Assembly: GCF_900115675.1 (NCBI RefSeq)
Contig: NZ_FOXI01000003.1
Coordinates: 234,767-258,766, forward strand
From: Halolamina pelagica
Lineage (GTDB): Archaea; Halobacteriota; Halobacteria; Halobacteriales; Haloferacaceae
Direction: 5' to 3'
Length of the DNA stretch: 24,000 bases
In this document: positions 1 through 24,000 of the stretch, piece by piece
Layout of the letters: each line of letters begins with the position of its first letter
Position numbering within the stretch: the first letter of the stretch is position 1
Notes under the pieces: model-generated
Told to the model about the DNA's origin: nothing
The model's input: the letters and a program-made list of their open reading frames with translations, nothing else
The model's database searches: none
Translations under genes and position numbers: made by a program

Positions 1-688
1 ATTCGAGTTCACTTTGCTCCATCTGAGAGAGGACTTCCTCTGTTGAGGCAATACTCGAAATTCCAATTGCTGAGGAGAACTGGACAATCTCGGTCTCCAG
101 AATTGAAAACACACAGCGAGGACTCTCATCAAGATATTTTTGCCGAAAAGCCTCTGGTGGCTGGCTGTTGACCTCGTTAATCAACCGGTCTAACGAAAAG
201 AAAACCGTTGGAGCGACATCGATCGTTGCACTCTCGGCGATACATGCCTCGATATTCGATTTTCTAAGATTGTATGAGGTACTGATCTCGAAGTACTGTT
301 GATTCTCGTACACATCGTTCAACACGCTAAATATCTCCTCTACGCCAGAGATTGTACCAAGAGTTAGCTCCTGAAGTGAGTCCGCGAGGTCTGGATCGCT
401 CGGATATAGTCCTCCAGGATCGTATTGCTCACCATCTACTTGTTCGGCAACAATAGTATCCTCAGAAGGATTGTACTGGATTTGATAGCCATCAGATTCC
501 CCGTCAATATGGACTGTAAGACGACCAGTTTCAATATACTCTGATAGGTGGATCACCGCCTCGACAAAATCCTCAATCTCCTCAAGAGATGGCTCCTCGA
601 TTTCAATCGAATATGATTGACTGTCCTCTCCCTCTGAATCATCTCCTAAATCGACTACCCTCGAAACAGCATTTGCTAACTCCTCCAT
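1..688 (-). CDS. Hypothetical acidic protein, N-terminal 229 codons only (gene runs off the left edge of the window)
   Basis: Absent from the supplied ORF track because no stop lies inside the window. Hand translation of the minus strand from the ATG at 688-686 stays open for 229 codons to position 1: MEELANAVSRVVDLGDDSEGEDSQSYSIEIEEPSLEEIEDFVEAVIHLSEYIETGRLTVHIDGESDGYQIQYNPSEDT... The start is 10 nt downstream of the TAA (698-700) of the preceding same-strand gene. Acidic composition matches the neighbouring genes. No family recognised by eye. Confidence 0.55.
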   Translation of the reverse strand, partial: MEELANAVSRVVDLGDDSEGEDSQSYSIEIEEPSLEEIEDFVEAVIHLSEYIETGRLTVHIDGESDGYQIQYNPSEDTIVAEQVDGEQYDPGGLYPSDPDLADSLQELTLGTISGVEEIFSVLNDVYENQQYFEISTSYNLRKSNIEACIAESATIDVAPTVFFSLDRLINEVNSQPPEAFRQKYLDESPRCVFSILETEIVQFSSAIGISSIASTEEVLSQMEQSELE

Positions 689-697
689 CTTTCTCAG

Positions 698-1741
698 TTA
701 CTTCTGTACTGACCGATCTAATGATGAAGCGTGTATTCTAACGGTCCATTGACCGTCCTCGGCGTTTGGCTCCTCTATCACAAGTCGATCTTCAGAAAGA
801 GCACTGATAGGAGCGGAAACCTCTATATCATCGTCGAGCGATAAGACGACAGATTTTGGAGAGTAATCTGGATCGATACGGACATTAGCCTCATTCTGTT
901 CATAGAGCATATCTTCTACCTCCTGTTCCTCATAGTCCTCACCTAATATACGACGAGCCCCTTCGTGTACATCCTCGTTAGTCGCAATATCATCACCCAC
1001 GCTCGTAATTACGCTCTCAAACTCTCGTATCTCGTCTGGACGGAGACCAGCCCCTGTCTTTTCCTCTTTTAGATCACTCAGCCCATTGATGATCGTTTTC
1101 ATCTGATCCAAACTCGCGCTACTTGTTAGACATCCCAAGAAGTCCTCAAAGTATTCGGATGGAGCGTCTTCCTGGAGGAACTTCACGTCACCAGTGAGCC
1201 CAAATTTCTCGGACTGAAAAACTGGATAAGTGCCGCCCTTCTGTAGACTCTCAGCCTCAGGAAGTGCTCGATTGAGTTCTTCGTATTTGAGCTCGTTTGT
1301 GTCTTCTTCTAAAACGGAGCGTTGCTCATCATTAAGATCGAGCTTGAGAAGTCCAACGAATTGTTCACCACCTCGTTCAGCAAGAATCGTGAAAAGCACT
1401 CCATCAGAAGATCGAGCATCCATCTCTCCTTTCAGACGGTTAGCTAATTTCAGCGAAAGCTCCTCAAACCGATCATAATTCTCGGAGTCTTCCTCTAAGT
1501 CTAATTCCATCTCCTTGATTTCGTCCAGCCAGTGCTGTATTCCCCCATCGTTCTCGTCGTCATCGAAGTGTCCAATTCCGACTTTTTGGGTGTCTCGCTT
1601 GTTTATAATCGTAGTTAGGTATTCTCGAAAAATATCTAAGATGCCATCACCGATTGTAACATCGCGCGAACTTTGTAGCCATTCTTCATCTATGTCGTTT
1701 CCAACCGGTGAGTAAGCGATCCCATGAATATTGATAGTCAT
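698..1741 (-). CDS. NA37/NdpA(YejK)-like nucleoid-associated-protein-family protein (tentative)
   Basis: 347-aa ORF with a true ATG start (1741-1739). It resembles E. coli YejK along its length by eye: N-terminal MTINIHGIAY (YejK MSLDINQIALH), DGVLFTILAERGGEQFVGLLKLDL (YejK [22 protein letters not shown]), and EYFEDFLGC (YejK ADFFMDFLGA). It has its own TATA-like box at 1766-1772. Confidence 0.6.
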   Translation of the reverse strand: MTINIHGIAYSPVGNDIDEEWLQSSRDVTIGDGILDIFREYLTTIINKRDTQKVGIGHFDDDENDGGIQHWLDEIKEMELDLEEDSENYDRFEELSLKLANRLKGEMDARSSDGVLFTILAERGGEQFVGLLKLDLNDEQRSVLEEDTNELKYEELNRALPEAESLQKGGTYPVFQSEKFGLTGDVKFLQEDAPSEYFEDFLGCLTSSASLDQMKTIINGLSDLKEEKTGAGLRPDEIREFESVITSVGDDIATNEDVHEGARRILGEDYEEQEVEDMLYEQNEANVRIDPDYSPKSVVLSLDDDIEVSAPISALSEDRLVIEEPNAEDGQWTVRIHASSLDRSVQK

Positions 1742-1765
1742 TAACAGTACCCCGTGTGCGCCAAC

Positions 1766-1772
1766 ATTTATT
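1766..1772 (-). promoter_or_regulatory. TATA-like box (AATAAAT on the gene strand) for the NA37-like gene
   Basis: AATAAAT lies 25-31 nt upstream of the ATG at 1741. This spacing fits a leaderless haloarchaeal transcript starting at or near the ATG. Confidence 0.4.
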
Positions 1773-1874
1773 CCTTATTACACAGGTGAGGTTACACTAC
1801 ACCCCCTATGCTCTATCAGATTTGGATAATATACGGTAATATTGGGAGTGCTGTAGCGTAGTAGGTCCACAACG

Positions 1875-1892
1875 GTTGATGGCATCTTCAGC
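1875..1892 (-). repeat. Motif copy E1: GCTGA-AG-ATGCCATCAAC (gene-strand reading)
   Basis: Read directly from the sequence. It lies 28 nt downstream of the PLD::SNF2 stop codon (1921-1923). Confidence 0.8.
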
Positions 1893-1920
1893 ACCATTCT
1901 AAGTCACATCCCTGGTCTGA

Positions 1921-4900
1921 CTACGTAGTATCGAACGTCACCTGTGACATCAGCCCGGGTCGGTCGTTCTGATCGTCTTGATCTTCCTCGGGAGCCACAA
2001 TCATCCAACAGACCAACTTCACCTCGTCTTCCTCAATCGGTGGGAGTGGATCAGGAGCCTCGAACGGCTGTAGCCCCAATTCCTCTACCTTGTCGACCAG
2101 CTCCCGTGACTTTTCGATAGGGCCGAGAGACTCGTCCTCGTAGATTTCTCGAAGCTCACGTTCGTACTTGCGACCCCACGGAGCCTCTACAGCCTCCACA
2201 GTCTCTTGAAGCTCGTCCTGGGTCATATCATCCGGCCAGTGGTCACGGAGATGTTGGCCCACCTCACGGAACAGTCGGCGGATGTCAGGCTGGACGTTCA
2301 ACGGGTCCGTTTGCTCTTGCCACTGACGATAGATGTCCTCCTGTGCCGTCTCCCACGCTTCGTAGATTTGGTCTCGCATTCCATCTGGGAGAGCCCGTTC
2401 AGTATCACGAGAGCATTCGATGCGCTTCAGACAGGTCAGAGTGTCCTGAACCAGTTCGTCGTCCCCATCCATCTCGTGTGGGACGAACCGCATGAAGACC
2501 TCGTCCCCGACCCGAGCACAGAAGAAATAGCCCGGGTCTTCACCGCGGAATCCAGACCCAGCGGCCCACGGAAGTGACGTGATCTGATCCTCACGGTCCT
2601 CCAGTCCCTCGCGGAGTTCCTGGCGATATTCCTCCCCGGAATACGCCGCCGCTTCAGCCCCGCCTTGTTCGTAGAAATCCGATTCCTCCCGCTGGATCGA
2701 GTCTATTTCTTCGACCTTCTCCGCGAAGTTCTGATTGAGGGTATCCATATCCGGTATAACGCCCCCACTCACGCCGATTGAGCGGGCCGCCTGGGTGAGT
2801 TTCTCCCGAACCCGGTGTTCGAGCTCAAGAAGATCGTCCAGTCGATCCTCGGGGAAGAACGAGAATGGATAGATTTCCGAGTGCGGGGAATTAACGCGGT
2901 CGATACGTCCGTTCCGCTGAACGACGCGCATCGGGTTCCACGGGAGGTCGTAGTTGATGACGTTTCGCGCCTCTTGGAGGTTGACCCCCTGACCCAGGAC
3001 GTCCGTCGCAATCAGAATATCAAACTCGTCCGTGGCATCCGGTGGGGCGTCACCTGAGTTCGGTGCAAATCCGTGGACAGCTTCCTCTCGTGTGACGCCG
3101 TACTTCGAGCCGTCGCCGGACACAGCGGCAATGCGGCCCTCGTAACACGACAAGTCTTCGTCCTCGCTGACGATGGACTCCAGGTACTCGTAAATCCAAT
3201 CGACGGTGTCCTCGTAGTAGGAGAACAATAGCACCTTGCGGTTCTGGCGGAAGGCCGCCTCAACATCCTCATCCGAAATCTGTCGCGCCTCAGCGTCCTC
3301 TCTCGCTGTCTCAACGATGTCCTCAAGCGTATCACGGAGCGCATAGAGTTTCTCGTCATCTTCTCGGCTGACCGCCTGGGCTCCGTCGCGCCATCGCTCC
3401 AGTATCTCGATGTCGTGCTCAAGATCAGCCCGAAGCTCGGCGGGATCAGCATCCGCCGCCGCCAGCGAGATATTTCCGTCGGTCGCGTCATCCAACAGCT
3501 CCTCCATCCCTTCATCGCTGTCCGTCTCAACCCACTCATCAATCGCATTCGTCTCCGGGAAGTAGCCCTCGTCCATAAGTTGGAGCGCGATGCGATTTTG
3601 CGAGATCATCCCGTCGAGGGTGTTCTTGAAAGCGTAGCTTGACGACTCGAACCGTTTCAGGAGCCCCGTCCGCAACAGCCCGACCAAGGAAAGTTCAGAT
3701 GCGTCCTCCTCGCCCTCTAAGTAGTAGGACGGTCGGTAACGGGCCAGCGTGAGCTCAGCTTCGTCCCTGTCCCCAGCCGCCAGCCCTTCCGCGACGTCGA
3801 GGAAATAGTCGTCACCAAACGTCTCTGTGAACGTGTAGTCGACACGCTTGGGCTTCGGATCCGGGAAATTAATCCGCACTTCGCCGCCGTCGCCATCAGG
3901 CATCGTCGCGTTCTCATAGTGGTTCTTGATGAACCGCCGAGTCCGGCGTACCGTCGTCTGGTCGAGAATGTCAAACAGCATATCTGGACTGAGATCCGAC
4001 GGGTCCTCCGCCTGGGCTTGCTTGAACTGGTCTCGAAGCGACCGGATACCCTCGTTGGCAAAGGTAGCGTCGTTCCGGATGAAATAATTCAGGAGGTAGT
4101 ACAGGTCCCACAGTGAGTTGTTGACCGGCGTGGCCGTGAGCATAACAACGTCCTTTGGCGGATCTCCCCGGAGGAGCGTCCGGAGTGCGTGGGATTGCTG
4201 GGTGCCAGGGTTGCGGAACGCATGAGCCTCGTCAATAACGACCAACTGATACTCGTCGACGGGAAGACTGAGATTGTTGGCGTCCCCACCGAGTTGGCTG
4301 TCGTTCCGGAGTTCAGCGTAGGATACCGTCTCAAATTGCACACCCCACTCGGCTGGCTTCTGTGTCCACATCCCGTCCCTGAGATACGCCGGTGCGACGA
4401 CGAGTGCACGCTGTCGGTTCTCCTGGACGTACTGTTCGAGGAGCTTGCCCCCGATATACGTCTTCCCGAGTCCGACCTCATCGGCAATGATGACGCCGTT
4501 GTGCTTGTCGAGGAACCGATTTGCTCTCCTGACGCTGTCCTGTTGGAAATTGGTGAGGTTGATCGCACCCCCGTCGTCCTCTCGTTCCTCCTCCAGTTCA
4601 TCACCGTACCGTTCGTAGAGCACCCGGAGGTAGATTAGGTGTGGATCGTAGGGCTCGAATCGTTCCTCGTAGAGACTGGCGAGGTCGAACGGTTCGCTTT
4701 CTTCCCAGAGGTCTTCGAACCAGTCGTTGATGCGTTCGGTTACGTGAGGGTCGTAAGTGCCGAGGTTCAGCTCCAGATTCGAGTTCAGTCCCGCGCCGGT
4801 GAAGTTCGATGACCCAGCAATCGCTCCCTGGCTGTCCGAGAACAAGTATGCCTTCCCGTGGACGAAGCTATCCTCGTGGCGGCGCACCTCAACGCGGTCG

Positions 4901-5292
4901 CTCCGGAGGAAATCCACGAGTTCCTGAAGTCCTTGGTCGACATCCCGCGAGAAACCAAGCAAGTCTCGGTCACGTTCGAGATTCTGATCCAGCGTCTGGA
5001 GTGCTTCCTCGATACGCTTGCGTTCATACGCTTCCCCTCGTGGTTCCTCAGGTTGTCGCCAGCGTTCCTTGCCTTCCTGATCGGGTTGAGCCCCGATGAG
5101 GAGATGGACCTGATCGACGTGTTCCAGCCCCTCAGCGACTGAAAAGTACCCTCTTGGGTTGAAGTAGCCGGTGACAATGTCGAGGTTGGGGTCGTTAGCC
5201 AGCCGATCATCCAAGTCCGAGAGATAGGCGTTGATTGCGGCGGCAAGCGTATTGCCGTCTCGGTTGTCGACGACTTGCGGCTGTTCAGTCAT
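1921..5292 (-). CDS. PLD-family (HKD) nuclease domain fused to an SNF2/SF2 helicase-ATPase
   Basis: There is a single HKD motif, HGKAYLFSD...GSSNFT (nt ~4800-4860). The SNF2 motifs are DEVGLGKT (4459-4482), VVIDEAHAFRN (DEAH at 4219-4233), LTATPVNN, and DVLGQGVNLQ...NYDLPWNPMRVVQRNGRIDR. The ORF-track start at 5325 is GTG. I prefer the ATG at 5292-5290 (MTEQPQVV...), which overlaps the upstream methyltransferase stop as ATGACTGA, giving 1123 aa. Confidence 0.9.
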   Translation of the reverse strand: MTEQPQVVDNRDGNTLAAAINAYLSDLDDRLANDPNLDIVTGYFNPRGYFSVAEGLEHVDQVHLLIGAQPDQEGKERWRQPEEPRGEAYERKRIEEALQTLDQNLERDRDLLGFSRDVDQGLQELVDFLRSDRVEVRRHEDSFVHGKAYLFSDSQGAIAGSSNFTGAGLNSNLELNLGTYDPHVTERINDWFEDLWEESEPFDLASLYEERFEPYDPHLIYLRVLYERYGDELEEEREDDGGAINLTNFQQDSVRRANRFLDKHNGVIIADEVGLGKTYIGGKLLEQYVQENRQRALVVAPAYLRDGMWTQKPAEWGVQFETVSYAELRNDSQLGGDANNLSLPVDEYQLVVIDEAHAFRNPGTQQSHALRTLLRGDPPKDVVMLTATPVNNSLWDLYYLLNYFIRNDATFANEGIRSLRDQFKQAQAEDPSDLSPDMLFDILDQTTVRRTRRFIKNHYENATMPDGDGGEVRINFPDPKPKRVDYTFTETFGDDYFLDVAEGLAAGDRDEAELTLARYRPSYYLEGEEDASELSLVGLLRTGLLKRFESSSYAFKNTLDGMISQNRIALQLMDEGYFPETNAIDEWVETDSDEGMEELLDDATDGNISLAAADADPAELRADLEHDIEILERWRDGAQAVSREDDEKLYALRDTLEDIVETAREDAEARQISDEDVEAAFRQNRKVLLFSYYEDTVDWIYEYLESIVSEDEDLSCYEGRIAAVSGDGSKYGVTREEAVHGFAPNSGDAPPDATDEFDILIATDVLGQGVNLQEARNVINYDLPWNPMRVVQRNGRIDRVNSPHSEIYPFSFFPEDRLDDLLELEHRVREKLTQAARSIGVSGGVIPDMDTLNQNFAEKVEEIDSIQREESDFYEQGGAEAAAYSGEEYRQELREGLEDREDQITSLPWAAGSGFRGEDPGYFFCARVGDEVFMRFVPHEMDGDDELVQDTLTCLKRIECSRDTERALPDGMRDQIYEAWETAQEDIYRQWQEQTDPLNVQPDIRRLFREVGQHLRDHWPDDMTQDELQETVEAVEAPWGRKYERELREIYEDESLGPIEKSRELVDKVEELGLQPFEAPDPLPPIEEDEVKLVCWMIVAPEEDQDDQNDRPGLMSQVTFDTT

Positions 5293-8200
5293 CGTTTCTG
5301 GTGCCAGCCGCTTGTTCTTCCTCACGGTCGGTGTGATCGAGGTCCAGTCTATCCGCCCAACTCGCGTAGTAATCGAGAACGCGTTCTAATCGTTCCTCAT
5401 AATCCCATCCGTTATGGAAGGTCTCAAAGATGACCTCAACGTGCTCGCGAGTCAGCCCATAGAGGTGTGCGACTACAGCATCCAGCTCGTAGATTTTCTC
5501 CTGTTTCGTTTCTTCGTCAAGTGGGCCGTATTCGACATCAACTGTATCCGCCCAGTCCTCGTAACGATCATCGACGGCGGCAAGTCGGCCGGAGAGTTCA
5601 GTAACACGTTGGCGGAGCTCATCATTGCGCCCTGGGCGAGGGACCGGGAGGGCATTTAGGATATGATATTTCAGGTGTGTCTCAACGAACCTTCGGACAT
5701 ACCAATCGAATGGAATTGAACTCATTATACCAAGTAGATACGCTTCATCTCTCTCATCCCCACTGGGCCAGATGAAATATGGTGCCATCTCCACTAAGAA
5801 TACCTCTGGCGGGAGGAGTGAGGGTATACATGTTCTTGTATCTGTACTTCGGGCTACATCTCGGAAGGTAAGTCGAGGTTCAAAACAGGAAAGCGTATTC
5901 CTGTCATTCACCCATTCTTCCGGCATATCAGAGAATGGAGAGCGGGATCCAGCGTATTGATATGAGTTTTCTCTTTTCTCCTGTACGTAATCGATCATAA
6001 CATCTGGATCCGCCCACCCGTACCTAACACCTGTATCCGGCTCCCAAATATTGAATGACCCTCCTTTGAAAATTGGCCAATAACTATCAGCGGGATCGTC
6101 AGTGAAATGCATCAGTTGGGTGCCATCGTCTTTTTTCTTATCTTGAGTTGAGTGGAGCTCGGTGTTTGGAACAACATTCCACTCACCATCGGAATCCAGA
6201 CGTGGATGCCGCGCCATTACTCCAAACACTTCTCCTGTTTCTGGGACAGCGGGTAATAGAGGGAAAGAAGAACTATCTGTCCAGTGTTTTGCCCGGGATT
6301 GGTCGAAGTAGTGAGGCTCCTCATTCACACCTTTCTCGAAGGCCTCTATGCTCGGAAATGGCCCTCTAAGCGGTAGCGGCGTATCATCTGAAGGCGTTTC
6401 CTTCTTGAAACTAGTAAGGGCGATTGTATATTGTGGATGGACTTCAGAGAATATCCAATTTTGATTATTAACTAAGAACGTGATATCTTTCACAACTGAC
6501 TCTTCGAGGATTTTCTTCCTGAATTGCTCTGTTGCGGGGCCAACAAACGCACTTCTCGGTAGAACTACGCCGACATGTCCCTTCTTGGAAACGAGATGCC
6601 AAAACCGCCAACAAAACGCCACATACATATCTGGATCGCCACCGCCGATGCCTGGATAAGGACCCTCAGTAAGCATCTTAGCACGTTTCTCCTCCTCTAA
6701 TTTCTCGCTTTTCAGCTCCTCTACGAGATCTGGGCGCTCACTTTCGAGTTCATCAATACGCTCCTCGCGTTTAGTTGAGGAAAGACCACGGAGTCCGGGG
6801 TAATGCCTTGCCCAAAACTCGTGCCTCTCCAGCTTTGCTTTTTCCCATGGCGGGTTTCCAACAACAACATCAAATCCTGGGTTTTCGGTGTCAAAAACTT
6901 CAGGAAATGCTGTGGGAAAATGGAGTGGACTCGTCGACTCCAGTACTTTTTGAGCTTGCTTATAAGCATCCGTTTTTCTAATCTGTATACTGGTGTCCGA
7001 AACCGGTTCAGTATCTATACTTTCATCAATTCGGGATGCGGCCAGTACATCGAATCGTGCCCTAACTTCCTCTAATTTCTCCTCGATCTCGGCCCGGGTT
7101 TCTCGGGCTTCTTGCACCTGTTCAGCACTGGCGTCAGCAAAGTTTCCGAGACGAGAAATGTCTTCTCGAATCTCGTTCATTACACTCTGACCTCCAGCGA
7201 ACATACCCAGTGAGGATTGTTCTACGTCAAGAATATCTGTCACTTCTCCCAGTGTGCCAATTCCCGACAGTGAATCACCAGTCACGAGATTGTAATCGAG
7301 GAAGGTCAACGGGAGACCGGGGACAAACGTGTGAACCCAAATTGAAAGACGAGCCAACTCTGTGGCAAGTGGATTTAGGTCCGCACCGTAAACACAGCGT
7401 CGAGCAACCTGACGGCGGAGAAGTTGCCCTCGCTCGATATTGGGGGTGTATTCCTCATTTTCAAATGCATCTTCCGCGGCATCTCTGAGATTGTCGAGTT
7501 CTTTTTCGACTGGCGTGAGTTGGTTTTCAGTAAGGTATGCTCTGAGTCTCGTTTCAATCCGATCCACCGCTCCAACCAGGAAATGCCCCGACCCCATTGC
7601 GATGTCCGAGACACGAATATCGAAGAAAGCCTCCGCGGCGGCGTTCTCACCCTCCTCCTCACGTAGCCGGTCGATGCGTTCAATGTGATCGTCAAGTGCG
7701 GGCTCAAGCGAATTATCCAAGAGATGCTCGACGAACCTCGTCTTTGTGTAGTAGGTGCCAGTAGCCTTCCGCTCACCGGACTGGCCGTGGAGGTATACTT
7801 CACCCTTCTCAACTACAACGTTCTCATCGTCTTCCCCGAGCGTTTGCTGACCACCACTATCGACCGGCTTGTAGTGTCCTTTCTCGTCAGTCGTCAACGG
7901 CTGTTCCGCAACAGAGAGCTCTGATTCGAGGAGACCCTCGTAGATGACACCGAACTCTCGGACGCCAATGTTCCGGAAATCGACCGGTCCTTGGTACCCA
8001 TCTTCAGTCTCGTCAATGAGTAATCGGAATAGCACTGGGCCAAACTCGGCGTTGTTCAATCGGGTGTCCGAAAGCCGCGCACCCGCTTCGGAGACATCCT
8101 CATCTTCGGAGAGAATCCGCCCCTCGTAGGCGGGGAGTCCCATTTCCTCGTGACCGTGGTGGATAGCACGCGAGAGCCGCATCACATCGTCCCAGTGGTC

Positions 8201-9412
8201 GTAGAATGAGTCGTCAAACTCTCCGCCCTCCTGAACGAATTCGTGGAGATCGTGGGCCTTCTGTTTCAGCGAGTGTTGGTCGTAGCGACCGTTCCGCCGG
8301 CGGGGAAGAAACTCCTCGTCTTCGGCGTAAGCGATGAACAAGAGACGGTAGAGGAGAAAGAGCGCCATCTCGTAAGTCTGGTCGAGTTCCTCTTTCGTCG
8401 GGTCGTTGATGTCGCGTGCCTCGGCGATAGCCTCGGCGAGGTCGGGAATAACGTCGTCGTAGATGCGATTCCGGAGACGCCCACCGAGGTCAGCGGCGTA
8501 CTCCTTCGAGTCCTCCATAATCTGATGAAGGGCACCGTCGTCGCGGAGGGCATTCGCCGAGAACAACAGCCAGAGGTACGCCGCCTTCTCGTCGGCCAGG
8601 AGGTTCGTGTTCACCTCGACGTACGTGTCAGTCCGACCGCGTGAGCCGAAGCCAGCCTCCGGGTTCGTCGTATAGAGACGAAGCGTGTCACCGCTACTCC
8701 CGATGACGTAGTCCAGATTTCGCTTATCGGCCTCATTGAGTGCGTACGCTACCGGCGACTTGTTGACGAACCGATCTTGTTTGCGGTCGAATGACTCGTC
8801 TTCCTGGAGGAACATAGCCACGGCCCGCTCGTGGCCGTCACTGGTATCCTTGAGGACGTAGCTCTGGTCGGTAAGCCGGTCTATCTCGTAATTCAGCCCC
8901 TTCACCAAGTCTCGCGGGTCGTCCGTGAGTGCCTGTTGAGCGCGTTCAGTAGCATCGTCCCAATCGTCGCGTTCGGGGACACCAACCCTGAGTTCGTGCG
9001 TCGATAAGAGGCCTTGGTTCCGTAGGCCCGCAAGTTCCTCGTCAAGCTGTGGGAGCGTGTTAGAAAGGAACGACTGAGCGACGTGTCGATCTGGCTTTTT
9101 CAGAGCGGCGTCACAGACGCGCTCAGCTTGGCCGCGGTCGACGTCACGAAACACGGGCGGGTCTTCGCCGCTTGGCCCACACAGGCCGACCTTGTCATCG
9201 TATAGCGCGACCACGAGAATCGGGTTGACCCGACCGCCTCGCCGGTCGGTGTAGGTTCGCTGGAGGAAATCCTTGTTCGGCCGTTCGCCGTGATCGACGA
9301 CGACAATCTCTAACGCACTGGATCCTTCGCCTTGATAGAACTCAAATTCGGCGTCCGTCCTATCGTAAGACCAAGGACGACCATCGCGAGATTGGAGGAA
9401 ACCTGAAGACAT
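5285..9412 (-). CDS. Large gamma-class N6-adenine DNA methyltransferase, Eco57I/PglX-like (Type IIG/ISP-like MTase-TRD protein)
   Basis: SAM-binding motif I is DIAMGSGHFLVG (nt 7577-7606). Catalytic motif IV is VVVGNPPW (NPPW at 6845-6856). About 520 aa follow motif IV, leaving room for a TRD. The helical block LFLLYRLLFIAYAEDEEFLP and the C-terminal LNALPVP...YELDAVVAHLYGLTREHVEVI are typical of this family. The ORF-track start at 9484 is GTG. I prefer the ATG at 9412 (MSSGFLQSRDG...), which has a TATA box about 27 nt upstream, giving 1375 aa. No nuclease motif is visible in the N-terminal ~600 aa. Confidence 0.88.
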   Translation of the reverse strand: MSSGFLQSRDGRPWSYDRTDAEFEFYQGEGSSALEIVVVDHGERPNKDFLQRTYTDRRGGRVNPILVVALYDDKVGLCGPSGEDPPVFRDVDRGQAERVCDAALKKPDRHVAQSFLSNTLPQLDEELAGLRNQGLLSTHELRVGVPERDDWDDATERAQQALTDDPRDLVKGLNYEIDRLTDQSYVLKDTSDGHERAVAMFLQEDESFDRKQDRFVNKSPVAYALNEADKRNLDYVIGSSGDTLRLYTTNPEAGFGSRGRTDTYVEVNTNLLADEKAAYLWLLFSANALRDDGALHQIMEDSKEYAADLGGRLRNRIYDDVIPDLAEAIAEARDINDPTKEELDQTYEMALFLLYRLLFIAYAEDEEFLPRRRNGRYDQHSLKQKAHDLHEFVQEGGEFDDSFYDHWDDVMRLSRAIHHGHEEMGLPAYEGRILSEDEDVSEAGARLSDTRLNNAEFGPVLFRLLIDETEDGYQGPVDFRNIGVREFGVIYEGLLESELSVAEQPLTTDEKGHYKPVDSGGQQTLGEDDENVVVEKGEVYLHGQSGERKATGTYYTKTRFVEHLLDNSLEPALDDHIERIDRLREEEGENAAAEAFFDIRVSDIAMGSGHFLVGAVDRIETRLRAYLTENQLTPVEKELDNLRDAAEDAFENEEYTPNIERGQLLRRQVARRCVYGADLNPLATELARLSIWVHTFVPGLPLTFLDYNLVTGDSLSGIGTLGEVTDILDVEQSSLGMFAGGQSVMNEIREDISRLGNFADASAEQVQEARETRAEIEEKLEEVRARFDVLAASRIDESIDTEPVSDTSIQIRKTDAYKQAQKVLESTSPLHFPTAFPEVFDTENPGFDVVVGNPPWEKAKLERHEFWARHYPGLRGLSSTKREERIDELESERPDLVEELKSEKLEEEKRAKMLTEGPYPGIGGGDPDMYVAFCWRFWHLVSKKGHVGVVLPRSAFVGPATEQFRKKILEESVVKDITFLVNNQNWIFSEVHPQYTIALTSFKKETPSDDTPLPLRGPFPSIEAFEKGVNEEPHYFDQSRAKHWTDSSSFPLLPAVPETGEVFGVMARHPRLDSDGEWNVVPNTELHSTQDKKKDDGTQLMHFTDDPADSYWPIFKGGSFNIWEPDTGVRYGWADPDVMIDYVQEKRENSYQYAGSRSPFSDMPEEWVNDRNTLSCFEPRLTFRDVARSTDTRTCIPSLLPPEVFLVEMAPYFIWPSGDERDEAYLLGIMSSIPFDWYVRRFVETHLKYHILNALPVPRPGRNDELRQRVTELSGRLAAVDDRYEDWADTVDVEYGPLDEETKQEKIYELDAVVAHLYGLTREHVEVIFETFHNGWDYEERLERVLDYYASWADRLDLDHTDREEEQAAGTRNDD

Positions 9413-9437
9413 GTTTACACCAGTTGAGTGGACGGCT

Positions 9438-9444
9438 GATATAG
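9438..9444 (-). promoter_or_regulatory. TATA box (CTATATC on the gene strand) for the methyltransferase/helicase transcription unit
   Basis: CTATATC is centred about 29 nt upstream of the ATG at 9412. This fits a leaderless mRNA and supports 9412 over the GTG at 9484 as the start. Confidence 0.45.
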
Positions 9445-9695
9445 TTTGGTGGTGAAACTCTAAGGCGGAGAGGCAATTGACCACATTTGTCGGGTGGGGA
9501 AAACCGATGAGAATCTTCCCTTGGTGACATCCTGATAGTCATCATTCATTCAATATATCGGTGATAGCCTATTCACCCTCTACTCTGGCGTACATACAGT
9601 CACCACTCTGTTGCCTGTACTTACGGTATCAGCTTACAGGTCCGAACAAGTAGCTATCGGAAAGCACTCTACAATTCCTTTCATTCGGTATACCT

Positions 9696-10295
9696 CTAGA
9701 TGACAGTATGAATTTGTGAAGTGATGTTTGCGAAAGCCTCAGAAGCGGCATCAAGATCAGTAACCCCTGTACAAAGTAACTTCCCACTCGCAAATACGAG
9801 AATAATATGATCGGAGCCACGGTACACCAACGCGGGGAACTGTTCCGGCTCGTATTCCGCGGTATTCATCCCCAACTCAAGAGTAAGAAGTTCCAGCGGT
9901 ATTGGTGAGCCGAAGTCGGTCGTAGCTACGATGTTGTTGATCTCGGTCGCTGGTTTGTAATCGAACTTCAGAATATCACGCATCACTCCATTTATTTGCT
10001 CAGTTTTATTGTTGAATTCTTCTATTGAGCCACATCCTGTAATAGAACAACGGCCAGATCGATAGAATGCGACATATGTATTATCAGGCGGAAACCGAGT
10101 TTGAAGCCAGTGGTTTTGCGATGGTTCGTACGTTACACTGGTGACATCCTCGCGTTCAGAGAACGTTTCCGCTAAGGCCGCAAGATCCAGCTCTTGCCGG
10201 TATGTGATCATACCTGAGACGTTGGCGATCTTCAGGTCAACCACTATTCTGTCATAACCATTGGTGGTAATAAGAGAAGCGGGTTTAGTAGTCAC
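9696..10295 (-). CDS. tbp: Divergent TATA-box-binding protein (TBP) paralog
   Basis: A two-repeat TBP architecture is recognisable. The second repeat is canonical: INNIVATTDFGSPIPLELLTLELGMNTAEYEPEQFPALVYRGSDHIILVFASGKLLCTGV. The first repeat is degenerate: KIANVSGMITYRQELDLAALAETF...TYEPSQNHWLQTRFPPDNTYVAFYRSGRCSITGC. The start codon is GTG (10295-10293), and the first in-frame ATG would truncate repeat 1. The gene is AT-rich (33% GC in the 9961-10020 sample). Confidence 0.85.
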   Translation of the reverse strand: MTTKPASLITTNGYDRIVVDLKIANVSGMITYRQELDLAALAETFSEREDVTSVTYEPSQNHWLQTRFPPDNTYVAFYRSGRCSITGCGSIEEFNNKTEQINGVMRDILKFDYKPATEINNIVATTDFGSPIPLELLTLELGMNTAEYEPEQFPALVYRGSDHIILVFASGKLLCTGVTDLDAASEAFANITSQIHTVI

Positions 10296-10379
10296 CTGGT
10301 ATGAGCTACTGGCTACTAATCTACTGAGTTACGGCATCAGTGAAGCCCCATCATCCTGAGATCTCCACTCTTTTCTTCT

Positions 10380-10396
10380 GTTGATGGCATATCAGC
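10380..10396 (-). repeat. Motif copy E2: GCTGA-T-ATGCCATCAAC
   Basis: Read directly from the sequence. It lies 19 nt downstream of the phosphoesterase stop (10416). In this copy GGCATA (10386-10391) and TATGCC (10399-10404) can form a 6-bp hairpin that encloses TCAGCGG. Confidence 0.8.
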
Positions 10397-10415
10397 GGTA
10401 TGCCGTCGTTCCGTT

Positions 10416-11417
10416 CTACAGTTTCCGCCTGAGGGTGTCGACCGCCCCACTTTCGACGGTTAGAAACCAGACAGAAGGGTCCGAAGCGTCGGTGTTAGTG
10501 CTAATGTCTTCTGTCGAACCAGCGTAAAGGAACTCACCATCGTCCCAGTTCGGCCGCTCTGGATCGTGAAGGTGTCCAGACACTACGTAGTCGAAACCAC
10601 CGAACGGCTTGCTGTTAATTTCGTCTAAGTCTACATCCGCACCGGAGCGGAACGGGACAAGTGTCTGGTGTAGCACGAGGATCGAAACCGAACTCATCAG
10701 TAAAGTTGGCACGTCCATCTCCTCAACCGAGAATTTCGATCCGGGCCGGTGATCGTAACCATAGACTTTCAGGTCATCTGTAATGTCTGAGCCCTCCATA
10801 TCGAGGTGAGTTGCAACGCCTTGACGTTCCCATCGTTTGAGGAGACGAGTCCCACGATCGCACTCGTGATTTCCCAAGATATAGTAGAAATCAATACCGG
10901 CATCTTGCATCCGCTGGAACGCCGCATCAACAGTATTGCAATCCTCCTCGGTAGCGTAATCGTGAAACACGTCTCCAGTATGAAGTATGGAATCGGCGTC
11001 GTGGGCTATGGCAACCTCAATTGCCTGTTCGAATTTTCCAGCACAGTCAATCGATTGATGGGGCTTGCTGGGGTGTTTCTTTCGTCCAACGTGGCTATCG
11101 CCCATAACCATCAGACGACAATCCGGAGTGGAATCCACGCGGTCCGCGCCCCATTTGTCAGAGCTATGTAACTTCTTTTTCCGACCATTGTCCCACGTCT
11201 GTCCATACCCCTCCCGGATCACGTATTCCGCTCCTTCCACCCATTCTGTCAGCGGGTTATGCTTGTTCCAGATTTCCAGCTCAAACTGTTTCCCAGAGCT
11301 ATCTTCTACAGTAAGTCGCCAATCTAACTTCTCATCATTGTGATGAACCGCTTCAACAACAGTTACCGAGATAGAGTCGAGATAAGAACGATCATCAATT
11401 GCTTCCCAAGAGGACAT
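10416..11417 (-). CDS. OB-fold-like N-terminal domain fused to a calcineurin-like metallophosphoesterase (Mre11/SbcD-type nuclease fold)
   Basis: All phosphoesterase motifs occur in order: MGDSHVG, HTGDVFHD, LGNHECD, VLHQ, SGHLHD. The ~100 N-terminal residues (WRLTVEDSSGKQFELEIWNKH...YVIREG) look like a beta-rich OB-type module. ATG start at 11417. Confidence 0.85.
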   Translation of the reverse strand: MSSWEAIDDRSYLDSISVTVVEAVHHNDEKLDWRLTVEDSSGKQFELEIWNKHNPLTEWVEGAEYVIREGYGQTWDNGRKKKLHSSDKWGADRVDSTPDCRLMVMGDSHVGRKKHPSKPHQSIDCAGKFEQAIEVAIAHDADSILHTGDVFHDYATEEDCNTVDAAFQRMQDAGIDFYYILGNHECDRGTRLLKRWERQGVATHLDMEGSDITDDLKVYGYDHRPGSKFSVEEMDVPTLLMSSVSILVLHQTLVPFRSGADVDLDEINSKPFGGFDYVVSGHLHDPERPNWDDGEFLYAGSTEDISTNTDASDPSVWFLTVESGAVDTLRRKL

Positions 11418-11508
11418 ATCTAAAGAACCGCAACGGGACGTATCATCTTTCCGGAGAAGTTATTCGGGATCAGGCTTTCCTAAATAGAGATACTAACGTT
11501 AAGCCGTG

Positions 11509-11524
11509 TTTGATGGCATTCAGC
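11509..11524 (-). repeat. Motif copy E3: GCTGA-ATGCCATCAAA
   Basis: Read directly from the sequence. It lies 7 nt downstream of the lipoprotein/operon stop (11532). Confidence 0.75.
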
Positions 11525-11531
11525 TCAGAGA

Positions 11532-12035
11532 TTAGCTATCCATCATCTCTCGAAATTCTTGCTTCAGTTCCTCGGCTCGCTCAAACCGGTCGTCACTCGT
11601 TGCCAACGCTTCTTCGGAGGCGACAGGGTCGTCGTTGACAGCCCGCTCGTAGGCCGCACTGTATCGCCACGTCGAAGCTCTCCGAATGAAGCTATAGTAC
11701 TGTCCGAGTGTGCTGAACAACTCCCATGTCTCGGTGCCGTTTTCGTAGCTTTCGAGCTCGCTGTCAAGAGCTTCCTCAAGCGACTCGTAACTGTTCGTGG
11801 CTCGCTCGAAGTGCATCATTGCCCGCGAATAGTCGCTCGCCTCAAGGGCGTCGTTGCCCGACACGTACTGATCAACCGCCTCTTGTTCAGTCGACTCGTG
11901 TTCCTCCAGCCACGCGTTCACAACCTCGTCGGGACTTTGCTCATCCGTTGTTTCCGATGTACAGCCCGCAAACAGGATTGTTGAGCCGGCTACGGCCAGT
12001 ACGTTACGCCGCGTTCGACCAGAGAGATCAGTCAT
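11532..12035 (-). CDS. Secreted Tat-type lipoprotein, helical, unknown function
   Basis: From the ATG at 12035 the protein begins MTDLSGRTRRNVLAVAGSTILFAGC. This gives a twin-arginine motif, a hydrophobic stretch and a lipobox Cys. The ORF-track start at 12110 is GTG and adds a non-signal-like extension. The ATG overlaps the upstream stop as ATGACTGA. It is the last gene of the six-gene operon. Confidence 0.7.
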   Translation of the reverse strand: MTDLSGRTRRNVLAVAGSTILFAGCTSETTDEQSPDEVVNAWLEEHESTEQEAVDQYVSGNDALEASDYSRAMMHFERATNSYESLEEALDSELESYENGTETWELFSTLGQYYSFIRRASTWRYSAAYERAVNDDPVASEEALATSDDRFERAEELKQEFREMMDS

Positions 12036-12390
12036 CAGCAACCCTCCTGTTGGCGGCGTCGACGAACCCCTGTCTCCTGAGGTTCTTGCCCCACGTCGAG
12101 AGGAACTCACTCAGGTCCAGACCTGATTCGTCGTGCTCGTGGGCCAGCGGGTGCTGTGTGTACCTAACCGCCCGCCACTCGTCGTCGTCGATCATGAACA
12201 CAACTTCGGGATCGCTCATCAGGTCGCCACGTTGCGTGTAGTAGTGCCCGACACTGAGACGACCATCCCCGATCTTCTCAATAGTCAAGTCTTCGAATCC
12301 GTCCACCGTAATCGTGTAGTTCTCGTTGACGTTCATCTCCGCAACCGATGGAACGCCCAGATTGCCCAGCATCTCCGAGATGGCGTCCAT
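12028..12390 (-). CDS. Hypothetical protein (120 aa)
   Basis: Acidic ORF in the operon. The ORF-track start at 12393 is TTG, and the next codon is ATG (12390-12388), sharing 1 nt with the upstream TGA. It contains LSVGHYYTQRGDLMSDPEVVF. I vaguely associate this motif with small proteins of plasmids and integrative elements, but I cannot name a family with confidence. Confidence 0.65.
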   Translation of the reverse strand: MDAISEMLGNLGVPSVAEMNVNENYTITVDGFEDLTIEKIGDGRLSVGHYYTQRGDLMSDPEVVFMIDDDEWRAVRYTQHPLAHEHDESGLDLSEFLSTWGKNLRRQGFVDAANRRVADD

Positions 12391-12803
12391 CAATCCAACA
12401 CCTCCGCGCCTTCAGCGAATCGTTCAATCTCGCTCTTGCTCAGTGTCCAGCCGTTCTCTGGGAGTTCCGCGACAACGTTGCGTTTGAACCGTTGGTAGTG
12501 AGTTACCGCGAAGTGATCGTTGAATGCGTGAGCGAGAAGCGCAATAGCGAGTTGGGCGGGACCGCTACCCCCGTAGTTCCACTCGAAACCAGCCGGGCTC
12601 GCCGACAGTAAGTCGTACCGACAGTCCAACGGCTCGCCATCGACAGTGACAGTACATTCTTCACCAACTGGGGCGGTCCTGTCTCGCTGGCCTCGATAAA
12701 TCGATTGACTGTCGTGGTCGCTTAACGTATCCTCGGCTGACAGGCCAGATGAAGTCGCCGAAGAGGTCTTTCTTCGGGTCAACCCCTGGGTATCGGGGCT
12801 CAT
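12390..12803 (-). CDS. Hypothetical protein with FEWNYGGSGPAQLAIALL motif (DUF6166-like, tentative)
   Basis: 137-aa ORF whose ATG at 12803 overlaps the upstream stop (ATGA). The GYGGSGPAQLA(L/I)ALL block followed by Y..FK..V...LP...W.L matches my memory of an uncharacterised phage/mobile-element domain family. There is an S/T-rich disordered N-terminus. Confidence 0.65.
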   Translation of the reverse strand: MSPDTQGLTRRKTSSATSSGLSAEDTLSDHDSQSIYRGQRDRTAPVGEECTVTVDGEPLDCRYDLLSASPAGFEWNYGGSGPAQLAIALLAHAFNDHFAVTHYQRFKRNVVAELPENGWTLSKSEIERFAEGAEVLD

Positions 12804-13183
12804 CGGGCCACCTCCACTATCCGGTCCAGGGCATCCCGAAGCTCGTGGGCGGTATCCGTGAGTTCTTGAGCCTGAGTTTCAAGCTCGGCGGCATTCGATT
12901 CGAGATTGTCCGCCGCCTCGATGAGCTCTGTCTCAAGCGTCTCGACGTCAACCTGACCGACCTCTATCCGTACACGTCGGATGTGCTTACACTCGGAAAC
13001 AGACTCACGGTACTCGAAGTCCGGACACGTACACGCGGGTTCTCGAAGGTCGACGGTATACTCGGAACCACTCTGAGTTGTGACAGAGAACAGTGATTGT
13101 GCCTCCTCGATGACGGTCATATGTTCCGTGGCGGCCCGGAGAGTCCGTGGCCCGATGTCAGGCTGGACTGATTCCGAAGACAT
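12800..13183 (-). CDS. SWIM-type zinc-finger protein with C-terminal coiled coil
   Basis: It carries the CxCx(n)CxH signature, CTCPDFEYRESVSECKHI. The C-terminal heptad-like acidic helix is ETLETELIEAADNLESNAAELETQAQELTDTAHELRDALD. The ATG at 13183 shares 1 nt with the upstream TGA. Confidence 0.8.
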   Translation of the reverse strand: MSSESVQPDIGPRTLRAATEHMTVIEEAQSLFSVTTQSGSEYTVDLREPACTCPDFEYRESVSECKHIRRVRIEVGQVDVETLETELIEAADNLESNAAELETQAQELTDTAHELRDALDRIVEVAR

Positions 13184-13677
13184 CAGACATCACCTCTGTC
13201 GTCCTGGACGGGCACCCAGTAGGGCTCGTTGCTGTCGAACTTCTCGACCCGCTTGAAGTGAACATCCTCGTCGGCGAGATCGATTGCTTGCTTCGCCGCC
13301 GACAGCGTCAGGGTGCCGGTTCGGAACGTGTAGCCTTTTTCCAGTACGCTGGGGTCAGTCGCCATTCGTACGTCGACGACCGGCCCGAACCGTCGCTTGT
13401 TCACACAGCCAGCCCGGGAACTCCACGGCCCTTCGAGCGTGACCTGTTCACCGTCGACGGTCGTAATCTCGAACGACCGACCGGAGAAGCCGCCGTCATT
13501 GCCGTCACCGCTCCAGGCGAAGTATTCGACGTACCCGTTATCGATGGCTGTCCACAGACTGTCTTCGTGCTCGAACCGGAGCTCAGACCGTTCTGGAGTT
13601 TCGTCAACGAGGACTTCCAGCCGGGGATCATTTCCGACGTCTTCCCGCCAGTCAATCTGGGCGTCGAGAATGTTCAT
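13183..13677 (-). CDS. Hypothetical protein (164 aa)
   Basis: Acidic ORF with a true ATG (13677-13675) overlapping the upstream stop (ATGA). No family recognised. Confidence 0.65.
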   Translation of the reverse strand: MNILDAQIDWREDVGNDPRLEVLVDETPERSELRFEHEDSLWTAIDNGYVEYFAWSGDGNDGGFSGRSFEITTVDGEQVTLEGPWSSRAGCVNKRRFGPVVDVRMATDPSVLEKGYTFRTGTLTLSAAKQAIDLADEDVHFKRVEKFDSNEPYWVPVQDDRGDV

Positions 13678-13916
13678 CGCCGATCACCGTCACACTCGAC
13701 TGGAAGATCACGCTTGCTCAGAACCTCGACGCCGCACTCGATACAGCGGAGGTATCGCTCCAAGTACTCGGTCTGACACTCATGTCGGCGCGAAGGGTCA
13801 GGATGCTTTCCAGGTACCCACTCGCTTTTGTCGATCACGAGGTGAGCGTCGACGTGTCTCGCTTCAGGGTGGTTCGGTGCCGATGCGCTTATTCCGTAGC
13901 TGTCGCTATCTGACAT
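13674..13916 (-). CDS. Small Cys/His-containing (zinc-ribbon-like) protein, first gene of the six-gene operon
   Basis: The HEC...CIECG arrangement (RRHECQTEYLERYLRCIECGVEV) is present. The ORF-track start at 13979 is TTG. I prefer the ATG at 13916 (MSDSDSYGISA..., 80 aa). The TTG start cannot be excluded, because a TATATC box at ~14019-14026 would place a TSS near 13995. Confidence 0.5.
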   Translation of the reverse strand: MSDSDSYGISASAPNHPEARHVDAHLVIDKSEWVPGKHPDPSRRHECQTEYLERYLRCIECGVEVLSKRDLPVECDGDRR

Positions 13917-13946
13917 TGGGTTCTCGTCTCCACGGGTAACCCACAG

Positions 13947-13968
13947 AATCGGTGCTACTACACCGATT
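13947..13968 (-). promoter_or_regulatory. Perfect 8-bp inverted repeat (AATCGGTG-N6-CACCGATT) in the leader/promoter-proximal region of the six-gene operon
   Basis: Read directly from the sequence: 13947-13954 aatcggtg, 13961-13968 caccgatt. It lies 31-52 nt upstream of the ATG at 13916. Confidence 0.4.
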
Positions 13969-14253
13969 TTTCTCCTCAAACCAGTTGTTTGAAGCTGTAG
14001 CTGGGGTTTTCCGTGTTTAGATATACGCGGGGATAGGTGTTAAGTGTTTACTTTCTGTAACTAATGAATCAAGATACTACGGCCAGTTTTTCTTTTATGT
14101 CCTTGTTTGATGGTATATCTGAGATGTGTGAGTAACTCGGACTGTATTCCAAACCGTGATACGCGTTAACACTAATGCTCTATGTGGCAAGTCGCCTTAC
14201 TAATTCGTTAATATGCCACCTTGCCAAGTATAGAGATATTGTTAACTCACCAC

Positions 14254-14272
14254 ATAAAATAGTCCGAAGGAC
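14254..14272 (-). terminator. Weak candidate terminator for the RHH-helicase operon (short hairpin + TATTTTAT)
   Basis: On the gene strand, GTCCTTCGGAC (4-bp stem) is followed by TATTTTAT, about 65 nt after the helicase stop. Archaeal termination uses oligo-T tracts, and this is only a T4 run. Confidence 0.3.
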
Positions 14273-14291
14273 CGTTTCCCGGGCACTCAGG

Positions 14292-14307
14292 GTTGATGGC
14301 ATTCAGC
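14292..14307 (-). repeat. Motif copy E4: GCTGA-ATGCCATCAAC
   Basis: Read directly from the sequence. It lies 31 nt downstream of the helicase stop (14339). Confidence 0.8.
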
Positions 14308-14338
14308 GGTTGGTCTGTTGATGACTCCGGATTTGTGG

Positions 14339-16195
14339 TTAGTTTTCGGGGTGGATTCGAAAATGGCCGTGGGGATTGAGGGTGTCGATACCTGTATCGA
14401 ACCACTCTTTCTTCCCGTTGAATCCGGTTATGCTGTCGACAGCATTCAGGTCCCGAAGGGTGTAGAGATGCTTCCGGACAGTACGTTCACCGTTACCGGT
14501 TTTCTCTTGAATTTCAGCCTTGGAGACTGATTCGTTGTTCTTGAGGACTCTCTTTGTTTCCTCGATCTTGTCACTCCACTTCTGTGGTCGCTTACTCACG
14601 ACTTTACGGGGAATCCAGTCGGGAATGCACGCTGTGTAGACGTAGATGTCCGCCCCAGCGATGTCGTCCTTCCGACCAGCACGGAAGATGGCCTGTGCGA
14701 CTTCGCTGTGAACCATATGGTGGTAGTACCGGTCGCCAATCTCGCCGTAGCTCTTGTCAACACCGTACTTGCCGTTGCTTTCAATGGCGTAGCCGTCCAA
14801 GGCCGCGAGCTGTTGGATGGCACGGTTGCCAGGGTGGAGCGAGCCGAGTACCGCAAGGAGCGTTTCATCCTCGAGTTCGCTGTGGGAACGCACTTTCCCG
14901 AGGTGAAGTTCTTTGTTGTCCACGTATTTGCCGTGGATGATGCTTTTCTTAGCCTGGAGACTTGTGATAGTCGGGACCATCCGGTCGTGGTGCTCACTAA
15001 TTTCGTGGAGGTAGCCGTTGAACTTCCATCGAGAGACATTTTTCGCCTTCGCTGAGAACGCCGTTGTTTCCTCGGTAAGTTGGGTGATCTTGTAGCCGAG
15101 GGTATCACGAACGAACTCAGCACGTTCTTCGTCGGTCATAAAGTCCTCGTCGTAGTCGAGCTCACGTCCGAGGCGACCCTCCCAGATTTCCGGGGTTGGT
15201 GTTCCGTCCATAGCGATGGCCGCCCACGCACTCGTGAGGGCTTCGGGAGGGTTCCGGATGGTGACCGATGGTTCGTCCCTGTCTTTGCCCTCGTCGTGGA
15301 GGAGTACCTTCTTTCCAATCTCCGTACGGCGAAGCCCTGTGTCCGTCACTTCATCGTTCTCGACGGGCTTACCGTTGAGCACAGCCAGCGTGAGGAGTGG
15401 AGAATCGGCACGACCGCCCTGATTCGAGTAGCCGATGTCCGGATCGACCAGGAGCTCACGATCCATAATGATCTCAATCCATTCCTCTCGCTGTTCATCG
15501 TCGGCACGGATCAGGTCATTCTTTGACCCAGCGTCGATGTCCGAGTGGTGCTCAAGGAACGTAGAGATAGCCGCCGTGTAGACGCTCTGGCTGACAGTGT
15601 ACTCGAAGGCCCCGCCAGCATCCTCGTCGAACAGCACAGCACGTTCTTCGACATAGCTCAAGATGTTGGCGTGGACTGGGTGACCGATTAGGAGCTCGTA
15701 GTCCTCAGCGTCGAAGTCGCACGCGGCCGAGTATTCACACTTGCCATCGTGCTGGCACGGAATCTTGTCGCCCATAAACTCGTGGATGATGCTCGGGGGA
15801 ACGAGCTGGCGTTGAAGTTCCGCCATCAGTTCGGACCACTTCAGGTCCATCCCGGAGACTTCCTTGCCGTCGTGCTCACCCTTGGCGGTAGGGCACCAAC
15901 GATTGAAGACGGGAAGCCGCTTGATATTTTCAGGTTCGAGACCGGCCTCAATGGCGTACTCCTCGATCTGTTCACGGGTGTCGATTTGCTTCGTGAACAC
16001 GGTGAGGGGATAGTCGACGTCGTCGTCAGCCGGGAGGTTGCCCGCACTCCACGTCTTGCCGAGCGTCATCAGAATAGGAAGGAGGTGATTTCCGCCTTGG
16101 TTGATGGCATCCTTGATGGTGTTGTAAGACTTGTTTCGCCACTCCTGAAGGGCGTCCACTTTGGCGGAGGTTGGGGTCTGTTCAATTCTCGACAT
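14339..16195 (-). CDS. P-loop NTPase / SF2-helicase-like protein with a four-Cys cluster and C-terminal winged-HTH; probable element replication/maintenance protein
   Basis: Walker A-like LMTLGKTW and Walker B-like AVLFDEDAGG are present. Four Cys lie between them (RWCPTAKGEH ... IPCQHDGKCEYSAACDF), an arrangement like the FeS/Zn insertion of XPD/DinG-type helicases. There is a motif VI-like VAQAIFRAGRKDD. The C-terminal HTH is SKAEIQEKTGNGERTVRKHLYTLRDLNAV. The ATG at 16195 lies 6 nt after the RHH gene stop. Confidence 0.75.
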   Translation of the reverse strand: MSRIEQTPTSAKVDALQEWRNKSYNTIKDAINQGGNHLLPILMTLGKTWSAGNLPADDDVDYPLTVFTKQIDTREQIEEYAIEAGLEPENIKRLPVFNRWCPTAKGEHDGKEVSGMDLKWSELMAELQRQLVPPSIIHEFMGDKIPCQHDGKCEYSAACDFDAEDYELLIGHPVHANILSYVEERAVLFDEDAGGAFEYTVSQSVYTAAISTFLEHHSDIDAGSKNDLIRADDEQREEWIEIIMDRELLVDPDIGYSNQGGRADSPLLTLAVLNGKPVENDEVTDTGLRRTEIGKKVLLHDEGKDRDEPSVTIRNPPEALTSAWAAIAMDGTPTPEIWEGRLGRELDYDEDFMTDEERAEFVRDTLGYKITQLTEETTAFSAKAKNVSRWKFNGYLHEISEHHDRMVPTITSLQAKKSIIHGKYVDNKELHLGKVRSHSELEDETLLAVLGSLHPGNRAIQQLAALDGYAIESNGKYGVDKSYGEIGDRYYHHMVHSEVAQAIFRAGRKDDIAGADIYVYTACIPDWIPRKVVSKRPQKWSDKIEETKRVLKNNESVSKAEIQEKTGNGERTVRKHLYTLRDLNAVDSITGFNGKKEWFDTGIDTLNPHGHFRIHPEN

Positions 16196-16201
16196 CCAGA
16201 G

Positions 16202-16501
16202 TTACTCGTCCAGCTCAGTAAGCTTCCGTTCGCGTTCGACGTGATAGCCTATAGCGTCATCAGCGAGGTGAGAGAGCTTCGCGTCAGTCCGTTCGAGGAA
16301 CATCTGGTGAATATCGTCGATGACGATGGTGGTTCGGACATAGTCATTTTCTGGACTTCGCCGTGCGTCTTCTGACGGCATCTCTCGTTCATCGTTGTTG
16401 ATTGCCTCAATGTGTTGTCGGACGGCTCGGGAGAGCGACAAGGCACTTCCGTCTATGAATTTTTTGTGCGAAGTTTGGATGTTGATTGTCTTCTGGATCA
16501 T
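16202..16501 (-). CDS. Ribbon-helix-helix (CopG/Arc/MetJ-like) DNA-binding protein, possibly tandem RHH
   Basis: 99 aa with a true ATG. Strand-helix-helix patterns occur at KTINIQTSHKKFIDGSALSLSRAVRQHIEAI and again at RTTIVIDDIHQMFLERTDAKLSHLADDAIGYHV. A perfect palindrome lies directly upstream of its start. Confidence 0.65.
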   Translation of the reverse strand: MIQKTINIQTSHKKFIDGSALSLSRAVRQHIEAINNDEREMPSEDARRSPENDYVRTTIVIDDIHQMFLERTDAKLSHLADDAIGYHVERERKLTELDE

Positions 16502-16506
16502 CTTCC

Positions 16507-16524
16507 TTGCATAACATTATGCAA
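16507..16524. promoter_or_regulatory. Perfect palindrome TTGCATAA-CA-TTATGCAA; candidate operator of the RHH-helicase operon
   Basis: The 8-bp arms are perfectly complementary with a 2-nt spacer. The palindrome ends 5 nt upstream of the RHH ATG (16501), between a T-rich TATA-like stretch (CTTTTTGA on the gene strand) and the start codon. Confidence 0.55.
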
Positions 16525-16802
16525 TACCCGTTCAAAAAGTTTCTGTATGGTGATATATCAGGTTACTGGTTTCTCTGAGTTACTTTCATCGAGATACAAA
16601 CCACCTGTTCGAGGATATACGAGTAGTTCGATACCACTCAATACAAAACCAGAACTGACGATTCTGGGATATATATCGTCTATACAATGACAGACGGCGT
16701 ACGGCTGGATATGTCGAATAATCGATTCAGATCGTAGAACATTGGTAATGAGATGTACGTAAGTTTGTGGTCTCGTCGCCACCAATCAGCTCACTAATCC
16801 GA

Positions 16803-16819
16803 GCTGACATGCCATCACC
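16803..16819 (+). repeat. Motif copy E5 (inverted orientation): GCTGA-C-ATGCCATCACC
   Basis: Read directly from the plus strand, inside the 16502-16952 AT-rich intergenic region. It is the only copy in the opposite orientation. Confidence 0.7.
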
Positions 16820-16952
16820 CGTATCGTCCAGTACCACGATAGCGGCGAACCTCCCTACATTTTGAGTTTCAGCGGGTCTTTGTAAAATTGGTCGGGGGGT
16901 GTCAAAGGCCTTTACCGGGGCGTTTAGGGGCGTCGAAGTTTGGGGGACAACG

Positions 16953-17807
16953 TCACTTGGAGTCGAGTGTCTCCTGTTCGAGGTTCGGCTCCTCCCACGG
17001 ATCATCGAAGTCGACTGTGCTGAGTGCGTGATCAAATTCCTCGTGGGTGAACTCCGCGCTGGTATCGTCGGCTTGCCCCACAAGTTCCATATTGATGCTC
17101 TTGTACCGCCGTTCGAGATCACTCATCGAATCAGTCCGTGACGAATGGATCAAAAAATGGCCGTAGCCGCGATTTTTTCCCGAGCCAATCGACGTGTGCA
17201 TATCGAAGGCAACATCGTGTTGACCATCCGGATTGAGTTCGCCAACGGGGAAATCGTATCGTGGCTCACGGCCTTCTTCAGCGGCGGTGACACGCTCCTC
17301 AGCAATTCGCTCGAAGGTGTTATTGAGATAGTCACATAGTCGGCTGGATTGTGCCTGGGCACATACTACGGCCGCTCTGAGGGCACAGACACGTCCCCGC
17401 TCGTTCTCAGCGGACCAACTGTCGACGACATCTACTTGTCCCGTTCCGAGTTGATAGAGAGATCGGACCTGTGAGGTCACGTCGCTCTCAATACTGGTGT
17501 CTTCGGTCGCTATCGTTAGAATCCGCTTCCAGAACATATTGTCGTATCCCGACCTAACGAGCTCCCAGGCGGCCCACGCCGAGGCTTCTTTGTCTGACCG
17601 CCTCACTGATTTTTGTAGCAACGAACTCACGTCAAAGATATTGTATCGGGCATCGGTCTGAAACCGTCCAGTGGGATCACCATCATCCCCTACATTCTTT
17701 GTTGCCTGTTCGCCCTCCTCGCTTTCCTCTAACTCTCCATCTTCGCCGAAGCGAAGTTGATCGCTGGACTTGTCAGTCACGGGTATTCCCAAGTAAAGAT
17801 AGGACAT
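16953..17807 (-). CDS. MgsA/WRNIP1 C-terminal-domain-like protein without an AAA+ module (tentative)
   Basis: SSLLQKSVRRSDKEASAWAAWELVRSGYDNMFWKRILTIATEDTS resembles the MgsA_C signature (hKSiRGSDpdAAlyW...G.D...i.RRl...A.EDig). No Walker motifs are present. The ORF-track start at 17882 is TTG. I prefer the ATG at 17807 (MSYLYLGIPV..., 284 aa). Confidence 0.55.
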   Translation of the reverse strand: MSYLYLGIPVTDKSSDQLRFGEDGELEESEEGEQATKNVGDDGDPTGRFQTDARYNIFDVSSLLQKSVRRSDKEASAWAAWELVRSGYDNMFWKRILTIATEDTSIESDVTSQVRSLYQLGTGQVDVVDSWSAENERGRVCALRAAVVCAQAQSSRLCDYLNNTFERIAEERVTAAEEGREPRYDFPVGELNPDGQHDVAFDMHTSIGSGKNRGYGHFLIHSSRTDSMSDLERRYKSINMELVGQADDTSAEFTHEEFDHALSTVDFDDPWEEPNLEQETLDSK

Positions 17808-17916
17808 ATAAGATAATAAACCTTTACTAATTGATACAATTGGCGAAAAATGTGATTTCGGTCGTCGGATGTCAAGGGACAACTACCTTCAATACGTGGT
17901 CTGATAGCTAAGTAAG

Positions 17917-19266
17917 ATGGCTCTCGCTGACAATCAACAGCTAACTCGCGTCTGGGATGCATTCGAGGAAAACGAATACCGGATGCAAGATAGCCAGGGT
18001 GATATTGTCGATATGGAGACGGCCGATGAGCGCCGACGTGATCGACTCCCACGTCTCCGGGAGCTTATCGACGAGTTCCTTAATGAGAATATGGCGCTGG
18101 GTGAGTTCAAGTCGGAGATTGATGGGCAAAACAAGCGATTCCCATACTGGGGATTCAAAGGTATGAACGGGATGATGTTCTTCAATATGCTCTATAGTTC
18201 CGCTGGCGAAGGTCGGCGGGACGAGCTTGCTGATCTTCTTCGTAACCTCATCCAACCACCAGAAGACGAAAGTGCGGCTAAAGAGAAAATTCGTACCTTG
18301 GAAGGGTTCGTCGAGCGGCTTCGCAATGAGGTGGATGACCTCAGAAAGGCACCTCGACCCGGGTCAATCCCGTACTTTCTCTCGTACTTCTGGCAAATTC
18401 ACGACCCTGACCGATACCCTATCTATTACACGTCGATGGTGAACGCGCTCTCTGATCTTGCACTCTGGGAGCCGAAAGACGACCTCGCTGATAGCTATGC
18501 TGAGTTCTGGGAATTAAACGAAGAGATGCGAGAATCGTTGGCTGACTACACAGGGAGAGACGTACATCTGTGGACCGTTGAGCATGTCTTCTGGTACTGG
18601 CAACAGCGCGACGAGTTCGACGAAGATGACGATGATGAGTCGGGGGAGACAACACACCAAACCCTCCCAGATAGCTACACACCGCCGATTGTGTCGATTC
18701 TCCCAGACCTTGCGGACAACACCGAGGAGATGGAGGAACTTGCCGAGGAGACAGGTAATGCCGTTGAAACACTATTCGAGAATCGTCTGGCGAAGTGCCT
18801 CCGAATGATCGGATTCGAGGTTGAGGAACTCGGCCAGGGGATGGGCCGCAACCCCGACGGTGTTGCCAAAGACCGGATGCACAACTACGCAATCATCTAC
18901 GATGCGAAAGTCCGTCGCAATGGGTACAGCATTAACACCGGAGACGAAAGACAATTTCAGGACTACATCAACAGAGAGGTTCCGACACTACGGAATCAGG
19001 GTTTCCGTAATATCTATTTCGCGGTCATCTCAGGTACGATCTCTGATGAAAGCCAAGAAGCGGTTCGGACTCTCAAGATTACGACGGACATTCAGGAAGT
19101 CAGACTTGTCGAAGCCGACGCACTTCTGGCTCTACTTGAGAATCGATTGCGTGATCCGATGTTTAGCCTTGGTCCGGGCGATGCCAGCGGGCCGGGGATT
19201 CAGGACTTTTTTGCTGAGAGTGGTATCCTCTCCGCCGCCGACATCCGCGAGGAACTTGGCATCTGA
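17917..19266 (+). CDS. Nuclease with C-terminal FokI-type (PD-D/ExK) cleavage domain and an uncharacterised N-terminal domain
   Basis: The C-terminal ~170 aa align by eye with the FokI cleavage domain. GRNPDGVA...YAIIYDAKV (PD at 18853-18858, D-A-K at 18901-18909) matches FokI RKPDGAI...GVIVDTKAY. This is followed by GYSINTGDERQFQDYI (FokI GYNLPIGQADEMQRYV) and YFAVISG (FokI FLFVSG). The N-terminal ~230 aa are helical and W/Y/F-rich (FPYWGFKGMNGMMFFNMLY, PYFLSYFWQIHDPDRYPIYY) and join the C-terminal domain through an acidic linker (DEFDEDDDDE). This is the only plus-strand gene in the island. Confidence 0.85.
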   Translation: MALADNQQLTRVWDAFEENEYRMQDSQGDIVDMETADERRRDRLPRLRELIDEFLNENMALGEFKSEIDGQNKRFPYWGFKGMNGMMFFNMLYSSAGEGRRDELADLLRNLIQPPEDESAAKEKIRTLEGFVERLRNEVDDLRKAPRPGSIPYFLSYFWQIHDPDRYPIYYTSMVNALSDLALWEPKDDLADSYAEFWELNEEMRESLADYTGRDVHLWTVEHVFWYWQQRDEFDEDDDDESGETTHQTLPDSYTPPIVSILPDLADNTEEMEELAEETGNAVETLFENRLAKCLRMIGFEVEELGQGMGRNPDGVAKDRMHNYAIIYDAKVRRNGYSINTGDERQFQDYINREVPTLRNQGFRNIYFAVISGTISDESQEAVRTLKITTDIQEVRLVEADALLALLENRLRDPMFSLGPGDASGPGIQDFFAESGILSAADIREELGI

Positions 19267-19386
19267 TAAAATAACACCATCCCCCCGATGAGCAATCACC
19301 TTCTTAGCGAAGTCTTTCCTCACTTTTTCCTAAAACCTACTACGGCCCGCAACCGCCTTCAGCGTACTATTCGAGCCGTAATTTCC

Positions 19387-20286
19387 CTAACTGATTTCGA
19401 TCTGGTTAGTGTATCCGAACTGTGTTCGTGGCGGACACCCATGAGCTATGTAGTGAGCGCCGATTAGATCACATTCGACCTCCCCACGCTTGTGAGATGC
19501 GTCAAGATCGGTCCGTGATGAGTATGAAAAGAGTGCATCGCCCCCGTAGGTACTTTCGTGCTTGTAGAGACGCCTACTGATGTTTGAACTCTCACCAATA
19601 TACGCAAGCGGTGGTGCATCTCCCTCATACCATATCCGGTAGAGGCCAACATCAGACGGATCAGCATCGAGGCGGTCAGCCAACCGATACGGCTCCGACC
19701 AATCGCTTGCCATCCAGTTCGGATCGGTTACAGTCTCGAAATTGACCCACGGTTCGGGAGAACGTCCAAGCTCGGCATTTGGTTCATTCTCCCCGTTGTT
19801 TAATGATCCACCGCGCACGCCACCGCTTCGGTACGAGGATTGCTGATAGCCGGAGATGATTCGCCCGAAGTTAGCCGGCGGACTTTCTCCAGCTTCCAAG
19901 CGATACGACGCGATGAGCGCGGCTTCCAAACCCTTGCGTTGCTGATCGTCAGCCGCATATTCCGGCGTCGTGTAAGAGAGTTCGAACCCTGGGCCATCAT
20001 CATCACGAATCGCCCACAGACAGGGAGCGGCGGTATGCGGATCGCGGAACGGCATCTCCGAATCGTGGACACGCCTTGCCAGCGCCCGAATACGATGCTG
20101 TGTGTCTCCTGACTCGCCGATGTAACTGAGTCCTTCTCGGTTCTGGTGCCGTACTCGATAGAGTCCAGGGGCATCAGGGGCGGTAGCGAGAGTATCAGCG
20201 TCCAAGTCCATCCACGGAGACCACTCGACACCACCCCACTCCGGGCCGTCGTAGTCTCGCCAACAGACAGGGGGCCGTTGTACCAT
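19387..20286 (-). CDS. Tandem GIY-YIG nuclease-domain protein
   Basis: There are two internally homologous modules. The first is GLYRVRHQNREGLSYIGESGDTQHRIRAL...GLEAALIASYRLEAGESPPANFG. The second is GLYRIWYEGDAPPLAYIGESSNISRRLYKH...GEVECDLIGAHYIAHGCPPRTQFG. Each carries GxY, YIG, the downstream Arg and the conserved Glu. True ATG start at 20286. Confidence 0.8.
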   Translation of the reverse strand: MVQRPPVCWRDYDGPEWGGVEWSPWMDLDADTLATAPDAPGLYRVRHQNREGLSYIGESGDTQHRIRALARRVHDSEMPFRDPHTAAPCLWAIRDDDGPGFELSYTTPEYAADDQQRKGLEAALIASYRLEAGESPPANFGRIISGYQQSSYRSGGVRGGSLNNGENEPNAELGRSPEPWVNFETVTDPNWMASDWSEPYRLADRLDADPSDVGLYRIWYEGDAPPLAYIGESSNISRRLYKHESTYGGDALFSYSSRTDLDASHKRGEVECDLIGAHYIAHGCPPRTQFGYTNQIEIS

Positions 20287-20422
20287 AGAAACCTATACCG
20301 CCCGTTCTGATCCACAACACTTCAATCGACGGGAAAAACGGCTCACAAGAGACGCGAAAGGAATCACCCAGAGGCTCCGGCCGGGCTGTGGTAGCCCGTT
20401 ACTCACCCTTTCGAAGTGAGCG

Positions 20423-21673
20423 TCACCAGATTTGTTCAGCGGCGTCGTTCCGCGTTTCCGCGTCTGAGTGAAGATACTTCATCGTCGTCGTGACGCTCTT
20501 GTGGCGAAGTTGCTCCTTCGCGTGGTGCGGACCGATGTGATTCGCCCAGTATGTCGCAACCCCGTGACGAATCGCGTACCACGTTATGTCTTTGTGATCT
20601 GGGATAGGAAGATCACCGTCGTCGACGAGCCGACTCAGTAGGTAGTTACATGACTTCGAACTGTACGTAGTCCCTTGCTTCGTGAGCCAGAGCTCGTCCC
20701 GACCACTGTACTTGTCGTACGTTGCTCGTTCTTCTAACCATCGTTCAAGTACTCTTGCTGTGCGTCCCTTGATCGAACAGTTCCAGTGAGCTTCGTTCTT
20801 TGTGGACTCGTCCTTGGGGATGTTGAGCTCGTTGTTCTCAAGGTTAACCCAGTCTGTGGTAGCTCGGCCTACTTCGATGGGACGGAGTCCAGTATCAAGC
20901 GTTACAGCGATGATCGACGGTTCTTTCCAAGAGTTGGCCTGTTTGAATTGCTCAGGGCCGACCTCTGACTTTGGTACACCGAGTCGCTGAGAGACGAACG
21001 TCTTCAGCCGGTCACGCTCCTCAGAGGACATATCGCTATGGTAGCTCTTGATCGAGTTGTATTCCAGCGCCGCCTGATAGAGTGGCTTGAACGCGGTTCG
21101 GCGAAGATAGTCGCGTTCATCCCCGGTTGCTTGACTCAGTTCCGGCTTCGGTTCCCAGTCGTAATCCGTTCCGTGGATGTGGTTCTGGTACTTGAATAGC
21201 CGCTGGACAGCTTTCCCGTAGTGAAGTACGCTTGAATCAGCCATCCCATCTGAGCGGTTGAGGAGGCGGATAAAGCGGTCAGCGTGGTCGGGAGTAAACT
21301 CTGTCGTGTAGGCGTCTTCGTCTTCCCAGAGCCACCTGAATACGATTTCGAGCTTGTAGTGCGTCGACTGAAGGGTACTCTGTGCGAGGCCCTGGCCTTT
21401 CTCTGGGTGTTTCCCGTACGAGCCGAGCCACGAAAGTACCTCCTGTTTGAAGTCGCGGTAGTCGTCGACCATGTTGAGCCCGTATGCTTCGAGGTCTTCG
21501 CGTGATCGTTCACTAATGAGCGGGAAATCGAGTTCCACTGGTTCCGGAGCCGATGGAAGGCTGTCCTGAGGGGTGCCATCACCGGCGGGGAGGTTGTCCA
21601 GCGGATCGGGCTGGTTGGTCACCCGCGCACACCTCGATTTGTCTGTGTGCCATGACACTTTATCGAATCGCAA
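20423..21673 (-). CDS. int: Tyrosine recombinase / phage-type integrase
   Basis: The C-terminal catalytic region reads LDTGLRPIEV (Arg), WYAIRHGVATYW (HxxR) and LRHKSVTTTMKYLH (His and nucleophilic Tyr). It lies next to a tRNA 3' end. The start is uncertain: 21673 is TTG, and an in-frame GTG occurs at 21622. Confidence 0.9.
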   Translation of the reverse strand: MRFDKVSWHTDKSRCARVTNQPDPLDNLPAGDGTPQDSLPSAPEPVELDFPLISERSREDLEAYGLNMVDDYRDFKQEVLSWLGSYGKHPEKGQGLAQSTLQSTHYKLEIVFRWLWEDEDAYTTEFTPDHADRFIRLLNRSDGMADSSVLHYGKAVQRLFKYQNHIHGTDYDWEPKPELSQATGDERDYLRRTAFKPLYQAALEYNSIKSYHSDMSSEERDRLKTFVSQRLGVPKSEVGPEQFKQANSWKEPSIIAVTLDTGLRPIEVGRATTDWVNLENNELNIPKDESTKNEAHWNCSIKGRTARVLERWLEERATYDKYSGRDELWLTKQGTTYSSKSCNYLLSRLVDDGDLPIPDHKDITWYAIRHGVATYWANHIGPHHAKEQLRHKSVTTTMKYLHSDAETRNDAAEQIW

Positions 21674-21776
21674 GACGGCGCGGCTGTCGGGTTGTAGCGT
21701 TTTCGTACGTTATTGGACATCGTTTGGCTCTCCTGAGAAGGGCGAAATCAGCCGAGAGAGCCTGTAAGGCCGCTGA

Positions 21777-21848
21777 AGCCTAGGCCGGAATTTGAATCCG
21801 GGGTCTCGTCCTTACCAAGGACGCGCTTTACCGCTAAGCTACCCAGGC
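21777..21848 (-). tRNA. tRNA-Thr (anticodon GGU), 72 nt, no encoded CCA
   Basis: Hand-folded cloverleaf on the minus strand. The acceptor is GCCTGGG/CCTAGGC (one G-U pair). The D arm is GCTT-AGCGGTA-AAGC. The anticodon arm is CGTCC-TTGGTAA-GGACG, with GGT at positions 34-36. The variable loop is AGACC. The T arm is CCGGA-TTCAAAT-TCCGG. The discriminator is T. Confidence 0.9.
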
Positions 21849-21874
21849 GCGCGTCTTCTCCTACCGCGGTTTCG

Positions 21875-21889
21875 TCTTTAGTGGTTTCG
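21875..21889 (-). promoter_or_regulatory. Candidate BRE/TATA promoter of the tRNA-Thr gene
   Basis: The gene strand reads CGAAACCACTAAAGA. The TAAAGA element ends 26 nt upstream of the tRNA 5' end, and a CGAAA BRE-like element lies immediately upstream of it. Confidence 0.45.
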
Positions 21890-21902
21890 ATTCGCCCCGG
21901 CG

Positions 21903-22571
21903 TCAGGCATCCGTTCCCGTGCCCCGTGCCGCCTCCGGTTCGACGACGCTGTCGGCGTAGCCGGCGAGACGGTCCGCCGTCGACCCGCCCAGCAGCTCCG
22001 CCGCCGCCGGGAGCGCCCCCTCGTAGGAGCGGGCGAGATCGCCCGTGAACGCCAGCAGTTCCTCCGAGGGCGTGGCGTCGACGGCAGCGGCGCCGGCGAC
22101 GACCGCGAGTTCGAACACGTCGACCTCGAGGTTCCGGTCGATCGGGCCGGTCTCCTCGGCGGTCTCGCGGGCCGTCTGGTCGCGGCCGAAAGTCCGGACG
22201 GTCTCGACCGCGCGATCGGCGGCCGGCGTGCGGGCCAACAGCGAGAACCCTCGCGAGACGAGCACGTCGGCCGCGACGACCGAGAGGTCGGCCTCGATGT
22301 CGGCGTCGGGGTCGGTCGCCCACGGCTCGTCGTGTGCCAACTGGCGGGTTAGCGAGAGCCCCTCGTAGATCAGCTGTACGCCGGCTGCCAGTTCGCCGAG
22401 TGCGGCCACGTCGGTCCCGGCGTCGAACGCGCGAGCGGTCGCGAGCGTCAGCGCGCCCGGCGCCATCGACGCCGTTGCCAGCCGCTGGTCGAGCGTCTCA
22501 CGGAGGGGATCGGGCTCGATCTCCCCCAGCGCGTTCCGGGCCGAGCGGCGGGCCACGGCGGCGTCGTCCAT
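21903..22571 (-). CDS. Hypothetical protein (core genome, Ala/Asp-rich, 222 aa)
   Basis: True ATG at 22571. It has high GC with strong third-position GC bias and an acidic composition. No family confidently recognised. The longer overlapping antisense frames are Arg/Pro/Gly-rich shadow ORFs. Confidence 0.7.
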   Translation of the reverse strand: MDDAAVARRSARNALGEIEPDPLRETLDQRLATASMAPGALTLATARAFDAGTDVAALGELAAGVQLIYEGLSLTRQLAHDEPWATDPDADIEADLSVVAADVLVSRGFSLLARTPAADRAVETVRTFGRDQTARETAEETGPIDRNLEVDVFELAVVAGAAAVDATPSEELLAFTGDLARSYEGALPAAAELLGGSTADRLAGYADSVVEPEAARGTGTDA

Positions 22572-22715
22572 CGTGTAACGGAAGCCGCGGCGAAGTCAAA
22601 GGCCTTTGGAAAGCCCACCAAAGCGCCAGCAACGACGGACAACACTGTCAGCCCGTCCGCTCGCCCCGACCACCCGATAGCGAAGGGTTATGGGCGACCA
22701 GTTCGGTGGTGGGGT

Positions 22716-23438
22716 ATGGTCGAGTGTGAGTACTGTGGGGCGGCCTTCGACGACGAGGAGGCCTACCTCGAACATCTCGGCGACGAGCACGCCGGGGAAC
22801 TCGGGCCGATAGACCAGCGCCGGGTCGAGTCAGCGCAGGACGACGAGGAGAGCGTCCCGATCGCGGGGCTGCTCTCCGGCGTCGCGGTGCTGTTCGTGCT
22901 CGTCGTCGCCATCTGGTTTTTCTTCCTGAGCGGCGGGAGCGGCGTCGAGGGCGTCGACGCGGAGCCGACGGGCATGGAGGACGACCCGCTCGACGAGCGC
23001 GGCGACGACGAGTGGATCTCGCAGGTCGAGACGTTCGAGAGCAACGGCGCCGAGCACCAGTCGGGGGCGGTCGACTACGAACGCGTGCCGCCGCTCTCGG
23101 GGACCCACTGGGCCGGGACGGTCGCGGCCGGCTTCTACACCGAGACGCCGCAGCTGGAGGAGCTCGTCCACACGCTGGAACACGGCGCGGTCGTGATCTA
23201 CTACGACCCGGCGAACCTGACCGACGAGGAGGAGGCCAGCTTGCGAGCGTGGGGCTCGAACTACCAGGGAACCTGGCAGAGCGTCGTCGTCGCCCCGAAC
23301 CCCAACGACGATCCCCGCGGCGACTACGTGGTGACGGCGTGGACCCACCGACTCGTCCTGGAGGACTACGACGCCGAGGCCGTCCACGCGTTCGCCTCGG
23401 AGTACCTCGGCCGTGGGCCGGAGAACCCGGTCCGGTAG
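22716..23438 (+). CDS. DUF3105-like membrane-anchored protein with N-terminal C2H2-like zinc-finger motif
   Basis: The N-terminal motif is CEYCGAAFDDEEAYLEHLGDEH. There is one TM helix (IAGLLSGVAVLFVLVVAIWFFFL). The block PPLSGTHWAGTVAAGFYTE...ELVHTLEHGAVVIYYDP matches the DUF3105 signature (PP.SG.H...G.Y...VH.LEHG.V...Y). Confidence 0.85.
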   Translation: MVECEYCGAAFDDEEAYLEHLGDEHAGELGPIDQRRVESAQDDEESVPIAGLLSGVAVLFVLVVAIWFFFLSGGSGVEGVDAEPTGMEDDPLDERGDDEWISQVETFESNGAEHQSGAVDYERVPPLSGTHWAGTVAAGFYTETPQLEELVHTLEHGAVVIYYDPANLTDEEEASLRAWGSNYQGTWQSVVVAPNPNDDPRGDYVVTAWTHRLVLEDYDAEAVHAFASEYLGRGPENPVR

Positions 23439-23462
23439 CGAAACCGGGCCGCGGTCACTGGT

Positions 23463-24000
23463 TCACTCGCTGAGCGAGAGCCCCGGCGACGGCGGCATCG
23501 TGCGCTTGTGCGCGCTTCCGTCGACCAGTTCGACCACGCGATCGACGTGGTCCTCGCTGACGCCGTCGACGTAGCGGACCGTCGCGGCCTTCGACAGCGG
23601 GCCGTCGACGTGCAGCGCCAGCACGGCGTCGAGGTGGTCGTAGTTCAGCCCCATCTCCTCCTCGTCGGTCTGGCCCGCCCACATCTCGGCGGTCGGGGTC
23701 TGCATCACCAGCTCGTGGGGCACGCCGACGTGAGCCGCGAGTTGGCGGACCTGCTGTTTGTAGAGGTCGCCGATGGGGTTGCAGTCGACGGCCTGGTCGC
23801 CGTACTTCGTAAAGTAGCCGGTCATCGCCTCGCTGCGGTTGCCGGTCCCCAGCACGATCCGGTTCTCGACGTTGGCGACGTAGTAGTTCATCACCGCCCG
23901 GGTGCGGACGCGGACGTTACCCGCCGCGGTCCGGTCGTCGACGCCCTCCGGGAACGCCTTGTCGAACTGCTCGGCGATGGGCTCGATCTCGATCACGTCG
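23463..24000 (-). CDS. nadE: NH3-dependent NAD+ synthetase, C-terminal part (N-terminus beyond window end)
   Basis: VLGTGNRSEAMTGYFTKYGDQAVDCNPIGDLYKQQVRQLAAHVGVP...TPTAEMWAGQTDEEEMGLNYDHLDAVL is the conserved NadE core. The frame stays open to position 24000, and the ORF-track M at 23996 is a GTG inside the gene. Confidence 0.9.
   Translation of the reverse strand, partial: DVIEIEPIAEQFDKAFPEGVDDRTAAGNVRVRTRAVMNYYVANVENRIVLGTGNRSEAMTGYFTKYGDQAVDCNPIGDLYKQQVRQLAAHVGVPHELVMQTPTAEMWAGQTDEEEMGLNYDHLDAVLALHVDGPLSKAATVRYVDGVSEDHVDRVVELVDGSAHKRTMPPSPGLSLSE

Follow-up and report, generated by a model that had tools for sequence, protein, structure and literature searches.

A bipartite word repeated at the module boundaries of a haloarchaeal tRNA-Thr island: a possible protein recognition site and seam for module exchange

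Why does one short, asymmetric word recur behind the genes of a haloarchaeal mobile island? The window analysed here (24,000 nt of Halolamina pelagica DNA) carries an island integrated at tRNA-Thr, in which an earlier note, made from the sequence alone, had described a two-part motif just after the stop codons of four transcription units. A second att repeat was located at window position -4695, and the island is therefore ~26.5 kb; positions left of the window were read from the same contig, extended leftward (L121). The gene names in the note were correct on re-checking, and the GC steps that it had claimed between blocks proved real when GC was computed block by block (NA37 block 0.45, SNF2 0.58, methylase 0.53, TBP 0.46, phosphoesterase 0.51, operon 0.58, helicase 0.56, host 0.70-0.72). 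The features are collected in Table 1.

Table 1. Copies of the word and associated features of the island (window coordinates; negative positions lie left of the window).
Feature	Position	Strand	Remarks
End copy GCTCG-ATGCCATCAAT	~-4497..-4482		208 nt from left att core
Left copy GCTGA-ATGCCATCACC	~-1035..-1020		10 nt past stop of 565-aa gene
E7 ATGCCATCACC	1641..1651	+	one mismatch to 11-mer; antisense inside NA37 gene
E1 GCTGA-AG-ATGCCATCAAC	1875..1892	-	28 nt past SNF2/PLD stop, 133 nt before NA37 start
E2 GCTGA-T-ATGCCATCAAC	10380..10396	-	19 nt past phosphoesterase stop, 84 nt before TBP ORF
E3 (P3) GCTGA-ATGCCATCAAA	11509..11524	-	7 nt past stop of last operon gene
Six-gene operon (DUF6166, DUF6908, SWIM-like gene among them)	11532..13979	-	core common to all long related loci
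Promoter-like box (~14036-14053) and conserved structured leader of operon	13917..14056	-	fixed distance from P2
E8 (P2) CTCAGAT-ATACCATCAAAC	14104..14122	-	degenerate; between inverted-repeat element and operon promoter
Nested inverted-repeat element	14154..14255	-	after helicase gene; bracketed by E4 and E8
E4 GCTGA-ATGCCATCAAC	14292..14307	-	31 nt past helicase stop; upstream of inverted-repeat element
XPD/DinG-fold helicase, C-terminal winged helix	14339..16195	-	replication-module gene
E6, exact 11-mer	16100..16110	-	inside helicase gene, codons K-D-A-I-N
Conserved non-coding stretch, GC 0.41	16654..16802	-	just inside P1; orientation flip here
E5 (P1) GCTGA-C-ATGCCATCACC	16803..16819	+	inverted; upstream of replication module
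Tyrosine integrase (Phage_integrase family)	20423-21673	-	with tRNA-Thr forms feature 20423..21848
GTGCCATCACC	21573..21583	+	antisense; 5' part of integrase gene; 231 nt from att core
tRNA-Thr	21777-21848	-	att repeat TCTCGTCCTTACCAAGG at 21804

The bipartite word GCTGA-N0-2-ATGCCATCA was present five times in the window (1877-1892(-), 10382-10396(-), 11511-11524(-), 14294-14307(-) and 16803-16817(+)), at the places and on the strands that the note had given. No match was expected by chance (100 shuffles), in keeping with the note's denial of a chance origin. With one mismatch or fewer, the 11-mer ATGCCATCAAC gave seven matches compared to 0.32 expected, a number reached in no shuffle. The exact copies of the 11-mer are four and not three as first counted, because the copy at 16100-16110 is also exact, and the one-mismatch copy E7 had escaped the note; the two-part nature of the motif and its non-chance occurrence stood. 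The partial copy noticed near 14105-16 was real and degenerate (14104-14116(-), PWM score 14.7), and two further full copies lie left of the window in the same island. In this island the site takes the form CCGCTSA-N0-2-ATGCCATCA(A/C)C, asymmetric and 18-20 bp long. The intergenic copies, eight in 26.5 kb, are single and spaced 0.2-8.5 kb apart, and their flanks are unrelated past ~20 nt. Exact ATGCCATCA was intergenic in seven of nine occurrences, with intergenic sequence amounting to 11% of the island DNA (binomial P = 6e-6). An unbiased scan of the island's non-coding DNA returned the word as the top word, and related words ranked first in the same scan of the related islands L129 and L122. 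Five copies in the island lie on the gene strand 7-31 nt past a stop codon, and the gaps reported for E1 to E4 were confirmed. The site of E1 is itself a GC step (0.58 to 0.45).

Some matches within genes appear to have another origin. E6 is probably a coding coincidence; it was not kept in the DNA of L126 or L127. E7 forms an inverted pair (20 nt) with E1, and is probably also a coding coincidence rather than a functional copy, since L134, which has a different word of its own, keeps it as part of the NA37 coding sequence. The copy within the integrase gene, which may or may not be functional, is kept in L135-L137 as coding sequence.

Fourteen related islands were located via the helicase and via the six-gene operon, and the word belongs to a family of tRNA-integrating, plasmid-like haloarchaeal islands. 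The word was present in the related islands, each in its own concerted version, being ATGCCATCA, ATGCCATCCG, CTGCTATCA, CTGCCAACAG, ATGCCACCAG or TGCTGACAG (14 loci). The L122 variant is palindromic, and the post-operon copy of L134 carries CCGTC in place of CAAAC with both flanks still conserved. The positions of the word were kept at helicase identities as low as 36%. In L134-L137 unrelated genes stand in for the helicase, including an 835-aa replication gene in L135 and L136 and a D5_N/DUF5906 gene in L137; ATGCCATCA is nonetheless found at the same positions in L135, L136, L137 and the window, which has the XPD-like gene. Since the word is unchanged in islands bearing three other replication genes, it tracks the conserved core and not the XPD-like helicase, and its variants follow the six-gene operon core rather than the replication gene.

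Three positions were kept among the islands: P1, inverted upstream of the replication module; P2, upstream of the operon promoter at a fixed distance; and P3, directly behind the operon. In nine islands P2 was kept with a spacing of 185-195 nt to the start ATG of the operon and of ~107 nt to the leader box, whereas the intervening sequence up to the TATA-like box (~60 nt) diverges. P3 was kept in L135, L137 and L134, in the last as its own variant. E4 is common to L126 and missing from L127. A single copy separates most of the cargo blocks as far as the end of the island, and the distance from a cargo copy to the next start codon varies from 84 to 139 nt, which counts against the reading favoured below. 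In L125, L130 and L129 the interval from helicase to operon holds variable cargo flanked by two direct copies; in the window and L127 it holds one copy and no cargo.

Every intergenic copy is oriented outward from the core, with the exception of one convergent copy at the L126 contig end. The orientation flips within 16110-16803 of the window, beside the conserved non-coding stretch, which is common to L127, L135 and L136 irrespective of the replication gene. At least 10 copies are preceded by a co-oriented gene. No such gene precedes P1 in any island, nor the copies at -4487 (extended window), -5320 (L130), and -2292 and -8505 (L129). P1, along with four or more further copies, either runs antisense to the neighbouring genes or has no gene downstream. 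Simple operator logic fails to explain the antisense copies or the strict outward polarity.

The earlier note had also raised a recombination or module-junction site, and the comparison of related islands supports this, as blocks of inter-island homology begin and end at copies. Identity was 84-94% on one flank of a copy and absent on the other (flank identities of 30/92, 41-45/93-94, 57/84 and 58/90, with 41-45/93-94 and 30/92 at P2 and 58/90 at the end copy). In all, 23 block ends lay 15 nt or less from a copy, compared to 10.9±3.2 under random intergenic placement (0/2000 randomisations reached 23), with the caveat that a conserved word beside a conserved gene ends BLAST blocks even without recombination. 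At P1 the island is mosaic, with an inner flank resembling L127/L135/L136 (71-74%) and an outer flank resembling L137 (84%); the L137 block terminates at 16804 and the L135 block begins at 16822. The operon block in common with L137 begins at 14119, at E8, and the L136 block begins at -4485, where the end copy lies. At P3, homology with L135, L137 and L134 stops 12-21 nt beyond E3. The crossover point is not constant, falling at the 5' edge of the word at P2, where the word goes with the downstream module and not with the upstream gene, between its two halves in the end copy, and ~12 nt beyond the core at P3. Only at P1, P2 and the end copy are the junctions unambiguous, one side being highly identical and the other carrying different genes. 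No copy was found at the SNF2/methylase and TBP/methylase boundaries or at the left boundary of NA37 relative to L134 (1804). A copy is present on one side only of the 2.8-kb insert relative to L136 and of TBP relative to L135.

We tentatively favour the reading that the word is the recognition site of an island-encoded protein at the starts and boundaries of modules, which may double as a crossover seam for module exchange. A sequence-specific protein from the conserved part of the island, other than the helicase, would bind duplex DNA at each copy and would couple the transcription units that start 60-140 nt downstream to one regulator. In the integrated state the likeliest effect would be repression, or the insulation of each block against read-through. 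The word could then act as the seam where short-homology recombination between islands exchanges one replication module for another and brings in or trades defence cargo, as it alone is common to otherwise unrelated blocks and would have to be kept for regulation. The swap boundaries and the island-specific versions together suggest that the word is probably the docking site of an island protein that controls the blocks.

The note had proposed an island-encoded regulator, for which the concerted island variants and the fixed promoter distance provide indirect support; its named candidates are not supported. The word is unchanged where the winged-helix helicase has been swapped for unrelated replication genes, and no RHH or TBP gene figures among the called genes of L134-L137, where the word or a close variant is present. 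Neither the winged helix of the helicase, nor the first operon protein, nor the 309-aa protein beside P1 was in step with the word variants, which counts against the favoured reading.

A dedicated, integron-like recombination site, at which the integrase or an operon protein recombines copies and captures or releases circular word-promoter-gene cassettes on both arms, the inverted P1/P2 pair guarding the replication module against deletion, would account for several of these observations, and we regard it as less likely but as a live rival. It is consistent with the outward polarity, including copies antisense to local genes (11 independent extra copies all point outward, P ~5e-4), with the direct copies around variable inserts in L125, L130 and L129, and with cargo blocks of differing GC that each end in a copy 7-31 nt past a stop. 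Sharp junctions at copies, concerted variants inside each island and a half-to-half spacer that varies precisely at the end-copy junction would also fit. However, the crossover point moves among P2, the end copy and P3, the site lacks the dyad symmetry or hairpin of tyrosine recombinase or IntI sites (the palindromic L122 variant excepted), and several insertions are flanked by a copy at one end alone. Furthermore, the modules are multigene with their own promoters, a recombination site would not need the constrained operon-promoter spacing, and no recombinase besides the tRNA integrase was recognised among the island's genes. It is likewise unlikely that the islands represent an archaeal cassette-capture platform with a site architecture unrelated to integrons, in which a recombinase would move promoter-bearing, mostly defence cargo at lineage-specific, outward-facing sites around a core of regulatory region, swappable replication module and operon.

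Quite improbable is a set of polar sites for replication or translocation (a fork barrier, helicase loading or orienting), pointing towards att on both arms in line with replication or pumping of the element outward from an origin just inside P1. The orientation flips beside the AT-rich conserved stretch (GC 0.41), the polarity persists where transcription orientation fails, and the element's own helicase is of the 5'-3' type with an XPD/DinG fold; against this, the word is unaltered with three unrelated replacement replication genes, and E4 and E8 straddle the inverted-repeat element, the other candidate origin, in the same orientation. The copies, 8-10 in 26 kb, are also intergenic only and near stops or promoters, unlike KOPS or Chi. 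An RNA signal for 3'-end formation, processing or stability in the 3' UTR of each unit, as the note had suggested, did not hold up well and is very improbable. The post-stop copies on the gene strand, an arrangement also seen in L135, L137, L134 and L128, and the lack of an oligo-T terminator beside E1-E3 would suit such a signal. However, single-strand folding of six copies with flanks (z of -0.37, +0.75, -0.25, +1.61, -2.75 and +1.12) revealed no common structure, and the word was unpaired in the only structured case; given the lack of a hairpin, a duplex-DNA reading of the site is more likely. No co-oriented gene precedes P1, P2 or several of the remaining copies, several copies in relatives are antisense to both neighbouring genes, and the P2 word is tied to the downstream module. 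The L135 homologue of E2, degenerate (20/24 nt), lies in a divergent region immediately upstream of the methylase, at a module start and not behind a stop codon, and the variation between islands would demand an island-specific RNA reader. The absence of any function, with the copies arising through chance, codon-driven sequence or ancestral intergenic duplication, is scarcely credible. Coding sequence accounts for E6 and E7, but none of the bipartite matches is expected by chance, positions are kept at 36% helicase identity, variants are concerted, and flanks are unrelated past ~20 nt.

Known systems resemble the word in part. In the modular theory of phage evolution, lambdoid phages carry short conserved boundary or linker sequences between exchangeable modules. 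The word shares with these linkers a short conserved sequence between modules of different history, with crossovers in or beside it, and its flanks match different relatives at a short conserved sequence, as at linkers; it differs in being one oriented word at every junction, concerted among relatives and with promoter-coupled spacing. The stoperators of Cluster A mycobacteriophages, bound by the L5 gp71-type repressor, are dispersed, oriented sites that co-evolve with the repressor (PMC6550527; PMC9283540). Stoperators and operators are, like the word, asymmetric, dispersed and mostly in short intergenic gaps, where a single orientation predominates, with one copy at the regulator or early promoter and a consensus that differs among related elements. 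Stoperator versions track their own repressor (PMC6550527), and the word exists in six concerted variants. In contrast, stoperators number 20-30 and the word 8-10, and the word is longer, bipartite, variable in its spacer and borne by an archaeal element. In at least five cases the word is oriented by its place with respect to the core and not by transcription, unlike stoperators, and its sites coincide with mosaic breakpoints, contrary to what is reported for stoperators.

The likeness to integron attC/attI sites lies in a site at the cargo 3' end, in one orientation, within an array beside a platform with a tyrosine recombinase and cargo of mixed composition. The word, however, has no hairpin or R''-L''/L'-R' architecture and lacks the attC core GTTRRRY (plus strand GTTGATG, complement GTTGATGGCAT, with T as the third R). 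Integron sites are cassette-specific, whereas the word is uniform inside an island; its units are multigene and bring promoters with them, the integrase is directed at a tRNA gene, and the arrays are oppositely oriented on both sides of the core. At P1, P2, P3 and the end copy, cassette boundaries coincided with the word or lay no more than 12 nt from it, with no fixed position. Like iterons and Rep operators, the word is a ~20-bp asymmetric site near a candidate origin, with an inverted copy upstream of the replication gene. Its copies, in contrast, are not tandem and are spread across 26 kb, and the word is independent of the replication protein, as it accompanies four unrelated replication genes.

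Four further candidates were rejected. For iterons, no tandem family was found, and the word does not depend on the initiator. Integrase arm-type sites would fit the two copies at 208 and 231 nt from the att core, but at least six others are 5-16 kb away. A short ORF or stop-start junction (MPST peptides) yielded ORFs of 6-40 aa in which similarity ends after MPS, and variants show CTG for ATG and ACA, CAC or CTC for TGA. An intrinsic or oligo-T terminator found no support at E1-E3, which have neither a terminator-like hairpin nor an oligo-T terminator alongside, in agreement with the note; a terminator-like hairpin was seen near E4 only, 19 nt downstream. The nested inverted-repeat element belongs to the XPD-like module, and may be an origin or a structured RNA.

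A pattern search of the window confirmed the coordinates and strands that the earlier note had given for five copies (E1-E5) of a bipartite word, in which GCTGA is followed by a short spacer and a core. The pattern GCTGA-N0-3-ATGCCATCA matched five times, against an expectation of 0 from 100 dinucleotide-preserving shuffles, and the 11-mer ATGCCATCAAC matched seven times with at most one mismatch (0.32 expected). The exact 11-mers numbered four, not three as first counted, and the original list of copies lacked E7. Both E7 and E6, which lie within genes, were rejected as functional copies and are probably coding coincidences. The flanks of the copies showed no relation to each other past ~20 nt. 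Where the contig continues leftwards of the window (negative window coordinates), GCTGA-ATGCCATCACC was found 10 nt past a 565-aa gene and, beyond three further genes, GCTCG-ATGCCATCAAT (the end copy) ~200 nt from the att end. Seven of the nine island copies of exact ATGCCATCA were intergenic, with intergenic sequence making up 11% of the DNA (P = 6e-6). E7 and E1, 85% complementary over 20 nt, also make up an inverted pair that encloses the promoter of NA37 and its first 30 codons; convergent pairs of this kind were identified in the extended window and in L126, a related island.

The island is integrated at a tRNA-Thr gene, adjoined by a tyrosine integrase, and most of it lies inside the window. 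Its GC content is 0.41-0.58, compared with 0.70-0.72 in the host DNA, and differs from block to block between copies, as had been claimed. A 17-nt att repeat marks the second island end, giving a length of ~26.5 kb. One island protein has 100% identity to a Halolamina protein. From the integrase inward, GIY-YIG, FokI-like and 309-aa genes precede E5, and E5 and E4 enclose two genes, of 99 aa and of 618 aa (the helicase). An inverted-repeat element, E8 and a six-gene operon (DUF6166, DUF6908 and others) follow up to E3; past E3 come a phosphoesterase gene and E2, then TBP, Eco57I-like methylase and PLD-SNF2 genes, E1 and finally NA37.

Coordinates of word copies and other features in the window and in related islands (L-numbers)
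Feature	Locus	Position (strand)	Remark
E1	window	1875-1892(-)
E2	window	10380-10396(-)
E3	window	11509-11524(-)	position P3
E4	window	14292-14307(-)
E5	window	16803-16819(+)	position P1
E6	window	16100-16110(-)	in helicase gene
E7	window	1641-1651(+)	in NA37 gene
E8	window	14104-14122(-)	degenerate; position P2
E7/E1 inverted pair	window	1638-1657(+) / 1869-1888(-)
Convergent pair	window, extended	-1431/-1025
Convergent pair	L126	2579/2680
Copies antisense to both neighbours	L130	-5320
Copies antisense to both neighbours	L129	-2292/-8505
Copies antisense to both neighbours	window, extended	-4487
tRNA-Thr	window	21777-21848
Second island end	window, extended	-4695	att repeat
Helicase gene	window	14339-16195(-)	618 aa
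Gene replacing helicase	L134	4954-6984	676 aa
Gene replacing helicase	L135	5266-7773	835 aa, also in L136
Gene replacing helicase	L137	5575-7305	D5_N/DUF5906, 576 aa
Acidic protein gene beside P1	window	16953-17882(-)	309 aa
Inverted-repeat element	window	14154-14255(-)
Operon leader	window	13917-14056(-)
First operon gene	window	13674-13916(-)
First operon gene	L134	7830-8102
First operon gene	L124	10435-10710
DUF6166 gene	window	12390-12803(-)
TBP gene	window	9696-10295(-)
Eco57I-like methylase gene	window	5285-9484(-)
Region with E2-like site	L135	12105-12232	TBP absent
Cargo	L122	11915-19308
Cargo	L125	1239-2015
Cargo	L134	10744-17322
Cargo	L137	13254-19811
Putative second element	L136	11684-20256	past island end

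The predicted fold of the 618-aa protein is XPD/DinG; it has a winged helix at its C-terminus, and four of its cysteines are invariant. The protein matched no Pfam, NCBIfam or PHROG family and was classified by fold search only (XPD/DinG/CasDinG-like, Foldseek E 5e-11 to 2e-7); neither it nor the operon proteins could be assigned a function by sequence searches against Pfam, PHROGs, NCBIfam and PDB. Only 16 helicase homologues were present among 5.8 billion proteins. Their contigs, together with two collection scans, provided the related loci L122-L132, and L134-L137 were retrieved via the last operon gene. A genome scan with the single helicase protein gave no match, and a scan with the helicase alignment gave a single locus, in Natrarchaeobius. 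No helicase relatives were found in viral contigs, where the word gave single-copy matches only, at the chance level for 16 specified bases.

Three genes unrelated to the XPD-like helicase replace it in L134-L137, which retain the operon (80-88% identity); L135-L137 also retain the integrase (91-95% nucleotide identity). ATGCCATCA was present in L135-L137 at all three copy positions conserved between islands (P1-P3), despite the other replication genes. Judged from these sequences, the replication module is swappable between islands and the word is not tied to the helicase.

As a whole-locus k-mer scan was swamped by acidic-codon repeats, non-coding DNA was scanned instead for the most repeated 9-mer, with one mismatch tolerated. 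This unbiased scan returned the word as the top 9-mer of the window's island, and the top 9-mers of L129 and L122 were related to it, yet different. A listing of all copies showed that the version is internally uniform in each island: ATGCCATCA(A/C) in the window, L126, L127, L135, L136 and L137; ATGCCATCCG in L134; CTGCTATCA in L125 and L124/L130; CTGCCAACAG or TGCCAACA in L129, L131 and L132; ATGCCACCAG in L128; and the nearly palindromic TGCTGACAG in L122/L123. The upstream half has the general form CCGC..A/C across islands. At the post-operon copy, four of the five core positions differ between L134 and L135/L137 (CAAAC to CCGTC), with both flanks of the L134 copy conserved despite the core change, which indicates putative altered specificity of a protein reading the word or gene conversion among copies. 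Delimiting modules and finding further family members in haloarchaeal genomes and metagenomes are practical uses of the word and its variants. A shallow literature search found no description of the element family or the word; no recombination motif of Sulfolobus plasmids turned up in the papers searched, and the pL6 plasmid paper reports nothing comparable.

The winged helix of the helicase, a protein that the earlier note had listed for binding tests, was rejected as the reader: TGCCAACA is common to L129, L131 and L132 though their recognition helices differ, and the word persists in islands without the XPD-like helicase. The first operon protein was also rejected, as it occurs in two types of which neither tracks the word variants, as was the 309-aa protein beside P1, which is acidic and has no distinguishing change in L134. 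The first operon gene encodes ~80 aa with a CxxC..C pattern, and its two types are barely alignable (22-26% identity).

P1 lies 5' of the replication module and is inverted in every case, P2 separates the replication module from the operon, and P3 lies 7-14 nt past the last operon stop (in the window, L134, L135 and L137). The distance from the P2 core to the operon ATG was 185-195 nt in nine islands, and ~107 nt separated the core from a leader box, AGCTACAGCT; the ~60 nt adjoining the P2 copy were not conserved in sequence. The copies had originally been described as placed just after stop codons, and the gaps are indeed short (28, 19, 7 and 31 nt for E1 to E4, respectively). However, in L135 the homologue of E2 (20/24 nt identical) sits where the methylase module starts, within a divergent intergenic region and with no stop before it; at P2, conservation of the operon module begins with the word. 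A position 60-140 nt upstream of module promoters is thus the better description of the copies, which are near preceding stops because the intergenic gaps are short. With the helicase or operon set on the plus strand, the intergenic copies to the left of the replication module were all minus and those to the right all plus, bar a single convergent copy at the extreme end of contig L126. Copies antisense to both neighbours kept this polarity, and 11/11 copies at non-homologous positions followed the rule (P about 5e-4).

The proposal that the copies mark module junctions gained comparative support, in that homology blocks start or stop at copies; unambiguous junctions are P1, P2 and the end copy only, and where the word and the adjacent gene are both conserved, BLAST blocks end even without recombination. 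A block shared with L137 (85%) stops at 16804, the outer edge of E5, and one shared with L135 begins at 16822, the opposite edge. The operon block shared with L137 begins at 14119, at E8, and operon blocks stop 12-21 nt past E3, at 11488-11497. With L136, the shared block (90%) begins at -4485, within the end copy, on whose inner side the window carries 2.8 kb of cargo additional to L136.

Identity of the sequences flanking word copies (%; global, 150-nt flanks; background 45-58%)
Position	Islands compared	5' flank	3' flank
P1	window vs L127/L135/L136	71-74	37-58
P1	window vs L137	57	84
P2	L127 vs L135/L136	41-45	93-94
P2	window vs L137	30	92
P3	all pairs	86-91	39-69
End copy	window vs L136	58	90

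Across all island pairs, 23 clustered block ends lay ≤15 nt from a copy, compared with 10.9±3.2 when the same number of sites was placed randomly in intergenic DNA (2000 randomisations, none reaching 23). The ATGCCATCA group, in which DNA similarity is sufficient for block ends to be read, contributed 21 of the 23. Differing cargo bounded by a pair of direct copies occupies the space between helicase and operon in L125, L130 and L129; at this place the window and L127 have one copy and no cargo. The crossover position varies within the word; copies are missing at some boundaries and flank some inserts on one side only.

The concerted private variants, promoter spacing, intergenic restriction and lack of structure point to a site that would be read by a putative protein from the conserved part of the island, and that would also act as a seam for module exchange. 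We tentatively favour, with somewhat less than even confidence, regulation as the selected function combined with exchange by short-homology recombination: the word would repress or insulate each unit, and modules would recombine at it as the only shared sequence. The main rival, a dedicated cassette-capture site working like an integron, accounts better for the outward polarity and for the direct repeats around inserts, but worse for crossover points that are not fixed, for missing copies and for the operon promoter spacing, and we consider it unlikely. The word fails as an integron attC on structure and core sequence, and no hairpin is common to the copies. Polar sites linked to replication are less probable again. 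Comparison with iterons fails on the arrangement of copies and their independence from the replication gene. An RNA 3'-end signal is the least probable of these readings. A terminator was rejected, a terminator-like feature being present near E4 only, and Rfam returned tRNA with no further RNA family match. A short ORF or stop-start element was also rejected: the putative MPS-starting ORFs of 6-40 aa have nothing else in common, and related islands have CTG for ATG and ACA, CAC or CTC for TGA.

Linker sequences have long been postulated in the modular evolution of mobile elements, and are the nearest analogue of the word's junction behaviour. Archaeal defence-gene islands are highly mosaic, and here one short, lineage-private word lies at the seams of module and cargo exchange and keeps a constrained spacing to the core promoter. 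Should a single protein read the word, that protein would be a handle on island silencing and rebuilding, and the postulated linkers would gain a rare concrete example. The nearest working analogue of its dispersed, oriented copies is the stoperators of Cluster A mycobacteriophages, which co-evolve with the repressor (PMC6550527).

Directly 3' of the helicase gene, the inverted-repeat element consists of nested repeats (GTTAAC..TGGCAAG..CTTGCCA..GTTAAC), with 11 of 25 predicted pairs preserved by two-sided changes in seven islands. Confined to islands with the XPD-like helicase, it is a possible origin or structured RNA. The operon leader is conserved, with a TATA-like box, the leader box and a hairpin (CCGGTG..CACCGG) immediately before the first operon gene. 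The protein beside P1 is a conserved acidic protein of 275-309 aa with only weak PHROG matches; its signature, LQKSVRRSD..AA.AA.EL.RSGY, is reminiscent of the C-terminal domain of RarA/MgsA ATPases.

The TBP gene is located between E2 and the methylase. L135 lacks TBP, and methylase homology there starts 64 nt from an E2-like site; TBP therefore looks inserted, without a word copy on its far side. The methylase is mosaic, with 83% identity to the L135 methylase at 6827-9456 and 67% or unalignable sequence elsewhere, and its GC content falls from ~0.60 to ~0.47; this may reflect exchange of the target-recognition part. Homologues of the DUF6166 protein (~40% identity) were found on 95 haloarchaeal plasmid records, including Halobacterium salinarum pHS1, where one lies close to an ArdC-like gene, and were nearly absent from phage records, so that the core looks plasmid-like.

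The cargo of sibling islands is mostly defence or DNA modification (QueF/TGT with PglZ, HamA, type I restriction-modification with YgjP), with which the PLD-SNF2/methylase, FokI-like and GIY-YIG genes of the window agree. Immediately past the island end in L136, a second integrase is followed by TrwB/TraG-like and DUF8128 genes, which suggests a tandem arrangement with a second element, of conjugative type.

What the first reader, a model, noticed from the sequence alone, without database searches (positions are those of the whole stretch)
1921..9484. Translationally coupled giant m6A methyltransferase + PLD::SNF2 fusion: split Type ISP-like / DISARM-like defence candidate
Seen in sequence: a ~1375-aa ORF carries gamma-class MTase motif I (DIAMGSGHFL, nt 7577-7606) and motif IV (NPPW, nt 6845-6856). 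About 520 aa follow motif IV (TRD-sized). Its ~600-aa N-terminal region shows no PD-(D/E)xK, HNH or other nuclease motif that I can see. Its TGA (5285-5287) overlaps the ATG (5292-5290) of a ~1123-aa ORF as ATGACTGA. That ORF fuses one HKD/PLD nuclease motif (HGKAYLFSD..GSSNFT) to a complete SNF2 motor (DEVGLGKT, DEAH, LTATP, QRNGRIDR). Established knowledge: Type ISP enzymes (LlaGI/LlaBIII) combine nuclease, SF2 translocase, gamma-MTase and TRD in a single chain. Class 1 DISARM combines an SNF2 protein (DrmD), an adenine MTase (DrmMI) and a PLD protein (DrmC), but its core also needs DrmA (helicase) and DrmB (DUF1998). Inference: here nuclease+motor sit on one polypeptide and MTase+TRD on the other. 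PLD takes the place of the Mrr nuclease, and no DrmA/DrmB, PglZ or BrxC is present in the window. The pair could be a minimal two-component translocating restriction-modification system, or a fused DrmC-DrmD variant not described as such.
Basis: partly seen in the sequence, partly recalled or inferred. Interest (0 to 1): 0.85.

Follow-up and report, generated by a model that had tools for sequence, protein, structure and literature searches.

The report
Two-gene methylase plus PLD-SNF2 restriction module
A giant DNA adenine methylase and a nuclease-motor fusion protein form a tightly linked gene pair found in many archaea and bacteria; it is probably an unnamed, untested kind of ATP-driven restriction-modification defence that databases currently file as a one-protein "Type IIG" enzyme.

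Summary
A 1375-aa Eco57I-family N6-adenine methyltransferase (9412..5285, minus strand) overlaps by 8 nt (ATGACTGA) a 1123-aa protein made of one HKD/PLD nuclease domain and a complete SNF2 ATPase (5292..1921).

The two genes are an obligate pair. In all 51 related loci with enough upstream DNA, from haloarchaea to Acidobacteria, Actinomycetes, Chloroflexota and Nitrosopumilaceae, a full-length methylase homologue lies upstream on the same strand. No third gene is conserved. DrmA/DrmB, PglZ, BrxC and DUF499 are absent from the whole ~26.5-kb integrative element.

The methylase folds like BREX PglX/MmeI (helical spacer, gamma-class MTase, C-terminal TRD). It also has a family-specific 280-aa N-terminal domain with no conserved nuclease residues. 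Its TRD half is mosaic and evolves independently of the partner, whereas its N-terminal half co-diverges with PLD-SNF2 (rho about 0.9).

[quoted passage not shown] The idea is not entirely new. HKD-SNF2 fusions in R-M contexts, class 1 DISARM and DUF499-centred BREX-related systems are already described. I found no name or experimental study for this two-gene form, which PADLOC labels "Type IIG". I rate it a new variant of a known kind, of moderate interest.

The parts
5285..9412 (-). Mod-like subunit: 1375-aa PglX/MmeI-like gamma-class N6-adenine methyltransferase with a C-terminal TRD
   Evidence: Translation. Pfam Eco57I 1.7e-18. PADLOC PDLC03620 'REase_MTase_IIG' matches full length at 1.5e-258. 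The AF2 model of aa 281-1375 has pLDDT 85, and its best PDB fold matches are BrxX/PglX (E 4e-17), then CamA, MmeI and BpuSI.
8573..9412 (-). Family-specific N-terminal domain (aa 1-280): two alpha/beta subdomains with no conserved nuclease triad
   Evidence: AF2 pLDDT 89. Across 86 sequences E35 is the only invariant acidic residue and there is no invariant K. Foldseek finds no PDB or BFVD hit with E<=0.001, only weak REase-like hints. No nuclease Pfam family matches any of 21 members at E<=5. The domain occurs in 629 clusters at 50% identity, and in the full-length (~1320-1430 aa) proteins it sits at the N-terminus.
7793..8572 (-). Helical spacer domain (aa 281-540)
   Evidence: All-helical in the model. 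Two members give weak MmeI_hel matches. It aligns with the PglX N-terminal region in whole-length Foldseek matches.
6803..7792 (-). Methyltransferase core (aa 541-870), with motif I (nt 7577-7606), motif IV NPPW (nt 6845-6856) and a helical insertion of about 115 aa between them
   Evidence: Motif residues are invariant.
6094..6811 (-). Swapped, hypervariable target-recognition segment (aa ~867-1106)
   Evidence: This is the only part of the two-gene module with no nucleotide similarity to the otherwise 82-84% identical cassette in L085. Identity to the nearest homologue falls from 95-98% to 57-58% here. GC dips to 0.48 against about 0.58 in the rest of the operon. The region is beta-rich in the model.
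5285..5292 (-). 8-nt stop/start overlap ATGACTGA, indicating translational coupling
   Evidence: Overlaps of 4 or 8 nt recur in Haloplanus, Halorubrum, Natronococcus, Salinibacter and several bacterial loci.
1921..5292 (-). Res-like subunit: 1123-aa HKD/PLD nuclease fused to an SNF2 ATPase, plus a conserved C-terminal domain
   Evidence: PADLOC C3a139 'HKD+Snf2' at 5e-59.
4693..5190 (-). Single-HKD PLD nuclease domain (aa ~35-200); the HKD...GSSN motif lies at nt 4798-4860
   Evidence: PLDc_2 1e-10 and the RE_NgoFVII PLD domain 5.5e-5. Y43-F-N45, H145/K147 and G160-S-S-N163 are invariant.
2743..4563 (-). SNF2 ATPase (aa 244-850): Walker A nt 4459-4473, DEAH nt 4222-4233, motif VI QRNGRIDR nt 2896-2919
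   Evidence: SNF2-rel_dom, ResIII and Helicase_C. ISWI, Snf2 and RapA are the nearest solved sequences. Motifs are invariant.
1924..2742 (-). Conserved C-terminal region of PLD-SNF2 (aa 851-1123), fold not determined
   Evidence: Many invariant residues, for example L907-P-W909, G912-S-G914, C954 and C960. No Pfam hit.
20423..21848 (-). Context: tyrosine integrase and tRNA-Thr attachment site of the ~26.5-kb integrative element that carries the module
   Evidence: A 44-bp att repeat (41/44 identical) is found again about 4.7 kb left of window position 1. GC jumps from about 0.55 to 0.69 at about 21.7 kb.

Best explanation
The two genes encode a self-contained, two-subunit, ATP-dependent restriction-modification system. 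Its logic is that of Type III (Mod + Res) or split Type ISP enzymes, but it is built from different families.

The upstream protein is the modification-and-specificity subunit. It has a PglX/MmeI-like architecture: a helical spacer, a gamma-class N6-adenine methyltransferase and a C-terminal TRD. It reads a short, probably asymmetric, DNA motif and methylates the host's copies.

The downstream protein is the restriction subunit. An SNF2 dsDNA translocase carries a single-HKD PLD nuclease.

Inferred steps: the 280-aa N-terminal domain and the N-terminal half of the methylase dock the PLD-SNF2 subunit. When the complex meets an unmethylated site, ATP hydrolysis drives translocation or looping. 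A single HKD domain supplies only half of a PLD active site, so cutting would need two nuclease domains to come together, for example when two complexes converge. The TRD half is exchanged between systems by recombination to change specificity.

Shown: domain content, intact catalytic motifs, obligate gene linkage, co-divergence and TRD mosaicism. Inferred: physical complex, methylation-sensitive restriction, translocation and dimerisation-dependent cleavage.
For: Domains and intact catalytic motifs.

Obligate pairing: 51 of 51 informative loci across at least 10 phyla have the full-length methylase directly upstream on the same strand. Three look-ups starting from the methylase each found the partner, with 4- to 8-nt overlaps. 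No third gene family recurs.

The module moves as a cassette. Nucleotide similarity to a viral-collection contig covers 1928-9383 (with the TRD-segment gap at 6094-6811) and stops at the ends of the two genes. The flanks differ in every genome examined.

Co-divergence: pairwise identities of methylase aa 1-715 track those of PLD-SNF2 (Spearman 0.81-0.92). Those of aa 831-1375 do not (0.29-0.53).

TRD mosaicism.

Methylase fold: BrxX/PglX E 4e-17, then MmeI and BpuSI.

No nuclease in the methylase.

Defence context: the module sits on an integrative element. Neighbours include GmrSD. In some relatives, SIR2-HerA, Schlafen-like ATPases, HNH or IrrE genes are inserted between the two genes.

Established knowledge: single-HKD nucleases (Nuc, BfiI) act as dimers that form one active site; SNF2 enzymes are dsDNA translocases; Type III Mod carries specificity for Res.

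Literature: HKD + helicase fusions have been predicted to be restriction subunits (PMC10853773, PMC12839542, PMC3417536).
Against: No experiment exists for any member that I could find. In class 1 and class 2 DISARM the PLD protein DrmC was dispensable for defence (bioRxiv 10.1101/2021.12.28.474362), and BREX does not obviously degrade DNA. A PLD domain next to a PglX-like methylase therefore does not guarantee cleavage-based restriction. The canonical HKD aspartate is not conserved in this family. The N-terminal methylase domain gives weak REase-like fold hints, so a cryptic activity cannot be fully excluded. The co-divergence also reflects simple co-inheritance. Physical interaction was not modelled.
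Confidence: 0.65

Rival explanations
1. An ordinary single-chain Type IIG restriction-methylase, as PADLOC and REBASE-style labels say, that happens to lie next to an unrelated helicase.
For: PADLOC model PDLC03620 'REase_MTase_IIG' matches the full length at 1.5e-258. The fold is related to MmeI and BpuSI. The N-terminal domain gives weak REase-like hints.
Against: The N-terminal 280 aa contain no invariant D...(D/E)xK, HNH or GIY-YIG residues across 86 sequences. No nuclease Pfam family matches and no significant structural match exists. PLD-SNF2 is linked in 51 of 51 loci, with overlapping stop and start codons and co-divergence at rho about 0.9.
Confidence: 0.05
2. A fragment or peripheral module of a larger known system: class 1 DISARM, BREX, or a DUF499-centred BREX-related/Hma system.
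For: PADLOC and NCBIfam give partial hits to DrmD, DrmMI, PglX, BrxH and HmaA. The methylase fold is closest to PglX. Type-2 BREX-related systems use an HKD-SNF2 helicase plus an N6-MTase (PMC12839542).
Against: All these hits are far below the curated cutoffs: DrmD 158 against 610 bits, and BREX-1 PglX 37 against 500. No DrmA, DrmB/DUF1998, PglZ, BrxC, DUF499 or DUF3780 occurs in the ~26.5-kb element. None appears as a recurrent neighbour in 78 loci. BREX-related methylases have DUF1156 and an internal TRD insert, unlike this one (PMC12839542).
Confidence: 0.05
3. A methylation-guided but non-degradative exclusion or epigenetic system. The methylase marks self DNA. The SNF2 motor blocks or remodels foreign DNA replication (BREX/DISARM-like) or helps methylation. 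The PLD domain is auxiliary or acts on another substrate.
For: The closest fold is BREX PglX. DrmC (PLD) is dispensable in DISARM (bioRxiv 10.1101/2021.12.28.474362). The HKD aspartate is not conserved.
Against: The H, K, and GSSN residues of the PLD site are invariant over very large distances and the domain is never lost in the family. Fusion of nuclease and motor is the hallmark of the restriction subunits of Type I, III and ISP enzymes. No other effector is conserved.
Confidence: 0.17
4. Primarily a selfish addiction cassette that stabilises the mobile element carrying it, rather than a host antiviral system.
For: The module lies on an integrase/tRNA-Thr integrative element, on plasmids and on contigs of a viral collection. 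It moves as a precise two-gene cassette.
Against: This does not exclude restriction, because it needs the same biochemistry. Many copies lie in chromosomal defence-island-like contexts with GmrSD, SIR2-HerA and similar genes.
Confidence: 0.08

Closest known systems
Type III restriction-modification systems (Mod + Res, e.g. EcoP15I)
   Same: There are two subunits, with the mod-like gene upstream of and overlapping the res-like gene. Mod carries the MTase and the specificity. Res is an SF2 ATPase fused to the nuclease. Restriction is presumably ATP-dependent and sensitive to methylation.
   Different: Here the Mod-like protein is a 1375-aa gamma-class Eco57I/PglX-like enzyme, not a beta-class N6_N4 MTase. 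The motor is SNF2, not a Res-type helicase. The nuclease is an N-terminal single-HKD PLD domain, not a C-terminal PD-(D/E)xK. The match is analogy of logic, not membership.
BREX methyltransferase PglX/BrxX, and Type IIL/IIG enzymes MmeI and BpuSI
   Same: These are the best structural matches for methylase aa 281-1375 (Foldseek E 4e-17 to 1e-9). They share the layout of helical domain, gamma-MTase and C-terminal TRD. Like PglX, the protein appears to lack an active nuclease.
   Different: PglZ, BrxC, BrxA, BrxB and BrxL are absent. NCBIfam BREX MTase models score far below cutoff. An extra 280-aa N-terminal domain is unique to this family. The MmeI nuclease domain is absent.
Class 1 DISARM (DrmD SNF2 + DrmMI adenine methylase + DrmA/DrmB/DrmC)
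   Same: An SNF2 protein is adjacent to a giant Eco57I-type adenine methylase, and a PLD domain is present. PADLOC DrmD and DrmMI models give partial hits.
   Different: The DISARM core DrmA and DrmB (DUF1998) is absent from the element and from all related loci. PLD is fused to the SNF2 protein rather than being a separate DrmC. The DrmD equivalog score is 158 against a cutoff of 610, and the DrmC score is 20 against 133. The DrmMI similarity is limited to the MTase core.
Type-2 DUF499-centred BREX-related systems, which extend the 'Hma' system (Rakesh & Krishnan, NAR 2026, PMC12839542)
   Same: The effector is an N-terminal HKD endoDNase fused to a Swi2/Snf2 helicase, paired with an N6-adenine methylase, and predicted to be an RM-like defence.
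   Different: Those systems are defined by a DUF499 AAA+ ATPase and, for Type-2, a DUF3780 protein. Their methylase has DUF1156 and an internal TRD insert. None of these features is present here. The PADLOC HmaA hit is only 79 bits.
Type ISP enzymes (LlaGI, LlaBIII)
   Same: The same four activities are present: nuclease, SF2 ATPase, gamma-MTase and TRD. The likely logic is translocation followed by collision.
   Different: Type ISP enzymes are a single polypeptide with an Mrr-like PD-(D/E)xK nuclease and a Type I-like helicase. Here there are two polypeptides with PLD and SNF2, and no sequence relationship was detected to any solved structure.

Membership tests
Type IIG R-M (single-chain REase-MTase-TRD) | Gamma-class N6-adenine MTase and TRD in one polypeptide | tested here: met
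   Pfam Eco57I and N6_Mtase. The fold matches MmeI, BpuSI and PglX. The C-terminal segment is variable.
Type IIG R-M (single-chain REase-MTase-TRD) | Endonuclease domain with catalytic residues in the same polypeptide | tested here: not met
   No invariant D/(D/E)xK, HNH or GIY-YIG residues in aa 1-280 across 86 sequences. No nuclease Pfam family at E<=5 in 21 members. No Foldseek hit with E<=0.001 in PDB or BFVD.
Type IIG R-M (single-chain REase-MTase-TRD) | Match to a database model labelled Type IIG | tested here: met
   PADLOC PDLC03620 matches at 1.5e-258 over the full length. This is a label only, not evidence of nuclease activity.
Type ISP | Nuclease, ATPase, MTase and TRD in a single polypeptide | tested here: not met
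   There are two ORFs with a stop/start overlap, and they are separate genes in all relatives.
Type ISP | Mrr-like PD-(D/E)xK nuclease and Type I-like SF2 helicase | tested here: not met
   The nuclease is PLDc_2 and the motor is SNF2.
Type ISP | ATP-driven translocation with collision-dependent cleavage | not testable with these tools
   Needs biochemistry.
Class 1 DISARM | Core genes drmA (helicase) and drmB (DUF1998) | tested here: not met
   Absent from the window and from 10 kb further left. No recurrent third gene in 78 loci.
Class 1 DISARM | DrmD and DrmC equivalogs | tested here: not met
   NCBIfam DISARM_DrmD scores 158 bits against a cutoff of 610. DrmC_I scores 20 against 133.
Class 1 DISARM | DrmMI adenine methylase | tested here: inconclusive
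   The PADLOC DrmMI hit (1e-71) is confined to the MTase core, aa 529-858. The N- and C-terminal regions are not matched.
BREX | PglX-type methyltransferase | tested here: inconclusive
   The structure is closest to BrxX/PglX (E 4e-17), but NCBIfam BREX-1, -2 and -6 MTase models score 16-37 bits against cutoffs of 400-900.
BREX | PglZ phosphatase and BrxC ATPase | tested here: not met
   Neither is present in the element or the related loci.
DUF499-centred BREX-related (Hma) systems, Type-2 | [quoted passage not shown] | tested here: met
   The architecture is the same. Sequence similarity to HmaA is weak (79 bits).
DUF499-centred BREX-related (Hma) systems, Type-2 | DUF499 AAA+ ATPase and DUF3780 protein in the locus | tested here: not met
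   No such Pfam hits in the window or in L079. No recurrent third gene.
DUF499-centred BREX-related (Hma) systems, Type-2 | Methylase with DUF1156 N-terminus and an internal TRD insert | tested here: not met
   This is an Eco57I/MmeI-type methylase with a C-terminal TRD.
Type III R-M | Two subunits: Mod (MTase + specificity) upstream of Res (SF2 ATPase + nuclease) | tested here: met
   Gene order, overlap and domain content.
Type III R-M | Beta-class Mod MTase and a Res with a C-terminal PD-(D/E)xK nuclease | tested here: not met
   The methylase is gamma-class Eco57I-type, and the nuclease is an N-terminal PLD domain.

The most novel reading that the evidence does not exclude
This is a distinct, widespread and so far unnamed class of two-subunit ATP-dependent restriction-modification enzyme: a PglX-like Mod with a private N-terminal docking domain, and an HKD-SNF2 Res. 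Databases mis-file it as single-chain Type IIG. It would cleave unmodified DNA only when SNF2-driven translocation brings two half-site PLD domains together. It could represent the minimal stand-alone form of the methylase + SNF2 module that class 1 DISARM, Type-3 BREX and the DUF499 BREX-related systems elaborate. The gap between its two genes would also serve as an insertion site for other defence genes.
Probability: 0.4. Interest if true: 0.65.

Novelty: new variant of a known kind. Interest (0 to 1): 0.52.

Why it matters
If confirmed, several hundred "Type IIG" annotations in REBASE- and PADLOC-style resources would need to be re-read as the Mod subunit of a two-protein system. Halobacteria are reported to carry more than one "Type IIG" gene per genome (PMC10609329), so the effect there would be noticeable.

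The system would add an SNF2-driven, PLD-cutting enzyme to the ATP-dependent restriction classes. It would also give a minimal two-gene model for how PglX-like methylases talk to SNF2 motors, a question still open for BREX and DISARM.

Homologous pairs occur in culturable haloarchaea, for example on Halorubrum lacusprofundi pHLAC01 and in Haloplanus natans. That makes the hypothesis directly testable. The readily swapped TRD may also be useful for engineering specificity.

Tried and rejected
1. A PD-(D/E)xK site in the methylase N-terminus. 'EIVVVD...ALYDDK' looked like a candidate on first reading. Neither the D nor the DDK is conserved, so I rejected it.

3. Sequence and profile searches of the methylase against PDB found only a marginal CamA hit.

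4. A third conserved gene. All-against-all clustering of ORFs from 78 loci gave only shadow ORFs, generic housekeeping families (ABC, SDR, ADH), and sporadic defence genes.

5. NA37-like and downstream genes as partners. They are absent next to the pair in the other haloarchaea examined, and they have no PADLOC hits.

6. Identity of the PADLOC model 'C3a139'. It is merely an HKD+Snf2 cluster seen near Type III CRISPR loci (PMC6546367), not a defined system.

7. The rest of the island gave no megablast match in the plasmid collection. No close relative was found in deposited phage genomes.

8. I did not attempt promoter analysis, because haloarchaeal promoters are not covered by the tool. I only noted a TATA-like 'ACTATATC' about 30 nt upstream of the ATG.

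Full report
**1. Observation**

The window contains two long minus-strand ORFs, 5285..9484 and 1921..5325. Homologue N-termini and an independent gene call on a public contig place the starts at ATG 9412 (1375 aa) and ATG 5292 (1123 aa). The methylase stop and the downstream start overlap as ATGACTGA at 5285-5292.

- Motif I, DIAMGSGHFL, is aa 603-612 (nt 7577-7606).
- Motif IV, NPPW, is aa 853-856 (nt 6845-6856), and 519 residues follow it.
- HGKAYLFSD...GSSNFT, DEVGLGKT, DEAH, LTATP and QRNGRIDR are all in the second protein.

Pfam assigns Eco57I and N6_Mtase to the first protein. It assigns PLDc_2, SNF2-rel_dom, ResIII and Helicase_C to the second. The catalytic residues of all three enzymatic modules are invariant in alignments of 21 (methylase) and 30 (PLD-SNF2) homologues down to 48-50% identity.

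**2. Genomic setting**

GC content is 0.46-0.59 up to about 21.7 kb and then jumps to 0.69. A tRNA-Thr gene (21777-21848, minus strand) lies next to a tyrosine integrase (20423-21673).

A public contig carrying the same locus (L079) extends the view about 9.3 kb to the left of the window. A 44-bp imperfect copy (41/44) of the 3' part of the tRNA lies about 4.7 kb left of window position 1. The pair is therefore cargo of a ~26.5-kb integrative element in a high-GC haloarchaeon.

Pfam and PADLOC scans of the other genes of the element found no DrmA, DrmB/DUF1998, PglZ, BrxC, DUF499 or DUF3780. Those genes are:
- an NA37-like protein;
- four ORFs of unknown function to the left;
- a TBP paralogue and a metallophosphatase;
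- DUF6908, DUF6166 and SWIM-like proteins;
- a 618-aa ORF of unknown function;
- a protein resembling the FokI cleavage domain;
- a GIY-YIG protein.

**3. Is the pair a unit?**

Both proteins have over 100 full-length homologues in haloarchaea, Nanohaloarchaea, Salinibacter, Chloroflexi and other groups. The contig lengths in the two hit lists coincide.

I searched the 78 loci returned with HMMs for four regions of the methylase. In all 51 loci with enough upstream sequence, a homologue carrying all four regions lies upstream on the same strand. In some it is split by frameshifts. These include the N-terminal domain (except in the two Nitrosopumilaceae loci, where it scored below threshold). 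The loci include Longimicrobiales, Phycisphaerae, Acidobacteria, Acidimicrobiia, Actinomycetes, Chloroflexota and Nitrosopumilaceae.

Look-ups starting from the methylase side (Salinibacter, Halorubrum sp. BV1, Natronococcus) each found the PLD-SNF2 gene, overlapping by 4-8 nt. The same holds for Haloplanus natans, Halorubrum ezzemoulense and Halorubrum lacusprofundi pHLAC01. In a nanohaloarchaeon the two genes are adjacent with a 2-nt gap rather than overlapping.

All-against-all clustering of the ORFs in the 78 loci found no third conserved gene. The next recurrent real families are generic (ABC, SDR, ADH) or sporadic defence genes such as GmrSD. Nucleotide similarity between the window and a 95%-related copy in a viral-collection contig covers 1928-9383, apart from the swapped TRD segment (6094-6811), and stops at the ends of the two genes. 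The module therefore moves as a cassette.

**4. The methylase**

An AlphaFold2 model of aa 281-1375 (pLDDT 85) matches BREX BrxX/PglX over its whole length (Foldseek E 4e-17). CamA, MmeI (Type IIL), BpuSI (Type IIG), M.BseCI and M.TaqI follow. The architecture is a helical spacer, a gamma-class MTase and a C-terminal beta-rich TRD.

The first 280 residues form two alpha/beta subdomains (pLDDT 89). This domain is specific to the family. It occurs in 629 clusters at 50% identity, and in the full-length (~1320-1430 aa) proteins it sits at the N-terminus.

I tested this domain as a possible nuclease, and the results were negative:
- The superficially PD-(D/E)xK-like 'VVVD...YDDK' is not conserved.
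- E35 is the only invariant acidic residue, and no lysine is invariant.
- No nuclease Pfam family matches any of 21 members, even at E<=5. MmeI_Mtase matches weakly in 20 of them and MmeI_hel in two.
- Foldseek finds nothing with E<=0.001 in PDB or BFVD. The best weak hits are REase-like: HsdR, splicing endonuclease, CinB, and a phage protein containing a 'Type I R protein N-terminal domain' at E 0.011.

My reading is that this is at most an inactivated REase-like fold. The 'REase_MTase_IIG' label of the matching PADLOC model (1.5e-258) is an annotation convention, not evidence of a nuclease.

**5. Specificity module and co-evolution**

Against its nearest homologue, the window's methylase is 95-98% identical over aa 1-540. 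It is only 57-58% identical over aa 831-1110. This segment coincides with a GC dip to 0.48. It also coincides with the only stretch (nt 6094-6811) that has lost nucleotide similarity to the L085 cassette.

I compared pairwise identities across 32 intact pairs. Methylase aa 1-715 correlates with PLD-SNF2 at Spearman 0.81-0.92. Methylase aa 831-1375 correlates at only 0.29-0.53. The N-terminal half is therefore inherited, and probably functions, together with the motor-nuclease. The TRD half is shuffled, as in Type I S subunits and MmeI-type enzymes.

**6. The PLD-SNF2 protein**

The protein has one HKD motif. H145, K147 and G160-S-S-N163 are invariant, whereas the canonical aspartate is not. 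It also has a complete SNF2 ATPase and a conserved 270-aa C-terminal region of undetermined fold.

By established knowledge, single-HKD nucleases such as Nuc and BfiI dimerise to form one active site. This suggests that cleavage needs two Res subunits to meet.

**7. Mechanism**

The best-supported model is a two-subunit ATP-dependent R-M system with Type III-like logic, as set out in the Best explanation section.

- Shown: domain content, intact active sites, obligate linkage, translational coupling, co-divergence, TRD exchange, and a mobile or defence-island context.
- Inferred: formation of a complex through the methylase N-terminal half, methylation-sensitive triggering, SNF2 translocation, and dimerisation-dependent PLD cleavage.

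The main uncertainty is whether the system degrades DNA at all. Its nearest structural relative, PglX, belongs to BREX, which does not obviously degrade DNA. In addition, the DISARM PLD protein is dispensable for defence (bioRxiv 10.1101/2021.12.28.474362).

**8. Comparison with known systems**

- Type IIG: the nuclease criterion fails.
- Type ISP: it is not a single chain, and it has neither an Mrr-like nuclease nor a Type I-like helicase.
- Class 1 DISARM: DrmA and DrmB are absent, and the DrmD model scores 158 bits against a cutoff of 610.
- BREX: PglZ and BrxC are absent.
- DUF499-centred BREX-related systems (which extend Hma): their Type-2 form has an HKD-Swi2/Snf2 helicase plus an N6-MTase. 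However, it is defined by DUF499 and DUF3780 and uses a DUF1156 methylase with an internal TRD (PMC12839542).

The general idea that HKD domains fused to SWI2/SNF2 ATPases are restriction components of bacterial R-M systems was stated by Aravind and colleagues (PMC3417536; see also PMC10853773). An HKD+Snf2 cluster was also noted near Type III CRISPR loci (PMC6546367). REBASE-based surveys count this kind of methylase as Type IIG and do not mention a helicase partner (PMC10609329). RefSeq annotates the Halorubrum lacusprofundi pair as 'hypothetical protein' and 'helicase-related protein'. In the library available to me I found no paper that names or tests this two-gene system.

**9. Verdict**

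The claim of novelty should be moderated. This is a new variant of a known kind (ATP-dependent, helicase-nuclease R-M). It is widespread, mis-annotated and experimentally untouched. I set interest at about 0.5.

Noticed in passing
window 20423-21848; att copy at window 21777-21820 and L079 ~16400-16445: The finding lies on a ~26.5-kb integrative element. The element has a tyrosine integrase next to tRNA-Thr and is bounded by a 44-bp imperfect direct repeat (41/44) of the 3' part of the tRNA. GC content is 0.46-0.59 inside and 0.69 in the host flank.
   Followed up: partly
L006, L010, L015, L017, L023, L035, L038, L041, L047, L063 and others, between the methylase and PLD-SNF2 genes: In about 17 of 51 related loci, 0.7-6 kb of other genes is inserted between the two partners. 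The inserts include Schlafen AlbA_2/HATPase_c_4/Fic_C proteins, HNH, an IrrE-like M78 peptidase, an SMC-like AAA protein, SIR2+HerA and DUF4062. The gap between the two genes looks like a hotspot for defence-type cargo.
   Followed up: partly
L074 9866-19342; also L071, L072, L075, L078: A second, distantly related pairing exists in haloarchaea: a PLD-SNF2 protein (25-27% identity, 1282 aa) and an Eco57I-type methylase (1210 aa, lacking the N-terminal and helical regions). The two genes are convergent, with a NucS_C-like gene between them and no DUF499. This suggests the PLD-SNF2/methylase association arose or diversified more than once.
   Followed up: partly
L083 11991-13820; L139 14329-16038; L006 2416-4224; L008 2955-5141; L040 13303-15459: GmrSD-family Type IV restriction genes, some with a RAMA domain, recur next to the pair in unrelated genomes.
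   Followed up: no
window 17917-19266 (+) and 19387-20286 (-): Two further nuclease-like genes sit beside the integrase. One is a 449-aa protein with weak similarity to the FokI cleavage domain (3e-5). The other is a 299-aa protein with a GIY-YIG motif and a weak PADLOC PDC-S14 hit. They could be another defence or homing function of the element.
   Followed up: no
window 9696-10295 (-) and 10416-11417 (-): The mobile element encodes its own TATA-binding protein paralogue (TBP, 4e-32) and a calcineurin-like metallophosphatase, directly upstream of the methylase gene.
   Followed up: no
window 698-1741 (-) and L079 11054-16091: An NA37-like (nucleoid-associated) 347-aa protein and four ORFs with no family matches (565, 177, 354 and 499 aa) fill the left end of the element. 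They are not conserved next to the pair in other genomes.
   Followed up: partly
window 5500-7000: A local GC dip (0.48 against 0.58 in the rest of the operon) marks the recombined TRD-coding segment of the methylase gene.
   Followed up: yes
L085 (IMGVR_UViG_3300027007_000012), L086, L087: Full methylase + PLD-SNF2 cassettes occur on three contigs of a viral-genome collection, one of them 95% identical at protein level. The flanks are unrelated to the window. I did not check whether these contigs are true viruses or other mobile elements.
   Followed up: partly

Follow-up and report, generated by a model that had tools for sequence, protein, structure and literature searches.

The TATA-binding protein (TBP) of archaea is a two-repeat protein (Pfam PF00352 x2) with a saddle fold, as in Pyrococcus woesei (1AIS/1PCZ) and M. 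jannaschii (2Z8U), and the canonical form carries four DNA-intercalating Phe residues, one pair per lobe. A different type is known from the haloarchaea, where Becker et al. (2014; PMC4230888) described TbpC of Halobacterium (VNG5142) and 21 'tbpC-like' homologues, which have lost the N-terminal Phe pair and keep the C-terminal pair, and which were judged non-functional or highly specialised. The tbpC transcript was reported as undetected in strain PHH1 (PMC4230888), and the delta-tbpC strain of Halobacterium NRC-1 has no apparent phenotype, although the R-M genes were not examined in that work (PMC2121645). Loss of Phe residues does not by itself mean loss of function, since the eukaryotic TBP-related factor 2 (TRF2/TLF/TBPL1), which arose independently, has lost Phe residues in both lobes and has no known link to defence, is a functional and specialised initiation factor for a subset of promoters. 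TBP-domain proteins are also present in the bacterial TOTE and TALON conflict systems (Aravind et al. 2022, cited in PMC12458937), and the small DNA-binding regulators encoded beside bacterial restriction and defence modules are the Xre-type controller (C) proteins of Type II R-M systems and the BrxR/CapW-type WYL regulators of BREX and other defence islands. Here we analysed a TBP paralogue on a genomic island of Halolamina pelagica (GCF_900115675.1), within a window of 24,000 nucleotides (NZ_FOXI01000003.1:234767-258766). It shares with TbpC the loss of the N-terminal Phe pair, the retention of the C-terminal pair, the accessory location on a plasmid or island and the position next to MTase-helicase genes, but it is only about 33% identical to TbpC of strain NRC-1 and forms a distinct subclade with its own N-lobe signature (N-H-W in place of Y-H-G, a 6-residue insertion and conserved Cys). 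We found that this gene and the TbpC-type genes lie, with few exceptions, beside DNA-methylation-based defence systems.

Results

The TBP paralogue and its island

The initial annotation described a 199-aa two-repeat TBP with a GTG start, a near-canonical C-terminal repeat and a degenerate N-terminal repeat, and this observation was confirmed, with several corrections. The ORF exists, and Pfam recognises TBP in two stretches (110.3 bits against a cut-off of 22.9), while a search of the host genome, which has two canonical TBPs plus this gene, scores the C-terminal repeat at 71.7 bits and the N-terminal repeat at 41.8 bits. The described motifs are present, namely AEYEPEQFPALVYR...LVFASGKLLCTG in the C-lobe and TYEPSQNHWLQTRF...RSGRCSITGCG in the N-lobe. 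However, all ten NCBIfam TBP models score below their cut-offs (the best is 115.7 bits against 181), and phmmer against the PDB aligns only the C-repeat. The homologues, of which there are at least 348 at 57–71% identity, are mostly 182 aa long and align from an in-frame GTG further downstream, thus the true product is probably 182 aa and not 199 aa. The gene had been called very AT-rich (33% GC in one sample), but it is 47.0% GC overall and only a local 60-nt window drops to 30%, while the island is 53% GC and the host flank 70%. The motif copy ('E2') said to bound the gene upstream could only be matched to a weak two-copy repeat, 80% identical, which may be chance. 'Degenerate' is the wrong word as well, because the altered N-lobe is conserved across the clade (see below). 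The island setting was confirmed: the integrase gene abuts a tRNA-Thr(GGT) gene, where GC content rises from about 53% to 70%, and a copy of the tRNA 3' end lies about 4.7 kb before the window start, which bounds an element of about 26.5 kb (Table 1).

Table 1. Features of the window around the TBP paralogue (positions counted from the first nucleotide of the window unless stated otherwise)
Position	Strand	Feature	Evidence
1921..5325	minus	PLD nuclease + SNF2 helicase fusion, start overlapping the MTase 3' end; restriction component of the module	Pfam PLDc_2, SNF2-rel_dom and Helicase_C; PADLOC 'HKD+Snf2' 198 bits and DrmD 135 bits
5285..9484	minus	Giant N6-adenine DNA methyltransferase (Type IIG-like), directly downstream of the TBP gene on the same strand; defence partner	PADLOC REase_MTase_IIG 859 bits and DrmMI 240 bits; Pfam Eco57I and N6_Mtase; homologues next to clade TBPs in four of the examined loci (L121, L125, L126 and L127)
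9696..10295	minus	ORF of 199 aa as initially annotated (GTG at 10295)
9696..10244	minus	Coding sequence of the TBP paralogue (182 aa, GTG at 10244), here called the TBPx subclade of TbpC-like TBPs	Pfam, homologue alignment and predicted structure (see text)
9834..9857	minus	C-lobe stirrup EYEPEQFP (residues 130-137), with the first intercalating Phe and, in canonical TBPs, the TFB/TFIIB-contact acidic residues	Y131-E132-P133-E134 and F136-P137 invariant in the 52-sequence clade alignment, E130 and Q135 at least 90% conserved; Y131 to F136 invariant across the aligned representatives of the divergent subclades
10032..10130	minus	Remodelled N-lobe DNA-face segment (residues 39-71)	Column-by-column comparison with the two host TBPs and 14 clade members
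10245..10295	minus	5' extension of the ORF, probably untranslated	Homologues start at the position of the GTG at 10244; the gene call of the source genome is 182 aa
10266..10275	minus	Candidate TATA-like promoter box TCTTATTACC, centred 27 nt upstream of the GTG at 10244	Related box in most clade genes; promoter function inferred
10365-10384 and 14402-14421		Weak two-copy repeat, 80% identical
10416..11417	minus	Mre11-like metallophosphoesterase directly upstream of the TBP gene; link to the TBP uncertain	Pfam Metallophos; NCBIfam Mre11_Halo 105 bits, far below the cut-off; not a consistent neighbour in other loci
20423..21673	minus	Tyrosine integrase of the integrated element	Pfam Phage_integrase
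21777..21848	minus	tRNA-Thr(GGT), the integration target	ARAGORN
21777-21820		3' 44 nt of the tRNA, repeated at 230044-230087 of the host contig (C22 of genome G000 in our numbering)	Search of the host genome's DNA, 93% identical 44-nt copy

Predicted structure and conservation of the two lobes

AlphaFold2, run on the 52-sequence clade alignment, gave a model with pLDDT 92.7 and pTM 0.83, with secondary structure in the order expected for the full two-lobe TBP topology (S1-H1-S2-S5-H2, twice), and Foldseek returned 44 chains of solved TBPs at TM-scores of 0.81–0.87. The protein was compared column by column with the two host TBPs, to which it is 32–35% identical. In the C-lobe every canonical contact position is kept, i.e. 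N104, V106, the stirrup with F136, L149, F151 and T159. In the N-lobe the equivalent positions are replaced (F to N44, PG to H45-W46, L to A59, F to Y61, V to S67, and T to A69 in most members), and there is also a 6-residue insertion and a conserved C66. These replacements are not signs of decay. H45, W46, Y61 and C66 are invariant in the 52 sequences, which have 28 invariant columns at about 60% identity, and within the clade the N-lobe is more constrained than the C-lobe (median dN/dS 0.115 against 0.17; mean pairwise identity 71% against 61%). The N-lobe has been rebuilt, not degraded. Conservation of all DNA-intercalating Phe and TFB-contact residues, or interruption of the gene in related strains, had been named beforehand as grounds for rejecting the initial proposal, but the N-lobe Phe pair is not conserved, and the gene is intact in the clade loci examined, with no stops inside any of the 20 matches.

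Distribution and genomic context

The clade was found in 19 of 401 haloarchaeal genomes and 15 of 91 genera, and in none of the 7 congeners searched, which is a patchy, accessory distribution. Four plasmid copies all lie beside Type I R-M operons (hsdM-S-R plus a YgjP/SprT-like protease), and two further contigs show the same arrangement. The flanks of all the genome hits were then examined using BLAST, PADLOC and Pfam on the neighbouring genes, and all 22 clade loci are beside an MTase-containing restriction system: 13 beside Type I R-M systems, five beside the window-type giant MTase plus PLD-SNF2 pair, three beside an Eco57I-like Type IIG enzyme and one beside a disrupted MmeI-like Type IIG enzyme. 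The orientation varies, since the TBP gene can be upstream on the same strand, convergent at the 3' end, or divergent, and partner types switch repeatedly within closely related TBPs. Integrases, replication genes and other conserved element genes are not consistent neighbours. A further scan of genome contigs, based on an alignment that included the host TBPs and therefore on generic motifs, recovered canonical TBPs, which were reused as controls; of the 80 loci, only four had R-M hits within ±10 kb, and on a maximum-likelihood tree those four fall with the divergent TBPs. On this tree a 100/99 branch separates 33 divergent haloarchaeal TBP-like proteins from 82 canonical TBPs. Of the 33, 32 are within 3 kb of R-M genes and the single exception abuts a C5 DNA methyltransferase, whereas none of the 82 is within this distance. 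The branch unites our clade with three other loci (L011, L012 and L019), of which L011 and L019 (the same loci as L139 and L148 of the survey described below) are 68% and 55% identical to NRC-1 TbpC. Thus the clade groups with the TbpC-type proteins rather than with the TbpE-type core TBPs, although the branches are long and NRC-1 TbpC itself was not in that tree.

On pNRC100, the TbpC-type gene has Y and Y at the two N-lobe Phe positions and overlaps by 4 bp the end of a helicase gene, which PADLOC calls BrxHII/DrmD-like at 573 bits and which follows a DNA MTase gene. 'TBP C' of Halobacterium sp. DL1 follows an MTase and an HsdR, and that of Halorientalis litorea lies between a DUF1156/DUF499 system and McrBC. 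None of the papers that we read, which were open-access only and included the H. walsbyi PL100 genome paper, two haloarchaeal or archaeal R-M surveys and the tbpC papers (PMC4230888, PMC2121645), links these genes to restriction.

Survey with TbpC of Halobacterium NRC-1

To test the association without bias, NRC-1 TbpC was used as the query across 401 genomes, and ±8 kb was taken around each of the top 60 hits and of 20 clearly canonical hits from the same list. Each TBP was classified by its four Phe positions, and R-M adjacency was scored mostly with a BLAST protein panel rather than with full HMM annotation. All 60 lack the N-lobe pair (57 Y-Y-F-F, 2 H-Y-F-F and 1 R-Y-F-F), and only 2 of them contain stops. 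Of the 60, 53 have a panel hit within 3 kb, and in 21 the nearest hit lies within 30 bp of the TBP gene. PADLOC and the ORF layout placed four more beside BREX (BrxC-PglZ) or an MTase-specificity fusion. Of the remaining three, one locus is an uninformative 3-kb contig and two are unresolved. Thus 57 of 59 informative TbpC-type loci have a methylation-based defence system within about 3 kb, while none of the 20 F-F-F-F TBPs has a panel hit within ±8 kb. The Fisher P-value is about 1e-16, but the loci share ancestry, so this overstates independence, and some of these loci are the same as ones in the sets above. They lie on plasmids, long chromosomal contigs and viruses alike.

Haloviruses and the reverse association

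In the phage database the only hits are haloviruses HJTV-2 and HRTV-9, whose TBPs also lack the N-lobe Phe pair. In HJTV-2 the TBP gene lies about 400 bp from genes for an N4-cytosine MTase and an Eco29kI endonuclease, and in HRTV-9 it lies 16 bp after that for a Type IIG enzyme. A scan of IMG/VR with a clade-only alignment found no member of this particular subclade on viral contigs, as all hits were at 36% identity or less. Among the IMG/VR hits plus HRTV-9, 3 of 3 Phe-pair-less TBPs are R-M-adjacent, against 1 of 9 F-F-F-F TBPs within 3 kb. The reverse association does not hold. Among the 30 closest homologues of the NRC-1 helicase, about 18 have a TbpC gene at their 3' end, while in the 12 others, and in 8 more distant ones, no TBP-like gene lies in the roughly 3–4 kb examined beyond the helicase 3' end (the only side inspected), and one of these loci retains a 31-residue remnant. 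The TBP is therefore an optional accessory of these systems and not an obligatory part of the NRC-1-type MTase-helicase operon.

Promoter-like sequences

Of 21 clade genes, 18 start with GTG, and most have a box of the type GGACTT(T/A)T(A/C)C or similar that ends roughly 22–26 nt before the start codon in the sequences checked by eye. The position of the box suggests a leaderless mRNA, which, considering the features of haloarchaeal translation, is probably weakly translated. A search for an element shared between the TBP gene and the R-M operons found no special box, and the R-M promoters look like ordinary TATA boxes.

Discussion

The gene encodes an intact member of the haloarchaeal TbpC-like class, with a predicted two-lobe saddle in which the C-lobe keeps the Phe pair and the stirrup that contacts TFB in canonical TBPs, and the N-lobe has been rebuilt into a different and strongly conserved surface. 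Here the partner module is the adjacent giant MTase plus PLD-SNF2 nuclease-helicase. With roughly even confidence, we assume that the protein is a module-specific transcription factor that sets the level or timing of expression of the neighbouring R-M operon and probably of itself, either as a dedicated initiation factor for a non-canonical box or as a competitive half-functional TBP that holds the promoter with TFB. It would thus be a functional analogue of the bacterial C proteins or the BrxR-type regulators, with which it shares the location beside diverse restriction modules, movement with them and presence in only a subset of them. The fold is unrelated to either, since Pfam detects only the TBP domain, with neither the Xre-type helix-turn-helix nor the wHTH-WYL-WCX architecture, and PADLOC returns no hit for the protein. 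In addition, no TPR, OB/CSD, RNase H or YprA hits were found among the window ORFs, while the TOTE and TALON clusters, mainly bacterial, are defined by TPR-OB/CSD partners, RNase H-type effectors or YprA helicases; they are a loose precedent only, and the protein here is a close derivative of the host-type archaeal initiation factor. The fold, as far as a confident model and profile matches can establish it, the asymmetry of the lobes, purifying selection and the genomic linkage rest on our data, whereas expression, TFB binding, promoter binding and the regulatory role are inferred. Retention of TFB contact is inferred from established TBP-TFB structures (1AIS, 1D3U), but the stirrup is also conserved for structural and DNA-binding reasons, so this contact is not proven. 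The fact that no binding site shared between the TBP gene and the R-M promoters was found, the absence of an apparent phenotype of the delta-tbpC strain and the undetected transcript in strain PHH1 also speak against a regulator.

It is possible, though less likely, that the protein is an immune sensor, decoy or effector that monitors or interferes with transcription during infection, for example as a bait for viral factors that hijack host TBP/TFB or a blocker of viral promoters, which would work with or trigger the neighbouring system. The strict linkage to diverse defence systems, including BREX and McrBC neighbourhoods, the lopsided TBPs of haloviruses, which suggest an arms race around TBP, the TBP-domain proteins of TOTE and TALON, and the rebuilt N-lobe, which could be a protein-binding surface, are in line with this. 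However, nearly every resolved partner contains or accompanies a DNA MTase, so that the linkage is not to defence genes in general, no signalling or effector domain is fused to the protein or consistently adjacent, and the viral copies beside the viruses' own R-M genes fit regulation equally well. A non-transcriptional accessory subunit, in which the saddle binds or bends DNA for the R-M/helicase machine (for loading, site recognition or roadblock sensing, for instance), is somewhat less likely still. TBP-fold domains serve as nucleic-acid-binding modules in enzymes, such as the TBP-like substrate-binding domain of RNase HIII, and the 4-bp overlap in the NRC-1 type, which suggests co-translation, and the loci with an R-M hit within 30 bp would suit a stoichiometric subunit. 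On the other hand, closely related TBPs partner with unrelated enzyme architectures (Type I, Type IIG, MTase+PLD-SNF2 and BREX), many close helicase homologues lack any TBP gene in the region examined, the orientation is often convergent or divergent, the gene has its own conserved promoter-like box and weak GTG start, and the full two-lobe architecture with the stirrup is kept.

The initial annotation proposed that a mobile-element TBP with one altered DNA-contact half could redirect or sequester the host transcription machinery toward element promoters, or act as a decoy. This interpretation is supported only in part: the gene is a TBP paralogue on an integrated element with one half altered and the other, including the stirrup, intact, but its class had not been recognised as TbpC-like, the N-lobe is not decaying, and the gene tracks methylation-based defence modules rather than mobile elements as such. 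Retargeting or sequestration remains possible, but the likely target is the neighbouring R-M operon rather than island promoters in general. A generic element factor that retargets host RNA polymerase to island, plasmid or viral promoters at large, with R-M genes as common island cargo, is doubtful; the integrated element, the relatives on plasmids and viruses and the patchy distribution agree with it, but the adjacency is to the R-M genes themselves, often within tens of bp, whatever the replicon, and was not seen within ±8 kb for the 20 F-F-F-F controls. A decaying copy that hitch-hikes with R-M cassettes is very unlikely, in spite of the PHH1 and NRC-1 reports and the 31-residue remnant, considering the intact reading frames in the clade loci examined, the dN/dS of 0.12–0.17, the invariant columns, the confident predicted fold and the conserved box and start codon.

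A further reach of the data, which we regard as speculative and unlikely but not excluded, is that TbpC-like proteins are a defence-dedicated branch of the basal transcription machinery, in which a general transcription factor has been recruited on plasmids, islands and viruses as the switch of methylation-based immunity. The rebuilt N-lobe would read a signal, such as a viral takeover factor, a partner like the second TBP-like protein or an unusual DNA state, and the intact C-lobe with TFB would turn the restriction module on or off. This would be an archaeal immune-regulatory principle with no bacterial counterpart.

The asymmetry of the lobes was already published for TbpC and its homologues, while the genomic linkage has, in the open-access literature searched, not been reported. 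TbpC has been an orphan since the genome of Halobacterium NRC-1 was sequenced, dispensable, barely expressed and suspected of being dead, and its lopsided relatives were catalogued in 2014 without a proposed role. The fact that 57 of 59 informative loci of this type, and tbpC itself in a model organism with an existing knockout, sit beside a DNA-methyltransferase-based defence system makes the role of TbpC open to direct experiment. It also suggests how archaeal R-M systems, which lack known controller proteins, might be regulated. It would be a clear case of a general transcription factor paralogue dedicated to a single mobile gene module, and it adds archaea-specific content to the emerging theme of TBP-fold proteins in conflict systems.

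Accessory features of the TBP-linked loci

A second, very divergent TBP-like gene (about 177 aa, 27–32% identical to the first) often accompanies the clade TBP at Type I R-M operons, as in the clade loci L007, L008, L111, L114 and L118, where it sits either directly after the clade TBP or at the opposite end of the operon. Similar F-Y-F-F or H-Y-F-F copies accompany the TbpC-type genes in L175–L177, L179, L183 and L184 of the TbpC-type survey. The two may form a pair, for example a heterodimer or an activator/repressor couple. At another clade locus, L119, the MmeI-like Type IIG gene next to the clade TBP appears to be split into a 788-aa part and a 214-aa TaqI_C-domain part by an inserted 397-aa ORF with no family hit, while the TBP gene stays intact. 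After a helicase 83% identical to the NRC-1 one (L229), only the first 31 residues of a TbpC-like gene remain, an example of loss of the TBP from the operon. Moreover, the genome that carries the window has another BrxHII-like helicase on a different contig, 36% identical to the NRC-1 one, but no TbpC-like gene can accompany it, because the genome holds only three TBP genes.

Haloviruses of the Hafunaviridae, HJTV-2 and HRTV-9, carry their own R-M genes with a Phe-pair-less TBP beside them. HJTV-2 also has tRNA-Thr(GGT) next to an integrase, and tRNA-Thr(GGT) is the tRNA species into which the island in the window is integrated. The rest of this island carries further nuclease-like cargo, as listed in the table. 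In addition, a 20-nt direct repeat (80% identical) has one copy between the phosphoesterase gene and the TBP gene and a second copy 4 kb away, which may be the 'motif E' of the initial annotation, although with two copies only it could be chance.

Coordinates of the accessory features (L, fetched locus; G000:C13, a contig of the window's own genome)
Locus	Position	Feature
L111	10739-11272	Second TBP-like gene
L007	9738-10271	Second TBP-like gene
L008	8733-9266	Second TBP-like gene
L114	8764-9294	Second TBP-like gene
L118	2254-2784	Second TBP-like gene
L119	10474-15041	Split MmeI-like Type IIG gene
L189	2064-7906	TbpC-type gene and BrxC-PglZ
L190	5805-7931	TbpC-type gene and BrxC-PglZ
L211 (HJTV-2, MZ334513.1)	27080-35643	Viral R-M genes and TBP
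L212 (HRTV-9, MZ334505.1)		Viral R-M genes and TBP
L229	863-955	Remnant of TbpC-like gene
G000:C13	65384-68038	BrxHII-like helicase
Window	698-1741	37-kD nucleoid-associated-protein-like gene
Window	10244	GTG start codon of the clade TBP
Window	10365-10384, 14402-14421	20-nt direct repeat
Window	11532-20286	Rest of the island
Window	12390-13183	DUF6166 + SWIM zinc-finger pair
Window	14339-16195	618-aa protein with no family hit
Window	17917-19266	FokI-cleavage-domain protein
Window	19387-20286	GIY-YIG protein

TbpC-type genes lie directly downstream of BrxC-PglZ at L189 and L190, so the linkage extends to BREX systems. Furthermore, 18 of 21 clade genes (the window gene and those in L007–L127) use GTG as start codon on what looks like a leaderless transcript. 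This is an unusually conserved weak start, which may keep protein levels low.

Follow-up and report, generated by a model that had tools for sequence, protein, structure and literature searches.

A predicted modification-dependent endonuclease on a haloarchaeal island joins a FokI-type cleavage domain to an N-terminal module shared with Type IV restriction effectors

The locus

The window, by which we mean the whole stretch of 24,000 nucleotides of Halolamina pelagica DNA that was analysed, carries a gene of 449 codons plus a stop, opening with ATG, on the plus strand at 17917–19266. The gene is real and intact. With 198 homologues and a best E-value of 2e-294, it is far beyond chance; full-length homologues share 35–97% identity with its product, and the AF2 model of the 449-aa protein has a mean pLDDT of 89.6. 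The features of the locus are as follows.

17917–19266, plus strand: complete gene (ORF), with a putative N-terminal sensor domain, an acidic linker and a FokI-type cleavage domain
17917–18633, plus strand: N-terminal all-helical domain, residues 1–239, putative DNA or modified-base sensor (AF2 model)
18148–18156, plus strand: W78-G79-F80, near-invariant motif of the N-terminal domain (column counts, 218 sequences)
18370–18429, plus strand: P152-YFLSYFWQ...YPIYY-Y171, core conserved stretch of the N-terminal domain (column counts)
18616–18669, plus strand: poly-acidic flexible linker, residues about 234–251 (low pLDDT, variable among homologues)
18664–18720, plus strand: conserved LPDSY-PPIVSILP-LA-N motif, residues 250–268, start of the C-terminal module
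18724–19263, plus strand: FokI-type cleavage domain, residues about 270–449 (Pfam PF09254, hhalign, Foldseek)
18853–18861, plus strand: P313-D314-G315, with the first acidic residue of the active site, counterpart of FokI P449-D450-G451 (hhalign; D in 146/152 members)
18901–18909, plus strand: D329-A330-K331, catalytic D-x-K, equivalent to FokI D467-T-K469 (hhalign; D in 151/152, K in 146/152)
20423–21848, minus strand: tyrosine integrase (20423–21673; Phage_integrase, E 2e-13) and tRNA-Thr gene (21777–21848), right end of the integrated island

The peptides and coordinates on which the original prediction was built are exact: all of the peptides occur in the translation, P313-D314 begins at 18853 and D329-A-K331 runs through 18909. 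The gene is also, as had been claimed, the only plus-strand gene of the island, in the sense that no other long plus-strand ORF there is free of overlap with a minus-strand ORF. The name 'MgsA-C-like' given to the divergently transcribed neighbour must be dropped, as it finds no Pfam support at E-values up to 0.1. The description of the enzyme as novel is fair for its sensor domain and uncharacterised status but not for the locus, since homologues are already in databases, where the family is listed as 'hypothetical / FokI cleavage domain-containing protein'.

Past 21.7 kb the GC content is 0.69, up from about 0.55, and Natronoarchaeum sp. FCH23 has the same island junction at the tRNA-Thr gene with 94% identity. 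Nowhere in the window is there an att-type direct repeat of the tRNA, which places the left end of the island outside it.

A FokI-type cleavage domain behind an acidic linker

Residues about 270–449 form a genuine FokI-type cleavage domain, as had been predicted. The Pfam model PF09254 (FokI_cleav_dom) scores the window protein at E 3e-5 and 24.0 bits, just under its curated cutoff of 25, and among the homologues listed 119 of 120 have a precomputed match to it. Aligned by hhalign with FokI residues 384–579, the family profile scores E 2.9e-5 at 74% probability, with the catalytic residues in register: D314, D329 and K331 lie opposite FokI D450, D467 and K469. A Foldseek search with the AF2 model returns the FokI entries 2fok_B, 2fok_A and 1fok_A as its top three matches (E 6e-8 to 3.5e-6, probability 1.00); Nt.BspD6I and HindIII rank next.

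Loss of the catalytic residues on alignment would have told against a working nuclease domain; instead, the full D-D-K triad is conserved in 143 of 152 relatives and in 77 of 80 genome copies, and the window copy keeps every catalytic residue in an intact ORF. One subclade of the family lacks them. The sequence predicts one active site per chain. A possible R345/D349 pair sits on the helix equivalent to FokI alpha4, which bears D483/R487, in an alignment register uncertain by one residue.

The poly-acidic linker proposed to join the two domains is present, and its residues 238–251 are the only segment of the AF2 model with pLDDT below 50. Both its length and its sequence differ between homologues. 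Across the motif at residues 250–268, which opens the C-terminal module, pLDDT climbs to 79–93; in an alignment of 67 sequences its P256 and P257 never vary, and S253 is near-invariant.

An N-terminal domain with conserved aromatic residues

Modelled alone, the N-terminal domain (hereafter N-domain) is predicted with high confidence (AF2 pLDDT 94.6, pTM 0.91) and is all-helical except for one short hairpin. It is indeed aromatic-rich, with 13.4% F, W and Y against 7.0% in the C-terminal domain. Of 218 sequences drawn from all fusion contexts, 208 have the W, 214 the G and 211 the F of the W78-G79-F80 motif, and F154, S156, F158, W159, P168 and Y171 are near-invariant in the core. Such constancy of key residues across fusion contexts is more in keeping with a single conserved ligand than with DNA sequences that vary. 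The domain is not basic, its median pI being 5.4 over the 218 sequences, which is unusual in a DNA-binding module.

The original prediction did not recognise this domain, and database searches agree. It matched nothing in Pfam or NCBIfam, nor any PDB sequence when the PDB was searched with a single sequence and with a 24-sequence profile; PADLOC matched the C-terminal nuclease region only, and in Foldseek searches of PDB and BFVD with the domain model no match had an E-value below 0.19. These searches found no significant sequence or structural match to known DNA or modified-base readers. Nor did sequence and structure searches with the N-domain alone retrieve a restriction-enzyme recognition domain, FokI's included, so that the known Type IIS recognition domain that would have spoken against a new sensor was not found.

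Kinship to the Ogg/EndoIII glycosylases was considered and is rejected as membership for want of significant similarity, and kept as a lead. The best Foldseek match of the N-domain is SsOgg (3fhg; E 0.47, TM 0.30–0.34, not significant), followed by MagIII and MutY. Ogg2 profiles were built from 3 and 121 sequences, and the MjOgg sequence was checked against 3FHF; hhalign of the N-domain with these profiles gave E 0.42, or E 0.055 at 1% probability with deep profiles, neither of them significant. The core stretch at 18370–18429 is the only part that hhalign pairs, non-significantly, with the Ogg2 helix-hairpin-helix/catalytic-Asp region. That suggestive register sets Y171 against MjOgg D147, and inspection by eye sets Y153 against K129. 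D at 171 and K at 153 are absent throughout the family, which would be meaningful only if the Ogg homology were real. PF00730, PF21790 and PF22175 matched none of 24 N-domains at E-values up to 10, and hhalign found nothing against E. coli Nth.

A module shared with Type IV effectors

The N-domain extends well beyond FokI-type proteins. About 695 protein clusters (50% identity) carry it, and besides the FokI-type domain its fusion partners include McrB-type GTPases, GmrSD/DUF262 proteins with or without HNH, and Mrr_cat nucleases. We sampled 30 long non-FokI proteins that carry it and, separately, 10 of 413–505 aa. A McrB-type AAA_5 GTPase is present in 22 of the 30; two of these 22 match the McrB model NF008457 at E about 1e-102 (one at 1.8e-102), over the GTPase part only. 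GmrSD_N occurs in four of the 30, one of which also has HNH, and Mrr_cat occurs in two of the 10 shorter proteins. One of the 30 has an EVE reader in tandem together with AAA_5, and a Natronosalvus plasmid carries a McrB-like N-domain gene followed by an overlapping second gene.

The N-domain is thus a swappable module common to Type IV effectors. McrB-type GTPases, GmrSD/DUF262 proteins and Mrr are standard Type IV restriction effectors, in which the N-terminal position is the DNA-reading one. Judged by architecture, the N-domain appears in each fusion to fill the place of the DNA-reading module. It also fronts many enzymes directed against modified viral DNA, and its probable role is therefore that of a modified-DNA sensor of a new kind.

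Distribution and the methyltransferase question

The combination of N-domain and FokI-type domain occurs in 217 of 185,579 species genomes (0.12%), from Halobacteria to Planctomycetota. It is scattered over haloarchaea and many bacterial phyla, and the gene lies on integrative islands and in the vicinity of other defence genes. This patchy, broad and island-borne distribution is typical of defence genes. No homologue was found in phage genomes by tblastn.

The absence of a methyltransferase partner, as first claimed, is true of the immediate surroundings but not of the island as a whole. No methyltransferase gene adjoins the window gene; 8.4 kb away, at 5285–9484, the island holds an Eco57I-type Type IIG restriction–methyltransferase fusion, which is missing from related islands that retain the FokI-like gene. 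The annotated surroundings of 10 archaeal and bacterial homologues contained neither an adjoining methyltransferase nor a conserved neighbour, and several chromosomal copies lie amid housekeeping genes with no methyltransferase within 6–10 kb. Clustering of neighbouring ORFs at 80 genome loci likewise revealed no universal partner gene and no conserved methyltransferase that could serve as a cognate enzyme. The top non-self clusters in that analysis are alternative-frame ORFs within the gene itself.

The only real recurrent neighbours are Type I restriction–modification (R-M) subunits, at 16 of the 80 loci. In Type I R-M operons, which contain about 20% of bacterial copies, the gene stands between hsdS and either hsdM or hsdR. 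HsdM itself is adjacent at only 12 of the 80 loci, within complete Type I operons. At the remaining 64 loci, and in all haloarchaeal copies examined, there is no R-M neighbour in an operon. For modification-dependent enzymes, a missing methyltransferase partner is the accepted signature (PMC11037411).

A proposed mechanism and its alternatives

We favour, with moderate confidence and on grounds of sequence and context, the reading of this protein as a restriction endonuclease of one polypeptide that depends on modification (Type IV-like) and travels as defence cargo on a haloarchaeal island integrated at tRNA-Thr. Two features of Type IV enzymes are present: it is a stand-alone nuclease with no protecting methyltransferase, and its putative reader also occurs in fusions with other Type IV effectors. 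These fusions lend support to the original view of the protein as a new sensor joined to a FokI nuclease, and make the modification dependence that it proposed a reasonable expectation.

We speculate that the N-domain (residues 1–239) binds invading DNA through a conserved chemical feature. That feature would most likely be a base, modified or hypermodified, lodged in a pocket of near-invariant aromatic residues, for which W78, F80, F154, F158, W159, Y171 and Y194 are candidates. The flexible acidic linker would let the FokI-type domain, with D314, D329 and K331, reach nearby DNA. Since each domain has one active site, as in FokI, two molecules would have to pair their cleavage domains, producing a double-strand break near the recognised site. 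Host DNA, wanting the mark, would be spared, and a cognate methyltransferase would therefore be unnecessary. We would go further only tentatively: the N-domain may represent an undescribed fold or family of modified-base reader, present in hundreds of Type IV-like enzymes and recognising a class of hypermodification without a known dedicated reader.

Some observations count against the favoured reading. The N-domain is not basic and has no significant match to a known DNA or modified-base reader; the fifth or so of bacterial copies that sit in Type I operons would fit a guard or partner role; and the Pfam score of the cleavage domain falls 1 bit under the curated cutoff.

The strongest competing explanation, which we nevertheless consider unlikely, is that of a guard-type or abortive-infection nuclease. 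Here the N-domain would sense a cue other than DNA, such as an anti-restriction protein from a phage or the state of an R-M complex that it partners, and free the FokI-type nuclease against any DNA. PrrC, encoded within the EcoprrI Type I operon, is the model for such a system. The arrangement of the 16 Type I loci is what this explanation would expect, as the gene is co-oriented and tightly packed with the R-M genes: in one locus the order is HsdR-HsdS-gene-HsdM with 12-nt gaps (L059), and in another the genes overlap by 4 nt (L039). The acidic to neutral N-domain, unlike any known nucleic-acid reader in PDB and BFVD by Foldseek, points the same way. Against it stand the 64 copies without an R-M operon neighbour, together with all the haloarchaeal ones examined. 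McrB, Mrr and GmrSD proteins, moreover, act on DNA directly, and in them the N-domain replaces the DNA-reading module. Further, Type IV genes are known to lie beside Type I or BREX loci in an arrangement that provides complementary cover (PMC8565348).

More improbable still is a Type IIS-like enzyme, whose N-domain would read a specific unmodified sequence while a methyltransferase encoded elsewhere protected the host. The FokI-type cleavage domain is a hallmark of Type IIS enzymes, and candidate protectors exist in the Eco57I-type methyltransferase domain of the Type IIG fusion and, in some bacteria, in the HsdM that flanks the gene at 12 of 80 loci. Yet the Type IIG enzyme is self-contained and missing from related islands that have the FokI-like gene, and no methyltransferase is conserved beside the gene. 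The candidate contact residues are near-invariant from archaea to Planctomycetes, whereas recognition domains diversify with specificity, and FokI's own recognition domain was not retrieved by Foldseek with the N-domain. A damage-directed or repair endonuclease, or a decaying remnant, in which a degenerate Ogg/EndoIII-like lesion reader directs nicking with no role in defence, is very improbable: the best weak Foldseek matches are HhH-GPD glycosylases, the best hhalign register sets the YPIYY loop against the Ogg2 catalytic-Asp loop, and one subclade has lost its catalytic residues, but these similarities are not significant (nor is there any to E. coli Nth), the gene is sporadic and island-borne, unlike repair genes, and the window copy is intact.

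Significance

Against viruses whose genomes are modified, modification-dependent nucleases form a major layer of defence, and as MspJI, AbaSI and DpnI show, they also supply tools for epigenetic mapping. The N-domain is a conserved and widespread putative sensor that Pfam and NCBIfam lack, that no PADLOC model matches and that has no significant counterpart among solved structures; it is wired to four different Type IV effectors. Once its ligand is found, hundreds of McrB, GmrSD, Mrr and FokI-type proteins now labelled 'hypothetical' would be annotated together. Being a single polypeptide with no NTP requirement, the FokI-type version is the easiest to test, and it would be the most useful of the N-domain enzymes as a reagent. 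Haloarchaea would gain a predicted single-gene Type IV enzyme of an uncharacterised kind, on an island beside other defence cargo. If the N-domain does read a modified base, the FokI-type cutter would make its cuts at a set distance from that mark, providing a ready-made mapping enzyme for the modification, and the family would represent a new branch of antiviral immunity common to archaea and bacteria.

Comparison with known systems

FokI, a Type IIS enzyme (PDB 1FOK/2FOK), and the nickase Nt.BspD6I share with the window protein their cleavage-domain fold and P-D...D-x-K catalytic residues. As in FokI, an N-terminal module, a linker and a non-specific cleavage domain follow one another in the same order, and dimerisation would be expected. 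In contrast, the N-terminal module is unrelated to the D1–D3 recognition domain of FokI, the family has no cognate methyltransferase, and the Pfam match is marginal. The McrBC, GmrSD and Mrr systems are related through the other half of the protein: N-domain homologues front McrB-type GTPases, GmrSD_N/DUF262 proteins and Mrr_cat nucleases, whereas the window protein has no NTPase and carries its FokI-type nuclease on the same polypeptide.

The END nucleases join an inactive EndoIII/Ogg-like sensor to PLD, NucS-like PD-DExK or McrB effectors (bioRxiv 2025, PMC12191111). Like the enzyme proposed here, they combine a non-catalytic helical sensor with interchangeable effectors, McrB-type GTPases among them, and have no methyltransferase; the HHpred match of END-Mag, 3FHG, is the same PDB entry as the best weak Foldseek match of the N-domain. 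They differ in that homology of the N-domain to Ogg/EndoIII is not demonstrable, and a FokI-type effector is not among the reported END architectures.

The closest characterised functional analogue of the proposed enzyme is the MspJI family. MspJI is described as having a FokI-like organisation and cuts at a fixed distance from a modified base (PMC3479186). The window protein differs in its putative reader, modelled as all-helical rather than as an SRA beta-fold, and in a nuclease that is specifically FokI-type. Its overall design is nevertheless that of the MspJI family: a stand-alone enzyme in which an N-terminal module, here the putative reader, precedes a C-terminal nuclease of PD-(D/E)xK type.

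The gene and its cleavage domain

The open reading frame at 17917-19266 (+) begins with ATG and specifies a protein of 449 aa. Searching 5.8 billion proteins gave 198 matches, 97% down to ~35% identical and mostly ~450 aa with full-length coverage, and on this comparative evidence the frame is therefore a real gene. Homologues occur in haloarchaea (Natrarchaeobius, Haloarchaeobius, Halorhabdus, Haladaptatus, Halococcus) and in bacteria such as Chloroflexi. Their database names are 'hypothetical protein' or go no further than 'FokI cleavage domain-containing protein' or 'restriction endonuclease'. When one genome per species was scanned, 217 of 185,579 genomes carried relatives, including Halobacteria, Chloroflexota, Planctomycetota, Verrucomicrobiota, Desulfobacterota, Proteobacteria, Bacteroidota and others.

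Several lines of evidence bear out the original prediction of a FokI-type nuclease. Pfam FokI_cleav_dom matches residues 294-358 (E 3e-5, 24.0 bits, one bit below the curated cutoff), and a 67-sequence family profile aligns with the FokI cleavage domain in hhalign (E 2.9e-5), placing P313-D314-G315 on FokI P449-D450-G451 and D329-A-K331 on FokI D467-T-K469. The motif coordinates first proposed are exact, with P313-D314 starting at 18853 and D329-A-K331 ending at 18909. An AlphaFold2 model built on the 67-sequence family alignment (mean pLDDT 89.6) retrieves FokI (2fok, 1fok) at the top of a Foldseek search of the PDB (E 6e-8 to 3.5e-6), followed by Nt.BspD6I and HindIII. Of 152 relatives, 143 keep the putative catalytic triad D314, D329 and K331 (D-D-K), as do 77 of 80 genome copies. 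On this profile, structural and conservation evidence we predict an active enzyme. The acidic linker expected between the domains is the sole disordered stretch of the model (residues 238-251).

Nine relatives (P0091, P0096, P0099, P0100, P0101, P0107, P0129, P0172, P0174) have lost at least one triad residue, with N, A or Y at D314 and E or R at K331. They are mostly longer (435-502 aa), with mostly extended linkers, and may be inactive partners or regulators. On a Halalkalicoccus sp. FCH27 plasmid (NZ_CP144463.1; locus L016, 5079-5621), a 180-aa frame lacking the N-terminal domain is 62% identical to the cleavage domain only. It represents a truncated remnant or else a cleavage domain that stands on its own, and its neighbours are a DUF262-HNH gene, an AAA gene and an Mrr-type restriction gene.

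A conserved N-terminal domain shared with Type IV effectors

Residues 1-239 are as unrecognised and aromatic-rich as first described. They have no match in Pfam, NCBIfam or PDB sequences, the last even by a 24-sequence profile, and 24 members scanned singly at E up to 10 gave none. The PADLOC match on the protein is confined to residues 282-392, in the nuclease domain, with none on the N-terminal domain. Aromatic residues make up 13.4% of the domain vs 7.0% of the cleavage domain, and its median pI is 5.4. Modelled alone (pLDDT 94.6, pTM 0.91), it is all-helical save one short hairpin; Foldseek gave no significant match in the PDB (best SsOgg 3fhg, E 0.47, TM ~0.3) or BFVD (best E 0.19). Among 218 sequences, R40, W78-G79-F80, G85, N90, P115, F154, S156, F158, W159, P168, Y171, Y194 and E222 are near-invariant.

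Searching 1.84 billion representative proteins with a profile of this domain alone gave 695 clusters at E < 1e-3 (157 at E < 1e-30), many of which are not FokI fusions. Pfam scanning of 30 long members found a McrB-type AAA_5 GTPase in 22, GmrSD_N/DUF262 in four (one also with HNH), EVE + AAA_5 in one and Mrr_N + AAA_5 in one; Mrr_cat occurs in two of ten in a separate set of 413-505 aa without a FokI-type domain. In NCBIfam, two AAA_5 proteins match E. coli McrB (E ~1e-102) over model positions 161-456 only, the GTPase part, so the domain occupies the place of the McrB DNA-binding domain. McrB, GmrSD and Mrr are the textbook effectors of modification-dependent (Type IV) restriction, and the N-terminal position in McrB and Mrr is the DNA-reading position (PMC11090510, PMC3874153). 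Because the same residues are strictly conserved across all four effector contexts, their pattern points to one conserved ligand rather than varied recognition sequences.

A haloarchaeal plasmid, from Natronosalvus, carries one such McrB-like gene with the N-terminal domain, followed by a second gene with a 4-nt overlap. In Natronosalvus halobius plasmid NZ_CP099998.1 (L015, 5881-7746), the RefSeq CDS 'AAA family ATPase' begins at locus position 6250, and homology to the domain runs from 6001 within a longer frame beginning at 5881. The RefSeq start probably removes the sensor domain.

A possible glycosylase-like ancestry

HhH-GPD glycosylases (SsOgg, MagIII, MutY) account for roughly one in three of the weak Foldseek matches to the N-terminal domain. 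In END nucleases, described in a 2025 preprint, PLD, NucS-like or McrB modules are joined to an inactive EndoIII/Ogg-like sensor, the targets are hypermodified phage DNA, and the END-Mag sensor matches PDB 3FHG (PMC12191111), the same entry as our best weak match. By hhalign, the domain gave nothing against E. coli Nth and no significant score against a three-sequence Ogg2 alignment (E 0.42) or, with 218 domains against 121 Ogg2 sequences, over 47 columns (E 0.055, probability 1%). The register of this non-significant alignment is the expected one, with the YPIYY loop on the Ogg2 catalytic-Asp loop and Y171 opposite D147. No member has Asp or Lys at the glycosylase-relevant positions. Since the scores are not significant and these residues are missing, membership of the END nucleases was set aside; the protein resembles them in logic, and kinship is a lead.

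Genomic context

The gene lies in a low-GC island (0.46-0.59 vs 0.69 in the flanking chromosome) with these features:

698-1741 (-): homologue of the bacterial 37-kD nucleoid-associated protein NA37 (E 1.5e-8)
1921-5325 (-): PLD(HKD)+SNF2 helicase, 1134 aa (PADLOC 'HKD+Snf2', E 5.6e-59), DrmD-like
5285-9484 (-): Eco57I-type Type IIG REase-MTase, 1399 aa (PADLOC E 1.6e-258), also resembling DrmMI
9696-10295 (-): TATA-binding protein (TBP) homologue (TBP E 4e-32)
14339-16195 (-): 618-aa protein without family assignment, 57% identical to a 618-aa Natrarchaeobius island protein (L003 3829-5685)
19387-20286 (-): tandem GIY-YIG protein, 299 aa (Pfam GIY-YIG E 8e-6; weak PADLOC PDC-S14 match)
20423-21673 (-): tyrosine integrase, right bound of the island
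21777-21848 (-): tRNA-Thr (GGU), adjoining the integrase, right bound of the island

GC jumps from ~0.55 to 0.69 at the integrase/tRNA-Thr right end. No att repeat was found within the window; the left end therefore lies outside it. In Natrarchaeobius (L003) and Natronoarchaeum sp. FCH23 (L017), related islands retain both the FokI-like gene and an integrase, amid different cargo. The tRNA-Thr junction is also present in L017 (8048-9529, 94% identical), where other DNA replaces the GIY-YIG gene in otherwise syntenic surroundings. That gene is convergent with ours and has two GIY-YIG-like repeats (GLYRV...YIGES and GLYRI...YIGES). The divergent neighbour (16953-17882, -) had been labelled MgsA-C-like, which Pfam does not support: searched at E up to 0.1, it gave neither MgsA_C nor any other credible match. 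The related Natrarchaeobius island (L003 7426-8280) has it conserved at 35% identity. The 618-aa protein, whose C-terminus has weak wHTH-like matches at most, probably belongs to the backbone of this integrative-element class. The tandem Type IIG and PLD-SNF2 genes, which overlap by 41 nt, make up a defence pair of DISARM-like or Type IIG-helicase type. At a related haloarchaeal locus, the gene immediately downstream of the FokI-like one encodes TFIIB (L001 11579-12523); with the island TBP, this means that these mobile elements carry basal transcription factors. The NA37 homologue, unusual in an archaeon, is located at the left edge of the low-GC region.

The annotated contexts of ten homologues, some among housekeeping genes, contain neither an adjacent methyltransferase nor a conserved neighbour, in keeping with the earlier claim of no methyltransferase partner. 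Clustering all flanking frames of 80 genome loci revealed a sole recurrent association, with Type I R-M operons. In 16 of the 80 (L024, L029, L037, L039, L040, L053, L059, L062, L067, L072, L081, L086, L089, L092, L094, L095) the gene sits within such an operon in the same orientation and with tight spacing, at ~5001-6350 in most, and all 16 copies keep the triad. L059 reads HsdR (295-3093), HsdS (3090-4877), the gene (4890-6317), HsdM (6330-7796); L039 reads HsdM-HsdS-gene ... HsdR, with a 4-nt gene/hsdS overlap. This embedding recalls PrrC, which is located inside EcoprrI.

Interpretation and comparison with known systems

The best-supported reading, which we hold to be rather probable, is a Type IV-like endonuclease consisting of one polypeptide, in which a reader domain, flexible linker and FokI-type cutter would act together, and host DNA would be spared because it lacks the recognised mark. 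Embedding in Type I operons would fit complementary cover, in which Type I attacks unmodified DNA and Type IV modified DNA, as has been reported for BREX and BrxU (PMC8565348). The same embedding would also fit a guard or abortive-infection nuclease modelled on PrrC, to which the non-basic N-terminal domain adds a little; we consider this unlikely. A conventional Type IIS enzyme is less likely still, because no methyltransferase is conserved and the N-terminal domain is invariant, not diversified. We hold a role in repair, or a decaying remnant, to be very improbable.

Our literature search found no description of the N-terminal domain or of a FokI-type Type IV enzyme. For the cutter of the putative Type IV-like enzyme, FokI is the closest known entity. 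MspJI, a stand-alone reader + PD-(D/E)xK enzyme with fixed-distance cutting (PMC3479186), is close to the proposed design, and END nucleases, with a helical pseudo-enzyme sensor and swappable effectors, are also among the closest entities. McrBC, GmrSD and Mrr have the sensor in common with it. The underlying concept is an established one; neither the sensor family nor its combination with a FokI-type cutter has been characterised.
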